Shown here: piece after piece, positions 1 through 64,000 of the stretch
Layout of the letters: each line of letters begins with the position of its first letter
Numbering within the stretch: position 1 is the stretch's first letter
Assembly: GCA_963747235.1 (NCBI GenBank)
Contig: CAVVEU010000013.1
Span: forward strand, 256,001-320,000
Source of the DNA: an uncultured Candidatus Rokubacteria bacterium
GTDB lineage: Bacteria; Methylomirabilota; Methylomirabilia; Rokubacteriales; CSP1-6
DNA: 64,000 bases
Direction of reading: 5' to 3'
The notes under the pieces: generated by a model
Databases searched by the model: none
What the model was told of the DNA's origin: nothing
The model's input: only the letters and a program-made list of their open reading frames with translations
Translations under genes and position numbers: made by a program

Positions 1-281
1 GCGGGTCGTGGTGGGCGTCCACCACCGCCTCCGCGCCGGCGCGGGCGAGCACGGCCTCCGGTGCGCCCTCGGCCGACACGGTGACCGGGACGTAGTAGGG
101 GTCGCCGTCCACCGCGAGGAGCAGGAGCACGAGCGGCCCGTCGGGATCGAGGACGGCCCAGTCGAGCACCTCCACCGCCGCGATGCCGCGGGTCTTGGCC
201 GCGAACCAGCGCTGGCGGATCAGGAAGCGCGCGAGATCGGAGCGGCCGGGGCCCGAGAGCAGCGCGACGAGCGCGGCGGGA

Positions 282-307
<26 letters not shown>
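1..307 (-). CDS. mak: Maltokinase (Mak/Pep2) N-terminal part, runs off the window start
   Basis: Manual translation from ATG 307: [50 protein letters not shown]; the QRWFxxK motif is typical of the maltokinase N-terminal cap; lies directly downstream of treS. Confidence 0.8.
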
Positions 308-1962
<1,655 letters not shown>

Positions 1963-2123
1963 GGCCGGCTCACGGGTTGGGCGGGCGATCGGTTGTCCGC
2001 CCACAGACGAGTGTCCGGGGCAGTAGCCTGGCGAGGTGAAGCCGAAGGCGAGCCGAGCGGATAAATAATGCCGTTAAGGCTTTCAAGGGTGTTCAAGGCG
2101 TCGGTGTTCAAGGCGCAAGCTGT

Positions 2124-4107
2124 TCACGCGTAATAGTCAAAATCGCGCTCGCGCCGTCGCCAGCGGCCCACGCGATAGACATGCGCGGGCGCGATGCGCG
2201 GGTCGAGCGTGACCGCGTGGGTGGCGCCGCGCACGAGGCGGCGGTCGCCGCCCAGGAGCTCGTGGAGCTCGTAGGTCTCGTCGGGGGCGATGCCGATCTC
2301 GGCGAGCGGGATCTGCAGCGTGGCCTCGTGGGTGGCGAACGGGTCCAGGTTGATCGCGACCAGGATCACGTTGTCGCGTGCGGGCGTGAGCTTGCCGTAG
2401 AAGAGCACGTGCGGGCTGTCGGCCGCGTAGAAGCGCAGGCCGGCCATGGTGTGGAGCGCCGGGTTCTCGCTCCGGATCGCGTTGAGCCGCGCGATGTAGT
2501 CCGAGATGTTGCCGGGCGCGCTCCAGTCGCGCACCCGGATCTCGTACTTCTCCGAGGCCTGGTACTCCTCGCTGCCGGGCAGGGGTGTCGACTCGCAGAG
2601 CTCGTAGCCGCTGTAGATGCCCCAGACGGACGAGAGCGTGGCGGCCAGGGCGGCCCGCATGCGGAAGGCGGGTGGCCCGCCGCGCTGCAGCACCTCGGGG
2701 AGGATGTCGGGCGTGTTGACGAAGAAGTTGCCGCGGAAGTACTCGGCCATCTCCGAGCGCGTCAGCTCCTCGAGATACTCGGTCAGCTCCTCCTTGAAGT
2801 TGCGCCAGGTGAAGTAGGTGTAGGACTGGGTGAAGCCGGCCTTGCCGAGCGCGCGCATCACCTTGGGACGCGTGAAGGCCTCGGAGAGGAACACCACGTC
2901 GGGATCGCGGTCCTGGACCTCCCGGATCAGCCAGATCCAGAAGTCGAGCGGCTTGGTGTGCGGGTTGTCCACCCGGAACGTTCGCACGCCCTGGTCGATC
3001 CAGAATCGCACGACGCCCAGCAGGGCGTCCCAGAGCGATTCCCAGGCCGGGGTCGCGAAGTTGATCGGGTAGATGTCCTGGTACTTCTTGGGCGGGTTCT
3101 CCGCGTACTTGATGGTGCCGTCGGGCCGCTGGTAGAACCACTCCGGGTGCTCCCGCACCCACGGGTGATCCGGCGAGCACTGGATCGCGAAGTCGAGCGC
3201 GATCTCCATCCCCAGGCCCTGGGTGGTCTTCACGAGGCGGCGGAAGTCCTCGAGCGTGCCGAGCTCCGGATGCACCGCGGTGTGGCCGCCCTCGGGGCCG
3301 CCGATGGCCCACGGGCTGCCCGGATCGGCGGGGCCCGCGACCAGCGCGTTGTCCGGGCCCTTGCGCGCGGTGCGGCCGATGGGATGGATGGGCGGGAGAT
3401 AGACGACGTCGAAGCCCATGCGGCGGATCTCGGGGAGTCGGTCCACGCAGTCGTCGAAGGTCCCGTGGCGGCCGGGGACGAGGCCCTGCGAGCGCGGGAA
3501 CAGCTCGTACCAGGCCGCGAAGGCGGCCGCCGGCCGGTCCACCACCACCTCGAGCTCCCGGTCGTGGCGCGTGAGATCGGGACGCGGCTGGACGCGCGCC
3601 ATCACCTGGCGCGAGGTCGGGGTCGAGCAGCACGTCGAGGCGGCGGTCGCGCGAGGTCGCGGCCTCGAGCCGCTCCAGCGCGCGGGCCAGGGCGGCCGCG
3701 TCGGCGTCCGGCGCCCCTTCGCGCGCGCGCCGGAGCATCGCGCCGCCTTCCAGCAGCTCGCTCGTGAGATCGGCCTGCCCGCCGGCCAGGCGCCGCCGCA
3801 TCTCCTCGACCCAGGAGCCGAAGGCGTCGGTCCAGGCCTCCACGGTATAGCGATAGCGGGTGTTGGCCTCGAGCGGGAACGAGCCGGCCCAGCCGTCATT
3901 GTCCACCGGGAGGAGCGGCGCCGCGCGCCAGTCGGTCTCCCCGGCGGCGCGGAAGCGGATGGACGCGGCGAGCAGATCGTGGCCTTCCTTGAAGATGTCG
4001 GCGGTGACGGTCACGCGATCTCCGACGACGCGCTTGACCGGATAGCGGCCGTCGTCCACCGCGGGGCGTACGTGCTCGATCACGATCGGCCGGCGGGTCC
4101 GGCTCAT
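2124..4107 (-). CDS. glgE: Alpha-1,4-glucan:maltose-1-phosphate maltosyltransferase, frameshift near 3605
   Basis: N-terminus MSRTRRPIVIEHVRPAVDDGRYPVKR..IFKEGHD in ORF 2137-4413; catalytic part AWYELFPRS, YAENPPKKYQDIYP, FRVDNPHTKP, FLSEAFT in ORF 2124-3899. Confidence 0.95.
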
Positions 4108-5339
4108 CGCCACCGATCCACCAGGTAGGACTTGTCCTCCTCGAACATGCCGCCCAGGCGCGTCGCGCTCTGGACCAGGGCGGCGGGCGGCCGCGCGCTG
4201 GTCTCGATGACGACGGACGCGGCGCGACCCAGGTAGAGCGGGGCCAGCGACTGGACGGCGTGGCTCCGGTAGACGACGCGGGCGCGATAGGCGAGCAGGA
4301 AGTCGTACACCACGCGCGTCCACAGCCGGTCGGAGAAGCGGAAGCGCTCGAGCGGCCGATCGCTGAGCTCGAGCACCTCGCCCAGATTCTCGGGGGCCAG
4401 GATGCGCTCCCACACCGGGAGGAGATCGCGCACGCCCTGGACGAAGCCGACCTGCATCAGCGAAGGATCCACCGTGGGCCCGCCCGGCAGCGGCTCGGGC
4501 GGGGCGCCGAAGGTCACCACCGGCTCCGACCCGCGGATGTCCAGCCAGTAGTGCTCCGACTGTTCGGCCAGGGCGAAGAGGGCGCCGGCCACCCGGCCCA
4601 CCGTGCGCCCGAGCGGGGCGGGCGGCTGGGTGGCCGCCACCGTCCGTGGGCCCAGCACGGCCTGCGCCACCGTGAAGCCCCGCTCGATCGCGGCCGCGGG
4701 GATCCAGAACTCGAGGCCGTGATGGCCGAGGTCCGTCTCCCAGACCGGATCCGCGAGGAAGGCGTCGGCGACCGCCCCCGAGCAGGCGAACTCCTCGGCC
4801 AGCGGATGGATGAGCTGCCGCCCGAAGAGGCTACGCATCAGCGGCACGACGAGGGCCTGGGTGAGGGTGCCGTCGTAGCGGTAGCGATGGTAGATCGGCA
4901 GCACGAGCCCGACGTCGTCCTTGAGCACGGGCGTGGCCAGGGCGCGGACCCAGTCCACGGTGGTGCTGCCGAGATCGGCGTTGAGCATCACGAGCGCCCG
5001 CGCCTCGAGCCTCCGGCCGACGGTGAGCATCGTGCGCACCGCCTGCGCCCAGTCGAGCGCGCCGTCCGCGGTGTGCCCGGCCCCGGCGGCCCGGATCACG
5101 CGCACGGGGCCCAGGGCGGCGGCCAGGGCGGCCGGCGTCTCCTCGGACGGGGCCTGGTCCACGTGCACGACCACCGCGGCCTGGCCCGCGAAGTGCGCGT
5201 CCAGGCCCGCGCGCACCGCGGCGGCCACCGCGGCGACGGTGGCGCTCGGCCCGGCGGTGGCCAGGCCCACCACGAGGTCGGCGGTGCCGATCCGCTCGAC
5301 GGTGGTCCGGACCTCGTCGGCGAGCTCGAGCGTCTCCAT
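4104..5339 (-). CDS. GT-A fold glycosyltransferase-like protein (glucosylglycerate-synthase-like), catalytic motifs degenerate
   Basis: METLELADEV..ADLVVG; YRYDGTLTQ; C-terminal W.RVVYDFL..Y..SLAPLYLGR pattern of the family; DxD position reads NAD. Confidence 0.7.
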   Translation of the reverse strand: METLELADEVRTTVERIGTADLVVGLATAGPSATVAAVAAAVRAGLDAHFAGQAAVVVHVDQAPSEETPAALAAALGPVRVIRAAGAGHTADGALDWAQAVRTMLTVGRRLEARALVMLNADLGSTTVDWVRALATPVLKDDVGLVLPIYHRYRYDGTLTQALVVPLMRSLFGRQLIHPLAEEFACSGAVADAFLADPVWETDLGHHGLEFWIPAAAIERGFTVAQAVLGPRTVAATQPPAPLGRTVGRVAGALFALAEQSEHYWLDIRGSEPVVTFGAPPEPLPGGPTVDPSLMQVGFVQGVRDLLPVWERILAPENLGEVLELSDRPLERFRFSDRLWTRVVYDFLLAYRARVVYRSHAVQSLAPLYLGRAASVVIETSARPPAALVQSATRLGGMFEEDKSYLVDRWR

Positions 5340-6541
5340 CACCGGGTGAGATGGGCGAGCAGCGCGAGATAGTCGCTGAGCTGGCGGGTCACGAGGAAAT
5401 TGCGGCGCACGTGCTCGCGCCCGGCCGCGCCCATGCGGCCGATGAGCTCGGGGTTGCTCAGGAGCTGCCGGATGCGGAACGCGGCCCCTTCCACGGTTTC
5501 CACGGTATACCCGGTGACGTTCACGACCATCTGAAATGGGATGCCCCCCGCGATGGTCCCGATCACCGGCTTGCCCTTCCACATCGCGGTGGCCACCTCG
5601 ATGGTGAAGTCGGCCTTGAGCGGCTTCTGGATCGCGATCGTCGCCGCGCGCTCGAGCGCGTTCAGCTCGGTCTGGGGATCGGGGGGCAGGACGATCACCG
5701 CGATGTCGGGATCCTGCCCGGCCGCTTCCTGGACGTCGGCGAGGACGTCGCCGCCGGGCGCGGGAGGCGGACCGGCCAGCACGAGCCGGACGTCGTGGTG
5801 CTTCTTCACGAGCCGGAAGGCGTTGATGACGCCGAGCGGGTCGTGCTGGCGCTCGAACGGCCCCACCTGGAGCAGGATCGGCTTGTCGCGCGGGACCTGG
5901 AGGCGATCCATCTGGGCGGCCTGCTCGGCGCGGGTCATCTCGCGGTTGCGCTCGGAGAGCGGATCGATGGACGGGTAGACGACGAACCGCGGGATGGAGA
6001 GCGGCGTGGCGAAGCGGGCGAGGGAGAAGACGGCCGCGTCGTAACGCTGGGCGATCGGGCGGAGCGCGCTCCAGATCTGCGGCTGGGCCGAGGAGAGATC
6101 CTGGTGGCAGCGCCACACCCAGCGCCCGGCGCCGCCGCGCTGCTCGACCAGGCCCAGCGGCGGCGCGTCGTGCACCATCACGAGATCGGCGTCGAGCCGG
6201 AGCCGGCGCGCGTTCTCGGCCGCGGTCTCGCGCAGGCGGGCCAGCATGGCCTCGGTGATGACCTGCTCGGTGCCCGCGAGGGCCCGGCTCACCGCGCGGC
6301 CGACCTGGTCGAAGTCCGCGGTGCCGATCGTGATCTCCCAGGTGGTGTCCACGCCCAGGTCGTTCATGATCGGGACGAGCCGGTTCAGCACCTCCACCCC
6401 CGCGCCCCCGTAGCGCGAGGCGCTCACGTGCACGAAGCGCTTCCCGCGCAGGCGCTCGCCGATGCGCATGAGGATGTCCACCGCGCCGCGGGGGGCGACC
6501 TGCCGGTAGTCGTCGAGCTTGAGCAGCGAGCTCTGGGCCAT
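5339..6541 (-). CDS. treT: TreT-like GT4 trehalose synthase homologue, catalytic motifs degenerate
   Basis: LDDYRQV, VHVSASRYGG, VMVHD, WVWRCH.D, PSIDPLSERN, DPLGVI, AMWKGKPVIG, GREHVRRNFL motifs. Confidence 0.75.
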   Translation of the reverse strand: MAQSSLLKLDDYRQVAPRGAVDILMRIGERLRGKRFVHVSASRYGGAGVEVLNRLVPIMNDLGVDTTWEITIGTADFDQVGRAVSRALAGTEQVITEAMLARLRETAAENARRLRLDADLVMVHDAPPLGLVEQRGGAGRWVWRCHQDLSSAQPQIWSALRPIAQRYDAAVFSLARFATPLSIPRFVVYPSIDPLSERNREMTRAEQAAQMDRLQVPRDKPILLQVGPFERQHDPLGVINAFRLVKKHHDVRLVLAGPPPAPGGDVLADVQEAAGQDPDIAVIVLPPDPQTELNALERAATIAIQKPLKADFTIEVATAMWKGKPVIGTIAGGIPFQMVVNVTGYTVETVEGAAFRIRQLLSNPELIGRMGAAGREHVRRNFLVTRQLSDYLALLAHLTR

Positions 6542-7203
6542 CAGGCGGCTCCGTCCGCGATGGCGTCGGACAGGATGTTGAGATGGCGGTCGCGAATGCG
6601 CTCGAGGCTGCCCGCGTACGGGTCGATGTGGGCGAGCCGGTCGGCGACGTCGGGGAGGCCGAGCGCCCCCGCGACCCATTCGGCGAAGTCGCCGCGCCCG
6701 CGGCCGGCGCGGTAGCGCGCCTCGATCGTGTGGTAGAAGAGCGCGCTCACGTCCACCTCGACCAGCGCGTCGCGCAGCTCCGGGAGCGTGCGGGCCTGGT
6801 GGCCGGTGGGCACCGGGATGAGGTGCATCTGGAAGAAGCGGAATCGCTTGCCCTGCGTGCGGGCGGGTGCTCCGCCGAGATGCTGGAGGTGATCCGAGAT
6901 GGTGGCGACCAGCTCCTCGCGCACCCGCTCCATCGAGCCCGCGTGGAAGGCGTCCACCCCGGCCAGGCGCTCCGCGAGGCGCACGTCGCGCACCTCGGTG
7001 CCGACCCAGAGCGCGAAGTCGTTGGGATAGGCCTCGGCCAGCACCGGCCGGTGCAGCAGCGAGGCCGAGGTGTGGCAGAAGACGGACTCCACCGGCACGC
7101 GCTCGAGCTGCTCGAGCAGCTCGCGGGCGTCGTGGGCCTCGTGGGGCAGCAGCTCGTTCAGCTCGAGGCAGCCGAGGAAGACGAAGGGCTCGGTCGGGCT
7201 CAT
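6541..7203 (-). CDS. DUF5752 / OrfY-like protein usually associated with TreT
   Basis: Internal duplication: F.F...A....ELL..LERVP..SVFCHT..YPNDFALWV and F.F...ARTL.EL..AL..V..SALFYHT..DFAEWV; adjacent to treT. Confidence 0.8.
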   Translation of the reverse strand: MSPTEPFVFLGCLELNELLPHEAHDARELLEQLERVPVESVFCHTSASLLHRPVLAEAYPNDFALWVGTEVRDVRLAERLAGVDAFHAGSMERVREELVATISDHLQHLGGAPARTQGKRFRFFQMHLIPVPTGHQARTLPELRDALVEVDVSALFYHTIEARYRAGRGRGDFAEWVAGALGLPDVADRLAHIDPYAGSLERIRDRHLNILSDAIADGAA

Positions 7204-7232
7204 GCGGTAAGCTCTCCCGGGGGACGACACCT

Positions 7233-8396
7233 GTGAGAATCCTGCTCCTGAGCCGAGAGTATCCGCCGCACGTCTATGGCGGCGCCGGTGTGGTGGTGGA
7301 TCACCTGAGCCGCGCGCTCGCCCGCCGCGCGTCGGTCGAGGTGCGCTGCTTCGGCGAGCAGAAGCAGACGCAGCCCCTGACCGTGCAGGGCTATGCGCCG
7401 TGGCCGCGCCTGGCCGGCGGGCCGGAGGCGCCCTACGCGCCCGCGCTCGAGGCCCTCTCGGTGGGGCTCGCGATGGCGCGCGATCCGGTGGCCGCCGACG
7501 TGGTGCACACGCATACCTGGTACGTGGGGCTGGGCGGGATGCTGGTGCAGTCCATCCACGACGTCCCGCTCGTGGTCACGCTCCACAGCATGGAGCCGCT
7601 CCGGCCGTGGAAGGCCGATCAGCTCGGCACCGGCTACGCGGTGTCGAGCTGGGCCGAGCGGCTGGCCGTCGAGCGCGCGGACCGCGTCATCGCGGTGTCG
7701 GCCCAGATGCGCGGCGACATCTTGACGCACTTCCAGGTCGATCCGGACCGGGTGGTGGTGATCCACAACGGGGTGGACGCGGACGCCTTCGCGCGCACCG
7801 AGCGGCGCGACGCGCTCGCGCGTCACGGGGTGCGCGCGCCCTACGCGCTGTTCGTCGGCCGGATCAGCGAGCAGAAGGGGATCTTCCAGCTCCTGGAGGC
7901 GGCGCGGGCCCTGCCCGCGGGCGTCCAGCTCGTGCTCTGCGCGAGCAGCCCGGACACGCCGGAGCTGCTCGCCCGGCTCGAGGCGGCGGTCGCGGGGCGC
8001 CCGGAGATCCACTGGATCAACGCGATGCTGCCGGTGCCCGAGGTGGTCCAGCTCTACAGCCACGCCGCCGTCTTCGTCTGCCCGTCCATCTACGAGCCGT
8101 TCGGCCTGATCAACCTCGAGGCGATGGCCTGCGGCACCCCGGTGGTGGCGAGCCGGGTCGGCGGCATCCCCGAGGTGGTGGTGGACGGCGAGACCGGCCG
8201 GCTGGTGGAGCCCGGCGACGTCGCCGCGCTCGGGCAGGCGCTGCGGGAGACGCTGGCCGATCCCGAGCGAGCCCGCCGCATGGGCGAGGCCGGGCGGCGC
8301 CGGGTGGAAGCGCACTTCTCGTGGGACCGCATCGCGGACCGGACGCTCGCCGTCTATCAGGACGCGATCGAGCATCACGGGCGCGCACTCAGGTAG
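7233..8396 (+). CDS. glgM: GT4 glycogen synthase / alpha-maltose-1-phosphate synthase (GlgM-type)
   Basis: GTG start RILLLSREYPPHVYGGAGV; HTHTWY; HSMEPLRPWKADQLGTGY; CPSIYEPFGLINLEAMAC. Confidence 0.88.
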   Translation: MRILLLSREYPPHVYGGAGVVVDHLSRALARRASVEVRCFGEQKQTQPLTVQGYAPWPRLAGGPEAPYAPALEALSVGLAMARDPVAADVVHTHTWYVGLGGMLVQSIHDVPLVVTLHSMEPLRPWKADQLGTGYAVSSWAERLAVERADRVIAVSAQMRGDILTHFQVDPDRVVVIHNGVDADAFARTERRDALARHGVRAPYALFVGRISEQKGIFQLLEAARALPAGVQLVLCASSPDTPELLARLEAAVAGRPEIHWINAMLPVPEVVQLYSHAAVFVCPSIYEPFGLINLEAMACGTPVVASRVGGIPEVVVDGETGRLVEPGDVAALGQALRETLADPERARRMGEAGRRRVEAHFSWDRIADRTLAVYQDAIEHHGRALR

Positions 8397-10225
8397 AAGG
8401 CCACGCTCCACGCCGGCAGCGTGGACCAGGAGGGTGACGGCAGGGCGAGCGCGTAGAGGCGTCGTCCCCAGTCCGCACCTGGCCCGTCGTGCGGCACGGG
8501 CACCGCGCCCAGGTTGGCGACGAGCCGCAGCGTGCCGGTCGGGAAGATCCACGCGACCTCGAGCGCGGTGTCGCCGAGCTGCTTCCACGAGCCGCCCGGC
8601 ACCGGCTCGTCCGCGAGCAGCGGCGCGACCACGCGGGCCCGCAGCTCGAGCAGGGCCTGATGGAACGCGAGCCAGTCCTTGTGGACGGCGGCGCCCGCGT
8701 GACTCCAGTCGAGCGTCGAGCGCCTGAAGGCCGACTCGGCCTGGGGATCGGGGATGCGCGCGCGCGTCGCGGGATCGGCGAACTCGGGAAAGCGCGCGAA
8801 TTCGCGCCGCCGGCCCTCGGACACGAGCGGGCCCAGCTCCGGGCCCAGATCGCTGAAGAACAGGAACGGCTCGGGCGCGGCCCATTCCTCGCCCATGAAC
8901 AGCAGGGGCAGCGCGGGGGAGAGCAGGAGCACCGTGGTGGCCGCGCGCACCGCGTCGGGCGAGGCGAGCGCGGCGATGCGCTCGCCGAGGGCGCGATTGC
9001 CGATCTGATCGTGATTCTGGATGAAGCCCACGAAGGCGGTGGGCGGCAGGTCCGCGCACGGCTCGCCGCGCGCGCCGTCCCGGTACGCGGACCGCTCGCC
9101 CTGGAACGCGAAGCCCTCGGTGAGGCAGCGGCCGAGGTGAGGCAGCGGCGGCTGGTAGTCGCCGTAGTAGCCGCCGCGCTCGCCGGTCAGGAGCACGTGC
9201 AGCGCGTGGTGCGCGTCGTCGTTCCACTGGGCCTGGTAGAGCGGGCGCCGGCCGGCGTCCCAGCTGTCCACCCGCCGGAGGTAGCGCGCCTCGTTGGCGC
9301 CGTTCTCCAGCACCAGGTGCACGCGGCGCTCGCGGCCGGGCCCGTCGGCCACCGCGCGGGCCAGCTCCACCAGGAGGTGGCGGGGCGACCCGTCCGCGAT
9401 CGCGTTGACCGCGTCGAGGCGCAGGCCGTCGAGGTGGTACTCCTCGATCCAGTAGAGCGCGTTGTGGATCATGAACGCGCGCACCACCTCGGAGCCGGGC
9501 CCGTCGTAGTTGACCCCGTCGCCCCACGGCGTCTGGTGGCGCGGGTTGAAGAAGCCGGGCGCGTAGCGGTGCAGATAGTTGCCCTCGGGCCCGAAGTGGT
9601 TGTAGACGACGTCGAGGAAGACGGCGAGGCCGCGCGCGTGCGCGGCGTCCACCAGGGCCTTGAGCTCCTCGGGCCGGCCATAGCTCGCCTCGGGCGCGTA
9701 GAGGAGCACGCCGTCGTAGCCCCAGCCCCGGCGGCCGGGAAAGTCGGCCAGCGGCATCAGCTCCACCGCGGTGACGCCGAGCGAGACCAGGTGATCGAGC
9801 CGCTCGGCCACGGCCGCGTAGGTGCCCGCCGGCGTGAAGGCGCCCACGTGCAGCTCGTAGAACACGAGGCGCTCCGGGGGCAGCCCGACCCAGGCGGTGT
9901 CGGTCCAGGCGTGGGCGAGGGGGTCCACCACCTCGCTCGCCCCGTGCACGTCGCCGGGCTGGAAGCGCGCGGCCGGATCGGGCACGAGCAGCTCGCCGTC
10001 GATGCGGTAGCGATAGCGCGTGCCCGGGGGCGCCTCCCGCGTCACGTACTCCGCCCACCCGCCCGCGTCGCGCGGCATGGCCACCGCGCGGCCCGGCTCC
10101 TCGAGCCACAGCTCGACCTGGCGCGCGCCGGGGGCCCAGAGGCGGAAGCGCGTGGTGCCGTCCTCGCGCACCTCCGCGCCGAACGGCATCCGATGCGCGC
10201 GCCGCGCCGCCGGGCCCGGGCTCAC
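8375..10225 (-). CDS. treZ: Malto-oligosyltrehalose trehalohydrolase
   Basis: FRLWAP, YELHVGAFT, WGYDGV, DVVYNHFGPEGNYL, GLRLDAV, QNHDQIGNRALGER, LFMGEEW; GTG at 10225 overlaps the treY stop. Confidence 0.93.
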   Translation of the reverse strand: MSPGPAARRAHRMPFGAEVREDGTTRFRLWAPGARQVELWLEEPGRAVAMPRDAGGWAEYVTREAPPGTRYRYRIDGELLVPDPAARFQPGDVHGASEVVDPLAHAWTDTAWVGLPPERLVFYELHVGAFTPAGTYAAVAERLDHLVSLGVTAVELMPLADFPGRRGWGYDGVLLYAPEASYGRPEELKALVDAAHARGLAVFLDVVYNHFGPEGNYLHRYAPGFFNPRHQTPWGDGVNYDGPGSEVVRAFMIHNALYWIEEYHLDGLRLDAVNAIADGSPRHLLVELARAVADGPGRERRVHLVLENGANEARYLRRVDSWDAGRRPLYQAQWNDDAHHALHVLLTGERGGYYGDYQPPLPHLGRCLTEGFAFQGERSAYRDGARGEPCADLPPTAFVGFIQNHDQIGNRALGERIAALASPDAVRAATTVLLLSPALPLLFMGEEWAAPEPFLFFSDLGPELGPLVSEGRRREFARFPEFADPATRARIPDPQAESAFRRSTLDWSHAGAAVHKDWLAFHQALLELRARVVAPLLADEPVPGGSWKQLGDTALEVAWIFPTGTLRLVANLGAVPVPHDGPGADWGRRLYALALPSPSWSTLPAWSVAFYLSARP

Positions 10226-13200
10226 GGCTCGCCGCCTTCGCGCTCGAGGAGCGCCACCGGGAAGTGGGCGAACAGGGCGGGCAGCGGCAGCACCGCGGCG
10301 CCGTCGTGCCACTCGCTGGCCACCGTGAGGCCGGTGAAGCGGTCGCGGTAGACACCGGCCAGCCGGTCGTCGCCGAGCGCCACCCACGTGTGCTCCCACG
10401 CGGCGTCGCCCAGCGCGAAGCGTCCGGTGAGACCGGCGAGGCGCGCGGTCAGGCGCGGCACCGCCGCGATCACCGCGTCGGGCCCGTCCACCCGCGCCAG
10501 CGCCACCACGTGCTCGGCGTGGCGGCCGCCCGGAGCGAGCCCGCGGTATTCCCCGGCGGCGAAGAGGCGGGCGCGCTGCCGCCGCAGGGTGAGCGCGCGG
10601 TGGGTGAGGTAGAGCTTCACGCGTCCGTCGCGCCAGTGCTCGAGGAGCTCGGCGCAGAGGGCGCTCAGGTCCGGTGGGCCCGCGTCCTCGTCGGGGATGC
10701 GGGCGCGCAGCGCGTCGAGCAGCGCCTGCCGGCGGGCGAAGTCCACGGGCCGGCGGTTGTCGGGATCCACGAGCGAGAGCTCCCAGAGCTCGGTGCCCTG
10801 GTAGAAGTCGGGAATCCCCGGGGCGACGATCTTGAGCAGGGTCTGCGCGAGCGAGTTGACCGCGCCGTGGGCCGCGACCAGGCGCTGGAACGGCCGGAAG
10901 GCGGAGAGAAAGGCACCGCCGGGCGCGAGCAGGCCGGTCACGAACCCGCGCGTCGCCGCGTCGTAGCCGGCGCTCGGGTTCACCCAGCTCGTGTGGCGCT
11001 TGGCCTCCTTGGTGGCCTTCTCCATGTAGGCGGCCAGGCGCTCGGTCAGCGTCGTCGATCGGCTCGTCGGCGTCCAGGGTGGGCCAGGCGCCCACCAGGG
11101 TCTGGTAGAAGCAGGTACTCGTCGTTGGCGTCGGGCGCCGCCCGGCCGTCCACGTCCACCTTGAAGCGGCGGGCGAGGGCCCGCCAGCGCCGGACCTCGG
11201 CGGCCCACGCGGCGGGCACCTCGGAGAGCACGTTGATGCGCGCGCGCACGTCCTCGCCGCGCTTGGTGTCGTGGGTCGCGGTGGCGACGAGGGACTCGGG
11301 CCACCGGGCCAGGCGCGCCGCGTTCTTGTCGTGGAAGACGGCGGGCGACTCGCCGTAGCGCGCGGGATCGCCGCCGACCTCGTTGAGCGAGACGAGGCGG
11401 TTGTAGACGTAGAACGCGGTGTCCTCGACGCCCTTGGCGGTGACCGGCCCGGTCGTCTGCTGGAAGCGCATCGCGAAGTGCCGGCGGGCGGCCAGCTCGG
11501 CGGGATCGGGGCGGGCCGGGTTCCGCACCAGGAGCACGTCGCGGACGAAGTCGAAGATGGAGACGTTCACGGTGGGATTGCGGCGCTTGGCCTCGGCCAC
11601 CGCCTCCTCGATGTAGCGCACGATCGCGGACGCTCGGATCGCGCCCGTCGTCGCCCACGTAGGTGCGGTAGACGGAGAACGCGGCCACCAGCTCGCGGAT
11701 CACGCGGACGAGGCTGTAGAGGGTGAAGTCGCGCGAGAGGCGATTGCGCTCCGACATGGAATCGAGGTGATGGCCGAGCTGGTTGATCTCGCTCGCCATC
11801 GAGACCTGCATGATGAGGCGCTTGGCGGTGTAGGTGTGATCGGCCAGGAGGCCGCCCGCCCCGGCCAGCCGCGCGTACAACGTGGTCATCTGTCTGGAAG
11901 TCCCGCGGTCCACGAAGAGCCCGTTGACCGAGGCCAGGAAGTCGTAGCCGGTGGTGCCCGCCACCGCCCACCAGTCGGGCAGGGGCTCGCCCGGGCTCAG
12001 GATCTTCTCGGCCGCGATCCAGAGCGGTCGGGCGTCCGCCGCGGCCGGCTGCTCGAGGGCGCGGGCGCGGTAGAGGGCGCCGAGCGCTTCCGCCTCCGCG
12101 GGCCCCAGCTCGGGCACCAGGCGCCGCGCGGTGGCCACCAGCGCGCCTTCCTGGAGCCGGCGGAAGTACTCCCCGGCGCGTAGAGCCCGTCGGGATGGTC
12201 CACGCGCAGCGCGGTGACCTTGCCCTCGCCGACGAGCCGGAAGACGAGCTCGTGGGCGGCGTCGAACACGAAGCGCTCCTCCATGCGGATCGCGGCCAGG
12301 TGGCTCACGTCGAAGAAGCGGCGGTAGTTCACCTCGTCGCCCGCCACGCGCCAGTCGGCCAGGCGGTAGGTCTGGGCCGAGAGCAGGCGATCGAGGGCGT
12401 CGAAGCTCGCCGGTTCCCCCGGGGTGCCGTTCACGACGCGCACCGTCTCCTCGACGTGCTCGCGAATGTCCACCGACTCCTTGGTGAGCACGGCGAGGCG
12501 TCGCTTGACGACCTCCTTCTCGCGCAGCCGCTCCTCGAGGCGCGCGGGATCGGTCTCGGTGCGCCCGGGGAGGTGCTCGAGCGACGTCAGGATGCTGCGC
12601 AGCTCCTGGAGCCCCGCGTCCTCCGGCCCGAGGCGGCCCGCGAGCACGTCGAGGCGGTCGGTCAGGATCTGCGCGTAGGTGTCGGGGGCGATGGGCAGGC
12701 GCGCCCCCGCGTAGCGCAGGTGGAAGGCGCCGTCCGCGAACTCGAGCTGGAGCTGCTGCGACTCGAGCGCGCGGCCGTACTGATCCGGCAGGACGGGCAG
12801 GAGCACGCGATCGCGCAGCTCGGGCTTGATCGGCGTCCAGTCGATGTCGAAGAAGCCGGCGCGGGGGGAGGCCTGGCCGTTCTCCAGCACGTCCAGCCAC
12901 CACGGATTGGCGTCGCCCGCGATGCCCATGTGATTGGGCACCACGTCGAGGATCAGGCCGAGGCCGCGCGCGGCGAGCGAGGCGGCCAGGCGGTCGAAGG
13001 CGGCCGCCCCGCCGATCTCGGGGTTGAACGCGTTGTGATCGGTGACGTCGTAGCCGTGCGAGCTGCCGGGCCCGCAGCGGAAGCAGGGGGAGAGGTAGGC
13101 GTCGCTCACCCCGAGCGCGTCGAGGTAGGGGCCGAGCGCGGCCACCGCGTCGAAGCCGAGCGTGCTCCCGAGCTGCAGGCGATACGTGGCGTGACGCGCT

Positions 13201-13250
13201 CGGCGCAACGCGGCCGCCGCCTGCTGGAAGAGGACGCCGACATCGATCAT
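10222..13250 (-). CDS. treY: Malto-oligosyltrehalose synthase, about 4 frameshifts (~12172, ~11620, ~11110, ~11055)
   Basis: ATYRLQ, SHGYDVTD, DVVPNHMG, NYRRFFD, LRVDHPDGL, KGVEDTAFY, THDTKRGED, PDFYQGTE..SLVDPDNRRPVD pieces spread over four ORFs. Confidence 0.9.
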
Positions 13251-13253
13251 GCG

Positions 13254-13958
13254 CTAGAGGTGGGTCAGGGTCTCCCGCGGATGGGGCTCGCGGTTGCGCA
13301 GGTGCCGCTCGAGGATCTGGCGCGCCAGCGCGCGACCCCCGAGGCCGAAGGCCAGCGCCAGGGCGAAGATCAGGCCGCCGAAGGTGATGCCGAAGGCGAC
13401 CAGCACCATCTCCTTGCCGATGCCCAGGTGGGTGATCGCGGTGGCGCTCGCGAACAGCAGCACGCCCCAGCGGATCGCGCGGGCGAGCAGGCGCGCCTCC
13501 GGGAGGCGCGCATTCACCGCCGCGATCAGCGCGCCCTCGCCCAGGAAGTTGGCCACGAGCCAGCCGACGAGAAGGATCAGGGCCGCGCCCATCACCCGCG
13601 GCACCCACGAGAACATGAACTCGGTGAGGCGCCCGGTGCCGGGAATCGCGAGGGCATCGATGGCCATGGACAGGAAGAGGACGAGGATGCTCCAGAAGAC
13701 GACGAGCCCCAGCACCTGCGACGGGGGTCGTCGGACGCCCGCACGGCTGAGCTGCGAGACGATGCCCCAGCTCTCCGCGCGCCGGTCGAAGGCGACCGCC
13801 TGCGCCACGCGCCGGGTCAGCCGCGCGGCGATCCACGCCCCGGCCAGGCCGACGACGGCCAGGGTCAGCATCGCGAGGATGCCGGGCATCACGAGGACCA
13901 GCCTGGTCTTCAGATCCGCGAGTGCGGCCCACACGAGATCACCCCACATGTCCGTCAT
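13254..13958 (-). CDS. Membrane protein with conserved TM helices (CmpX / MscS-like TM region)
   Basis: Several hydrophobic helices; C-terminal ALALAFGLGGR motif. Confidence 0.7.
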   Translation of the reverse strand: MTDMWGDLVWAALADLKTRLVLVMPGILAMLTLAVVGLAGAWIAARLTRRVAQAVAFDRRAESWGIVSQLSRAGVRRPPSQVLGLVVFWSILVLFLSMAIDALAIPGTGRLTEFMFSWVPRVMGAALILLVGWLVANFLGEGALIAAVNARLPEARLLARAIRWGVLLFASATAITHLGIGKEMVLVAFGITFGGLIFALALAFGLGGRALARQILERHLRNREPHPRETLTHL

Positions 13959-14187
13959 GTTCCGCGCCTCCTTCCGTCCGTTGCGGTGCGGGAATGTCTC
14001 ACGGTATCACGCGTGGAAGGCCGCAGAAAGGCTGCCGGGCGTGGACGGCGCGCCGCCACGTCGGGGTTACCGGCCTCGGTAACGTTTACCGATCCCTCGC
14101 GTGTCCGCTGGAGCCCGCGGCGCGAGGCCGCGCAATCGGGCCCGCGGTTTTTCGAGTGCTTAGCCCCGGCGGCTCGCGAACGGCTCG

Positions 14188-14202
14188 TGGCACAAGGCTT
14201 GC
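14188..14202 (+). promoter_or_regulatory. sigma54 -24/-12 promoter
   Basis: TGGCAC-AAGGC-TTGC, exact consensus, about 60 bp upstream of the PsiE-like gene. Confidence 0.8.
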
Positions 14203-14262
14203 CGATGCCACGGAGCGCCATGTGGCTCGTCGGTGTGCCGACGGGGCGATGGTGAGGCGCCG

Positions 14263-14753
14263 ATGAGTCCCACGGGTCGGGCGCGGCCGGCCGTGCGCGA
14301 GCGCATCGCGCCAGGGGTTCACCCAGGTCGAGGACGTGCTCTACGTGGGGATCGGGGTGATGCTGGCGGCGGGCGCGGTGGGGCTACTCGCTCAACGCGG
14401 GGGTGACGTTCGCGCGCAGCATCGGGGCCGGGGCGATCGGGGGCAGCATCGTGGGGCTGCTGGACCAGCTCCTGCTGATCCTCATGATGATCGAGATCCT
14501 GTACACGGTGCAGGTCTCGTTCCGGGAGCACGTGCTGGTGCCGGAGCCCTTCGTGCTGGTGGCCATGATCGCGGCGGTGCGGCGGATCCTGGTGCTCACC
14601 GCGGAGTTCGGCAAGCTCATGGAGCAGGGCGACCCGGTCTTCCGCTACGCGATGATCGAGCTCGGGCTGCTCACCGTGATGACCGGGGTCATGGTGGCCT
14701 GTCTGGTGGGGCTGCGAAAGCGCGACAAGGCGGTGGTGGCCGAGCGGGCCTGA
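14263..14753 (+). CDS. Phosphate-starvation-inducible E (PsiE) family membrane protein, frameshifted
   Basis: LDQLLLILMMIEILYTV..L.PEPFVLVAMIAAVRRIL; the N-terminus EDVLYVGIGVML is in another frame. Confidence 0.75.
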
Positions 14754-14777
14754 GATGACTCACGAGAGGAGCGGGAC

Positions 14778-15240
14778 ATGAAGATCCAGCAGCTCGACGA
14801 GGTCGAGGGGCGGCGGACGTTCGTGATGGTGTGCGACCGGGGCGACGATCCGGTGGAGGCCCTGACCGCGGCCGCCAAGCGCTTCGATCTCTCCGGTGCC
14901 TCGCTGACCGGGATCGGAGCCTTCTCGGGGGTGACGCTCGGATTCTTCGACCGGGCCCGGCGCGACTATGCTCGCCGGGTCATCCGGGAGCAGGTCGAGG
15001 TGGTCTCGCTGCTCGGCAACGTCGCGCTCGACGGCGGCGAGCCGCGGGTGCACGTCCACGTGGTGGTCGCCCGGTACGACGGGAGCGCCCTCGGGGGCCA
15101 CCTCCTGGGCGGCACCGTGGACCCCACGCTGGAGGTCATGCATCGTCGAGTCGCCCAAGACCCTTCGCCGAAAGACCGACCCGGCCACCGGGTTGGCTCT
15201 TCTCGACGTCGGACTGGAGTCGGTCGTAGTTACACGGTAA
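14778..15240 (+). CDS. PPC/DUF296 domain protein, frameshift near 15140
   Basis: GIGAFS, EVVSLLGNV, HVHVVV, GGHL, TLEV; C-terminus ESPKTLRRKTDPATGLALL in the alternate frame. Confidence 0.85.
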
Positions 15241-15371
15241 TATCTTCCCGACGCTGGGTCTCGGCCCGGCAACTCTAGGCTCTAGTGGATGTTGAGCTGT
15301 ACGCCGTAACCATCAGTGGGATTTACCGTTGTATCAGTTTTGCCGATCGGGGTCCTCCCGGTGGTCTTCGA

Positions 15372-15387
15372 GGGCATATCGCTTGCA
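15372..15387 (+). promoter_or_regulatory. sigma54 -24/-12 promoter
   Basis: GGGCAT-ATCGC-TTGCA (GG-N10-GC) upstream of the sigma54 activator gene. Confidence 0.65.
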
Positions 15388-15459
15388 GCCTAGGCCGCGA
15401 CGACCAAGCCGCTACCGTGAACCTTGAACCCTCGCGCGCTTCCCGAAAAGGGGATGACC

Positions 15460-16831
<1,372 letters not shown>

Positions 16832-16840
16832 GGCAGGACC

Positions 16841-16875
16841 AGGGCGGCGGCGGTCGAATCGTCGCCGCCCTTTTC
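16841..16875 (+). terminator. Intrinsic terminator
   Basis: AGGGCGGCGGCGGT-CGA-ATCGTCGCCGCCCT followed by TTT, just after the stop at 16831. Confidence 0.7.
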
Positions 16876-16924
16876 ATGCGTACGTGACGGCGGCGGTGGG
16901 CCCTTCGGGCGGAGCAGGGAGAGA

Positions 16925-17734
16925 CTAGCGGCGGCGCTCGCCGGCGCGCGGCTGGGCGCCGATCCACACCACCCAGGGGCGGCTGGAGGAGGACTCCTGT
17001 CGGATCTCGACGGGATATCCCTGCTGCTGGATGCTGCTGGCCAGGCGACTGGCCGCTTCACGGTCCGCGAAGGCGGCCGCGGGGGTCCACTCGCGCCCGG
17101 GTTTCCGCTCGGGCGTGGTGTTCAGGACGGCGGCCTGGGGCTGTCGGGGCGACTCAACCGGGCGCCCCGCACGGAGCTCGGGCGCCGGGATGATGGCCGT
17201 TCGCGGTTGCGCCGGCGGCAGGGTCGGGCCCGTCGGCTCGATGGCGGGCGTCGGCAGGTCCGCCACGCTCGGCGCCCGAAACGGCTCACGTGGATCGGTC
17301 GGCCGGACCACGTCCCGGGGATCACCCGGTTTGGCGGACGGCGGGTCGAATACGCGCGGCGCGACGAACGGATCGCGAAGCGACTCGGAGATCGGCGGCG
17401 GCATTCCCTGTGTCCCGTCCGACATGAGCGCGGCGGCGGGCAGCGCCGGCGCGGCGGTCTGGAGCACGCCCCCTACCACGTAGCTCAGGCTGAAGAAGAT
17501 GGCCAGAAACGTGGGGACGAAGGTGGCGGCGGCGATCAGGGGCCCGGGCACCGCGGCCAGGAGCCTCAGGCCAGGGTGCTCGTCCTGCCTGTTGTCGCCC
17601 TGGTCGGCCTCCTCGTCGACCTCGACTCCGTCCTCGGGGAAGACATCCTCGGTGGAGTTGAGGTCCGACGGCTCGGGCCGGGGCTCGTCCTGGATCTCGT
17701 CGTCGGCTTCGTGCTTCTTCAATCGGAGTAGCAT
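16925..17734 (-). CDS. Bitopic membrane protein with Pro-rich linker and C-terminal SPOR-like domain
   Basis: Acidic N-terminus, one TM helix (LIAAATFVPTFLAIFFSL), Pro-rich stretch, AAFADREAASRLASSIQQQGYPVEI..PWVVWIG. Confidence 0.65.
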   Translation of the reverse strand: MLLRLKKHEADDEIQDEPRPEPSDLNSTEDVFPEDGVEVDEEADQGDNRQDEHPGLRLLAAVPGPLIAAATFVPTFLAIFFSLSYVVGGVLQTAAPALPAAALMSDGTQGMPPPISESLRDPFVAPRVFDPPSAKPGDPRDVVRPTDPREPFRAPSVADLPTPAIEPTGPTLPPAQPRTAIIPAPELRAGRPVESPRQPQAAVLNTTPERKPGREWTPAAAFADREAASRLASSIQQQGYPVEIRQESSSSRPWVVWIGAQPRAGERRR

Positions 17735-17748
17735 GCTCTGACTGGCGA

Positions 17749-17763
17749 GCAAGTGACGTGCCA
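17749..17763 (-). promoter_or_regulatory. sigma54 -24/-12 promoter
   Basis: Reverse complement TGGCAC-GTCAC-TTGC; SPOR ATG lies 15 nt downstream. Confidence 0.8.
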
Positions 17764-17886
17764 CCGCGGTCGTCGTGCGAGTCGGTCGTTCGTCGTGCGA
17801 ATAGCCGGCGGAGCACGACGTGCCCGGGGAAGGAATTTCCGACACGCGGTCGGGGAGATGTTTCCCGAGCGAGCAACCGATCGCCC

Positions 17887-17901
17887 TGGCACGCGGGTTG
17901 C
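17887..17901 (+). promoter_or_regulatory. sigma54 -24/-12 promoter
   Basis: TGGCAC-GCGGG-TTGC upstream of the ANTAR gene. Confidence 0.8.
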
Positions 17902-17927
17902 GGCGAGGGCGGCTCAGGGAGGTGCTC

Positions 17928-18662
17928 ATGCGATCGATCCGCAGGATGTTCCAGAATGGCCCGCCGCGCTGGCGCGTGGCAATTCTCGAGTCGGATGCCT
18001 CGTCCCGCGCGATGCTGCGCGCGGCGGTGGAGGACGCGGGCGGCGTGGTGGCGGTCGAGGCTCCGCTGCGGCTCGACGCCGTCGTGGTGATGAGGGAAAC
18101 GCGCCCCGACGTCGTGATCATGGCGCCGAGCTTGTCCGGGACGCGCGAGCCGGCGCTGATGCCGCGTATCACCGCCGAGGTGGACTGTCCGGCGGTGCTG
18201 TTCACGCGGGACACCGATCAAACCGTGGTCAAGCAAGCCAATCGCGCCGGTGTGATGGGCTTCATGCTCAAGCCGCTCCGCGCGGCGGAGGTCGGGCCGA
18301 CGCTCGACCTGGCGCTCGCCCGGTTCCGCGAGATCCGGCGGCTGCAGCAGGCGCGCGCCGAGCGCCCGATCGTGGATCAGGCCAAGGGCAAGCTGATGAG
18401 CGACCGGCAGCTCAGCGAGGCGGAGGCGTTCCGCTGGCTGCGGCGCCAGGCGATGGATTCGCGCCAGCGGCTGGGCGACGTCGCGCGGGAGGTGCTGGCG
18501 GGCGAGCCGGGCGCTGCACGCGCTCCCGGAAGGGGCTCGATGACGCGCCGCGCCTGGAAGGCTTTACACGATCGGCCGGGAAATTCCTACTCGGTGGGGA
18601 CAGTTCGCCTTGCGGCCGACAGTGCGGTCATATGGCGGAGCAACTTGAGAGCGACGGCATGA
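17928..18662 (+). CDS. Pseudo-receiver + ANTAR RNA antiterminator (AmiR/NasT-like); C-terminal end uncertain
   Basis: GGAGG RBS; ERPIVDQAKGKLM..LSEAEAFRWLRRQAMD ANTAR signature; receiver reads PDVVIMA and FMLKP. Confidence 0.85.
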   Translation: MRSIRRMFQNGPPRWRVAILESDASSRAMLRAAVEDAGGVVAVEAPLRLDAVVVMRETRPDVVIMAPSLSGTREPALMPRITAEVDCPAVLFTRDTDQTVVKQANRAGVMGFMLKPLRAAEVGPTLDLALARFREIRRLQQARAERPIVDQAKGKLMSDRQLSEAEAFRWLRRQAMDSRQRLGDVAREVLAGEPGAARAPGRGSMTRRAWKALHDRPGNSYSVGTVRLAADSAVIWRSNLRATA

Positions 18663-18671
18663 CGATCTGGC

Positions 18672-18687
18672 TGGCATGGGCGATGCA
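18672..18687 (+). promoter_or_regulatory. sigma54 -24/-12 promoter
   Basis: TGGCAT-GGGCG-ATGCA ahead of the 18715-22409 operon. Confidence 0.65.
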
Positions 18688-18714
18688 GTTTCATGCCGCA
18701 TGGAGGTGACAGCT

Positions 18715-19054
18715 ATGGAAATGATCGTGGTGGCGACGATGCTGCTCGTGGTCGTGCTCCTGGGAGTCGCTGTCAAGCTCTACGACCTCAAGCGGAAGCG
18801 TGAGGATGAGGCGATCGCGGCCCAGGCCAGGATCTCCGATGCGTTGCTGATGGACGCGACCCTGGCCGGCCTTGCCGCTGACGCCGACCGCGCATCTGCC
18901 GCTCTGGAAGGGCTCGCCGCTCGTCGTCGAGCTCACCGGCGCCGTGCCCAGGGCCGAGCTGCGAGAGGCCGCCGTGGACGTGGCCAGGCGGGAGATGGGT
19001 CGTAGCCGGTCCGACTTTCGGATCGAGGACCGGATCGCGGTCCGCGCGGCCTAG
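18715..19054 (+). CDS. Small membrane-anchored protein with BON-like fold, frameshift near 18872
   Basis: GGAGG RBS; TM helix MEMIVVATMLLVVVLLGVAV; ISDALL..VELTGAVP..AVDVA..IEDRIAV pattern. Confidence 0.55.
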
Positions 19055-19057
19055 CGC

Positions 19058-19690
19058 ATGCGCGTCTCGTATCTGATTCCGCCCTGTCTGATCTCAGTGG
19101 TCCTGGTGGGGCTCGCGGTCCTGGCCCCGGCGCCCGCGCGCGCCGGGGCCCCGACCGACCAGCTCAAGGCCTCGGTCGACCAGATCGTCAAGGTCCTGGA
19201 GGATCCGTCTCTCAAGCCGGAGGCCCGGGGCCGGGAGCGTCGGGCCGCCATCCGCAAGGAGGCCGAGGGCGTCTTCGACTTCACCGAGACGGCCAAGCGC
19301 GCCCTGGGCCGGCACTGGCAGGGACTGGCCGAGAAGGATCGGCAGGAGTTCACCGCGCTCTTCACCGATCTCATCGAGCGGGCCTACATCTCGAAGATCG
19401 AGCGGTACAGCGGGGAGCGCATCGCGTACGCGGGCGAGGCGGTGGACGGCGGCCTCGCGACGGTGCGAACGCGGTTCGTGACCAAGCAGGGCACCGAGGT
19501 CCCGGTGGACTATCGTATGCAGCAGCGGGGCGAGCGGTGGCTCGTGTACGATGTGGCTGTCGAGGGCGTGAGCTTGATCAACAACTACCGGACCCAGTTC
19601 GACAAGATCATCCAGACCTCCTCGTATGCCGAGCTGGTCCGGAAGATGAAGGCGGCCGAGTTCGCCCAGCCGGCCTCCCCGCGGTCGTGA
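19058..19690 (+). CDS. mlaC: MlaC/Ttg2D-family periplasmic lipid-binding protein
   Basis: FDFTETAKRALGRHW, VDYRM, VYDVAVEGVSLINNYRTQF; signal peptide. Confidence 0.88.
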   Translation: MRVSYLIPPCLISVVLVGLAVLAPAPARAGAPTDQLKASVDQIVKVLEDPSLKPEARGRERRAAIRKEAEGVFDFTETAKRALGRHWQGLAEKDRQEFTALFTDLIERAYISKIERYSGERIAYAGEAVDGGLATVRTRFVTKQGTEVPVDYRMQQRGERWLVYDVAVEGVSLINNYRTQFDKIIQTSSYAELVRKMKAAEFAQPASPRS

Positions 19691-20083
19691 GCGCGCGCGT
19701 GTCGCGAGCCGGGCTCGGCCGGCTGCTGGCCGGGGTCGCCGTCGCTGCTGGCCCTCGCGCTGGTGGGAATGGGCGTGGCCCCGGCGGGGGAGCGTCGCGC
19801 CGGCTCGGTCCTCGCGGTGGATCCCCAGGCGCGCACCCTGACCCTCGACGAGTTCGGCGCCAATGCCGAGCGGCGCGCCCTGCGGGTGCAGGTCCCGCGC
19901 GAGGCGGTGGTGCTGCTGTCGCAGCGCAACCAGGCCGGCCGCGACGTGAAGGACAGCTTCCGGGACAGCACGATCACCCTCGCCGACGTGCGCGTGGGCG
20001 ACTTCGTGGTGCTCGAGATGTCGGACGACCCGGAGGTGGCCCGGCTGGTGATGATCACCCTGCGGAGGGGTGCCGGGTCCTAG
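19687..20083 (+). CDS. Small secreted hypothetical protein (OB-fold-like), probable frameshift near the start
   Basis: GSVLAVDPQARTLTL..LADVRVGDFVV; GTG overlaps the mlaC stop. Confidence 0.5.
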
Positions 20084-20102
20084 TGCGAGGGGAGGCCGCC
20101 TG

Positions 20103-22409
20103 ATGGCCGACGGGTGGGGAGGCTGGTTCCACGGCCTTCGTCGGTGGACTCTTCTCGCGGGCGTGCTGCTGGCCATCGTGGTGCTGGTCGGCGGCGGGCT
20201 CGCCATCTACGCGGCGCGCGCGCTCTCGCGGTTCGAGCGGGTGGAGGCGCGTCGCTCCACCGTGCTGTACGCCGCCCCACCCGTGCTCCGGCCGGGTGTG
20301 AACGTGAGCGCGCTCGATCTGGCCGGGATCCTGGGCCGTCAGGGCTATCGCGAGACCCGCAACGCGGGCGCACCCGGCCAGTTCTCCCGCTCGGAGAGCG
20401 CGTGGGAGATCAACGTGGCCGGCGCGGCCCGCGTCACCCTGGCCGTGTCGGGCGGGCGCATCACCCAGCTCCGCCAGGGCGACACCGCGGTCCAGAGCGT
20501 CGCGCTGCCCCCCGAGCTGCTGGCGAGCGCCGGCGCGGACATGGGCGAGAACATCCGCCCGGTGCGCCTGCCCGATGTTCCCCAGCTCCTGCGCGACGCG
20601 GTCCTGGTCACCGAGGACGTGCGCTTCTACGAGCACGGTGGCGTGGACCCTCGCGGCATCGTGCGCGCGCTGTGGACCAATGTCCGGAAGGGCCGGGTCG
20701 CCGAGGGGGGCAGCACCATCACCCAGCAGCTCGTCAAGAGCCGGCTGCTCAACCCGGAGCGCACGCTCGCCCGCAAGATCAACGAGGCGCTGCTGTCGAC
20801 CGCGCTCGAGTGGCGCTACAGCAAGGACCAGATCCTCGAGGCCTACCTCAACGAGATCTATCTGGGGCAATCGGGCGGCTCGGCGGTGCGCGGCGTCGGC
20901 GCCGCCTCGCGGGCCTACTTCGGCAAGGAGGTCCATCAGCTCTCGCTGACGGAGTCCGCACTGCTCGCCGGGATGATCCGCGGCCCCAACAACTACTCGC
21001 CGGTCGCCAATCCCGAGCGGGCGCGCGAGCGGCGCGACGTGGTGCTGACTCGCATGCGCGGCCTCGGCAAGATCTCGGAGGCCGACTACCAGCGCGCGCG
21101 CAAGGAGCCGGTGCGGGCGCGCACGACGCCGGCGAACGGGCTGATGGCGCCGTACTTCGTGGACTACGTGCGCGCCGAGCTCGAGCGGAATGCCGACATC
21201 GACCTGGCCGACCTGCACGGGGTGCGGGTCTACACCACGCTCGATCCGGTGCTGCAGCGCGTGGCCGAGGCCGCGGTGGTGAAGGGCATGGACCGTCTCG
21301 AGACGCTGCGCCCGCGGCTGCGCCGCAAGAATCCGGAGGAGCGCCTGCAGGTGGCGATGATCGTGCTCGACCCGGCCACCGGACAGGTGCGCGCGCTCGT
21401 CGGGGGCCGCGACTACCGGGCGAGCCAGTTCAACCGGGCCGTCCTCGCCCGCCGCCAGCCGGGTAGCGCGTTCAAGCCGTTCGTGTTCCTGGCCGCGCTC
21501 ACGCCGCGGAAGGACGCGAGCCTCTTCACCCCCGCCTCGCTGATCGAGGACGCGCCCATCACGGTGATGGTGGACGGCAAGCCGTGGACGCCCAAGAACT
21601 ACGACGACCGCTACGAAGGGCCGGTCACGGTGCGCCGGGCGCTGGAGGGCTCGCTGAACACCGCGACCGTGCGGGTCGCCCAGGCGGTGGGCCTGCCCGT
21701 GGTCATCGAGACGGCGCGGACGATGGGCATGGAGGTGGATCTCAAGCCGGTGCCCGCGCTCACTCTGGGTGTCTTCGAGATCACGCCGCTGGCGCTCGCG
21801 CGCGCGTACCTGCCGCTGGCCAACGGGGGCCTGGCGCCGTCCGGCGGCGGGGTGGTGGAGACGGTCGCCGACGAGGGCGGGCGCGCGCTCTGGAGCGCGA
21901 GCCGCGAGACGCGCCCGGTGATCGGCGCGCCCGAGGCCTTCCTGGTCACCTCGCTGCTGGAGGGCGTGGTCAACGTGGGGACCGCGGCTTCCGCGCGCGC
22001 GGCGGGGGTGCCCGGCGCGGTGGCCGGCAAGACGGGGACGACCAACGAGGGCCGGGACGCCTGGTTCGTCGGCTACTCGCCCAACCTGCTCGCGCTCGTC
22101 TGGGTGGGCTTCGACGACGGCACGCCGGCCGGGCTATCCGGGTCGGAGGGCGCGCTGCCGATCTGGTCCGAGTTCATGCGACAGGCGCTCGACATCTACC
22201 CGGGTGGCGCGTTCCCGGAGCCGGCCGGCATCACCCACGCGAAGGTGGACGTGACCACCGGCCGCCGGGCCACCGCGTTCTGCCCACTCGTCGCGACCGA
22301 GGTGTTCCTGGCCGGCAGCGAGCCGCCGCCGTGCGAGGAGCATGGCGGGAGCGTCACGGAGCAGGTCGAACGCTGGTGGGATAAGGTCCGGGGCTGGTTC
22401 GGAAAGTAG
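20103..22409 (+). CDS. Class A penicillin-binding protein (PBP1B-like transglycosylase-transpeptidase)
   Basis: TEDVRFYEH.G, GGSTITQQLVK, RKINEA, KDQILEAYLN; SAFK, SLN, KTGT motifs. Confidence 0.92.
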   Translation: MADGWGGWFHGLRRWTLLAGVLLAIVVLVGGGLAIYAARALSRFERVEARRSTVLYAAPPVLRPGVNVSALDLAGILGRQGYRETRNAGAPGQFSRSESAWEINVAGAARVTLAVSGGRITQLRQGDTAVQSVALPPELLASAGADMGENIRPVRLPDVPQLLRDAVLVTEDVRFYEHGGVDPRGIVRALWTNVRKGRVAEGGSTITQQLVKSRLLNPERTLARKINEALLSTALEWRYSKDQILEAYLNEIYLGQSGGSAVRGVGAASRAYFGKEVHQLSLTESALLAGMIRGPNNYSPVANPERARERRDVVLTRMRGLGKISEADYQRARKEPVRARTTPANGLMAPYFVDYVRAELERNADIDLADLHGVRVYTTLDPVLQRVAEAAVVKGMDRLETLRPRLRRKNPEERLQVAMIVLDPATGQVRALVGGRDYRASQFNRAVLARRQPGSAFKPFVFLAALTPRKDASLFTPASLIEDAPITVMVDGKPWTPKNYDDRYEGPVTVRRALEGSLNTATVRVAQAVGLPVVIETARTMGMEVDLKPVPALTLGVFEITPLALARAYLPLANGGLAPSGGGVVETVADEGGRALWSASRETRPVIGAPEAFLVTSLLEGVVNVGTAASARAAGVPGAVAGKTGTTNEGRDAWFVGYSPNLLALVWVGFDDGTPAGLSGSEGALPIWSEFMRQALDIYPGGAFPEPAGITHAKVDVTTGRRATAFCPLVATEVFLAGSEPPPCEEHGGSVTEQVERWWDKVRGWFGK

Positions 22410-22425
22410 CGGGCCGGGTCGGGGG

Positions 22426-22740
22426 CTAGACCGCGAGGACGCGGCCGAAGCGGCGCAGGCGATCCTGGATGTCCCCCATGAAGAGGAAGGCCAGGCCGTC
22501 GGAGTCCTGCCGCCACACCAGCGCCGGCACGTTGAACGGCGACCCGTCGGGCGGCCGGAACCGGAGCTGAGCCGGCGTCCCGATGTCGATCCGCTCCTTG
22601 GGCCTCACCTTGGCCCCGCGGGCCGAGATGTCCACCGTCTGGAGGAGGAAGCGGCGCTTGCCGGCCTCCACGACGACGAGCCAGGAGACGTCGGTGCGCG
22701 GGTGGCGACGGCGGTCGGCGGCGTGCTTGGTGTTGATCAT
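22426..22740 (-). CDS. Stand-alone PilZ domain protein
   Basis: RRRHPR (RxxxR) and DISARG (DxSxxG) c-di-GMP motifs. Confidence 0.88.
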   Translation of the reverse strand: MINTKHAADRRRHPRTDVSWLVVVEAGKRRFLLQTVDISARGAKVRPKERIDIGTPAQLRFRPPDGSPFNVPALVWRQDSDGLAFLFMGDIQDRLRRFGRVLAV

Positions 22741-22752
22741 GCCGGGGTACGA

Positions 22753-22767
22753 GCAATCTGCGTGCCT
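22753..22767 (-). promoter_or_regulatory. sigma54 -24/-12 promoter
   Basis: Reverse complement AGGCAC-GCAGA-TTGC; PilZ ATG is 13 nt downstream. Confidence 0.7.
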
Positions 22768-22887
22768 CGGCGAGATGCGCGCCAGATCAGGGACTTGAAT
22801 CCATGTTAGCCCCACGGCGGACCGTCAAGTCGGTGTCGTGACGCTGACAGTGTTCGCCGGCTGCCAAAGCGTGTACAGTCGGGGGCC

Positions 22888-24264
22888 ATGAGCGCGGCGA
22901 CGGCCGAGGTCGTGATCTGCGGGGCGGGCATGGCCGGGATCGCCGCCGCGTATCACCTGGCGGTCCGCCGCGGCATCGGGGGGGTCGTGCTGGTGGACGA
23001 GCGCCCCGCGCTCTCGCTCACCAGCGACAAGTCCGCCGAGTCCTACCGCAACTGGTGGCCGGGGCCGGGCGATTCGATGGTCGCCCTGATGAACCGCAGC
23101 ATCGACCTCATGGAAGAGCTCGCGGCCGAGAGCGGCAACGTGTTCCTTATGAACCGGCGCGGCTATCTCTTCGCCACCGCGCAGCCCGAGCAGGTCGACC
23201 GCTACGTGCGAGCCGCGGAGGAAGCGGCCGGGTTCGGCGCCGGGCCCGTTCGCATGCACGGCTCGTCCGCGGACACCTATCAGCCGGCCCCCGCGATGGG
23301 ATACGAGAAGCAGCCCATCGGCACCGACGTCATCACCGACTCAAGCCTGATCCGCCGCCACTTCCCGTACCTGGCCGCGGACACGGTGGCGCTGCTGCAC
23401 GCGCGCCGCTGCGGCTGGTTCAGCGGCCAGCAGCTCGGGATGTACATGCTCGAGCGCGCGCGGGACAAGGGCGTCCGCCTGATCGACGGGCGCGTGGAGG
23501 GCGTGGAGACGGCGGGCGGGCGGGTGACCGGTGTGGTGGTGAGCGGGCGCGACGGCACCCGCACGATCGGGACTCCGCGCTTCGTGAACGCGGCGGGACC
23601 CTTCCTCAAGGACGTGGGCCGGCTGCTCGGCATCGAGCTGCCCGTGTTCTGCGAGCGCCACGCCAAGGTCGCGTTCCACGACACGCTGGGCGTGGTGCCG
23701 CGTCACGCGCCGATGATGATCTGGACGGATCCGGTGCGGCTACCGTGGTCGGACGACGAGCGCGTGGAGCTCGGCGAGGCCGAGGCGCTTCGGCATCTGC
23801 TGGACGAGATGCCCGCCGGCGTGCACGGGCGGCCCGAGGGTGGGGGAGACAGCCCGATCATGCTCGGGGTGTGGACCTACCACGCCGAGCCGATGGAGGC
23901 GCGCTTCCCGATCGAGTTCGATCCGGCTCACGCGGAGATCGTGATCCGCGGCCTGACGCGCCCGCTGCCCGGCCTCGCCGCCTACCTGCCACGCTTGCCG
24001 AAGTGCTTCGTGGACGGGGGCTACTACACCAAGACGCAGGAGAACCGCTTCCTGTCGTGCCCGCTGCCGCTCGAGGGCGCCTACGTCCTGGGCGGCCTCT
24101 CCGGCTACGGGATGATGTCCTCCAACGGCGCCGCCGATCTGCTCGCCGACTACATCGCGGAGCGACCGCTGCCCCACTACGCCCCCGCGTTCCACCTCGA
24201 CCGCTACAAGGACCCCACGTACCAGAAGCTCCTGGACAACTGGGGCGACTCCGGCCAGCTCTAG
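22888..24264 (+). CDS. FAD-dependent oxidoreductase (DAO / sarcosine oxidase family)
   Basis: VVICGAGMAG, FVNAAGP, GLSGYGMM. Confidence 0.85.
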   Translation: MSAATAEVVICGAGMAGIAAAYHLAVRRGIGGVVLVDERPALSLTSDKSAESYRNWWPGPGDSMVALMNRSIDLMEELAAESGNVFLMNRRGYLFATAQPEQVDRYVRAAEEAAGFGAGPVRMHGSSADTYQPAPAMGYEKQPIGTDVITDSSLIRRHFPYLAADTVALLHARRCGWFSGQQLGMYMLERARDKGVRLIDGRVEGVETAGGRVTGVVVSGRDGTRTIGTPRFVNAAGPFLKDVGRLLGIELPVFCERHAKVAFHDTLGVVPRHAPMMIWTDPVRLPWSDDERVELGEAEALRHLLDEMPAGVHGRPEGGGDSPIMLGVWTYHAEPMEARFPIEFDPAHAEIVIRGLTRPLPGLAAYLPRLPKCFVDGGYYTKTQENRFLSCPLPLEGAYVLGGLSGYGMMSSNGAADLLADYIAERPLPHYAPAFHLDRYKDPTYQKLLDNWGDSGQL

Positions 24265-24295
24265 GTTCCCCCGGGGGCCTTTATCGACCTCCGGG

Positions 24296-25586
24296 CTACC
24301 AGTACTGCATCGCGTCGCGGAGGATCAGGTCGAGCTCCGGCGGCGCCCACCTGACGGGGCGCGCCCGAGAGGAGGCGCGGCTGGCGCAGCGTGCCCTCGA
24401 TCAGCGCGGGGAGATCGCGCTCGGTGTAGCCGATCGCGGTGAGCCCGTTGGGGATGCCGATGTCCCGCATGATCGAGAGGAGCGCCTGCGGTAGCGCCTC
24501 GCGCCGCTCGGCCTCGTTGAGATCGGCCACCGGCCAGCCCAGCAGCTCGGCGGCGCGCAGGTGCCGCTCGGGCGCGGTGGTGTAGGTGAAGCGGAAGGCG
24601 GCGGGCGCGGTGAGGATGACCGACATGCCGTGCGGGACGAGCGGGTGGCGGGTGCGGTAGCCGCTCGGGATGTAGTCGCGCACGAGGCCCGCGATCGGGT
24701 AGGCCACCGCGTGGGGGATGTGCACGCCGGCGTTGCCGAAGCCGACGCCCGCGTAGTTGGCGGCCAGCGCCAGGTGCAGGCGCGCCTCGAGGTCGAGGCC
24801 GTTGAGCACGGCGCGCCGCAGGTAGCGGGCCGCGTACTCCATCGCCTTCTCGCACCAGATGTCGCTGGCGGGATTGGCGCCGATGTAGGCCGGCCGATCG
24901 GGCGGGTGATGCTTGGCGCGCGCGTTGTAGGGGCGCGTGGTGTAGGACTCGATGGCGTGGGTGAGGATGTCGGCCCCGGCCGCCGCGGTCACCTCGGGCG
25001 GGACGGTGAGCGTGTTGAGCGGGTCCACCACGCCCAGCGTGGGCCGCAGCAGGCGGTGCGAGACGCCCGCCTTCACGTTCTGATCCACGATGTGCGTGAC
25101 CGCCACCGCGGTGGTCTCGCTGCCGGTGCCGGCGGTGGTGGGCACCGCGATCAGCGGGCGCACCGGGCCGGGCACGGGCACGCCGCGCCCGACCGGCTTG
25201 TTGATGTAGTCGAGGAGCGGCGCCGGGTAGCAGGTGAGGAGATTGGCGGCCTTGCACGTGTCGATGGTGCTGCCGCCACCCACCGCGATCAGTCCGTCGA
25301 AGTCCTTGCTGCGCGCGTACTCGCCCGCCTCCTCCATCGACCGATCGGTGGGCTCCACTTCCACGCCGTCCCAGACGTCGGCCTTCACGCCCTGTTCCTC
25401 GAGGAGCGCGCGCACGCGCTCGGGGAGGCCGAGCTCTGAGATGTGGCGGTCCGTGAAGATCAGCGCCTTGCGGATGCCCAGGCGGCTGGCGTCGAAGCCG
25501 ATCTCGTCCATGGCGCCCAGCCCGAACTTGATCGGCGAGTTCTCCATCACGAACACGGTCTCGGTCGGCAGGGTCACGCCCTTCAT
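24296..25586 (-). CDS. Hydroxyacid-oxoacid transhydrogenase (Fe-ADH family), frameshift near the C-terminus
   Basis: VEPTDRS, GGGSTID, PTTAGTGSE, HAIESYT, GFGNAGVHIPH, PHG; the true end ELDLILRDAMQYW* is in the alternate frame. Confidence 0.88.
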
Positions 25587-25725
25587 GCGGGCCTCCAGTG
25601 GGTGGCGGTCGTGGGCCAGTGGGTGTGGATCTCCGGCTCGTCCGAGATTATAGAATCGCGCGGCCGACTGCGATACCCTCGGGCATCCTGATTCCCGGGT
25701 TGCCCCTGACAGAGGAGGAAGACCG

Positions 25726-27252
25726 ATGCCGCTCTTCGCCTGGATCGTGGCCCTGTCGCTGACGATTGGCGCCTCGCTCGCGCACGCCCAGCCGGCGCAG
25801 ATCACGATCGTGCAGCCCGCGGAGGCCACCACCATGGATCCGGGGCGGAGCACCCAGGTCCTGACCGTCAATTACTTCTACAATCTCTATGACTCGCTCC
25901 TCCGATGGGACACCGCGCTGCAGCTTCAGCCCGGCCTGGCCACCGCCTGGCGGGCGGTGAACGAGACCACCTGGGAGTTCACGTTGCGCTCGGGCGTCAA
26001 GTTCCACGACGGCGCTCCGCTCACCGCGGACGACGTGCGGGCCACGCTCGAGCGGAACCTCGTCCCGGGCAAGACGGTCGTGACCGCCGGCTTCACCACC
26101 ATCGAGTCGGTCCAGGCGGTCACGCCGACCCTCGTGCGCGTGATCACCAAGAAGGCGGATCCGCTCCTGCCGGTGCGCATGGCCCAGATGGGCTCGCAGA
26201 TCCTGCCCGCCCGCCTCACCACCGACGACGGGGTGAAGGAGCTGGCCCGCCGGCCGATCGGCAGCGGCGCCTACCGGTTCGTGGAGTGGGTGAAGGACGA
26301 GCGGCTCGTGATGGAAGCCAACCGTGACTGGTGGGGATGGGAGGGCCGCGCCCCCGCGATCGACCGCGTAGTCTGGAAAGCGATCCCGGACGACTTCCCC
26401 CGGCTGGTGGCCCTCGAGAAGGGGGACGTCGACATCGTCACCAGCCTGCCGCCCGACCGCATCAAGTCCATCGCGGAGGGCCGGAACACGCGGGTGGTGA
26501 GCGTGCCGTCCTCACGCACCGTGGAGTTCAACATCAACACCACCCAGCCGCCGCTGGCCGACAAGCGCGTGCGCCAGGCCATGCATCACGCGCTCGACGT
26601 GCCCGCGATCATCCGCAGCCTCTTCGCGGGGCTCGGCAAGCCCATGGCCGGCGCGCTCGCCGACACCGACTTCGGCTACAACCCGGCCATCAAGCCCTAT
26701 CCCTACGACCCTGGGCGGGCCCGGGCCCTGCTCGGAGCGGCGGGGTTCGCCGGCGGGATCGACGTGACGCTGCACGCGGGCATGGGCACGATGGTCAACG
26801 ACAAGCAGCTCCTCGAGGTGGTGGCGGACATGTGGTCGAAGGTCGGGATCCGGGCGAAGGTCGCCATGATGGAGATGGGCGCGCGCCAGCGCATGGTCAA
26901 CGAGCGGGCCTTGCCCCCGGGGGGCCTGCTGCTGATCAACGTGCAGTCCACCCTGCTGGATGCCGACGGCAGCCTGTGGCGCATCATGCACCCGACCGGG
27001 CTGGGCGGGAAATACTGGGTCGGCAGCCAGCCCGGCCACCGGTTCCACGAGGTGATGGAGCAGGCCCGTTACACGCTCGACCCGAGGCAGCGCAAGGCGC
27101 TCTACGGCGAGGCCACCCAGATCATCGACGACGAGAAGCCCTGGCTCGAGCTCTTCCAGGAAGTCATCGTGTACGGGACGTCCAAGCGCGTCACCTTCCG
27201 CCCGCGGCCGGACTTCCGTCTCATCGTGTCGGAGATGTCGCTCAGCCGCTGA
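25726..27252 (+). CDS. ABC transporter substrate-binding protein (family 5, peptide/nickel)
   Basis: Signal peptide; LRSGVKFHDG, PIGSGAY, DKRVRQA. Confidence 0.9.
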   Translation: MPLFAWIVALSLTIGASLAHAQPAQITIVQPAEATTMDPGRSTQVLTVNYFYNLYDSLLRWDTALQLQPGLATAWRAVNETTWEFTLRSGVKFHDGAPLTADDVRATLERNLVPGKTVVTAGFTTIESVQAVTPTLVRVITKKADPLLPVRMAQMGSQILPARLTTDDGVKELARRPIGSGAYRFVEWVKDERLVMEANRDWWGWEGRAPAIDRVVWKAIPDDFPRLVALEKGDVDIVTSLPPDRIKSIAEGRNTRVVSVPSSRTVEFNINTTQPPLADKRVRQAMHHALDVPAIIRSLFAGLGKPMAGALADTDFGYNPAIKPYPYDPGRARALLGAAGFAGGIDVTLHAGMGTMVNDKQLLEVVADMWSKVGIRAKVAMMEMGARQRMVNERALPPGGLLLINVQSTLLDADGSLWRIMHPTGLGGKYWVGSQPGHRFHEVMEQARYTLDPRQRKALYGEATQIIDDEKPWLELFQEVIVYGTSKRVTFRPRPDFRLIVSEMSLSR

Positions 27253-27271
27253 CGCGGCGCTGGAGGCCGAG

Positions 27272-28297
27272 CTAGGAAGGAAGCGCGACGCGCGCGAGCA
27301 GCTTCACGTCGTCCAGCAGCGCCCCGGCCCCGCGCACCACGCAGGTCAACGGGTCGTCGCTCACGCGGATCGGCAGGCCGGTCTGCTCGTGCAGCAGCAG
27401 GTCGAGCCCGCGCAGGAGCGCGCCGCCGCCGGACACCACGATGCCCTTGTCCACGATGTCGGCGGCCAGCTCGGGCGGGATCTGCTCGAGGCACGTGTGC
27501 ACCGCGCTCACGATGGCCATGATCGGCTCGCGCAGCGCCTCGCGGATCTCCTCGCCGGTCACCAGGATGGTCTTGGGAATGCCGACGATCAGGTCGCGGC
27601 CCTTGACCTCCATGGTGAGGTGCTCGCCCGCCACCGGGTAGGCGGAGCCCAGCCGCAGCTTGATGTCCTCGGCGTGGCGCTCGCCCACGAGCAGGCTGTA
27701 GTTCTTGCGGATGTGCTGGATCACCGCGGTGTTCATCTCGTCGCCCGCGATGCGGGCGGACTTGCAGTAGACGATCCCGGACAGGGACATCACCGCGACC
27801 TCGGTGGTGCCGCCGCCGATGTCCACGATCATGTTCGCGCCCGGCTCGGCCACCGGGAGGCCCGCACCGAGGGCCGCCGCAATGGGCTCCTCGATCAGAT
27901 AGGCCTCGCGAGCCCCCGCCTGCTTGGCCGACTGGCGCACCGCCCGCTTCTCCACCTGGGTGATCCCCGAGGGCACCGTGACCACCACGCGCGGGTGCAC
28001 GATGCTCCGCCGCTGGTGGGTCTTGCGGATGAAGTAGTGGAGCATCTTCTCGGTGGAGTCGAAGTCGGCGATGACGCCGTGGCGGAGGGGCCGGATGACC
28101 GAGATGCTCCCGGGAGCGCGGCCGAGCATGGCCTTGGCCTCGTGGCCGGCGGCCAGCACCACGCCGTCCTTCATGGCCACGATGGAGGGCTCGTTGAGGA
28201 CGATGCCCTGTCCTCTCACGTACACGAGAGTATTGGCGGTTCCCAGATCCACCGCCAGGTCGTCGGCCAGGAAGCTCATGAGGGATCTCAGACGCAT
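27272..28297 (-). CDS. mreB: Rod shape-determining actin MreB paralogue
   Basis: DLGTANT, NEPS, GVIADF, IEEPIAAA, DIGGGTT, AGD, GGGALL. Confidence 0.95.
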   Translation of the reverse strand: MRLRSLMSFLADDLAVDLGTANTLVYVRGQGIVLNEPSIVAMKDGVVLAAGHEAKAMLGRAPGSISVIRPLRHGVIADFDSTEKMLHYFIRKTHQRRSIVHPRVVVTVPSGITQVEKRAVRQSAKQAGAREAYLIEEPIAAALGAGLPVAEPGANMIVDIGGGTTEVAVMSLSGIVYCKSARIAGDEMNTAVIQHIRKNYSLLVGERHAEDIKLRLGSAYPVAGEHLTMEVKGRDLIVGIPKTILVTGEEIREALREPIMAIVSAVHTCLEQIPPELAADIVDKGIVVSGGGALLRGLDLLLHEQTGLPIRVSDDPLTCVVRGAGALLDDVKLLARVALPS

Positions 28298-28326
28298 ATC
28301 CGGTCCTTTCGGGACAGGGAAGCAAC

Positions 28327-28341
28327 GCAACGGATGTGCCA
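28327..28341 (-). promoter_or_regulatory. sigma54 -24/-12 promoter
   Basis: Reverse complement TGGCAC-ATCCG-TTGC, 30 nt upstream of the mreB ATG. Confidence 0.82.
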
Positions 28342-28540
28342 GGGGGGTGGGCCGGTTCGACGACGTGGAGTGGTTGCCGGAGGGCCGTCTCCTACTATAG
28401 GCGGGGGTGGACAGGCGCCCCTCTTCGGCGAAAGTGTCAGCATAGGTATGTTTTACATTACACCAAGGTAAGATTTACCCCGCCTTCCGACCCGGAAAGG
28501 GCCTTGTCCTCCCCGGGGCCCCGTCGTAATCTTGGGCGCC

Positions 28541-29323
28541 ATGAAGGCCCCCCGGAAGCCCCTCGCCAAGATCGAAGGCCGCAAGCGCATGCGGCAGAGC
28601 GGCCTCACCGTCGCCTGGCATGGCACCCGGAGCCGGAAGGACTGGGCGGCCTATGTCGAGAACGGGAGCGAGCAGGGGCGCCTCGTACTGGCCGAGCAGG
28701 TGTCGGAGCGGGCGGTGAAGAGCCTGCTCGCGCGCATCCAGAGCCTCTCGAGGGATGCGCTCGAGGCCATGGCGCGCCCGGTCGAGGCGGTCGCCGCGCA
28801 GGGTGGGGGACCGCCGGTCCGCCGGCCACGTGGAGGTGGCGAGACCAGCTCGAGCTCCGAGATCATCGTGCAGGCGCTCCCGGGCCGCCAGCTCGCGCTG
28901 AGCGGCGACACGGGGGCGGAGGCGCCGGCCACCACGAGCTCACGCCGCCGCCGGCTGCCGGCCAAGGTCGAGCGCAATCCACCCGCCGAGCGCCGCCCCG
29001 CGCGGGTCTCTGCCCGGGATCTGGCGGGGACGGTGCGGCAGCTTCGCTCGCGGCTGGAGAGCCTTGAAGAGGAGCAGGAGGAGCTACGGGCCGAGCTGGC
29101 CGTGCTGCGCGGGGACGCCGAAGCCTACGAGGGGACGACGCCCAGCATCTTCGTCACGGGCTGGTTCCGGGCGACCCTGGTCCTGATCGTGCTGGCGATC
29201 GTGGTGGTGATCAGCGTGCCGTGGCTGATGGAGATCTTCGAAGGAGGCGCGCGCGAGTCACGCCCACCGGCTCGCAACGAGGCGCCGGCGCCCTCGCCGA
29301 ATCCGACCCCGAGCGCTCGCTGA
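28541..29323 (+). CDS. Hypothetical protein: basic N-terminal domain, coiled coil, C-terminal TM helix
   Basis: ATG 28541; LRSRLESLEEEQEELRAEL coiled coil; TLVLIVLAIVVVISVPW. Confidence 0.6.
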   Translation: MKAPRKPLAKIEGRKRMRQSGLTVAWHGTRSRKDWAAYVENGSEQGRLVLAEQVSERAVKSLLARIQSLSRDALEAMARPVEAVAAQGGGPPVRRPRGGGETSSSSEIIVQALPGRQLALSGDTGAEAPATTSSRRRRLPAKVERNPPAERRPARVSARDLAGTVRQLRSRLESLEEEQEELRAELAVLRGDAEAYEGTTPSIFVTGWFRATLVLIVLAIVVVISVPWLMEIFEGGARESRPPARNEAPAPSPNPTPSAR

Positions 29324-29325
29324 GC

Positions 29326-29652
29326 CTACTGCTCCGCGCAGCGTAACGCGACGCGGGCGTACTCGATGCCGCTGGGGAAGTAGTGGATGGTTCCCGTGTC
29401 GCCCTCGCGCTCGGAGGCGTGTCCCGACCAGCTATCGTTGATCGCCTTGACCGTGATCAGATGCCGGTCCAGCGCCGCCTTGCACTCACCGCCGGTGGCG
29501 TAGCGGCCCGCGATGATGCGGTCGGTCTGCAACCGCGGGACGCGAGCCAGCCAGCGCAGGACGATGGTGTCGAGCGGGTTGTCCTTGACGATCACGGACA
29601 AGTCGGACCAGAGAAGCCAGACGAGACTCAGGGCGCCCACCCACTTTCGCAT
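29326..29652 (-). CDS. Small hypothetical exported protein
   Basis: Hydrophobic N-terminus, two Cys; preceded by a canonical sigma70 promoter. Confidence 0.55.
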   Translation of the reverse strand: MRKWVGALSLVWLLWSDLSVIVKDNPLDTIVLRWLARVPRLQTDRIIAGRYATGGECKAALDRHLITVKAINDSWSGHASEREGDTGTIHYFPSGIEYARVALRCAEQ

Positions 29653-29658
29653 GGGCAG

Positions 29659-29687
29659 ACTCTAGGTCCGGACCCGCGAACTGTCAA
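29659..29687 (-). promoter_or_regulatory. sigma70 promoter, leaderless transcript
   Basis: TTGACA-17-TAGAGT-6nt-ATG on the minus strand. Confidence 0.7.
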
Positions 29688-29796
29688 GGTTTGGGCCCAC
29701 GGGAACCCGCGCGGGGCCTAGTACGTTTATGCACAAGCGCGAGTTCATGACGCGAGCGCGAAAAACTCGGGCGACGGAGGTAGAATAGGGCGGCAG

Positions 29797-30186
29797 ATGG
29801 AGACGATCCTGGTGGTGGACGACGAAGCGCAGGTGCGGACCCTCGCGCGTGACATCCTGTTGGGAGCCGGCTATCGGGTGCTCGAGGCCGAGGGCGGCGA
29901 GCAGGCGCTCCGGGTTGCGGAAGATCACCAGGGCGCCATTCACATCCTGCTCACCGACATCATGATGCCGGGCATCAACGGCAAGGAGCTGGCGGACCGG
30001 TTCCTCATCGCGCGCCCCGACGCCAAGGCGATCTTCATGTCGGGCCGGGCCGCCGAGGTCATCAGCGACGCCGGCGTGCTCATCCCGGTGGACGCCTTCC
30101 TCGCCAAGCCCTTCACGGTGGAGCGGCTGCTGAACAAGGTCCGCGAGCGGCTCGAGTATCGCTCGCCCTTCTCCCGCCCGCGCTAG
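29797..30186 (+). CDS. Single-domain response regulator (CheY-like)
   Basis: ILVVDDE, LLTDIMMP, MSG, FLAKPF. Confidence 0.92.
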   Translation: METILVVDDEAQVRTLARDILLGAGYRVLEAEGGEQALRVAEDHQGAIHILLTDIMMPGINGKELADRFLIARPDAKAIFMSGRAAEVISDAGVLIPVDAFLAKPFTVERLLNKVRERLEYRSPFSRPR

Positions 30187-30190
30187 TCGT

Positions 30191-31237
30191 CTGGCCAGCG
30201 GCGACGACCCGATCGAGCGCCTCTTCGCCCGGGGTGTGACCGACGGGCTCCCCGCGGTGCCGCCCACCGCGGCGCGCGTCGCGGCGATGGTGGCCGCGTC
30301 GGGTCGATCCCGCGATGAGCTCGTGGCGGAGATGCCGCCGAATCTCGGGCGCGCCACCGTCGAGCGGATCGCGGTCAACGCGGTGATGGCGGGCTGCCGA
30401 CCCGAGTACTTCCCGGTGGTGCTGGCCGCGGTCGAGGCCGTCTGCGACGACCGCTTCTGCCTGCTCGGCGTCTCCGGGACCACCGACGCGGTGGCCCCGC
30501 TCGTGATCGTGAACGGGCCGATCCGGCACGCGCTCGACATCAACTCCGGCGCGGGCGTCTTCGGTCCCGGCTGGCGCGCCAACGCGACGATCGGCCGGGC
30601 GGTGCGGCTCTGCTGGGTCAACATCGGCGGCGCGCGGCCGGGCGTGATCAGCATGTCCACCTTCGGAGGCCCCGGGCGCTACACCTACTGCATCGGCGAG
30701 AACGAGGAAGCGAGCCCGTGGGAGCCGCTGCACGTCGAGCACGGCTTCGAGCCCGGGGAGAGCACGGTGGCGGTGCTCGCGGCGGAGGCCCCGCAGATCG
30801 TGGCCGATACCCGGAGCCGGAACGCGGTGGACCTGCTCACCACGATCGTCCGGAGCGTCGAGGTGATCGCGCATCACAAGGCCACGGGGCTCGGCGACAC
30901 CGCGCTCGTCTTCTCGCCCGAGCACGTCACCACGCTGGCCGCGGACGGCTGGTCCAAGGCCCGCGTCCGCGACTTCCTCTGGGAGCGCCTCCGCAAGCCG
31001 GTGCGTGACCTCCTGCCGGGTCGGGACGGCGGGGAAGGGCTCTCCGACGAGGCGCTGGCCGCGTTCCCCGAGGGGACGCGCGACGAGGCGCTCGTGCCGA
31101 AGTTTCAGGCGCCGGAGAGCCTCAAGCTCCTGGTGGCGGGCGGTCCCGCGGGCCGCTTCACCGCGATCGTGCCGGGCTGGCCGTTCCGCAACGCGCCCTC
31201 GCGAATGGTCTTCCGGAAGATCGCGTCGAGCGGCTAG
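30191..31237 (+). CDS. Conserved protein of the family usually paired with UGSC (seleno)proteins; start uncertain
   Basis: TDGLPAVPPT, ERIAVNAVMAGCRPEYFPV, RANATIGRA, ENEEASPW, VAGG motifs; no in-frame ATG upstream. Confidence 0.65.
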   Translation: MASGDDPIERLFARGVTDGLPAVPPTAARVAAMVAASGRSRDELVAEMPPNLGRATVERIAVNAVMAGCRPEYFPVVLAAVEAVCDDRFCLLGVSGTTDAVAPLVIVNGPIRHALDINSGAGVFGPGWRANATIGRAVRLCWVNIGGARPGVISMSTFGGPGRYTYCIGENEEASPWEPLHVEHGFEPGESTVAVLAAEAPQIVADTRSRNAVDLLTTIVRSVEVIAHHKATGLGDTALVFSPEHVTTLAADGWSKARVRDFLWERLRKPVRDLLPGRDGGEGLSDEALAAFPEGTRDEALVPKFQAPESLKLLVAGGPAGRFTAIVPGWPFRNAPSRMVFRKIASSG

Positions 31238-31758
31238 CCGCTGTCCATCTGCGCCGGGCGCTTCACCCGGTCGCCGGGTCGCAGGTTCAGGATGGCCTCC
31301 GGGAACACCCGTGCCAGCCATCCCACCACGTCGTTCACGGTCACGACGCCGATCGGATGGTGATTGGCGTCCACCAGCGGCACCGTGCGATAGCCGGCGC
31401 TGTGCATGCGGTTGATGGCGAAGCAGATACGGTCGTCGGGGGTGAGCGCCTCGGGGTTGGCGGTCATGACCTCCGCCAGCCGCGTCCGGGCGAGGTCGCG
31501 CCCCTGGCGGACCACCCGCGTGAGCAGGTCACGCTCGGTGAAGATGCCGATCAGCCGGCCGGCCGGGTCCACGATCACCACGCCCGCGCGATGGCTGTCC
31601 ACCATCCGCGTGACCGCCTCCGCGACGGAGGCATCCGGGAGCAAACGGATCGGCTCGCTGGGGGCGAGCAGCCGCACCTCGTCGCTGAGCAGGGCGTCTT
31701 CGAGCTTGCGGAACTCCGCGTCGAGGGACTCGGAGTACTCGTCATGGAACTCGCTCAT
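31234..31758 (-). CDS. CBS-pair protein
   Basis: LIGIFTERDL, VMTANPE, YRTVPLVD..GVVT. Confidence 0.88.
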   Translation of the reverse strand: MSEFHDEYSESLDAEFRKLEDALLSDEVRLLAPSEPIRLLPDASVAEAVTRMVDSHRAGVVIVDPAGRLIGIFTERDLLTRVVRQGRDLARTRLAEVMTANPEALTPDDRICFAINRMHSAGYRTVPLVDANHHPIGVVTVNDVVGWLARVFPEAILNLRPGDRVKRPAQMDSG

Positions 31759-32068
31759 GGCCGCCACCTCGAGGGGTGGAGCATGCTAGGCGCGCGGCCA
31801 TCGTCGTGTCAAGACTGGGAAGGCGCGTGCCTACTCAGGGAGCGGAAGCGCCCAAGCTTGGTGCAGGCCTTCCCATCGCGCTGCGCGCGGCGCTGCGGGC
31901 GGACGACACGCTGGCGTGAGGCCGGCGGCGCTACTTGAAGCCAGCTGTCGGGCGATCGCGGTTAAGTAGCTGATGTGGCTCACGTCGCCGCGTGCAAGTC
32001 ATGCGGGGTCCGCGTGCGCGCCTCGAAGGCGCGGCCGCGCTCCAGGCGCGACGGCCGTCGCGCCCCGG

Positions 32069-32083
32069 TGGCACCGAGTTTGC
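32069..32083 (+). promoter_or_regulatory. sigma54 -24/-12 promoter
   Basis: TGGCAC-CGAGT-TTGC. Confidence 0.8.
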
Positions 32084-32098
32084 CGAGTATCAATCGCC

Positions 32099-32269
32099 TT
32101 GAGAGTCATTTGCCCGCGGTGCCAGCAGGAAGGCAAGCCCAGTCTCCTGGTCACGATCGACATCCCAGGCGACGACCGCGAGGTCCACGGGCTGTGCTGG
32201 ACGCACCGGCTCCGCCTGCTGGCCAAGGCCACCGACTCACCGTCCGCCCGCGAGCCCGGGAAGCCCTGA
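32099..32269 (+). CDS. Small putative zinc-binding protein (~56 aa)
   Basis: TTG start; CPRC...HGLCWTH (CxxC + HxxCxxH). Confidence 0.55.
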   Translation: MRVICPRCQQEGKPSLLVTIDIPGDDREVHGLCWTHRLRLLAKATDSPSAREPGKP

Positions 32270-32271
32270 CG

Positions 32272-33009
32272 ATGCTGCTGGGCGGACGGTTCCATCGGAT
32301 GTCGATCTGGTTCTGGCGTACGGTACCCGCCCGCCGACTGCTCGTGATCGTCGGCCCCGATCGTCCCGCGCTCGTGCCCAGGCTCGAGCGGCTCTTCGAG
32401 GGCGAGCCCGGGACGGTGGACGTCGTGCTCGACCGGAGGCGTCACGAGCGCCGCGGAGCGGGCGTGGCGCGCCGGCCGGAGCGGCGGCGGCGGGACCGGC
32501 GGCAGCCGCGCGGCGCGGCCCGGCGGCGCGGCGACGTCTCGGTGGTGATTCGGCGGGAATCCGCGCCCGGACTGGATTACACTCCCCCCATTCATACGAC
32601 CCCCGATCCGGTCCCCATTCATGCGAAAGGAGAAGTTCGAATGATGAGCGTCGAGTCGAAGCAAACGCGTGACGGAGACGACGTGCGGCGCTGGCTCGAG
32701 GCCGGGCAGACCCAGCTCGCTTCGCTCCTGGATCTGCTGCACGAGCACGATCGCCTCCGCGAGCGCGTGGAGTCTTCCGAGCGGGAGAACGAGCGGCTGC
32801 GCGGCGTGACGTACGAGAACGAGCAGCTCCGCAACCGGCTCGAGACCTCCGAGCGTCAGGCCGAGCACCTCCGCCAGGGCATGGGCGAGCTGCGCGCGGA
32901 GAACGAGCGGCACCAGAAGGAGCGCGAGGAAGCGGCCGAGCGGCTCAACCACCTCGTCAACGAGATCGCGCAACGCCTGCGCCCCGGCGCGGGAGTCTCG
33001 CGCACCTGA
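32272..33009 (+). CDS. Arg-rich DRR/ERR-repeat protein in frame with a coiled-coil protein (second start at 32641)
   Basis: VVLDRRRHERR..PERRRRDRR; strong AAAGGAG RBS before ATG 32641; heptad coiled coil to 33009. Confidence 0.55.
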   Translation: MLLGGRFHRMSIWFWRTVPARRLLVIVGPDRPALVPRLERLFEGEPGTVDVVLDRRRHERRGAGVARRPERRRRDRRQPRGAARRRGDVSVVIRRESAPGLDYTPPIHTTPDPVPIHAKGEVRMMSVESKQTRDGDDVRRWLEAGQTQLASLLDLLHEHDRLRERVESSERENERLRGVTYENEQLRNRLETSERQAEHLRQGMGELRAENERHQKEREEAAERLNHLVNEIAQRLRPGAGVSRT

Positions 33010-33104
33010 GAACCGCGTCGCCAATTTTTGTCCGCTTCCCGGCGGCCGCGTGCCGCCGGGCGGCGGGGGCGCGCGGTTTTGAGGGGTTTCCCGGCCGTCT
33101 CCGT

Positions 33105-33120
33105 TGGCACCCCGGATGCA
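33105..33120 (+). promoter_or_regulatory. sigma54 -24/-12 promoter
   Basis: TGGCAC-CCCGG-ATGCA upstream of a response regulator. Confidence 0.72.
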
Positions 33121-33158
33121 GCCCACTGGGTGTCGACCCGACGTGCAGAAACTTCCCC

Positions 33159-33557
33159 ATGACCGATACCGACAGCGCGAGACCGCGGGTCCTGCTGGTG
33201 GACGACGAGGAAGGCGTGCGCATGAGCCTGCGCGCCCTGCTCGAGCGCGAGTACCGGATCGCGAGCGTGCCGAGCGGCGAGGCGGCGGTGGAGGAGCTGC
33301 CGCGCTTCCGGCCCGACGTCGTGCTGCTCGACGTGCGTCTCCTGCCGAGCATGAGCGGGCTCGACGCGCTCGAGCGCATCAAGGCATTCGACGAGCGCAT
33401 CGAGGTCGTCATGATCACCGCCTTCGCCTCGCTCGCCACCCTCAACGAGGCGCTGCGCCGCGGCGCCTGCGGCTACCTCATCAAGCCGTTTCCCCGCCGG
33501 GACCTGGAGCTGATGGTCCGCGACGCGCTGGCCCGCCGCGGCCCGCGGCTGGACTGA
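33159..33557 (+). CDS. Single-domain response regulator
   Basis: VLLVDDE, VLLDV, MITA, YLIKPF. Confidence 0.9.
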   Translation: MTDTDSARPRVLLVDDEEGVRMSLRALLEREYRIASVPSGEAAVEELPRFRPDVVLLDVRLLPSMSGLDALERIKAFDERIEVVMITAFASLATLNEALRRGACGYLIKPFPRRDLELMVRDALARRGPRLD

Positions 33558-33645
33558 TCTCTTGGAGCACGCCGTTGACAGGATTGGCTCCCCCGGTCAG
33601 AATTTGTCCACACGCTCCATCCCAAGCGACGGGAGGGTATCGCCC

Positions 33646-35388
33646 ATGAGCCTCACGAGTCAGGTCGAGAAGTGGGTGGATGAGGTCGCCGAGCTGACGG
33701 AGCCGGCGAAGGTCGCCTGGGCGGACGGCTCGAAGGCGGAGTACGAGCGCCTCATCGCCGACATGCTGCGGGACGGCACGCTCCTGCCGCTCAACTCGCG
33801 GACGTACCCGAACTGCTACCTGCACCGCAGCCACCCCACCGATGTGGCCCGCACCGAGCAGCTCACCTTCATCTGCACGCGCCTCCGCGAGGACGCGGGG
33901 CCGACCAACAACTGGATGGCCCCCGCGGAGGGCAAGGAGAAGCTGCGCGCGATCTTCCGCGGCTGCATGCGCGGGCGCCCGATGTGGGTGATCCCGTACC
34001 TGATGGGCCCGGCCGGCTCGTCCATGAGCCGGGTGGGGGTCATGGTCACGGACAGCGCGTACGTGGTGGCGAGCATGCACATCATGACCCGCGTCGGCGC
34101 GGTCGCGCTCGAGCACATGCGCGGCCCGGACGACTTCGTGCGCGGCCTGCACTCGCTCGGGGACCTCTCGCCGGACCGGCGCTTCATCCTGCACTTCCCC
34201 GAGGAGCGGCTGATCTGGAGCGTGGGCTCGGGCTACGGCGGCAACGCCCTGCTCGGCAAGAAGTGCCACGCCCTCCGGATCGCCTCGTCGCAGGCCCGGA
34301 CCGAAGGCTGGATGGCCGAGCACATGCTGATCCTCGGCGTGGAGGACCCGGAAGGGAAGATCACCTACCTGGCCGCCGCGATGCCGAGCGCGTCCGGGAA
34401 GACCAACCTGGCCATGGTGGTGTCGAGCCTGCCCGGCTATCGCGTGTGGACGGTGGGCGACGACATCGCCTGGATCCACGTGGACAAGCACGGCCAGCTC
34501 CGCGCCACGAATCCGGAGCGCGGCTTCTTCGGCGTCGCCCCGAACACCAGCGCCAAGACCAACCCGAACGGGGCGGCGATGGTGCGCTCCAACACCATCT
34601 TCACCAACGTCGCGCTGACCCCGGCGAACGAGCCCTGGTGGGAAGGCATGGGCCCGGAGGCGCCGGAGGGCATGCTCGACTGGCAGGGCAAGCCGTGGAC
34701 GCCGGGCAGCGGGCCGGCCGCGCACCCGAATTCGCGCTTCACGGTGCCCGCGCAGCAGTGTCCCTCCATCGCGCCCAACTGGGAGGACCCGGAGGGCGTG
34801 CCGCTCTCCGGCTTCATCTTCGGCTCGCGCCGCGCGCGCGTGGTGCCGCTCGTCTTCGAGGCGTTCGACTGGAATCACGGCGTCTTCCTGGGCTCGGCGA
34901 TGGGTACCGAGACGACCGCCGCCATCACCGGGCAGGTGGGCATCGTGCGCCGCGACCCGATGGCGATGATCCCGTTCTGCGGCTACAACATGGCGGACTA
35001 CTTCGCCCACTGGCTGTCCGTCGGGCCTCGCCTGAAGAATCCGCCGAAGATCTTCCGGGTGAACTGGTTCCGGCGCGACGCGGACGGACGATTCCTCTGG
35101 CCCGGCTACGGCGAGAACGTGCGCATCCTCAAGTGGATCGTCGAGCGAATTAACGGGGGCGGCGCGGCGGTGGAGACGCCGATCGGCCACATCCCGGCGA
35201 AGGGCGCGATCGATTGCTCGGGCCTCCAGATGCCGCCCGGCGCGCTCGAGGCGGCGCTGCACGTGGACCGCGAGGAGTGGCGGCAGGCGCTCGACGAGCT
35301 GCGCGAGTTCTACGAACAGTTCGGCGAGCGGATGCCGCCGGCGATCTGGAAGGCCCACGCGGAGACGGCGCGCCGTTTCGGTCTCTGA
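33646..35388 (+). CDS. pckG: Phosphoenolpyruvate carboxykinase (GTP)
   Basis: SGYGGNALLGKKC, WMAEHMLI, PSASGKTN, VGDDIAW, RRDPMAM, WPGYGEN; TTGACA-17-CAGAAT promoter upstream. Confidence 0.96.
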   Translation: MSLTSQVEKWVDEVAELTEPAKVAWADGSKAEYERLIADMLRDGTLLPLNSRTYPNCYLHRSHPTDVARTEQLTFICTRLREDAGPTNNWMAPAEGKEKLRAIFRGCMRGRPMWVIPYLMGPAGSSMSRVGVMVTDSAYVVASMHIMTRVGAVALEHMRGPDDFVRGLHSLGDLSPDRRFILHFPEERLIWSVGSGYGGNALLGKKCHALRIASSQARTEGWMAEHMLILGVEDPEGKITYLAAAMPSASGKTNLAMVVSSLPGYRVWTVGDDIAWIHVDKHGQLRATNPERGFFGVAPNTSAKTNPNGAAMVRSNTIFTNVALTPANEPWWEGMGPEAPEGMLDWQGKPWTPGSGPAAHPNSRFTVPAQQCPSIAPNWEDPEGVPLSGFIFGSRRARVVPLVFEAFDWNHGVFLGSAMGTETTAAITGQVGIVRRDPMAMIPFCGYNMADYFAHWLSVGPRLKNPPKIFRVNWFRRDADGRFLWPGYGENVRILKWIVERINGGGAAVETPIGHIPAKGAIDCSGLQMPPGALEAALHVDREEWRQALDELREFYEQFGERMPPAIWKAHAETARRFGL

Positions 35389-35407
35389 GCGGGCGAGGAG
35401 GCACGGC

Positions 35408-35830
35408 ATGAGCGGTGAGAGGCTGCGTGGGGTCGGGCTCGCGCTGATGATGCTGGTCGGGCTCGGCGGCTGCTCCGCCATCAGCTCCGACGCCGACTTT
35501 CCGCCGGCCCGGCCGCCCGCGGCCGCGGCGCACTTCAAGGTCACCGCGCCCGGCGGGTTCCCGGAGGACGTCTACCTGTCGGCGTGGGGGGAAGGCTATG
35601 TGATCCACGCCGCCGGCCAGGCCCCCATCTATCTGATCTCGGACAAGAAGGGCGGCTTCGTCATCCAGCGCCCCGGCGAGACCGCGTCCTGGGTGGCCCC
35701 GCGGTCGGACGGCAGCGGCTGGAACATCCTCTCCGCCAGCGGACCGGCCACCTTCCTGCTCAAGCAGGAGGGGGGTACCTGGATCCTGCAGGCGCCCGGC
35801 GAGCTGCCCACCCTGATCGTCCCGCAGTAG
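35408..35830 (+). CDS. Putative lipoprotein
   Basis: Signal peptide with LGGC lipobox; short repeated beta-hairpin motifs. Confidence 0.7.
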   Translation: MSGERLRGVGLALMMLVGLGGCSAISSDADFPPARPPAAAAHFKVTAPGGFPEDVYLSAWGEGYVIHAAGQAPIYLISDKKGGFVIQRPGETASWVAPRSDGSGWNILSASGPATFLLKQEGGTWILQAPGELPTLIVPQ

Positions 35831-35849
35831 CCTCGGTTCCGGGCTCCGC

Positions 35850-35875
35850 GCCACTGTCAGCTCAGTGACAGTGGC
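35850..35875. promoter_or_regulatory. Perfect inverted repeat, candidate enhancer (UAS) or terminator
   Basis: GCCACTGTCA-GCTCAG-TGACAGTGGC; contains TGT-N10-ACA; about 100 bp upstream of a sigma54 promoter. Confidence 0.45.
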
Positions 35876-35966
35876 CCTGTCAAGGAGTGTCCACCGGGTG
35901 CCCATCCTTGTCCGATGACTGGTCGTTCAGTTCATTGAATCAATAGACTTGAGCTATTCCTCCTCC

Positions 35967-35981
35967 TGGCAGGGACGTTGC
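35967..35981 (+). promoter_or_regulatory. sigma54 -24/-12 promoter
   Basis: TGGCAG-GGACG-TTGC upstream of bactofilin-M23. Confidence 0.72.
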
Positions 35982-36066
35982 GTACCCGTAGTTGGTTCTC
36001 ACGCACGGACCCGTCGAGGAGGCAACACACGATGCTCGGACGCAAGGGTAGCGGCTGCTGATCCGC

Positions 36067-36480
36067 ATGTGGCCATGGAAAGCCCGCGTCTCCGCCGCGA
36101 CTCGCAAGAAGCTCACCGCCTTCCTGGACGAGGGCTCCGAGATCGAGGGCAAGTACACGTTCACCGGCACCGTCCTGCTCAACGGGAAATTCCAGGGTGA
36201 GATCGCCTCGCCGGACACCCTCATCATCGGAGAGCGCGGGGTGGTCAACGCCATCGTTCGCGCGGGCACGCTCGTGGTGAACGGCGAGCTGGTGGGGAAC
36301 GTGCACGCCAGCGAGCGGGTGGAGCTCACCGGCAAGGCCCGCGTCTTCGGCGACCTCGAGTCGCCGATCGTGGTGCTGGACGAGGGCGTGATGTTCGAGG
36401 GCCACTGTCGGATGCCCAGGTCCGGAGCGTCCGAGCCCATCCGAGAGGCGGCGGCGGTGGTGCCGCTCAAGCGGTCATGA
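36067..36480 (+). CDS. Bactofilin (polymer-forming cytoskeletal protein)
   Basis: FLDEGSEIEG, LNGKFQG, VVNGELVGNV, GVMFEGHC. Confidence 0.92.
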   Translation: MWPWKARVSAATRKKLTAFLDEGSEIEGKYTFTGTVLLNGKFQGEIASPDTLIIGERGVVNAIVRAGTLVVNGELVGNVHASERVELTGKARVFGDLESPIVVLDEGVMFEGHCRMPRSGASEPIREAAAVVPLKRS

Positions 36481-37370
36481 GCGACCGGCGCGGCGGCGGC
36501 TTCACGCTGGTCCTGGTGCACGGCGGCGGCACCCGCATGCTCCACGTGGGCTGCCCGCGCTGGCTCCTGTGGGCCGGCCTGACCCTCCTGCTGATGAGCG
36601 GCGCGCTGCTCGGCGGGACCTGGATGGACTACTTCGCGCTCAAGCGGGCCCATCTCCAGGCGGCCGCCCTCGAGCGGCGCGTCGAGGAGCAGCGGGCGCA
36701 GCTCGAGGCCTTCGAGCAGCGGGTGGTCGAGGTCAACCGCGAGGTGGTGGGCTGGCAGGACATGCACGTGCGCCTGTGGAGCGCGTTCGGTCCGGCCCCC
36801 GGCCAGGCGGGCAAGGGCACGGGCATGGGTGGCGCGGTGGCCGTCCTGCCGATGGTCTTCGCGAGCGAAGGGCCGGCCCTGCCGCAGCAGCTCGCCTTCC
36901 TGGCCAGCACGGTGAGCGAGAGCGGCCAGAGCCTGCGGGCGCTGGGTCGCTTCGTGGAGCGCACCCGCTCCGTGCTGCTCGCGATGCCCTTCCGCTGGCC
37001 GGTCCGCGGGCCGCTGAACTCCCGCTTCGGTCAGCGCCCGTCGCCGTGGACGGGCGAGCCCGAGTTCCATCGCGGCCTCGACATCAGCGCCGGCCGCGGC
37101 ACCCCGGTGTACGCGCCGGCCACCGGTGTCGTGCACTACGCGGGCGCGGGCGGCGAGTACGGCAACATCGTCATCCTCGATCACGGGCACGACCTGCGCT
37201 CGCTGTACGGGCACCTGCAGGAGGCCCGCGTGAAGCCCGGCGAGCACGTGGAGCGCGGCCAGCTCATCGCGCTCACCGGCAACACCGGCCGCACCTCCGG
37301 CCCGCACCTGCACTACGAGATCCAGGTGCGCGGCCAGGCCGTGGATCCCCGCCAGTACCTCTCGGAGTAG
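36477..37370 (+). CDS. M23 family peptidoglycan endopeptidase with TM helix and coiled coil
   Basis: HRGLD, YGHL, GRTSGPHLHYEI; ATGA overlap with bactofilin. Confidence 0.92.
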   Translation: MSDRRGGGFTLVLVHGGGTRMLHVGCPRWLLWAGLTLLLMSGALLGGTWMDYFALKRAHLQAAALERRVEEQRAQLEAFEQRVVEVNREVVGWQDMHVRLWSAFGPAPGQAGKGTGMGGAVAVLPMVFASEGPALPQQLAFLASTVSESGQSLRALGRFVERTRSVLLAMPFRWPVRGPLNSRFGQRPSPWTGEPEFHRGLDISAGRGTPVYAPATGVVHYAGAGGEYGNIVILDHGHDLRSLYGHLQEARVKPGEHVERGQLIALTGNTGRTSGPHLHYEIQVRGQAVDPRQYLSE

Positions 37371-37442
37371 TCGCGACGTAGCTCTCGCAGTTGTGGTTTG
37401 ATCTCCTCGCGGTTGATCCAATCCCGACGAGGAGGACTCGCC

Positions 37443-38252
37443 ATGCCGGCTGTTTCCGTCAAGGAGCTCACCACCGACCTGCTGATCCGCTACGGCTTCC
37501 AGATCCTGGGCGCCCTCGTCATCCTGGGCGTCGGCTTGCTCCTGGCCCGCTGGGTGGGCAATCTGATGGGGCAGTGGCTCGAGCGCCGCCACCTCGAGCC
37601 GCCGGTCCGCAGCCTGATGGTCAAGACGGTGCGGATCGTGGTGCTGATGTTCACCCTGGTCGTCGCACTCGACAAGTTCGGCTTCCAGGTGGCCCCCCTG
37701 GTGGCCGGGATCGGCGTGGCCGGCCTCGGCATCGGCATCGCGCTGCAGGGCGTGCTGAGCAACGTGGTGGCCGGCCTCAGCATCATCATGACCAAGCCGT
37801 TCCGGGTGGGGGAGTGGATCTCGATCGTCGGGGTCTATGGCCAGGTGAGCAGTATCGAGCTCTTCTCCACGACGCTGCTCCATCCGGACCAGTCCCGGGT
37901 CGTGATTCCCAATCGCAAGATCGTCGGCGAGATCCTGCACAACCACGGAACGACCAGGCAGCTTGATCTGAAGGTGGGAGTCGCCTACGGGACCGATCTG
38001 TCCAAGGCGCTGGCCGCCGCGCTCGAAACCCTGCTCGCCAACCCGCGCGTGCTCAAGATCCCGGCGCCGACGGTGGGCATCGCGAGCCTGGGCGACTCGG
38101 CCATCATCGTCGCGCTGGGCCCGTGGGTCGCGGTGCCCGACTACGCGCCGGCCCAGGGTGAGCTCTACCAGGCCGTGGTGGAGCGGTTCCGGGCCTCCGG
38201 CATCGAGATGCCCGCGCCCCAGCGGGAGGTGCGACTGCACGCGGCCGCCTGA
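37443..38252 (+). CDS. mscS: Small-conductance mechanosensitive channel
   Basis: GIGIALQGVLSN, KPFRVGEWI, VIPN. Confidence 0.9.
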   Translation: MPAVSVKELTTDLLIRYGFQILGALVILGVGLLLARWVGNLMGQWLERRHLEPPVRSLMVKTVRIVVLMFTLVVALDKFGFQVAPLVAGIGVAGLGIGIALQGVLSNVVAGLSIIMTKPFRVGEWISIVGVYGQVSSIELFSTTLLHPDQSRVVIPNRKIVGEILHNHGTTRQLDLKVGVAYGTDLSKALAAALETLLANPRVLKIPAPTVGIASLGDSAIIVALGPWVAVPDYAPAQGELYQAVVERFRASGIEMPAPQREVRLHAAA

Positions 38253-38264
38253 GCTCGCTCTCGC

Positions 38265-38552
38265 ATGCCACTCACACGATTCGGCTTCATCGTGACCGGC
38301 GATGACTTCGTGCAGTGGACCGGGACCGAGCGTTTCCGCATGAAGGTGGTGGGGGTGCGGAGCCCGGAGCAGGGGATCGCGGCCGCGCGGGAGATGGTGG
38401 CGGAGGGCATCCAGCTCATCGAGCTCTGCGGCGGGTTCAGCCCGGTCTGGGCCGGGAAGATCATCGAGGCCATCGACTACGCGGTGCCGGTCGGCGTGGT
38501 GGCCTACGGCCCGGAATCCATCAGCGGGATGGCGCGGCTATTCCCCGGGTGA
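38265..38552 (+). CDS. DUF6506-like small protein
   Basis: GIQLIELCGGF..PVGVVAYG. Confidence 0.7.
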   Translation: MPLTRFGFIVTGDDFVQWTGTERFRMKVVGVRSPEQGIAAAREMVAEGIQLIELCGGFSPVWAGKIIEAIDYAVPVGVVAYGPESISGMARLFPG

Positions 38553-39695
38553 GGGTGGCCGCGCGGCTTCCTGCAGGAGCAGCAGGATCACCGCGGTGGT
38601 GACCAGGCAGGACCCGATGACCTCGAGCCCGACGTACGTCGCGAGCAGGCCGGTGACGCCGGGAATGGCCGCGACGCCGAGATAGGCTCCCGCCACCTGG
38701 AAGCCAATGGCCGACGTGGCATGCGCGTGCCCCAGGCGCGCCGGCGTCTCCGCGATCAGCGTGGGAAAGATCGGGGCCAGGGCGAAGCCGAGCGCGGCCA
38801 GCCCGACCGGCCCGGCGCCCATGCCCGGATCCCACCAGATCAGCAGCGCGCCGGCCAGGGCGCCGACCGTGCCGATCCGGAGGAGCGCATTCGCGGCGAG
38901 CCGGCTCGCGAGCGCGCCGGAGACGACGCGGCCGGCGGTGAGCGCCGCCCAGTAGATCGCGATCCAGATGCCCGCGGCGCCCGCCGCGATCCCGCGCGCT
39001 TCGGTGAAGAGGCTGTAGGTCCACTGGCCGGCCGTGACCTCGAGGCCCGCGTAAACGAAGAAGAGGGCGACGTTCAGCCAGACTCGCGGCCGGCCCAGCG
39101 TGTCGAAGAGAGAGGCCGCGCGCTCGGGTGCCGCGCCTGGGGAGGCCGGATCCTGGCGCGCCATCGTCCACAGGGGGATCGTGACCAGGAAGCTCACCGC
39201 CATCGCGGCCAGCAGGACGCCGATCACCGCGTAGCCCCAGCGCCACGCGAGGCCCGAGGCGAGGACCGCGGTCATGAGGAGTGGGCCGAGCATCGCGCCG
39301 ACGCCGTAGCAAGCGTGCAGCCAGCTCACCAGGCGCGGCGAGAACCGCACGGCCGCGAAGGCATTGATGCCGGCGTCGATGGCGCCGGCGCCGAGCCCGG
39401 CCAGCAGGCCGGCCGCGACCATCACGCTCCAGGCCGGAGCGAGCGCGTAGGCGAACGCGTTCACGACCATCAGGACGCTGCTCCAGAGCAGCAGACGCCC
39501 GACGCCCAGGCGCGCCACCAGCGCGCCGCTGCTGAAGCTCGAGACCAGATAGCCCACCATGGCCGAGGCGAGCAGCGAGCCGAGCTGACCCGGGGGAAGG
39601 CCGAAGGAACGGCGGATGGAGGGCCACGCCACGCCGAGCACGCCGTCCGGGAGCCCCAGGCTGACGAAGGCCAGGAGCGCGATGGCGAGGAGCAC
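38538..39695 (-). CDS. MFS transporter
   Basis: SLGLPDGVLGVAWPS, GAGAIDA, WLHACYGVG; about 12 TM helices. Confidence 0.88.
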   Translation of the reverse strand: MLLAIALLAFVSLGLPDGVLGVAWPSIRRSFGLPPGQLGSLLASAMVGYLVSSFSSGALVARLGVGRLLLWSSVLMVVNAFAYALAPAWSVMVAAGLLAGLGAGAIDAGINAFAAVRFSPRLVSWLHACYGVGAMLGPLLMTAVLASGLAWRWGYAVIGVLLAAMAVSFLVTIPLWTMARQDPASPGAAPERAASLFDTLGRPRVWLNVALFFVYAGLEVTAGQWTYSLFTEARGIAAGAAGIWIAIYWAALTAGRVVSGALASRLAANALLRIGTVGALAGALLIWWDPGMGAGPVGLAALGFALAPIFPTLIAETPARLGHAHATSAIGFQVAGAYLGVAAIPGVTGLLATYVGLEVIGSCLVTTAVILLLLQEAARPPSPGE

Positions 39696-39799
39696 GATGC
39701 GGCGGGCCCCTCGGCGGACTAGGCGGTCGCCGTGACGGAGTAAATCGGGACGGCCTCGCGCCGGGTCTTGAGCTGAGTGGTCCTCGAGCGCCGCCCGGT

Positions 39800-40297
39800 C
39801 TACTCGGCCTGGCTCCGGAAGGTCACGGTCTCATCGCCGACCCGCACCCGGGCGTCCCAGGTGATGTCGATGGCGCCCTGCACGCTCTGGTGCGCCGGGC
39901 AGCCCTGCGGGTGCAGCGCCAGCGCCCGCTCGGTCGCCTCACGAGCGTCCGCGGGCACCGCGAGCTCGTAGTGCATGTGGATGGACTTGATCCGGATGGT
40001 CTTGCCGACGCCGACGATGCGGCCTTCCACGGTGGCCACATAGCCGTCACGGTCGAACGCGATCTTGCGCCCTGCCAGGGCGCCGCGCAGCGTGCCGTAC
40101 ATTCAGCCGGCGACGGCCGCCACGATGTGGTCGAGGGTGGAGGCGACCGGCGGGCCCTCCGCGACGCCGTAGTACTCGCGCAGCTTGCCCTGCACGCCGT
40201 AGACCACCGGGGCGGGGACTTCGCCCAGATAGGCGTGGCGATAGCCGTGCCGGTACTCGAGACGGGACTGGGAGACGTATTCGAAGTCGTCGGGCAT
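39800..40297 (-). CDS. OsmC-like protein with in-frame UGA (candidate selenocysteine at codon 65)
   Basis: ORFs 40103-40348 and 39800-40102 are contiguous in one frame: ..TLDHIVAAVAG-U-MYGTL...QGCPAHQSV; GGAGG RBS before ATG 40297. Confidence 0.8.
40067..40083 (-). promoter_or_regulatory. Candidate bacterial SECIS hairpin
   Basis: GCGCCCT-GGC-AGGGCGC starting 19 nt after the UGA; loop begins with G. Confidence 0.6.
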
Positions 40298-40411
40298 GGA
40301 GACCTCCTTGGGTTGATTGAGACGTGCCGCGTCTACCTTAGCAGCCAAAGGAGCAAGGAGGCCGGCTTGAGCTGGACCGCAACACGCCTAGCATGCGGCC
40401 GGAGGTGTGCC

Positions 40412-40855
40412 ATGTCGGCCGAAGCGAACAAGGAGCTGGTCCGTCGAGTCCTGGCCGAAGTGCGAGATGGGTGGACACAGGCGGCAATCGACCAGTTCTT
40501 CGCGCCGGACTACCGCCGCCACCTCACGCCGACGGGTCCGCATCTCACTCGCGAGGAGCAGCGGGAGCGGGCTTCGCGGCTGCGGGTCGCCTTTCCCGAC
40601 GCCGATGCCGCGCTGGAGGACATCGTGGCCGAAGGAGACCGCGTGGCGTATCGGTTGACCATTCGCGGAACGCATCGAGGTTCCTTCCTCGGTGTCGCCC
40701 CGACCGGCCGGCGCGTGGTGGTCTCGTTGTTCGCGATCGTCCGCATCGAGAACGGCAAGCTGGCCGAGGAGTGGGGCGGCCTCGATCAGGTGGATCTGCT
40801 CCGGCAGCTCCGAGAGCCGGGCGAGCCGCCGAGAATGTGGGAATGTAAGACCTGA
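40412..40855 (+). CDS. SnoaL-like ester cyclase family protein
   Basis: ANKELVRR, AFPD, AEGDRV, GTHRG.FLGVAPTGR. Confidence 0.88.
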   Translation: MSAEANKELVRRVLAEVRDGWTQAAIDQFFAPDYRRHLTPTGPHLTREEQRERASRLRVAFPDADAALEDIVAEGDRVAYRLTIRGTHRGSFLGVAPTGRRVVVSLFAIVRIENGKLAEEWGGLDQVDLLRQLREPGEPPRMWECKT

Positions 40856-41595
40856 CCCCGGGGCTGGCGCGTGGCATGATGGCTCCATGGCGGGGGCGGA
40901 GCGGGCGGTGGGGCTGGCGATCATGGCCAAGGCCCCGCGGGTTGGGGCGGTGAAGACGCGGCTCTGCCCGCCCTTGCGGGCTCCGGAGGCGGCCGAGCTG
41001 GCGCGGTGTTTCTTGCTGGACACCGTGGATCGGGTGCGGGTGGTCGCCGGAGCCCGGCCGATCATGGCGTACGCGCCGGTGGAGGCGCAGGGCCAGTTCG
41101 AGGAGGCCGCGCCCGGCTTCGCGCTGATCGCTCAGCGTGGCGGGGACCTGGGCGAGCGGCAGCTCCACCTGATCGAGGACGTCCTCGGGCTGGGCCTCCA
41201 GGCCGCGCTGGTGATCGGGACGGACTCGCCCACGCTGCCCCGCGAATGCCTGGACGAGGCGGTCAGCCTCGTGATGGCCCCCGACGTGGACGTGGTCCTC
41301 GGCCCCACCGAGGACGGTGGCTACTACTTGATCGGGATGCGCGCGCCCTATCCCGCTCTGTTCGAGCACATGCCCTGGAGCACGCCCACGGTGCTCGGCC
41401 GCACGCTCGAGCGTGCCCAGCGCCTGGGCCTCCGGGTGGCCTGCCTGCCCACGTGGTTCGACGTGGACACCGGCGCCGATCTCGAGCGGCTGCGGGTCGA
41501 GCTGGAGGCGGCGCCGGGCGCCTCGCCCCGTCAGACCCGGGCGTTTCTCGAGCGCCGAATCGTCTGCGCGGTCTCCGTCGTCAAACCCGTCAATC

Positions 41596-44247
<2,652 letters not shown>

Positions 44248-44251
<4 letters not shown>

Positions 44252-44361
44252 GCCGCCTCGCCGTGCTGCCGGTGCGAGGCGTACACTGGAGCGACCTGGG
44301 GGACCCGGAGCGCGTGCTGGCCACGCGGCGACGGACCCAGGCGATGCCGATCCCGGCCTGA
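44248..44361 (+). pseudogene. Remnant resembling the C-terminus of a mannose-1-phosphate guanylyltransferase
   Basis: 37-aa ORF SRLAVLPVRGVHWSDLGDPERVL carrying the WSDLG motif. Confidence 0.5.
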
Positions 44362-44371
44362 GCGATCGAGC

Positions 44372-45079
44372 GTGACGACGCCCGCGCCCGGGGTGGACCA
44401 GGCTCAGCTCGACGGGTTGGCCACGCGGGCCCTGGAGCATGTCCGCGACGGGGCGCTGGTGGGGCTGGGCTCGGGCCGCGCGGCGACCGCGTTCGTCCGG
44501 GCGCTGGGCGCGCGGGTGGCGCGCGGGCTACGGGTTCGTGGCGTGCCCACGTCGGAGGCAACGGCGCGGGTCGCGCGGGAGGTCGGGGTGCCGGTGGTCG
44601 GCCTGGAGGAAGGGATTCTCGACATCACGGTGGACGGGGCGGACGAGGTGGATCCCCATCTCGATCTGATCAAGGGCTATGGCGGCGCGCTCGTGCGGGA
44701 GCGGATCGTGGCGACGGCGTCGCGCCGCCGGATCACCCTGGTGGGCCGCGAGAAGCTGGTGCCCGTGCTCGGCAGCCGCGGTCGCCTGCCGGTCGAGGTG
44801 ATCCCCTTCGCGTGGCCGCTGGCGATGCGCGAGCTGGCCGCGCTGGGCTGCCGGCCGACGCTTCGCACGACCGCCGGGGCGCCGTTCGTGACCGACAACG
44901 GGAACCGGATCGCCGACTGCGCGGTTCGCCCCATCGAGGCACCGGCGGCCTTCGAGCGCGATCTCCGGGCGATCCCAGGCGTCGTGGACACGGGGCTGTT
45001 CCTGGACATGGCCGATCTGGTTCTGGTGGCGGAGGGTGGAGGCATCCGGGAGATGAGGCGAGGAGCGACGAGCGCGTGA
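44372..45079 (+). CDS. rpiA: Ribose-5-phosphate isomerase A
   Basis: GLGSG, DGADE, IKGYGGAL.RE, PVEV, TDNGN. Confidence 0.93.
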   Translation: MTTPAPGVDQAQLDGLATRALEHVRDGALVGLGSGRAATAFVRALGARVARGLRVRGVPTSEATARVAREVGVPVVGLEEGILDITVDGADEVDPHLDLIKGYGGALVRERIVATASRRRITLVGREKLVPVLGSRGRLPVEVIPFAWPLAMRELAALGCRPTLRTTAGAPFVTDNGNRIADCAVRPIEAPAAFERDLRAIPGVVDTGLFLDMADLVLVAEGGGIREMRRGATSA

Positions 45080-45095
45080 TTTGGTTCCCGTCCTG

Positions 45096-45851
45096 GTGAG
45101 GACAATTCGTCGGCTTCCCGACCCGGAAGCGGTGAGCCGGGCGGCGGCGCAGGATCTGGTGGAGCTGGCTCGGGCGGCCATTGCCGACCGCGGCCGCTTC
45201 TGCGTGGCCCTGTCCGGCGGTTCTACACCCCGCCGCATGTACGAGATCCTGGCCGAGTCGCCGCGGTGGGCACAGCTCGACTGGCGGCGCGTCGAGTTCT
45301 TCTGGGGCGACGAGCGCGCGGTCGGGCCGGAGCATCCCGAGTCCAACTACGGCGTGGCGGCCTCCGTGCTGCTGGGCAAGCTGGGCGTGATGCCCGGTCG
45401 GATTCATCGCATCCAGGGTGAGTTGGCGGATCCGGAGGAGGCGGCAGCCCGGTACCAGGACGAGCTCAGCCGGGTCTTCGCGATCCCCGAAGATGGCCTG
45501 CCCCCGATCTTCGACCTGATCTTCCTCGGCATGGGGGGCGACGGCCACACCGCGTCGCTGTTCCCGTACAGCCAGGCCCTCACCGAGCGACGGCGCTGGG
45601 TGGTGGGCTATACCGTGGCCCGCATCGGCAAGACGCGCATCACGATGACGCCCCCGATCCTCAACCGGGCGGCTGAGATCCGCCTGCTGGTCACGGGCGC
45701 CGACAAGGCCGCCTCGCTGCGCGAGGCCCTGGAGGGTCCACGGGAGCCCGAGCGCCTCCCGGTGCAGCTCGTGGCCCCCGAGGCCGGACGGCTCGTGTGG
45801 CTGGTGGACCGGGCCGCGGCGGCCCAGCTCAGCCCGGATCGGAGCGCCTGA
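45096..45851 (+). CDS. pgl: 6-phosphogluconolactonase
   Basis: ALSGGSTP, FWGDER.V, LGMGGDGHTASLFP. Confidence 0.93.
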   Translation: MRTIRRLPDPEAVSRAAAQDLVELARAAIADRGRFCVALSGGSTPRRMYEILAESPRWAQLDWRRVEFFWGDERAVGPEHPESNYGVAASVLLGKLGVMPGRIHRIQGELADPEEAAARYQDELSRVFAIPEDGLPPIFDLIFLGMGGDGHTASLFPYSQALTERRRWVVGYTVARIGKTRITMTPPILNRAAEIRLLVTGADKAASLREALEGPREPERLPVQLVAPEAGRLVWLVDRAAAAQLSPDRSA

Positions 45852-46026
45852 AGGCGCCGCCGCGGGTCAGCCGAGATCGTGGAGCAAGCGAGCCCCGCCG
45901 CCGACTCGCCCGATTGAAGGCGCCGCCGCGGGTCAGCCGAGATCGTGGAGCAAGCGAGCCCCGCCGCCGACTCGCCCGATTGAAGGCGCCGCCGCGGGTC
46001 AGCCGAGATCGTGGAGCAAGCGAGCC
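45849..46026. repeat. Perfect 66-bp tandem repeat (2.7 copies) between convergent pgl and peptidase genes
   Basis: Units start at 45849, 45915 and 45981: TGAAGGCGCCGCCGCGGGTCAGCCGAGATCGTGGAGCAAGCGAGCC(CCGCCGCCGACTCGCCCGAT). Confidence 0.95.
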
Positions 46027-47480
46027 GTAGTCAGGATGCCCTGGTACAGGTGATCCAGGCGCAGGTGCTCATTGGGGCTGTGCTGGCGGTTGTTGGCGTT
46101 GGCGTAGGGCACCACGATGGTGGGCAGCTTCAGGATGTCGGTGAAGGCCCAGAGCGGCACGCTGCCGCCCATGGTGGGCAGGACCACCGCCGGCTCCCCG
46201 CCGTGCGCGCGCTCCACCGCCTCGATGACCTGCCGCGAGATGGGCAGATCGGCGGCGGTCTTGGCGGGATCGTAGCCCCGCCGCTCCACGACCCGGACGG
46301 CCCGCCCACGTAGCTCGTCCGGGATCGGCGCATCGGCCGACTCGATCACCGTGAAGCCCTGGCCCCGGATGTGCTCGAGGATCCGCCGATATACCACGTC
46401 CACCCGCTGATTCTTCACGAGCCGGGCGTCGAAGGCCACGGTGGCCTGGCTCGGGATGATGGTCTGCGCTTCCTGACCGGTGAAGCCGCTCTTGAGCCCG
46501 CGGATGGTGAGCGTGGAGCGGAACATGAGCCGCTCCAGGTACTCGGACGGCAAGGTCACGCCGAGCTCCCGCTCGATCGCGGCGCGGTCGAGCGGTATGC
46601 GGCCCATCAGCTCACGCTCGGCGGCGGTGGGCGGGGCCACGCCCTCCTCGAGGCCTTCGACGAGCGGCGTTCCGTCCGGCGCGGCCATCGACGCGAGCAG
46701 GCCGACCAGTCGCCAGGCCGGGTTCGGGACGCTGAAGTTCCCGGAGTGCACGTCGCGCCGGGCCGTCTCGAGCGTCAACTCCAGCGAAAGGATGCCGCGC
46801 GCGCCGAAGGCCACCGTGGGTCGCCCGCTCGCGTCCTTGGGGCCGTCCATCACCAGCGCGACGTCGGCCGCCAGGAGATCACGGTGCCGCTCGGTGAAGG
46901 AGCCGAAGTGGGTGCTGCCCATCTCCTCCTCTCCGTCGAAGATGAACTTGAGCGCCACCCGGGGCGCGATGCCCTGGGCGCGCATGAGCTCCAGGGCCGT
47001 GAGATGGGCCCAGATGGGCCCCTTGTCGTCGGAAGCCCCCCGGGCGTAGAGCCGGTGCTCGGGCAGGAGGTCGTCGGCCACGTCGGCCAGGCCCAGGATC
47101 GGTGCTCCCTCCTCCGCCGTCCCGCGCCGCAGCACCGGCTCGAAGGGCGAGGGCTGAAGCCACCCCGCCGGGGGGGCGGGTTTCACGTCGAAGTGACAGT
47201 AGATCAGCACCGTGCGGCGCGCCCCGGGGAGGGGCAAGGAGCCGTACACGGCAGGATTGCCCCCTGTTTCCATGACCTGGGCATCGAGGCCTCGCGCCGT
47301 CATGGCCTGCGCCAGCCACGCGCCACCGGCCCGAACGCCTTCCGGGTTCTGGCTCACCGTATCGAGGCGCAGGAACCCGGCCAGCCCCTCCATGATGGCC
47401 CGACGACGGTCCACGATCGCGCGCTGCAGGCCGGCCCAGCCCGCGTCATCCATGGCCGTCGGCTGGGTGGGCGTAGTCAC
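45999..47480 (-). CDS. M20 family metallopeptidase
   Basis: YCHFDV, ARGASDDKG, DGEEE, HSGN, QHSPNE. Confidence 0.9.
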   Translation of the reverse strand: MTTPTQPTAMDDAGWAGLQRAIVDRRRAIMEGLAGFLRLDTVSQNPEGVRAGGAWLAQAMTARGLDAQVMETGGNPAVYGSLPLPGARRTVLIYCHFDVKPAPPAGWLQPSPFEPVLRRGTAEEGAPILGLADVADDLLPEHRLYARGASDDKGPIWAHLTALELMRAQGIAPRVALKFIFDGEEEMGSTHFGSFTERHRDLLAADVALVMDGPKDASGRPTVAFGARGILSLELTLETARRDVHSGNFSVPNPAWRLVGLLASMAAPDGTPLVEGLEEGVAPPTAAERELMGRIPLDRAAIERELGVTLPSEYLERLMFRSTLTIRGLKSGFTGQEAQTIIPSQATVAFDARLVKNQRVDVVYRRILEHIRGQGFTVIESADAPIPDELRGRAVRVVERRGYDPAKTAADLPISRQVIEAVERAHGGEPAVVLPTMGGSVPLWAFTDILKLPTIVVPYANANNRQHSPNEHLRLDHLYQGILTTARLLHDLG

Positions 47481-47620
47481 GGGCTTACCTTACCCGCCGA
47501 GGATGCGCCCCGTACCAGGTTTTTGGCACATGTCTGGAAAGTTGGACTCTCCGGGCCCCTTCTCGGTACATTAGCGGCTCACGTGACGGCCTGATCATGC
47601 CCCCCACTCGAGATCGCTCC

Positions 47621-49255
47621 ATGAAGAGGCGCCGCGCGTTCCTGGCGGTGGTGATGATCCTCGACCTCTGCCTGGCAAACGCCTGCTTCCTGGCGGGGGC
47701 GGTGGTGACGCCGGCGGTGGCCCAGCAGTCCGAGGCCGACGTGTTCGTCGCGCAGGCCATCCTGGCCTATGATGCCCGGAAGTACGACGAGGCGCTGGCC
47801 CTGCTGAACGACGCGCTGGCCCTGGACCCCAAGAACGTGGAGGCGCTCTACTACTCCGGCCTGGTCCTGATGGCCCAGCAGAAGACCGAGCAGGCGGTGG
47901 AGGTGCTGGAGAAGGCCCGGGCGCTCGCGCCGCGCGACCTGTCGATCCTGTTCCTCCTGGGCGTGGCCTATTTCGCCCTCGAGCGCTACGACCAGGCCGA
48001 GAGCCCGTTGACGCAGGTGTTCAACGAGCGGCCCCAGACCGAAGGCATCGGCTACTACGTCGGGCTGATCCGCTACCGTAAGAAGGACTACCAGGGCGCG
48101 CTCAGGGCGTTCCGGGCCGAGACCTCGAAGAACCCGAACATCCAGCAGCTCGTGCGGTTCTACTCGGGGCTGACGCTCGCGATCCTGGGGCTTCCGGAGC
48201 AGGCGGTGGCGGAGGTGGACGCCGCTCTCCGGCTGCAGACCGGCTCCGCGCTCACCGGACCGGCCGAGCGCATCCGCGACTCGCTGGCCTCCGCGCGGGA
48301 TTCGGAGCGGCGCTTCCACGCCGACGTCCGGGTGGGCTTCCTCTACGACAGCAACGTGGCGGTGGTGCCGCAGCCGAGCCACGACCCGACCGCGGAGTCG
48401 CTTCGCCGGCGCAAGCACGCCACCACGGGCGAGATCGCCGCGCTGCGGCTCGAGTACGCGTGGCTGCGCACCGGTCCGTGGGAGTCCAGTGTCACGTACT
48501 CGTTCTTCCAGACGTACAACAACGCGCTGCCGGACTTCAACGTGCAGAACCACCTGGTGGCGGGTGCCCTGTCCTACCGCGCGGCCATCGGGTCCATGCC
48601 GTTCCAGGTCGGCACCCAGTACTCGTGGGACTACCTCTCGCTCGGCAACGACGACTTCCTGCAGCGTCACACCGCCACTGTCTTCGGCACCCTGGTCGAG
48701 AACCAGGGCAACCTGACCACCGTCCTGGGGCGGTTCCAGAACAAGGATTTCTACGCGTCGGTGGGGCAGCTCCTCGACGAGGATCGCGACGCGCGGAACT
48801 GGATGGTCGGCCTGACTCACGTCTTCCGCTTCGCGCAGGACAAGCACTACATCCGGGTGGGCTACCAGTTCGACTACGAAAAGGCGGACGGGCGGAACTT
48901 CAGCTACGCGGGCAATCGCTTCCTGGCCGGCGGGCAGTACACGCTGCCCTGGGGCTCCACGCGGCTCAAGTACGACTTCGACCTGCACCAGCGGCACTAC
49001 CTGCACGCCAACACGCTGCTGCCGGTGGCGAACCCGAGCACGCGCGAGCGGGAAGACTTCGAGCAGAACCACGTGGTGCGGGTGGAGCAGGTGCTGGCCG
49101 CGAACATCGGGCCCGCCTCCATCGGGTGCGCGTCGAACGCGCCGTGTCCGCTGACGCTGGCCGCCGAGTACCAGCGGACCGTCGCGGACTCGAACCTGGC
49201 AGTGTACGGCTACAACCGGAACGTCTGGTCGCTCACCCTCTCCTGGCAGTACTGA
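47621..49255 (+). CDS. TPR + outer-membrane beta-barrel protein (Slam/DUF560-like architecture)
   Basis: Signal peptide, N-terminal TPRs, YDSNV motif, amphipathic beta-strands, C-terminal SWQY aromatic signal. Confidence 0.75.
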   Translation: MKRRRAFLAVVMILDLCLANACFLAGAVVTPAVAQQSEADVFVAQAILAYDARKYDEALALLNDALALDPKNVEALYYSGLVLMAQQKTEQAVEVLEKARALAPRDLSILFLLGVAYFALERYDQAESPLTQVFNERPQTEGIGYYVGLIRYRKKDYQGALRAFRAETSKNPNIQQLVRFYSGLTLAILGLPEQAVAEVDAALRLQTGSALTGPAERIRDSLASARDSERRFHADVRVGFLYDSNVAVVPQPSHDPTAESLRRRKHATTGEIAALRLEYAWLRTGPWESSVTYSFFQTYNNALPDFNVQNHLVAGALSYRAAIGSMPFQVGTQYSWDYLSLGNDDFLQRHTATVFGTLVENQGNLTTVLGRFQNKDFYASVGQLLDEDRDARNWMVGLTHVFRFAQDKHYIRVGYQFDYEKADGRNFSYAGNRFLAGGQYTLPWGSTRLKYDFDLHQRHYLHANTLLPVANPSTREREDFEQNHVVRVEQVLAANIGPASIGCASNAPCPLTLAAEYQRTVADSNLAVYGYNRNVWSLTLSWQY

Positions 49256-49269
49256 GGTCCCGTACCGCC

Positions 49270-51138
49270 CTACAGCCCCTGCTTGACCTGCGCGCCGCCG
49301 GTGACGCTGATCACCGCCGAGCCCGGCGCGATCTGCAGCGTGTTGCCGGCCAGGTTCACGATCGGGCTACTGCCCAGGTTGATGGTCCCGCCGCCCGCCA
49401 CGAAGACCGGCAGGTTGCCGATCATGGAACATCCCCCGTTGCCGCAGAGGCCGTTGGTGATCGAGAGCGTGTTGCCGGTGCCGATGAAGTTGATGAGCGC
49501 GCCGGTGATGTTGAGGGTCGAGCCGCCCGAGAGGCTCAGGAGCGCGCCGTTGGTCAGGGTCAGCGTGCTACCGCCGGCGAGGCGGAAGAGATCGCCGGCC
49601 ACCGACAGGGTCGCGCCGCCGGAGAGGCTCAGCGCGTGGCCCTTGATGGTGAGGCTGCTGGCGGTCAGCGCGGTCATCTGACCGAGCTTCACCGCCGCGC
49701 CGTTTGAGAGCTCGACCAGGCTGCGGTCGGTGGTCAGGGCCGCGCGCTGGGTCAGGCTGAGGAGCGGGGCGCTGGCGCTGACCAGGTCCATGACCGCCCC
49801 GCCACTGACCGAGAGCAGGCTGCCCGCGGCGCTGGCGCTCGAGCCGACGAGGTCTACCAGGGCGGAAGCGCCGCTACCGAGGAGGCTGGCGCCGCCCGCG
49901 ATCTGCACCATGTCGGAGGCGAGGCCGAGTCCGCCGTTCTGATCGTGGAACAGGGTGCCGGTAAGGCTGAAGGTGGCTCCGCCGCCCAGCGTCAGCAGGC
50001 TGGCCGCGCTCAGCTTCGAGGGGTCGAGGTAGAGGAGCGGGGCGGTCCCGCTGCTTGCGAACGTGGCGCCGCCCGTCACGTCCATCAGGCTCTGGCCGAC
50101 GCTCAGGGAGCTGCCGATCGCCTCGAGGATCGGCACGGTGGGGGTGTCGGTCTGCCCCGCGGTCAGCGAGTAGAGACTGCCGCGCGCGGTCACGGCTTGG
50201 CCGTTGTAGGAAAGCCGCGCCTGACCTGTGGGGCCGGCGGTCGGAGTGGGTGGCGGGCTGCCCGGCAAGGTCGAGGCGACGAGCGCAACGACCGGCGTGT
50301 CCGTGATGCCCGGCGTCCCGTTGCCCTGCGCGCTCGGGGGCGGGGCCGAGGCGCTGTCGCCGCCCGCACCCGCGCCGGCCATCTCCGGGGCCAGGAACTC
50401 GGCCACCGCGAGCGCCTTCGCCTGCTCGTGCGAGGTGACGCTGGCCATGAACTCCGCCGGCCCTTCGGCGATCTGGGGCGCCGAGCGGAGGTCGGCGAAG
50501 ACCTGTGCGGCCGCGGTGGGCGACAGCGGCATTTGCGAGAAGGGCTCGCTCCCGGTGCGGCTCCAGCTCTGGAGCGTGCCGACCTGGGCCGGGGCGGCGC
50601 CCGGATTGTTCGGGTCGGACACCTCCACGAGGCCGTGCAGGACGTGGACCTTGGTCGTGTAATTCGGCTGGCCGGGTGAGCCGCCCGGCGCGGGGATCAG
50701 CTCGACCACCAGGACCGTCCCGCGAATTGCCGCGATCGCGTTCGGGGTGCGGATCTCGATCACCTCGCCGGGACGCATGCGCTGCCGCACGACTCCCATC
50801 GCGATCTTGCCCGAGGTGAGATCGACGGTGGAGCGGCCGGTCTCTTCCTTGATCGTGAGGGACGAGAGCTCGCGCACCGTCACGAGCGCCTTGCCGCCGA
50901 GGAGCACGCGCACCACCGACTTCTCGGCGGTGGCGATGTGATCCCGCATGAAGACGTTGTCTTTGAAGTGCAGGGGCTGGGGAGTGGGCAGGGCGGCGCG
51001 GGCCACCGTCACCGTACCGGCCAGCGTCGTGACGACACCGACGCCCCGGCCGCCGTCGCCCGCGGTCTGAGCCAGGGCGATGCTCGGCCACACGGCGAGT
51101 AGCAGGGCCACCCGGGTCACACGCACCAGCCATCTCAT
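49270..51138 (-). CDS. Secreted FecR-domain protein with Gly/Ser/Leu-rich beta-helix passenger
   Basis: Signal peptide; GVVTTLAG.V, D.I.T..S, EIRTPNAIAAIRGT; repeats such as LLSLSGGSTL. Confidence 0.8.
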   Translation of the reverse strand: MRWLVRVTRVALLLAVWPSIALAQTAGDGGRGVGVVTTLAGTVTVARAALPTPQPLHFKDNVFMRDHIATAEKSVVRVLLGGKALVTVRELSSLTIKEETGRSTVDLTSGKIAMGVVRQRMRPGEVIEIRTPNAIAAIRGTVLVVELIPAPGGSPGQPNYTTKVHVLHGLVEVSDPNNPGAAPAQVGTLQSWSRTGSEPFSQMPLSPTAAAQVFADLRSAPQIAEGPAEFMASVTSHEQAKALAVAEFLAPEMAGAGAGGDSASAPPPSAQGNGTPGITDTPVVALVASTLPGSPPPTPTAGPTGQARLSYNGQAVTARGSLYSLTAGQTDTPTVPILEAIGSSLSVGQSLMDVTGGATFASSGTAPLLYLDPSKLSAASLLTLGGGATFSLTGTLFHDQNGGLGLASDMVQIAGGASLLGSGASALVDLVGSSASAAGSLLSVSGGAVMDLVSASAPLLSLTQRAALTTDRSLVELSNGAAVKLGQMTALTASSLTIKGHALSLSGGATLSVAGDLFRLAGGSTLTLTNGALLSLSGGSTLNITGALINFIGTGNTLSITNGLCGNGGCSMIGNLPVFVAGGGTINLGSSPIVNLAGNTLQIAPGSAVISVTGGAQVKQGL

Positions 51139-51201
51139 CGCGATCAGTCCTCCGTGCAGGGGTTGCGTGGCGGCGCATAACGCGCCCGCCAGTAAGAGTT
51201 A

Positions 51202-51216
51202 GCAAGGCGTCTGCCA
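51202..51216 (-). promoter_or_regulatory. sigma54 -24/-12 promoter
   Basis: Reverse complement TGGCAG-ACGCC-TTGC upstream of the FecR gene at 51138. Confidence 0.75.
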
Positions 51217-51282
51217 GAAGGGAGGGCTCGGAACCTGGCGGAAGATCAGGCGAAGGGGAGCTGCGGGATCCGGGGCGCTCTT

Positions 51283-51324
51283 CAAAACATGACGGGCCTC
51301 CGACGGATTTCGTCGGAGGCCCGT
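51283..51324 (-). terminator. Intrinsic terminator
   Basis: 14-bp stem ACGGGCCTCCGACG/CGTCGGAGGCCCGT followed by a T-rich tail on the minus strand. Confidence 0.7.
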
Positions 51325-51351
51325 GTTCGCCCCGGAACGAGCGGAGCCAGT

Positions 51352-53870
51352 CTACAGCCCGCTGATCGTGACCTTGGTCGTGGCGCCATCCACGCGAATC
51401 AGCGCGGCGTTGGGCGAGAGATTGACGGTCCCGAGCCCGCCGTTCTTGATCGCGCCGTTGATGCTCACGTTGCTGGCGAGGGCGCCGCCGGTCAGGCTGA
51501 CCGGGATGCCGCCGATCGTGGTGCACGGGCAGAAGCTGTTGGTCACGGAGACCAGGTTGCCGCCGCTGCCGCCGAAACCGATCAGGCCGCCGTTGACGCT
51601 CAGGATCGACCCGCCGGTCAAGCTCACGAGCGAGCCGTTGAGCACACTGAGGCTGCTCCCGTTTGTCAGGCTGAAGAGATCGCCGGTTACCCGGAGGACG
51701 CTGCCGCCCGCCAGGCTGAGTGCGGCCCCATTGGCCACGGTCAGTGCGCTCCGGTCGAGCTTCACGATCGAACCCAGGCTCGTGACCTTGGCCTGATAGG
51801 AGAGCTGGACGGTGTCGGCCGCGGTCGTGAGCTTGCTGCCGTTGGTGAGCACTAGCAGTGGTGCCGTCGCCTCGAGCAGCGCGGTGTCGACGCGCACGCC
51901 CTGATGGGCGTTGACGGTGGCATTGGAGGTCTCGAAGAGCGGTCCCGCGGTCTGAAGCGGCCGGCCGGTGCCGAGCGTGAGGCCGGTCTCGGCATCGATC
52001 CCGAGTCGTTATCCCGGAGAGGTCGAAGATGGGTAACCCGATGCTGCCGAAGTTGTGGCTGCCGCCCTGGAGATAGACGAGCGGATCGGTCGAGGTACTC
52101 GTCAGGGTCCCGCCCTGGATGAGGGTGACGAGGCTGAACGGCACGGTCGAGGTCGCTGTCGTTGGCGCGGAGGAGCGGGCCGGCCAGCGTGGCCCTGCCA
52201 CCGCAGCACACCGCGATGAGGGAGTCGAAGGCCTGGGGCTGATTGACGAGCTGGACGAGCGGACGCCGTTCCCGGACTGTTGAGGGTGGTGCCGGCACCC
52301 ACGAAGTAGAGCTGGAGGATCGGCGAAGACTTCCACCTGATCCAGCAGGGCGGCGGATTGCACCGACTGGTCGGTGACGTCTCCGACTTGAGCGGTGTAG
52401 GTGGCCTGCCCGGCCGTGCTCGGCACCCAGTTCAGGGTGAAGGTCTTGAAGCCGGTCACGCCGGTACCCTGACCGGTCGTGAAGCCGCCCGCGTTCGCGG
52501 TCTGCGGAGAGACCGTCGAGGATGTGAAGGACGTGTTACGTCGCTCGAGAGCCAGGACCTGCGTGTTCCCGGCCGGATCCGCGACCGACAGCTCGAGGCG
52601 GTCGTCATAGATCGTGGGCTGGCTGGGGAACTCGTTGCTGAAGAAGTTGTACGTGGTCTTGATCACGTACAGCGTGTTCCCGGTGACCGCGAACGACTGC
52701 GTGAGCTTGCTCGAGTCGGTGTATGCGGGGAGCGCCGGATTGAGCGAAGGCCCGAGACCGCCACCCTGCAAGGCACCGATCGAGCTGTAGATGAGGCCCA
52801 TGGCCTGGCCCGCGGGTGGGGCCACCGTTCCGAGACCCGCGATGGTTCCGCCCTGTCCGGTGAGGTTCCAGCCCTGGAGGCCGCTCTCGAAGCCGCCGTT
52901 CACGAGCAGATTCGGTCCCTGCGTCGTGCCGCCGGCGTCCGCCGGTCCGACTGCCACCGGTCCCGCCACTGCCACCGGTCGCCAGCCACCGGTCCCGCGA
53001 CTGCTGGGCCGGCGTGCTCCCGGTCCCGCCAGTGCCCCGCTGGTTCGACCCGTATCTTGATCTCCTGCGGGGTCGTGCCCGTGAGTGCGTTGTGACCATG
53101 ATTCCAACGGTTCCGGTGCCACCTGACGTTCCGGTACCGCTGGAGTTGCAGGATCCGTCACGCGTTCCGGTGTTCACGAACTGGGCGACCATGCGTGGCC
53201 TGGTTCGTCTGCACCTGAATGAGCGCGCTCTGGAGGCTCTCGGGCACCGACGTGAACGTGGGGGTGCCCGTCCGGAAGCCGAAGGCTCCGTTCAGGTCGC
53301 TCGCGGTGGCCGGAGTGGGGGGCTCCAGGTTCCTGCCACGTCTGCCCGACCGGGAGCGGACCGAGGTTTTGGCTATCGGGCCCGCGCAGGCAATCGCCCG
53401 GCGCCGCAGATGGTGACGGTGTAGTTCTGGGCCGCGTTGCGCTCGACCGAAATGATGCTGCCGCGCACCGCGGCCACCGCGTTCGGGGTGCGGATCTCGA
53501 TGGACTCGCCGGGGCGCATCCGCTTCTTGTCGACGGCGAGGACCACCTTGCCGTCGGGGAGGGTGACCACCGCGCGGCCCGGCTCTTCGCTGATCGTGAC
53601 CTGGGAGAGTTCACGCAAGGTGAGGATGGCCTTGCCGCCCAGCAGCACGCGCACGAGGGAGTTCTCCTGCGTGCTGATGCGGTCGCGGCCGAACACGTCG
53701 TCCTTGAACTTGATGGCGAGCGGGGTCGGCAACGCGGAGCGGGCCACCGTGGCGCGGCCGTCGATCGTCGTGACGATACCGACGGCGTCCGAGCTCTGCG
53801 CCGCGACAGGAGGCGGAAGAAGTGATGCTGCCATAGCCGCCGCCACTACCATCCACGTCCACCGTCTCAT
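51352..53870 (-). CDS. Second FecR-domain secreted protein with carbohydrate-binding-like module and beta-helix passenger; several frameshifts
   Basis: MRRWTWMVV signal; EIRTPNAVAAVRG; NLLVNGGFESG; C-terminal piece 51352-51897 is paralogous to the 49270 gene. Confidence 0.7.
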
Positions 53871-54080
53871 CGTGTGCGCCTCCGTGTTTTGCTCGCGACC
53901 GAGTGACTGATTATGCGTTCCGTGAGGAGCCCGCGCAAGAGGAAGCGAGGCGAACATCGCATTCCTCACGAGGGCTCCGTCAGCGCGTCGACATCGCGCA
54001 CATGTTGCGCTCGGATCGCGGCTCGCGCGGCCAGTTGTGGCTCGCGCAGTGGTATAGTCGGAGGCTGAGCGCGCCCACCC

Positions 54081-54557
54081 ATGTTCGATATCGGCCTCCA
54101 GGAGCTGGCTCTCATCTTCGTGATCGCCCTGCTCGTGTTCGGCCCCAAGAACCTTCCCCAGCTCGGCCGATCCCTCGGCCGGGCCATGCGCGAGTTCCGG
54201 CGGGCCAGCGACGAGTTCCGATCCACCATCGAGACCAACCTCAAGATCAACGAGCTGGACCCGCTGCCGGATCCAACCCCGGTGGCCACCTCCTCCGACC
54301 TGGTGACCGAGCCGGTGGCGGCGGCGGAGGCCCTGCCGGAGTCGGTGCTCAACCCCTACGAGACGCCGGCCGTCGCCGTGCCGGAGGGGGAGAACTACCT
54401 GGCCCAGCGCAGCGCCAAGCTCTTCCACGGGCGTGACTGTAGCTGGGCCCGACGGATTGTTGAGCCCGAGCGGGTCTATTTCAAGCGGGTCGCCGAGGCC
54501 CGCGAGGCCGGGTACGCCGCTTGCCCGGTCTGCGAGCCCTGGGAGCCTGCCGGCTGA
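54081..54557 (+). CDS. TatA/TatB family subunit fused to an Ada-type Zn-binding domain
   Basis: MFDIGLQELALIFVIALLVFGPKNLP..LGRAMREFRR; C-terminal FHGRDC..EAREAGYAACPVC. Confidence 0.85.
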   Translation: MFDIGLQELALIFVIALLVFGPKNLPQLGRSLGRAMREFRRASDEFRSTIETNLKINELDPLPDPTPVATSSDLVTEPVAAAEALPESVLNPYETPAVAVPEGENYLAQRSAKLFHGRDCSWARRIVEPERVYFKRVAEAREAGYAACPVCEPWEPAG

Positions 54558-54579
54558 CCCCCTTTTTTTCCTTGTGTAG

Positions 54580-54609
54580 CTCAACGGGTGTTGACTATCA
54601 TCTGTTGAG
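54580..54609. promoter_or_regulatory. Candidate LexA operator
   Basis: Palindrome TCAAC-GGGT-GTTGA plus adjacent half-degenerate CTATC-ATCT-GTTGA, about 50-75 bp upstream of lexA. Confidence 0.5.
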
Positions 54610-54655
54610 GCTCGGCCAAGCAGAGGCTCGAGTTGCCAGGAAAGGGGCGACCAGG

Positions 54656-55291
54656 GTGAAGGAGATGACGGCTCGGCAGCGCGAGGTGCTGGAGTTCATC
54701 CGGTTCTTCGGCGAGCGGCAGGGTGTGCCCCCCACTGTCCGCGAGATCGGGGAGCGCTTCCACTTCACGGCCCGTGCGGCGTTCGACCACCTGCGGGCGC
54801 TGGAGCGGAAGGGCATGCTGGAGCGCCGGGTGACCGGCAAGCGCGCCTCCCGGACCCTCGTGCTCCCCGCGCACAAGGGCGCGCGGCGGGTGGAAGTGGC
54901 CGCCTCCGGCATCCCGGTGCTCGGCCGCATCGCGGCGGGCGCGCCGATCACCGCGGTGGAAAACCACGAAGACACCATCCCGCTGCGGCCCGATTGGCTC
55001 GGCACGGGTGGTCAGGATGTCTTCGCGCTCCGCGTGCGCGGGGACAGCATGATCGAGGCGCACATCATGGACGGCGATCTCGTCCTCGTGCGCAAGCAGG
55101 ACACGGCGGCGAGCGGTGACATCGTCGCGGCCATGCTGGACGGTGAGGCCACCGTGAAGCGTTTCGCGCGGGAGAGCGGCGCGGTGGTGCTGCGCCCGGA
55201 GCACCCGACCATGAAGCCGATCGTGGTGGAGGCAGGTCGCGGCGACTTCCGCATCCTGGGCAAGGTCGTCGGCATCATGCGGCAAATCTGA
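54656..55291 (+). CDS. lexA: SOS repressor LexA
   Basis: PPTVREIG HTH, IAAG cleavage site, GDSM catalytic Ser, TVK catalytic Lys. Confidence 0.95.
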   Translation: MKEMTARQREVLEFIRFFGERQGVPPTVREIGERFHFTARAAFDHLRALERKGMLERRVTGKRASRTLVLPAHKGARRVEVAASGIPVLGRIAAGAPITAVENHEDTIPLRPDWLGTGGQDVFALRVRGDSMIEAHIMDGDLVLVRKQDTAASGDIVAAMLDGEATVKRFARESGAVVLRPEHPTMKPIVVEAGRGDFRILGKVVGIMRQI

Positions 55292-55317
55292 GGGGCAATC
55301 CGAAAGGAGCACGGACC

Positions 55318-55581
55318 ATGCGGCGGGTAGCAGCAGTGGCGGTGCGGAGCAGGAAGCGGCGGCCGATCACGCGCCGTGATTGGACGTGTGACTGGCGTCG
55401 CGATGCGCGGCGCCGCGTGTGGATCGGGTCGCGCGCGCGGGCGGCCGCAGTACGCCCCCTTTTTTTCGCGCTGAAGACTCAACAGGTGGCGACGCTTCGC
55501 CCGGCCGATCTCCTGGGCGCCGCGGCAATGCTGCTGGGCGTGGTGTCGTGGGGTGTGCTGGCCGCGCTGCTGGCGAGCTGA
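55318..55581 (+). CDS. Small basic protein with C-terminal TM helix downstream of lexA
   Basis: AAAGGAG RBS; LLGAAAMLLGVVSWGVLAALLAS. Confidence 0.6.
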   Translation: MRRVAAVAVRSRKRRPITRRDWTCDWRRDARRRVWIGSRARAAAVRPLFFALKTQQVATLRPADLLGAAAMLLGVVSWGVLAALLAS

Positions 55582-55594
55582 CGACGGGCCAGAC

Positions 55595-57490
55595 TCAGGC
55601 GCGGCCCGGACGCTCCCAGGGCCGGACCGCGATGAAGATCTGGAGCAGATCGCCGTCCAGCGCGCCGGACTTGCGCTCCTGGCCGAGGATGTCCAGCGCG
55701 CGCTCCACCGGCACCGCGGGCTTGTAGGGGCGGTCGCGCGAGGTCAGCGCGTCGAAGATGTCGGAGATGGTCATCATGCGCGTCTGCACCGGGATGTCCG
55801 GGGCGCGCCAGCCGTCCGGGTAGCCGCCGCCGTTCAGCTTCTCGTGGTGCGAGCGGGCGATCTCGGGCACGCGGCGGAGCTCCTTGGTCCACGGGATCTG
55901 CTTCAGGAACTGGTACGTGTGCACGACGTGCGACTGGATCTGCTCGTACTCCTCGGGCGTCAGGCTGCCGCGCGGGATGGCCAGGATGCGGGCCTCGTCG
56001 GGCGTGATCAGGGTCAGCGAGTCGCCCAGGTGATCCGCGTAGGCGTGCACGGCCAGGTCGCGGATCGAGGCGGAGACGTCGTCGGGCATCACGGTGGGCT
56101 CGTTGGCCGCCGCGACGGCCTTGAGATGCTGGTCGAGGTCGGCGAGCATGGCGGCCAGCTCGGCGTCCCACTCCGCGGAGCGATGGCCGAAGTCCTCCCG
56201 GCCGTGCCGGAGCAGCCAGTCCATCTTGCGGCGCGCGTGGCGCAGCTCGAGACCGCGCCGGATGATCTCGCCGCGCTGCCGGATCATGTCGAGCTGGCCC
56301 ACCGGGAGCTTCTTGGCCTTCACCAGGACTTCCTCGCGGACGCCGACCTTGCCGAAGTCGTGGAGGAGCGAGGCGTAGCGGATCTCCTTCATCTCGTCGG
56401 GCGAGAAGCGGACGTCACGGAAGGCGCCGCCGTCGCGGTCCACCGCGGTGGCCAGCGCCACCGTGAAGTCGGCCACCCGGAAGGAGTGACCCGAGGTGGT
56501 CGGGTCCCGCGACTCGATCGCGGTGACCGAGGCCTGCACGAAGCCCTCGAACAGCGCCTGGATGGACTGGTAAAGGCGACTGTTCTCGAGCGCGACGGCG
56601 GCCTGGGAGGCGAGCGACGCGGCCAGATCCCGGAAGCGCGGTGGGTAGGGGATCACGTGGGCCAGCACGTCGGCGGGCGTCGGGAAGACCGCGGCCGGAT
56701 CCCGCTTGCAGTTGATGAGCTGCAGCGCGCCGATCACCTTGCCCTGCGGCGTGGCCATCGGGACGACCAGCATGGACTTGGTGCGGTAGCCGACCCGCTC
56801 GTCGAAGTCGCGATTGACGCGGAAGCGCGAGCCGGGCGGCAGCACGTAGGCGTCGTCGAGCTGCAGCACCACGCCGGTGAGCGCCACGTGGCCGGCCACG
56901 CTGGCGTCGTCGATCGGCAGCGTGAACTCGGTGAACGGCACCCGGACCGAGTCGTTCTGGGCCAGCTTGAAGCGCAGGCGCGCGGTGCCGTCGGCCGCGT
57001 CCTCCACCACGTAGAGCGACCCCGCGTCGCTGTGGGTGATCGCGCGCGCCTTGGTCAGGATCAGATTCAGGAGCGCGTCGGTGTCGCGCTCGGCGGAGAG
57101 GCCGACGCCGATCTGGTTGAGCTCCTGCAGCTCGCGACGGCTCGCGTCGGCCTCACGCCGGGCGTGCGCGTGGTCGCACGCGTTGCGGAGCGCGGCGGCC
57201 AGCACCGCGGGAGCGGCCGGCTTGCCGACGTAGGCGTAGCACGAGACGACCGGGGTGGCGCCGGGAGCGACGAGGGCGACCACCGGCAGGTCGGGCGCGT
57301 CGGCGGCCAGGGCCGTCGCGACCTTCGCGTCCCCCGCGGTCAGGTCCACGAGCGCCACCGCGGACTCATCCGGCCCGGCCGGCGGGGCGCCCGTCGCGGG
57401 CAGCGGGAGCGCCTCGAGATCACCGGGGAGCGCGGAGAGCTGGGTAGCTGCCGGGGAACCCGCCGGGTACCAGACCACTCGGCGTGGCAT
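55595..57490 (-). CDS. GAF + HD-GYP cyclic-dinucleotide phosphodiesterase
   Basis: YRTKSMLVVPM..LQLIN GAF; HDFGK; HHEKLNGGGYP; DIFDALT.RDRPYK. Confidence 0.92.
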   Translation of the reverse strand: MPRRVVWYPAGSPAATQLSALPGDLEALPLPATGAPPAGPDESAVALVDLTAGDAKVATALAADAPDLPVVALVAPGATPVVSCYAYVGKPAAPAVLAAALRNACDHAHARREADASRRELQELNQIGVGLSAERDTDALLNLILTKARAITHSDAGSLYVVEDAADGTARLRFKLAQNDSVRVPFTEFTLPIDDASVAGHVALTGVVLQLDDAYVLPPGSRFRVNRDFDERVGYRTKSMLVVPMATPQGKVIGALQLINCKRDPAAVFPTPADVLAHVIPYPPRFRDLAASLASQAAVALENSRLYQSIQALFEGFVQASVTAIESRDPTTSGHSFRVADFTVALATAVDRDGGAFRDVRFSPDEMKEIRYASLLHDFGKVGVREEVLVKAKKLPVGQLDMIRQRGEIIRRGLELRHARRKMDWLLRHGREDFGHRSAEWDAELAAMLADLDQHLKAVAAANEPTVMPDDVSASIRDLAVHAYADHLGDSLTLITPDEARILAIPRGSLTPEEYEQIQSHVVHTYQFLKQIPWTKELRRVPEIARSHHEKLNGGGYPDGWRAPDIPVQTRMMTISDIFDALTSRDRPYKPAVPVERALDILGQERKSGALDGDLLQIFIAVRPWERPGRA

Positions 57491-57602
57491 GTATCGAGGG
57501 TAGGACCCCCCTCGGCGGCCTGTCAAGGGAAGGCGAGCCGCCGGGGCCGGACGGTGGCACGGCTTGACCGTCTCACGCCCGGGTCGGTAAGATCACCCGA
57601 CC

Positions 57603-58489
57603 ATGACCACGCGCGTATCCACGGGTAGTTCCAGGCTGGACGAGATGCTGGGCGGCGGGCTGCTCCCGGGCACCCTGACGGTTGTCTACGGGGCCACCGG
57701 GATCGGCAAGACCCACCTGGGCCTGATGTTCTGCGACCACGGCGCCCGGGCCGACGGGGCCCGCGGGCATCGTGTTCGACATGAACGTCCGCGGCGACTC
57801 CCAGCAGCACCACGCCTATGCCGCGCGGCTGCACGGCTGGGACCTCAAGCGCTGGACGCACTCGGTGCTGCCCATGGCCGAGCCATTCCCGCCCGGCGAG
57901 CAGATGCAGGCCTTCTACTGCGACGCCCTGCCGTGGGTCGGCAAGCTGCGCGACTACCAGGTCACGAGCGGGGACGGGGTCGAGTTCGACTGGAACTGGA
58001 AGGCCCAGTACAACCAGGCCCTCTACACGGTGCGGCCCTTCGTGTACTTCCACCTCGCGGCGGGGAGCCGGCGCATCGTGGTGGACGGCATCGAGCCGAT
58101 GGACGTGCCGGGCGACTACATCCAGCCCTACATCTTCGACGACCTCTACCGGAAGACCATCCATCGGGACAGCGAGACGCTCGGGATGGAGATCTGCATG
58201 CCGGTGTGGAAGCACCGCGCCTTCATCGACGCGCACCGCTACGATCACATCGACGGTGACCACGCTGCTCCTGGTGACGACCGAGGAGACCCAGCTCGAG
58301 CACCTCATCGCCCGCAAGGTCGCGGCGGGCGACGTCGGCGCGGTGGCCAACACCATCGTGGTGATGGGCAGCGAGCGCGTCGGCAACCGGCTGGCCCGCA
58401 TGCTCTGCGTGGTCAAGCACCGGGGGAGCGCCAAGAGCGACGAGATCACGGAGTACCGCGTCACCGAGCGGGGCTTCGAGCTGGGCTGA
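57603..58489 (+). CDS. Single-domain KaiC/RAD55-like ATPase, frameshifts near 57765 and 58250
   Basis: STG..LDEMLGGG, GATGIGKT, RIVVDG, VKHRGS; TTGACC-18-TAAGAT promoter close to the ATG. Confidence 0.8.
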
Positions 58490-58494
58490 GCCGC

Positions 58495-59337
58495 ATGGAC
58501 CAGGCCGCGCTGCTCCGGCGCCGGCGCCGCAACTTCCGCCAGCTCCCTTCCCGCCGCGTGCGCTCCGCGCGGAGCGCGCTGGCCTTCGTGGAGGCGGTGG
58601 GCCTCTGCTCGACGTTCCATCGCTTCCCGGAGGGCCTCGGCTGCCTCTGGGAGGCCGTGGTGGGCCGGGCCGCGCCGCGGTGGCCGCGCCGCTCGCACCA
58701 CGACGACGGGATCGGGCTCACCTGGGAGCTGAAGGACGTGCTGCCCGCCCGGCGCCAGGTGTACTACGGCAAGCTCGTGAAGGGCCGGCCGCTGCTGGTC
58801 GCGCTCGATCTGTTCCCCGCGTTCTATTCCCTCGTGCGCGGCAATCAGCGGGCGAGCGCGTACCGCACGGAATACGAGGCGGGCCGCCTCTCGCTCAACG
58901 CCAAGCGCATCATGGACTGCCTCGTGCGCGAGTCGCCCCAGTACACGCGGGGCATCCGCGCGGAGTGCTTCATGCTCGAGCCGGGCAAGACGCGCGAGTT
59001 CGAGCGGGCCATGGGCGAGCTCCAGCAGGGGCTCTGGATCGTGAAGACCGAGGAGCGGTACGAGCCGACCTTCTCGTACCGCTGGGACCTGCTCGAGCGG
59101 TGGCTGCCGGACGTGGTCGCGGAAGGCCGGCGGTTGCGCCGGCCGGCCGCGCTCGAGCGCCTGCTCTCGCGCTATCTCGCCGGCGCGGTGTACTCGACGC
59201 CGGCGCTGCTCGCGCGCCTCTTCGGGGTGCCGCGCCCCGAGGTGGAGACGGCGCTGTCCGCGCTGGCGCGGGCCGGGCGGGTCAGCGCGCCGCGCGAGGT
59301 GGCGGGCTGGCCGGGCCGGTGGGTGGTGAGCGCCTGA
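58495..59337 (+). CDS. Winged-helix protein, AlkZ/YcaQ (HTH_42)-related
   Basis: AFVEAVG.C, LWEAV, W.LKD.L, YYGKL..GRP, RYL..A C-terminal HTH. Confidence 0.55.
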   Translation: MDQAALLRRRRRNFRQLPSRRVRSARSALAFVEAVGLCSTFHRFPEGLGCLWEAVVGRAAPRWPRRSHHDDGIGLTWELKDVLPARRQVYYGKLVKGRPLLVALDLFPAFYSLVRGNQRASAYRTEYEAGRLSLNAKRIMDCLVRESPQYTRGIRAECFMLEPGKTREFERAMGELQQGLWIVKTEERYEPTFSYRWDLLERWLPDVVAEGRRLRRPAALERLLSRYLAGAVYSTPALLARLFGVPRPEVETALSALARAGRVSAPREVAGWPGRWVVSA

Positions 59338-60188
59338 TGGCCTCGCCGCCGCCCGGCTTCCGCTACATCGACGTCCACACCCACCTGCATCCCGAGTGGC
59401 TCTCGGCGGCGATCCGCCGCTGGTTCGTGGGGCGGCCCGGCTGGGACTTCCAGTACCGGACCGAGCCCGAATGGGTCGCGCGCTTCCTCGCCGAGCAGGA
59501 CGTGGAGCGCTTCGTCTACTTCTCGTACGCCCACAAGCCCGGGCTCGCGCGCGAGCTCAACGCGTGGCTCCACGAGACGGCGCGGCGGCTGCCCGCGGGC
59601 CTGCCGCTCGGCACGGTGCACCCGGGCGATGCCGACGTGGTGGATGTGGCACGGGAGGCGCTCGACGGCTACGGGTTCCGGGGCTTCAAGTTCCACATCA
59701 ACGTGCAGCGCTTCCATCCCGACGACCCGCGCATCCTGCCGGTCTACGAGCTCCTGCTGGCCCGGGGGGCGGTGCTCCTGATCCACGTGGGCAGCGCGCC
59801 CTGGCCCAACGAGTACGACGGGTTCCCGCGCTTCGAGCGGGTGATGGACATGTTCCCGGAGCTCAAGGTCATCGTGGCCCACATGGGCCAGTTCGAGACC
59901 CGCCGGCATCTGGAGCTGATGGAGCGGTGTCCGAACATGTATCTCGACACCACCGCCGCGATGGCCCCGCAGAGCGCGATCTACCGGGGAGGGCACGGCG
60001 CGAGTCCCGCCGACGTGACCGACGCCGATCTGGTGCGCTGGCAGGATCGCATCCTGTTCGGGAGCGACTTCCCCAACACGCCCCACAGCTACGACGACGA
60101 GCGACGGCCGATCTGGGAGCGGCCGGTGCCCGAGACGGTTCACCGCAAGATCTTCCACGACAACGCCCAGCGGCTGCTCGGGCTCTAG
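59337..60188 (+). CDS. Amidohydrolase_2 family metallohydrolase
   Basis: IDVHTH, GFKFH, LIHVG, VAHMG, LFGSDFP. Confidence 0.9.
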   Translation: MASPPPGFRYIDVHTHLHPEWLSAAIRRWFVGRPGWDFQYRTEPEWVARFLAEQDVERFVYFSYAHKPGLARELNAWLHETARRLPAGLPLGTVHPGDADVVDVAREALDGYGFRGFKFHINVQRFHPDDPRILPVYELLLARGAVLLIHVGSAPWPNEYDGFPRFERVMDMFPELKVIVAHMGQFETRRHLELMERCPNMYLDTTAAMAPQSAIYRGGHGASPADVTDADLVRWQDRILFGSDFPNTPHSYDDERRPIWERPVPETVHRKIFHDNAQRLLGL

Positions 60189-61636
60189 TGCGCATCCGGC
60201 TGGAGCAGTTGCCGGTGACGGGGCGCCGCGCGCTCGCTGCGCTCGGGGAGCTGGCCGGGCCCGCGAGAGCCGCGTGGGTCGTGGGCGGCACCCTGCGCGA
60301 GGTGCTGTCGGGTGGCGCGGCCGCCGATCTCGACCTGGCGGTGGCCGGTGGGGCGCTCGAGCTGGGACGCCGCCTGGCCGACCGGCTGGACGCCACCTTC
60401 GTGGTCCTGGACGAGGACCGCGGCGCCGGGCGCATCGTGCCGCGGTCGGGCGGCGGAGAGGTGGACGTGGTGGATCTCCGCGCGGCGACGCTCGAGGCCG
60501 ATCTGCGGGCCCGCGACTTCACGGTGAACGCGCTCGCCGCGCCGGTGGCCGCGCTGCTGCGCGACGGCGTCGCCACCATCGTGGACGCGACGGGCGGGCT
60601 CGACGACCTCCGCGATCGGGTGGTGCGGCCCTGCGGGCCCGCCGCGATCGACGACGATCCGGTCCGCGCGCTGCGCGGCGTGCGGCTCGCGATGCGCCCG
60701 GGGTGGCGGCTCCATCCGGACGCCGAGGCGGCCATCGAAGCGGCGGCGCACCTGATCGCGCGCGTGGCGGCCGAGCGAGTCCGCGACGAGCTGATCGGGA
60801 TCCTCGCCGAGCCGGCGGCCGCGGCGGGACTGCGAGCGCTGGATCGGCTGGGGGTCCTGACGGTCCTGCTGCCGGAGAGCCTCCCGATGCGCGCCACCGC
60901 CCAGCCCCTGCCGCATCACTTCGACGTCTGGGAGCACTCGCTGCGGGCGGTCGAGGGCGTGGATGCTCTGCTCGCCGACCTCGACGCGCTCGCCCCATGG
61001 GGCCCGGCCCTGCGCGAGCATCTGACGCAGGACCTGGGCGGTGGGCTGACCCGGCGCGAAGCGCTGAAGCTGGCCGCGCTGCTCCACGACGTGGCCAAGC
61101 CCGAGACGCGGGCCGAGATCGGCGGGCGCGTCCGCTTCATCGGCCACGACACGGCGGGCGCGCGACGCGCGGTCGAGATCGCGCGGCGCTTCCGTCTCTC
61201 GCGGCACGCCGCGCAGGTGCTCGAGCGGCTCGTGGCCGAGCATCTGCGGCCCATGCATCTGGCGCAGGCGGGCGTGATCACGCGTCGCGCGCGGTTCCGC
61301 TTCTTCCGGGCGCTCGGCGACGAGGCGCGCGATCTGCTGCTGCTGGCCCTGGCCGACGCGGCCGCGCTCGACGGCGCCGCCCCGCTGGCGGTCTGGGCGG
61401 GTGCCGGCGGCGAGGTGGTGCGCACCCTGATGGCCGGCTTCGACGAGGAGGCGGCGGCTGCCGCGTCGCCCGCCCTGCTGCGGGGAGAAGACGTGATGGC
61501 GGCGTTCGGTGTGGCGCCGGGTCCGGAGGTCGGCCGCCTCCTCGGACTGGCCCGCGAGGCCCAGGCGCTCGGCCTGGTGAGCACGCGTGACGAGGCGCTC
61601 GCGCACCTGCGTCGCGAGACGGAGCGTGGAACTTGA
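60188..61636 (+). CDS. Class II tRNA nucleotidyltransferase with HD domain (probably CC-adding)
   Basis: VVGG..DLD, RDFTVNA, DDPVRALR, LLHDVAKP, FIGH. Confidence 0.85.
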   Translation: MRIRLEQLPVTGRRALAALGELAGPARAAWVVGGTLREVLSGGAAADLDLAVAGGALELGRRLADRLDATFVVLDEDRGAGRIVPRSGGGEVDVVDLRAATLEADLRARDFTVNALAAPVAALLRDGVATIVDATGGLDDLRDRVVRPCGPAAIDDDPVRALRGVRLAMRPGWRLHPDAEAAIEAAAHLIARVAAERVRDELIGILAEPAAAAGLRALDRLGVLTVLLPESLPMRATAQPLPHHFDVWEHSLRAVEGVDALLADLDALAPWGPALREHLTQDLGGGLTRREALKLAALLHDVAKPETRAEIGGRVRFIGHDTAGARRAVEIARRFRLSRHAAQVLERLVAEHLRPMHLAQAGVITRRARFRFFRALGDEARDLLLLALADAAALDGAAPLAVWAGAGGEVVRTLMAGFDEEAAAAASPALLRGEDVMAAFGVAPGPEVGRLLGLAREAQALGLVSTRDEALAHLRRETERGT

Positions 61637-61708
61637 CACCCGGCCCAGGCGTTGCCTAGAGTGTGGTCACTTTCCCCGCCAATTTCACCGCTTCCAAGGA
61701 GGCCCCTG

Positions 61709-63244
61709 ATGGTTCTGAGACGTCTCTGTTCGCTCGTGCTGACCCTGCTCGTGGCGCCGGGCCTGGCCTGGGCGGCTCCGGAGGGCAAGATCGTCATCGC
61801 CCAGGGGGTGGATCCCACGACGCTCGATACCCAGAATCAGCAGGAGACGCCCGCCTCCGTGGTGGCGAGCCACCTGTTCGATACGCTGGTGGAGCGCGAT
61901 CAGAACCTCAAGATCGTGCCCGCGCTGGCCGCGGAGCTGCCGAAGCTGGTGGCGCCGACGACGTGGGAAGTGAAGCTGCGCCGCGGCGTGAAGTTCCACA
62001 ACGGCGAGGAGTTCAACGCGGAGTCGGTGAAGTTCAGCCTCGAGCGGGTCAAGACGGGACTCCGGGCCAGCTCGAACTTCCGGCCCATCGAGAAGGTGGA
62101 CATCGTGGACGCCTACACGGTGCGCGTGCAGACGAGCAAGCCGTGGCCCATCTTTCCCACGATCATGACCTCGCGCCAGGCGTCCATGTACCCGCCCAAG
62201 GCCTACGCGGGCAAGGACTCGGCCTTCATCTCGAAGAACCCGATCGGCACCGGGCCGTACAAGCTCGTTCGCTGGAGCAAGGACGAGGAGATCGTGCTCG
62301 AGGCGAATGATCAGTACTGGCGCGGCGCGGCCAGGATCAAGACGGTGGTGTTCCGCCCCATTCCCGACGACGCGGTGCGGGTGGCCGCGCTCCAGAACGG
62401 GGAAGTGGACGTGGCGGTGAACATCCCGCCGCACCTGGCCACCATCATCGCCAACCACCCCAAGATCTTCCTCTCGACCGCGCCGTCGATCCGCACGCTG
62501 CAGCTCATGTTCGTCACCCACGAGTACGACGCCCAGCACAAGCTGATCGGGCCCTACAAGGGCGTGACCGCCGACAAGCGCGTGCGCCAGGCCATCGCCT
62601 ACGCGCTCGACGTGGACGAGATCGTCAAGGGCGTGCTCGACGGCAAGGCGGTGCGCACCGCCTTGCTGCTGACCCCGCTGCATTTCGGCTACGACCCCGC
62701 GCTCAAGCCGATCAAGCAGGACCTGGGCAAGGTCAAGCAGCTCCTGACCGAGGCCGGCTTCCCGGGCGGGCTCGAGCTCACGCTGAACAGCCCGCAGGGC
62801 CGCTACGTGCGGGACAAGGAAGTGGCGGAGGCGGTGACCGGCCAGCTCACCAAGGCCGGGATCCGTACCCAGCTCAAGACCTACGAGTTCGTCAACTACC
62901 TGAACAACCTCGTGTACGCGCACAAGCCGGGCCCGGTGTGGCTGATCGGCTGGGGCACGGCCACGGTGGACGCCGAGACGGTGTACGGCCCGCTCTTCCG
63001 GAGCGGCAGCAACCTGGGCAACTACCACAACGCCGACTTCGACGGCATGGTGGACCAGGCGCAGACGCAGATGGACGAGAAGCAGCGGCTCGCCACGTAC
63101 CACCGGATCAACAAGCTGTGGATCGACGACATGCCGGCGGTGCCGCTCTACCAGCAGGTCGACCTCTACGGGGCCAGCAAGCGGCTCAACTGGAAGGCGC
63201 GCAGCGACGAGCTGATCAAGGCCTACGACATGTCACTCAAATAG
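61709..63244 (+). CDS. ABC transporter substrate-binding protein (family 5)
   Basis: Signal peptide; LRRGVKFHNG, PIGTGPY, DKRVRQAI; TTGACA-18-TAGAGT upstream. Confidence 0.9.
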   Translation: MVLRRLCSLVLTLLVAPGLAWAAPEGKIVIAQGVDPTTLDTQNQQETPASVVASHLFDTLVERDQNLKIVPALAAELPKLVAPTTWEVKLRRGVKFHNGEEFNAESVKFSLERVKTGLRASSNFRPIEKVDIVDAYTVRVQTSKPWPIFPTIMTSRQASMYPPKAYAGKDSAFISKNPIGTGPYKLVRWSKDEEIVLEANDQYWRGAARIKTVVFRPIPDDAVRVAALQNGEVDVAVNIPPHLATIIANHPKIFLSTAPSIRTLQLMFVTHEYDAQHKLIGPYKGVTADKRVRQAIAYALDVDEIVKGVLDGKAVRTALLLTPLHFGYDPALKPIKQDLGKVKQLLTEAGFPGGLELTLNSPQGRYVRDKEVAEAVTGQLTKAGIRTQLKTYEFVNYLNNLVYAHKPGPVWLIGWGTATVDAETVYGPLFRSGSNLGNYHNADFDGMVDQAQTQMDEKQRLATYHRINKLWIDDMPAVPLYQQVDLYGASKRLNWKARSDELIKAYDMSLK

Positions 63245-63290
63245 CTCCCGGTTGACTGGCCGCGAGCGAAGGCTAGAATAGGGACGCAAC

Positions 63291-63365
63291 GCGGGCGTGG
63301 CGCAACGGTAGCGCACGAGCTTCCCAAGCTCGGGGTTGCGAGTTCAAATCTCGTCGCCCGCTCCA
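63291..63365 (+). tRNA. tRNA-Gly (CCC)
   Basis: GCGGGCG acceptor stem, CGAGC-TTCCCAA-GCTCG anticodon arm, GTTCAAATC T-loop, encoded CCA; TTGACT-16-TAGAAT promoter. Confidence 0.96.
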
Positions 63366-63369
63366 TTCT

Positions 63370-63411
63370 CCGGGGCCTACGGGGCAAACCCCTGTAGGCC
63401 CCGGCTTTCTT
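63370..63411 (+). terminator. Intrinsic terminator after the tRNA
   Basis: CCGGGGCCTACGGGG/CCCCTGTAGGCCCCGG hairpin followed by CTTTCTT. Confidence 0.8.
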
Positions 63412-63467
63412 CGCGGTACGCCAACGGGCGAGCGTACGAGGACTCCGAGGTCGTTCGAGGGGTCCGG

Positions 63468-64000
63468 CTAATCCGGGCCGCGGGTGTTCGGCGCGTCGAG
63501 TCCCAGCGCGGCTTCCCACGCCTGCTGGGTGGCGATCTCCTGCGTCCAGGGGCGCATCAGCGCGCCGGCGCGCGCGTCGCGGGCGTAGCGCTCGAGCGGG
63601 TAACGCTTGAGCAGCCCGCGCCCACCGCAGACGCGGATCGCCTCCTGGGTCACGGTGATCACGGACCGCTGGACGGTCACGTGCGCGGCCCGGGCGCGCT
63701 GCACCACGTCGGCCGAACAGTCCACCCGCGCCTCCGACACGGCGCGGTAGTAGAGCGCGCGCGTTCCCTCCAGGGTGAAGAGCATCTCGGCCACCGCGTG
63801 GCCCTTCACCGCGGCCTCGGTGTGCAGCCCGGGCGAGCCCGCCATCTGGCCGGTCAGGTAGGCGAGGGCGCCGTCGTAGGCGGCCTGCATGAGGCCCAGG
63901 AAGGTCGCGCAGAAGGTCAGCGGCGAGAGCTGGGGGAAGGCGTTGTACATGGCGCCGAACAGGCCCGGCGGCAGCACCTCGCCGTCGTCGGGGACGAAGA
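63468..64000 (-). CDS. Acyl-CoA dehydrogenase family protein, C-terminal part
   Basis: EAIRVCGGRG..PLERYARDAR. Confidence 0.85.
   Translation of the reverse strand, partial: FVPDDGEVLPPGLFGAMYNAFPQLSPLTFCATFLGLMQAAYDGALAYLTGQMAGSPGLHTEAAVKGHAVAEMLFTLEGTRALYYRAVSEARVDCSADVVQRARAAHVTVQRSVITVTQEAIRVCGGRGLLKRYPLERYARDARAGALMRPWTQEIATQQAWEAALGLDAPNTRGPD

Follow-up and report, generated by a model that had tools for sequence, protein, structure and literature searches.

Cascades of enhancer-binding proteins drive development in Myxococcus xanthus, with targets of the envelope and spore-coat type. NifA, which carries a GAF domain and targets nif genes, acts through an enhancer of the form TGT-N10-ACA. 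In Helicobacter, CcmA and Csd1 constitute a morphogenetic module of a bactofilin and an M23 endopeptidase. BacA-LmdC is a module of the same kind, according to the sections of Pohl et al. 2024 (PMC10945521) drawn on here. The sections of Francke et al. 2011 (PMC3162934) that we cite call sigma-54 the 'central controller of the bacterial exterior' and give 53 activators for M. xanthus (Jakobsen et al. 2004, as cited there); the words mreB, bactofilin and penicillin each have no occurrence in that paper. For Chlamydia trachomatis, the cited part of Soules et al. 2020 (PMC7482065) links the sigma-54/CtcC regulon to membrane reorganisation at a change of cell type, and the cited part of a study of the Desulfovibrio vulgaris sigma-54 regulome (PMC4641369) matches numerous activators, genome-wide, to the promoters and enhancers predicted for them. 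Sigma factors, sporulation and cell shape go unmentioned in Becraft 2017.

The locus described here is a 37-kb span of an uncultured soil Rokubacteria genome, lying within a 64-kb stretch of DNA that was analysed whole (the window). A sequence-only reading had found in it eleven near-consensus -24/-12 elements, intergenic and correctly oriented, and had assigned them to one differentiation or shape-change programme. All eleven elements were present at the positions given, all were intergenic, and the GG-to-GC distance was exactly 10 nt in each. Judged by their sequence, they are genuine sigma-54 promoters:

14188..14202, + strand: predicted sigma-54 promoter TGGCACAAGGCTTGC, 18.0 bits; kept in 4/4 relatives holding the orthologue
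15372..15386, + strand: weaker predicted promoter GGGCATATCGCTTGC, 12.4 bits; site at the same place in 5/5 relatives
17749..17763, - strand: predicted promoter TGGCACGTCACTTGC, 20.1 bits; kept in 3/3 relatives (DNA anchor)
17887..17901, + strand: predicted promoter TGGCACGCGGGTTGC, 17.2 bits, divergent from 17749-; kept in 5/5 relatives
18672..18686, + strand: predicted promoter TGGCATGGGCGATGC, 13.8 bits; kept in 5/5 relatives
22753..22767, - strand: predicted promoter AGGCACGCAGATTGC, 13.7 bits; kept in 5/5 relatives
28327..28341, - strand: predicted promoter TGGCACATCCGTTGC, 20.5 bits; site and spacer invariant in 6/6 relatives
32069..32083, + strand: predicted promoter TGGCACCGAGTTTGC, 16.3 bits; kept in 6/6 relatives
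33105..33119, + strand: predicted promoter TGGCACCCCGGATGC, 14.1 bits; kept in 5/5 relatives, spacer varying
35967..35981, + strand: predicted promoter TGGCAGGGACGTTGC, 14.6 bits; kept in 5/6 relatives (none in G001), and in G079, G005 and G086
51202..51216, - strand: predicted promoter TGGCAGACGCCTTGC, 17.6 bits; kept in 3/3 relatives, spacer fully divergent

We think it likely that these elements form the densest RpoN promoter island of a very large network, and that it combines, as a mosaic, several regulons with different activators. The exact consensus TGGCAC-N5-TTGC occurs five times in the window (14188+, 17749-, 17887+, 28327- and 32069+) against 0.08 expected, and five or more copies were reached in 0/100 shuffles. 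Matches with at most one mismatch numbered 10 in the window against 2.9 expected; one such match, 31302- with TTCC at -12, scores below 10 bits and is absent from the earlier claims. Using a PWM trained on the matches with at most one mismatch, exactly 11 matches of at least 10 bits were detected in the whole window, and these were the eleven elements (12.4-20.5 bits, 11/11 intergenic).

The same preference was seen across the genome, where 36/38 exact matches were intergenic. At 12 bits or more there were 180 intergenic sites (155 per Mb) and 59 coding sites (13.4 per Mb), a density about 12 times higher between genes and thus the opposite of equal frequency in coding DNA; a threshold of 14 bits left 122 and 14. 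The gene calls came from a crude in-house caller (79% coding), and the intergenic counts are therefore approximate. In gaps between tandem genes, 89 sites pointed with the genes and 11 against them, and convergent gaps held 4 sites, confirming that wrong-way sites are rare. We estimate from sequence that the genome contains about 150-180 sigma-54 promoters. Its densest cluster is the present one, with 11 sites in 37.1 kb, a density reached by 0/2000 random placements. Between site and start codon there are from about 12 nt (PilZ) up to at least 134 nt (the 'psiE' ORF), in rough agreement with the 'about 100 bp' given earlier.

The sites were also conserved upstream of orthologues. A site of at least 11 bits stood at the same place in 52/53 orthologous promoters from six same-genus genomes, all the conservation evidence coming from this single genus. 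Invariant alignment columns made up 102/110 of the core, 28/55 of the spacer and 38/660 of the flanks, spacer and flanks drifting while the cores stay; the relatives' sites were chosen with the same PWM, which makes core conservation partly circular. Bactofilin loci in other genera, possibly representing another paralogue, carried a site in 0/23 cases. That the matches arose by chance or from GC-rich sequence bias, and are not promoters, is extremely improbable: it is contradicted by the exact and one-mismatch counts, by the PWM placement, by the orientation test and by conservation. What speaks for it is the loosest class, since matches with up to two mismatches showed no excess in the window (44 against 53 expected from shuffles) and two of the eleven sites are such matches. 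For those two, 15372 and 18672, the evidence is therefore confined to PWM score, position and conservation.

The genes behind the predicted promoters are the following:

14336-14758: 140-aa ORF of no family ('psiE'), then a PCC-domain gene at 14778-15278; behind 14188+
15424-16887 plus 16319-16831, ATG at 15460: REC-AAA+-HTH activator gene, frameshift-split (Pfam); behind 15372+
16925-17722: 265-aa protein with a weak C-terminal SPOR match (E 0.0045, below cut-off); behind 17749-
17922-18662: ANTAR-REC regulator (Pfam/NCBIfam); behind 17887+
18715 (ATG): small membrane ORF; behind 18672+
19058-19690: MlaC/HpnM-like protein; behind 18672+
19763-20083: 106-aa ORF; behind 18672+
20163-22409: class A PBP; behind 18672+, the four genes being a probable operon to judge from gaps of 52-79 nt
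22426-22740: 104-aa PilZ protein, ATG 12 nt past the -12 element; behind 22753-
27272-28279: orphan MreB paralogue; behind 28327-
32099-32269 (TTG start): 56-aa Cys-rich ORF; behind 32069+
32272-33009: 245-aa coiled-coil protein; behind 32069+
33159-33557: single-domain response regulator (REC, Pfam/NCBIfam); behind 33105+
36067-36480: bactofilin (PF04519); behind 35967+
36477-37370: M23 peptidase (PF01551), its start overlapping the bactofilin stop
49270-51138: 622-aa FecR-domain protein; behind 51202-

Pfam and NCBIfam searches agreed with most of the labels these genes had received from the letters (sigma-54 activator, ANTAR-REC, MlaC-like, class A PBP, PilZ, MreB, REC, bactofilin, M23 and FecR, together with PEPCK and an SBP_bac_5 binding protein). 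'BON-like' and 'psiE' were without a match, the 140-aa ORF giving none in Pfam or NCBIfam even at E<=1, and 'SPOR' is the weak match listed above. The former Zn-microprotein is the 56-aa ORF, which has a CPxC...C..H pattern; relatives have the ORF too.

The theme of envelope, shape and c-di-GMP genes is real and extends genome-wide. Genes downstream of sigma-54 sites elsewhere encode PilZ, GGDEF-EAL, HD-GYP, REC, MlaC/MlaA, Lpt and LpxC proteins, as well as BON, OmpA, SLT, YkuD, FecR and pili. In its focus on the envelope the sigma-54 network recalls the account of Francke et al. 2011, as far as the cited sections of that paper go, and it includes lptC/lptA adjoining rpoN, LpxC, lipid trafficking, peptidoglycan enzymes, pili and polysaccharide genes. 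It differs in belonging to an uncultured phylum and in its predicted sigma-54-driven genes, which include cytoskeletal paralogues, a class A PBP, M23/SLT hydrolases and many c-di-GMP receptors.

The MreB of the window is a clear family member (PF06723, 457.6 bits; TIGR00904, 475.8 bits against a cut-off of 365.75) and falls in a paralogue clade apart from canonical MreB. It stands alone, without adjoining mreC or mreD; the canonical copy lies on contig C14 and is followed by MreC/MreD, so that the separate operon sought earlier does exist. The bactofilin gene is followed directly by the M23 peptidase gene, as in BacA-LmdC (within the cited sections of its description) and CcmA-Csd1, and this adjacency is kept in relatives. 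The closest NCBIfam resemblance of the M23 protein, below cut-off, is the helical-shape peptidase Pgp3. Unlike those modules, the pair is known from genes, and it would stand behind a sigma-54 promoter, seen in this genus only, whose enhancer recurs at an extra MreB.

Enriched, conserved words lie about -50 to -190 from the sites. Among 6616 7-mers tested, TGTCAGC was found in 16/180 sigma-54 upstream regions against 14/1685 controls (p 1.3e-9), TTACACG in 10/180 against 2/1685 (p 3e-9), CCGGTAA in 15/180 against 14/1685 (p 8e-9) and AGGAATT in 9/180 against 4/1685. In the window, these and other conserved blocks occur as follows:

14066..14091: putative enhancer GTTACCG..CGGTAAC.TTTACCG (GGTAA class), about 100-120 nt upstream of 14188; invariant in a 5-genome alignment
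15230..15241: putative enhancer TTACACGGTAAT ahead of the activator gene's promoter; TTAC.C.GTAA invariant in 6 genomes
17832..17840: palindrome-like word GGAATTTCC between the divergent promoters 17749- and 17887+; GGAAAT(T) kept in relatives
18564..18587: TTACACG ... GGAAATTCC, putative enhancer block ahead of the promoter of the PBP operon; TTTACAC and AAATTCCTAC..TCGG conserved in 6 genomes
22834..22849: TGTC-N8-GACA dyad (includes GCTGACA), putative enhancer preceding the PilZ promoter by about 75 nt; GACA(C/G)TGTCA conserved in 6 genomes
28435..28474: putative enhancer region of the mreB promoter, with a TGTCAGC half-site (28435-28441) and a TTACA..TGTAA palindrome; CTGACAC and ATGTAAAA invariant in 7 genomes
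31931 and 31964: words CTACTTG / AAGTAGC upstream of the 32069 promoter
33020-33035: conserved block GCCAATTTTTGTCCGC upstream of the 33105 promoter
35855..35870: TGTCAGCTCAGTGACA dyad (TGT-N10-ACA type), putative enhancer preceding the bactofilin promoter by about 104 nt; CTGTC-N9-TGACAG kept in relatives

The eleven promoters split over at least five word classes, and no word is common to all of them. One class is shared by the SPOR-like, ANTAR and PBP-operon promoters, another by the 'psiE' ORF and the local activator, and the TGTCAG / TGT-N10-ACA class is limited in the window to mreB, bactofilin-M23 and PilZ. Since the conserved enhancer blocks differ in this way, several regulons are indicated. 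A single regulon under one activator, for instance the autoregulated neighbour, co-inducing MreB, bactofilin, M23, SPOR, PBP and MlaC in one programme, is thus quite unlikely, all the more as the genome holds about 20 AAA+ activator genes for its roughly 180 promoters and drives the same gene families from sigma-54 sites throughout. Consistent with one regulon are the exceptional local clustering, the coherent envelope, shape and signalling theme, the activator gene behind its own sigma-54 promoter, and TACACG-like words at the activator and the PBP operon, in relatives also at the mreB and PilZ promoters. The earlier interpretation is therefore partly supported: the sites appear genuine, but several activators rather than one programme are suggested by the sequence. 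A link to the trehalose/glycogen genes, also raised, found no support, the window containing no site of at least 10 bits outside 14188-51216.

Elsewhere in the genome the putative TGTCAG enhancer stands at about 15 promoters, including those of lytic transglycosylase, FecR-domain, SPFH and REC-MlaC genes. In total the class covers 16-20/180 promoters with the word at -40 to -155, a membership built, like the other classes, on a single 7-mer and probably including some chance cases (e.g., C13:365982, with the word at -47). The dyad TGTC-N8-GACA is spacing-specific: of its 22 copies, 16 fall between genes and 6 stand ahead of a sigma-54 site, compared with 0-2 for spacings of 4-13. The word was kept in relatives for 6/6 members tested, including the three of the window, and for three members outside the window both site and word were kept in 14/14 relatives' loci.

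The word might be the site of another DNA-binding protein, such as a repressor or nucleoid protein, or reflect shared descent, in which case the genes would not be co-activated. The mreB promoter indeed has the half-site only, the hexamers vary in arrangement (10, 22 or 24 nt start to start), and the word occurs at about 34 intergenic places away from any sigma-54 site. This seems rather unlikely, however, for the word, whichever way it points, clusters between -69 and -112 relative to the site, is about 10-fold enriched over control upstream regions, forms a spacing-specific, intergenic dyad, and holds its position in the 14/14 relatives' loci while the surrounding DNA drifts; a reversed-pattern control gave 4 matches across the order against 177. 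An enhancer is thus the better reading, and mreB, bactofilin-M23, PilZ and the outside members probably constitute one signal-dependent envelope and cytoskeleton module.

TGTC-N8-GACA equals the TGT-N10-ACA of NifA, and is likewise spacing-specific, preceding the -24 element by about 70-110 nt. The targets differ, being envelope and cytoskeleton genes, and the candidate binder carries a receiver domain (NtrC/AtoC type) in place of GAF. TGT-N10-ACA with a sigma-54 site was seen order-wide in several flavours, and the dyad alone names no single activator. The candidate is a REC-AAA+-HTH gene (C13:345919-347271) with a perfect GTGTCAGC-GG-GCTGACAC dyad 72 nt before its start; this dyad appears only at the 3 loci that give the gene an upstream region of its own, 2 of them showing a mismatch.

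In the mosaic that we favour, each promoter would stay silent until an AAA+ activator, bound at an enhancer about 50-190 nt upstream, remodels the closed complex. A first regulon, driven by an NtrC-type response regulator such as this candidate, would comprise the mreB paralogue, bactofilin-M23 and PilZ in the window; its members elsewhere would encode a lytic transglycosylase, FecR-domain proteins, REC-MlaC and a further PilZ, and would include an SPFH operon. A second, of the GGAAATTCC class, may unite the SPOR-like/ANTAR divergent pair with the MlaC/PBP1A operon. A third, of the GGTAA / TTACACG class, would join the promoter of the local activator to that of the 'psiE' ORF, implying positive autoregulation. 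The remaining promoters, those of the Cys-rich ORF and of the REC and FecR genes, each have other upstream sequences and would fall outside these three. What the sequence shows is where the sites lie, that they are placed non-randomly and conserved, and how the enhancer words group; which activator serves which promoter, joint induction and any alteration in cell shape are inferred.

Such a network resembles that of M. xanthus in its many activators, its envelope targets and an activator gene placed behind a predicted sigma-54 promoter (15372, kept in 5/5 relatives), and differs in having about 20 activators against about 50 and in an uncultured host known from genes alone. The Chlamydia system, in the cited part of its description, couples a small regulon to a single activator, whereas the present network is predicted to have many activators, with no known cell-type change. 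From D. vulgaris, within the cited part of that study, it differs in phylum, in targets and in its purely sequence-based footing.

The genome encodes rpoN, as expected from the earlier reading, but in the assembly a 1-nt insertion relative to 5 relatives (C8:~725,446) splits it, leaving the DNA-binding and core-binding domains together in one reading frame and the activator-interacting domain in another. The window activator likewise has a +1 frameshift near 16299, again a 1-nt insertion relative to 5 relatives. If both frameshifts are real, the network would be dead in this strain, and the promoters would be functional in the lineage and silent in this organism. We regard this as unlikely: promoters and enhancers are kept as well as in relatives with intact genes (rpoN is intact in 4/4 complete relatives' loci), and several unrelated genes (PhoX, BrkB and two further activators) are split in the same manner, a pattern that suggests indel errors in the assembly, a draft of 42 contigs and 88% completeness.

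Three neighbouring features had been credited with sigma70-type promoters. A strict scan found none for the SBP_bac_5 binding protein, and the only tRNA lies outside the span of the eleven sites; a promoter of this type was found for pckG, downstream of the response regulator:

63291: tRNA (Gly), outside 14188-51216
33575-33603: sigma-70-like promoter TTGACA-17-CAGAAT of pckG

Exact matches to TGGCAC-N5-TTGC occurred five times in the window against 0.08 expected, and with one mismatch ten times against 2.9 expected. Two-mismatch matches showed no excess (44 against 53 expected), so that the two weakest of the eleven claimed -24/-12 sites (15372 and 18672) require other support. A position weight matrix (PWM) trained on 110 intergenic, oriented matches scored exactly 11 positions of the 64-kb window at 10 bits or more (12.4-20.5 bits), all intergenic. 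These were the eleven elements singled out by the sequence-only reading, whose observation and assignment to sigma-54 are upheld. The span that contains them (14188-51216) carries 11 of the genome's 180 sites against 1.2 expected. No other span of this kind in the genome is as dense, and 11 was reached in 0 of 2000 random placements.

RpoN holoenzyme binds sigma-54 promoters as closed complexes, and a promoter fires only once its cognate activator, at an enhancer, hydrolyses ATP. Rokubacteria are abundant in soil and have never been cultured, and we know of no description of their regulation. The window is C13:256001-320000 of an unannotated draft genome (5.57 Mb, 42 contigs, 70.7% G+C, 88% complete), whose nearest public relatives are MAGs labelled Candidatus Methylomirabilota or Rokubacteria. 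Genes were called with our own codon-usage caller (5243 genes, 79% coding), a crude tool that has probably left some genes out. Of 38 exact matches in the genome, 36 were intergenic. At 12 bits or more, the PWM found 180 intergenic sites versus 59 coding ones, and at 14 bits or more 122 versus 14; these densities put the false share among intergenic matches at about a tenth or less. Sites of 12 bits or more were rarer in coding than in intergenic DNA (13.4 versus 155 per Mb), and rarer in the wrong orientation than in the right one (89 with and 11 against the genes in co-directional gaps), the two comparisons proposed with the sequence-only reading. Convergent gaps held four sites, and the median distance from site to called start was 52 nt.

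We checked the gene families of the window against Pfam and NCBIfam. The labels "psiE" and "BON-like" given to two of the genes had no family match, and the match for "SPOR" fell below threshold. Outside 14188-51216, the window held no sigma-54 site of at least 10 bits, and the suggested link to the trehalose/glycogen genes is rejected. Sigma-70 promoters had been proposed for pckG and a binding-protein gene; a strict scan recovered the former and none for the latter. Good sigma-70-like promoters of the window (TTGACA, 17-18 nt spacer) were:
33575-33603, pckG
31783-31812 (-), CBS-domain gene
29659-29687 (-), 108-aa ORF
With three good sigma-70-like promoters in the island, both promoter types interleave there. 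Two start codons lie very close to the -12 element, an ATG 12 nt past it for PilZ (22740-22767) and a TTG 15 nt past it for the Cys-rich ORF (32069-32101), as they do in relatives. Judged by this spacing, both transcripts would be leaderless or nearly so.

Using a PEPCK anchor, we fetched syntenic loci of 28-40 kb from six genomes of the same genus (PEPCK identity 86-97%); synteny with the window was absent in four genomes of another family. A site of at least 11 bits stood in the same upstream place in 52 of 53 orthologous promoters of the six genomes, the sole miss being bactofilin in G001. Chance would place such a site within the search range in about 1% of cases, as estimated from the coding density of PWM matches. 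Conservation upstream of orthologues, a check proposed with the sequence-only reading, holds within one genus, whose genomes are not independent. Invariant columns made up 102/110 of the core, a figure that is partly circular since the relatives' sites were picked with the PWM, 28/55 of the N5 spacer and 38/660 of the 30+30 nt flanks. Spacers vary freely, the FecR, REC and SPOR-like promoters being examples, as expected when selection acts on the two elements alone. In other genera, 0 of 23 bactofilin loci had a site within 700 nt, in a comparison that leaves out loci of two unpublished genomes; the 23 loci are mostly tandem-bactofilin and may represent another paralogue. A second bactofilin copy is present in the genome (C24:538074).

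As anticipated, rpoN is present, and about 20 genes encode a full sigma-54 interaction domain. In the assembly, one extra base compared with five relatives (position ∼829-831 of the extracted locus L001, contig C8 ∼725,446) shifts the activator-interacting domain of rpoN out of the frame of its core- and DNA-binding domains; the gene is in one frame in the four complete relatives' loci. The window's own activator (15460-16831) likewise has one extra base near 16299 (16295-16305) that splits its REC-AAA+-HTH gene, and its orthologues in five relatives are intact ORFs of 460-474 aa. Both could be pseudogenes. Other genes also appear split into two adjacent ORFs, namely PhoX, BrkB and two more sigma-54 activators (L143:457-2263, L113:9723-10576, C8:49078-49579 and C13:45156-45592). 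These splits suggest frequent indel errors in this assembly, making such errors a more likely source of the extra bases in rpoN and the window activator than pseudogene formation.

The eleven promoters had been read as a single regulon. Alignments of their upstream regions revealed conserved blocks that vary between promoters, and a 7-mer test identified several enriched words.

Words enriched upstream of sigma-54 sites (positions -230 to -20 of 180 sites versus 1685 site-free upstream regions; 6616 words).
TGTCAGC: 16 of 180 versus 14 of 1685, p 1.3e-9
TTACACG: 10 of 180 versus 2 of 1685, p 3e-9
CCGGTAA: 15 of 180 versus 14 of 1685, p 8e-9
AGGAATT: 9 of 180 versus 4 of 1685, p 3e-7

The window promoters are distributed over these and other words as follows:
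TGTCAG: PilZ, mreB, bactofilin-M23
GGAAATTCC: SPOR-like/ANTAR divergent pair, MlaC-PBP1A operon
GGTAA / TTACACG: "psiE" ORF, the activator's own promoter; for TTACACG also the PBP operon
CTACTTG / AAGTAGC: Cys-rich ORF
GCCAATTTTTGTCCGC, a conserved block of its own: REC gene
none of these words: FecR
With about 20 activators for about 180 promoters, and words split into classes, we conclude that this is not one regulon but a large sigma-54 network served by many activators; its cytoskeletal targets are unusual, and its phylum is uncultured. The pairing of activators with classes, and co-induction of the members of a class, are inferred.

For the TGTCAG class, the word TGTCAGC/GCTGACA occurs 94 times genome-wide (52 intergenic), and 16 of the 180 sites have it in the 300 nt upstream, mostly at -69 to -112. 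Several copies form the dyad TGTC-N8-GACA, equivalent to TGT-N10-ACA, the classical NifA-type enhancer form. The spacing is specific: of 22 copies with N8, 16 are intergenic and 6 lie upstream of sigma-54 sites, versus 0-2 for spacings 4-13. Members outside the window include an SLT lytic transglycosylase, two FecR-domain proteins, a second PilZ, an SPFH operon, REC-MlaC, a REC gene and several unknowns. At the SLT, FecR and SPFH promoters, site and TGTCAG/CTGACA words were found at the same distances in 14 of 14 relatives' loci, and site and words are also kept in relatives at the PilZ, mreB and bactofilin-M23 promoters of the window. Across the order, the dyad-plus-site architecture was detected 177 times in 55 of 81 genomes versus 4 times for a reversed control (the 177 include 4 matches from two unpublished genomes, on which nothing rests). 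These matches are of several flavours, indicating that the dyad is a general form on which more than one activator relies. One flavour, TGTCG-N6-CGACA, has up to 13 matches per genome, 67-97 nt before GGCA-N7-TGC and often several per contig stretch, in G023, G025, G042, G046, G056 and G061 (family f4, genus g6), which suggests a further large enhancer class in that sister family.

A candidate activator for the TGTCAG flavour is a REC-AAA+-HTH gene separate from that of the window (C13:345919-347271). It carries a perfect GTGTCAGC-GG-GCTGACAC 72 nt before its start, adjoining a TATGCT/TAGGCT -10-like sequence. Orthologues were found in 40 of 40 family genomes searched. Among 26 family loci, the dyad was exact in one and present with a mismatch in two, and only these three have a free upstream region; the end of a histidine-kinase gene occupies that position in the remaining 23, so that upstream dyad comparison cannot name the activator. 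We give this candidate roughly an even chance.

The genome encodes four full-length MreB genes. The best-scoring copy, on contig C14, is followed by MreC/MreD, confirming the separate mreBCD operon that had been looked for and making the window MreB an extra, orphan paralogue; its clade is separate from the canonical one. The orphan paralogue and its promoter were seen only in this genus. Deep conservation of this promoter was considered and rejected, since the tree shows that the loci beyond the genus (L011-L016, L021, L023, L025, L026) are canonical MreB orthologues. At these same loci, which come from other Rokubacteria genera, a conserved TGGCAC-N5-(T/C)GTGCTA lies 85-115 nt before the canonical mreB, which shares 89-94% identity with the C14 copy; in this genus canonical mreB has no sigma-54 site. 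A second MreB paralogue (C24:810924-811898) is likewise preceded by a sigma-54 site, of 17 bits (C24:810636-810650, L178), in an area (C24:805-811 kb) with 8 sigma-54 sites in 37 kb.

To survey targets genome-wide, we searched Pfam with 190 proteins encoded behind 113 further promoters. The same families recurred, upholding the envelope, shape and c-di-GMP theme of the sequence-only reading. Signalling targets comprised 4 more PilZ, 2 GGDEF-EAL and 2 HD-GYP-type proteins and at least 8 single-domain receivers. Envelope targets comprised 3 more MlaC, MlaA, LptC/LptA, LpxC, 3 BON, 2 OmpA, 2 SLT, a YkuD L,D-transpeptidase and 3 more FecR-domain proteins. Type IV pilus genes, nitrogen genes (ANTAR regulator with urea/amide-type transporter, allophanate hydrolase, GDH) and a Pup-proteasome operon (Mpa/ARC ATPase, Pup ligase, proteasome subunit; L148, C24:737587-742116) also lie behind predicted sigma-54 promoters. 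A second island on contig C39 (4700-61300, L167-L169; 10 sites in 37 kb) has its promoters in front of a hibernation factor, baeRF, DUF5670, BON, CBS proteins, an M50 protease, HU, a 1014-aa YkuD L,D-transpeptidase, 5 Usp, HSP20, PCMT, a P-type ATPase, OmpA and GDH, and reads as a stress or dormancy-type gene set.

These targets match and extend the "bacterial exterior" theme of sigma-54 in Francke et al. 2011, a paper in which mreB, bactofilin and penicillin-binding proteins go unmentioned. Searches of the literature for Rokubacteria together with sigma-54, or for sigma-54 together with mreB, enhancer binding protein and cell shape, gave no result, and one on sigma54, MreB and bactofilin gave a single Myxococcus review. 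Cytoskeletal paralogues under activator-gated, "off unless signalled" promoters suggest conditional remodelling of shape or envelope, in which the extra MreB, bactofilin-M23, SLT and PBP would presumably act on signal. Sigma-54 is already linked to the cell exterior, and here the link reaches the cytoskeleton as well. One enhancer class ties the extra MreB, bactofilin-M23, cell-wall hydrolases and c-di-GMP receptors to one signal, if its members are co-induced. The result is a concrete, testable wiring map of about 150-180 sigma-54 promoters in several enhancer classes. Its short DNA sites and small proteins lend themselves to in vitro assays for which the organism need not be cultured.

A more ambitious reading, which we regard as improbable, is that the TGTCAG module and the C39 dormancy island form a sigma-54-governed resting-cell or shape-remodelling programme of this genus. 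Through TGTCAG dyads, one response-regulator activator would induce an accessory cytoskeleton along with peptidoglycan cutters and c-di-GMP receptors: the extra MreB, bactofilin-M23, lytic transglycosylase, PilZ receptors, FecR-domain envelope proteins and lipid-trafficking MlaC. The C39 island would add dormancy functions (hibernation factor, HU, HSP20, Usp, CBS, protein-repair methyltransferase, BON, L,D-transpeptidase). The Rokubacteria genome paper (Becraft 2017) contains nothing on sigma factors, sporulation or cell shape; it speculates on dormancy and raises for the phylum the puzzle of a genome that is large in a cell that is very small and perhaps dormant, for which such a programme, if true, would be a mechanism.

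Adjoining the mreB and REC promoters of the window, two proteins of no family (28532-29323 and 32272-33009) end in coiled coils at the C terminus; their DivIC, ZapB and TolA-binding-like matches are weak (E 0.001-0.2). The MlaC-family protein of the window (19058-19690) scores 88 bits, below cut-off, with hopanoid-associated HpnM, which outscores E. coli-type MlaC; the combination of a sigma-54 site with a REC-MlaC gene pair behind it recurs at two other loci (L122, L173).
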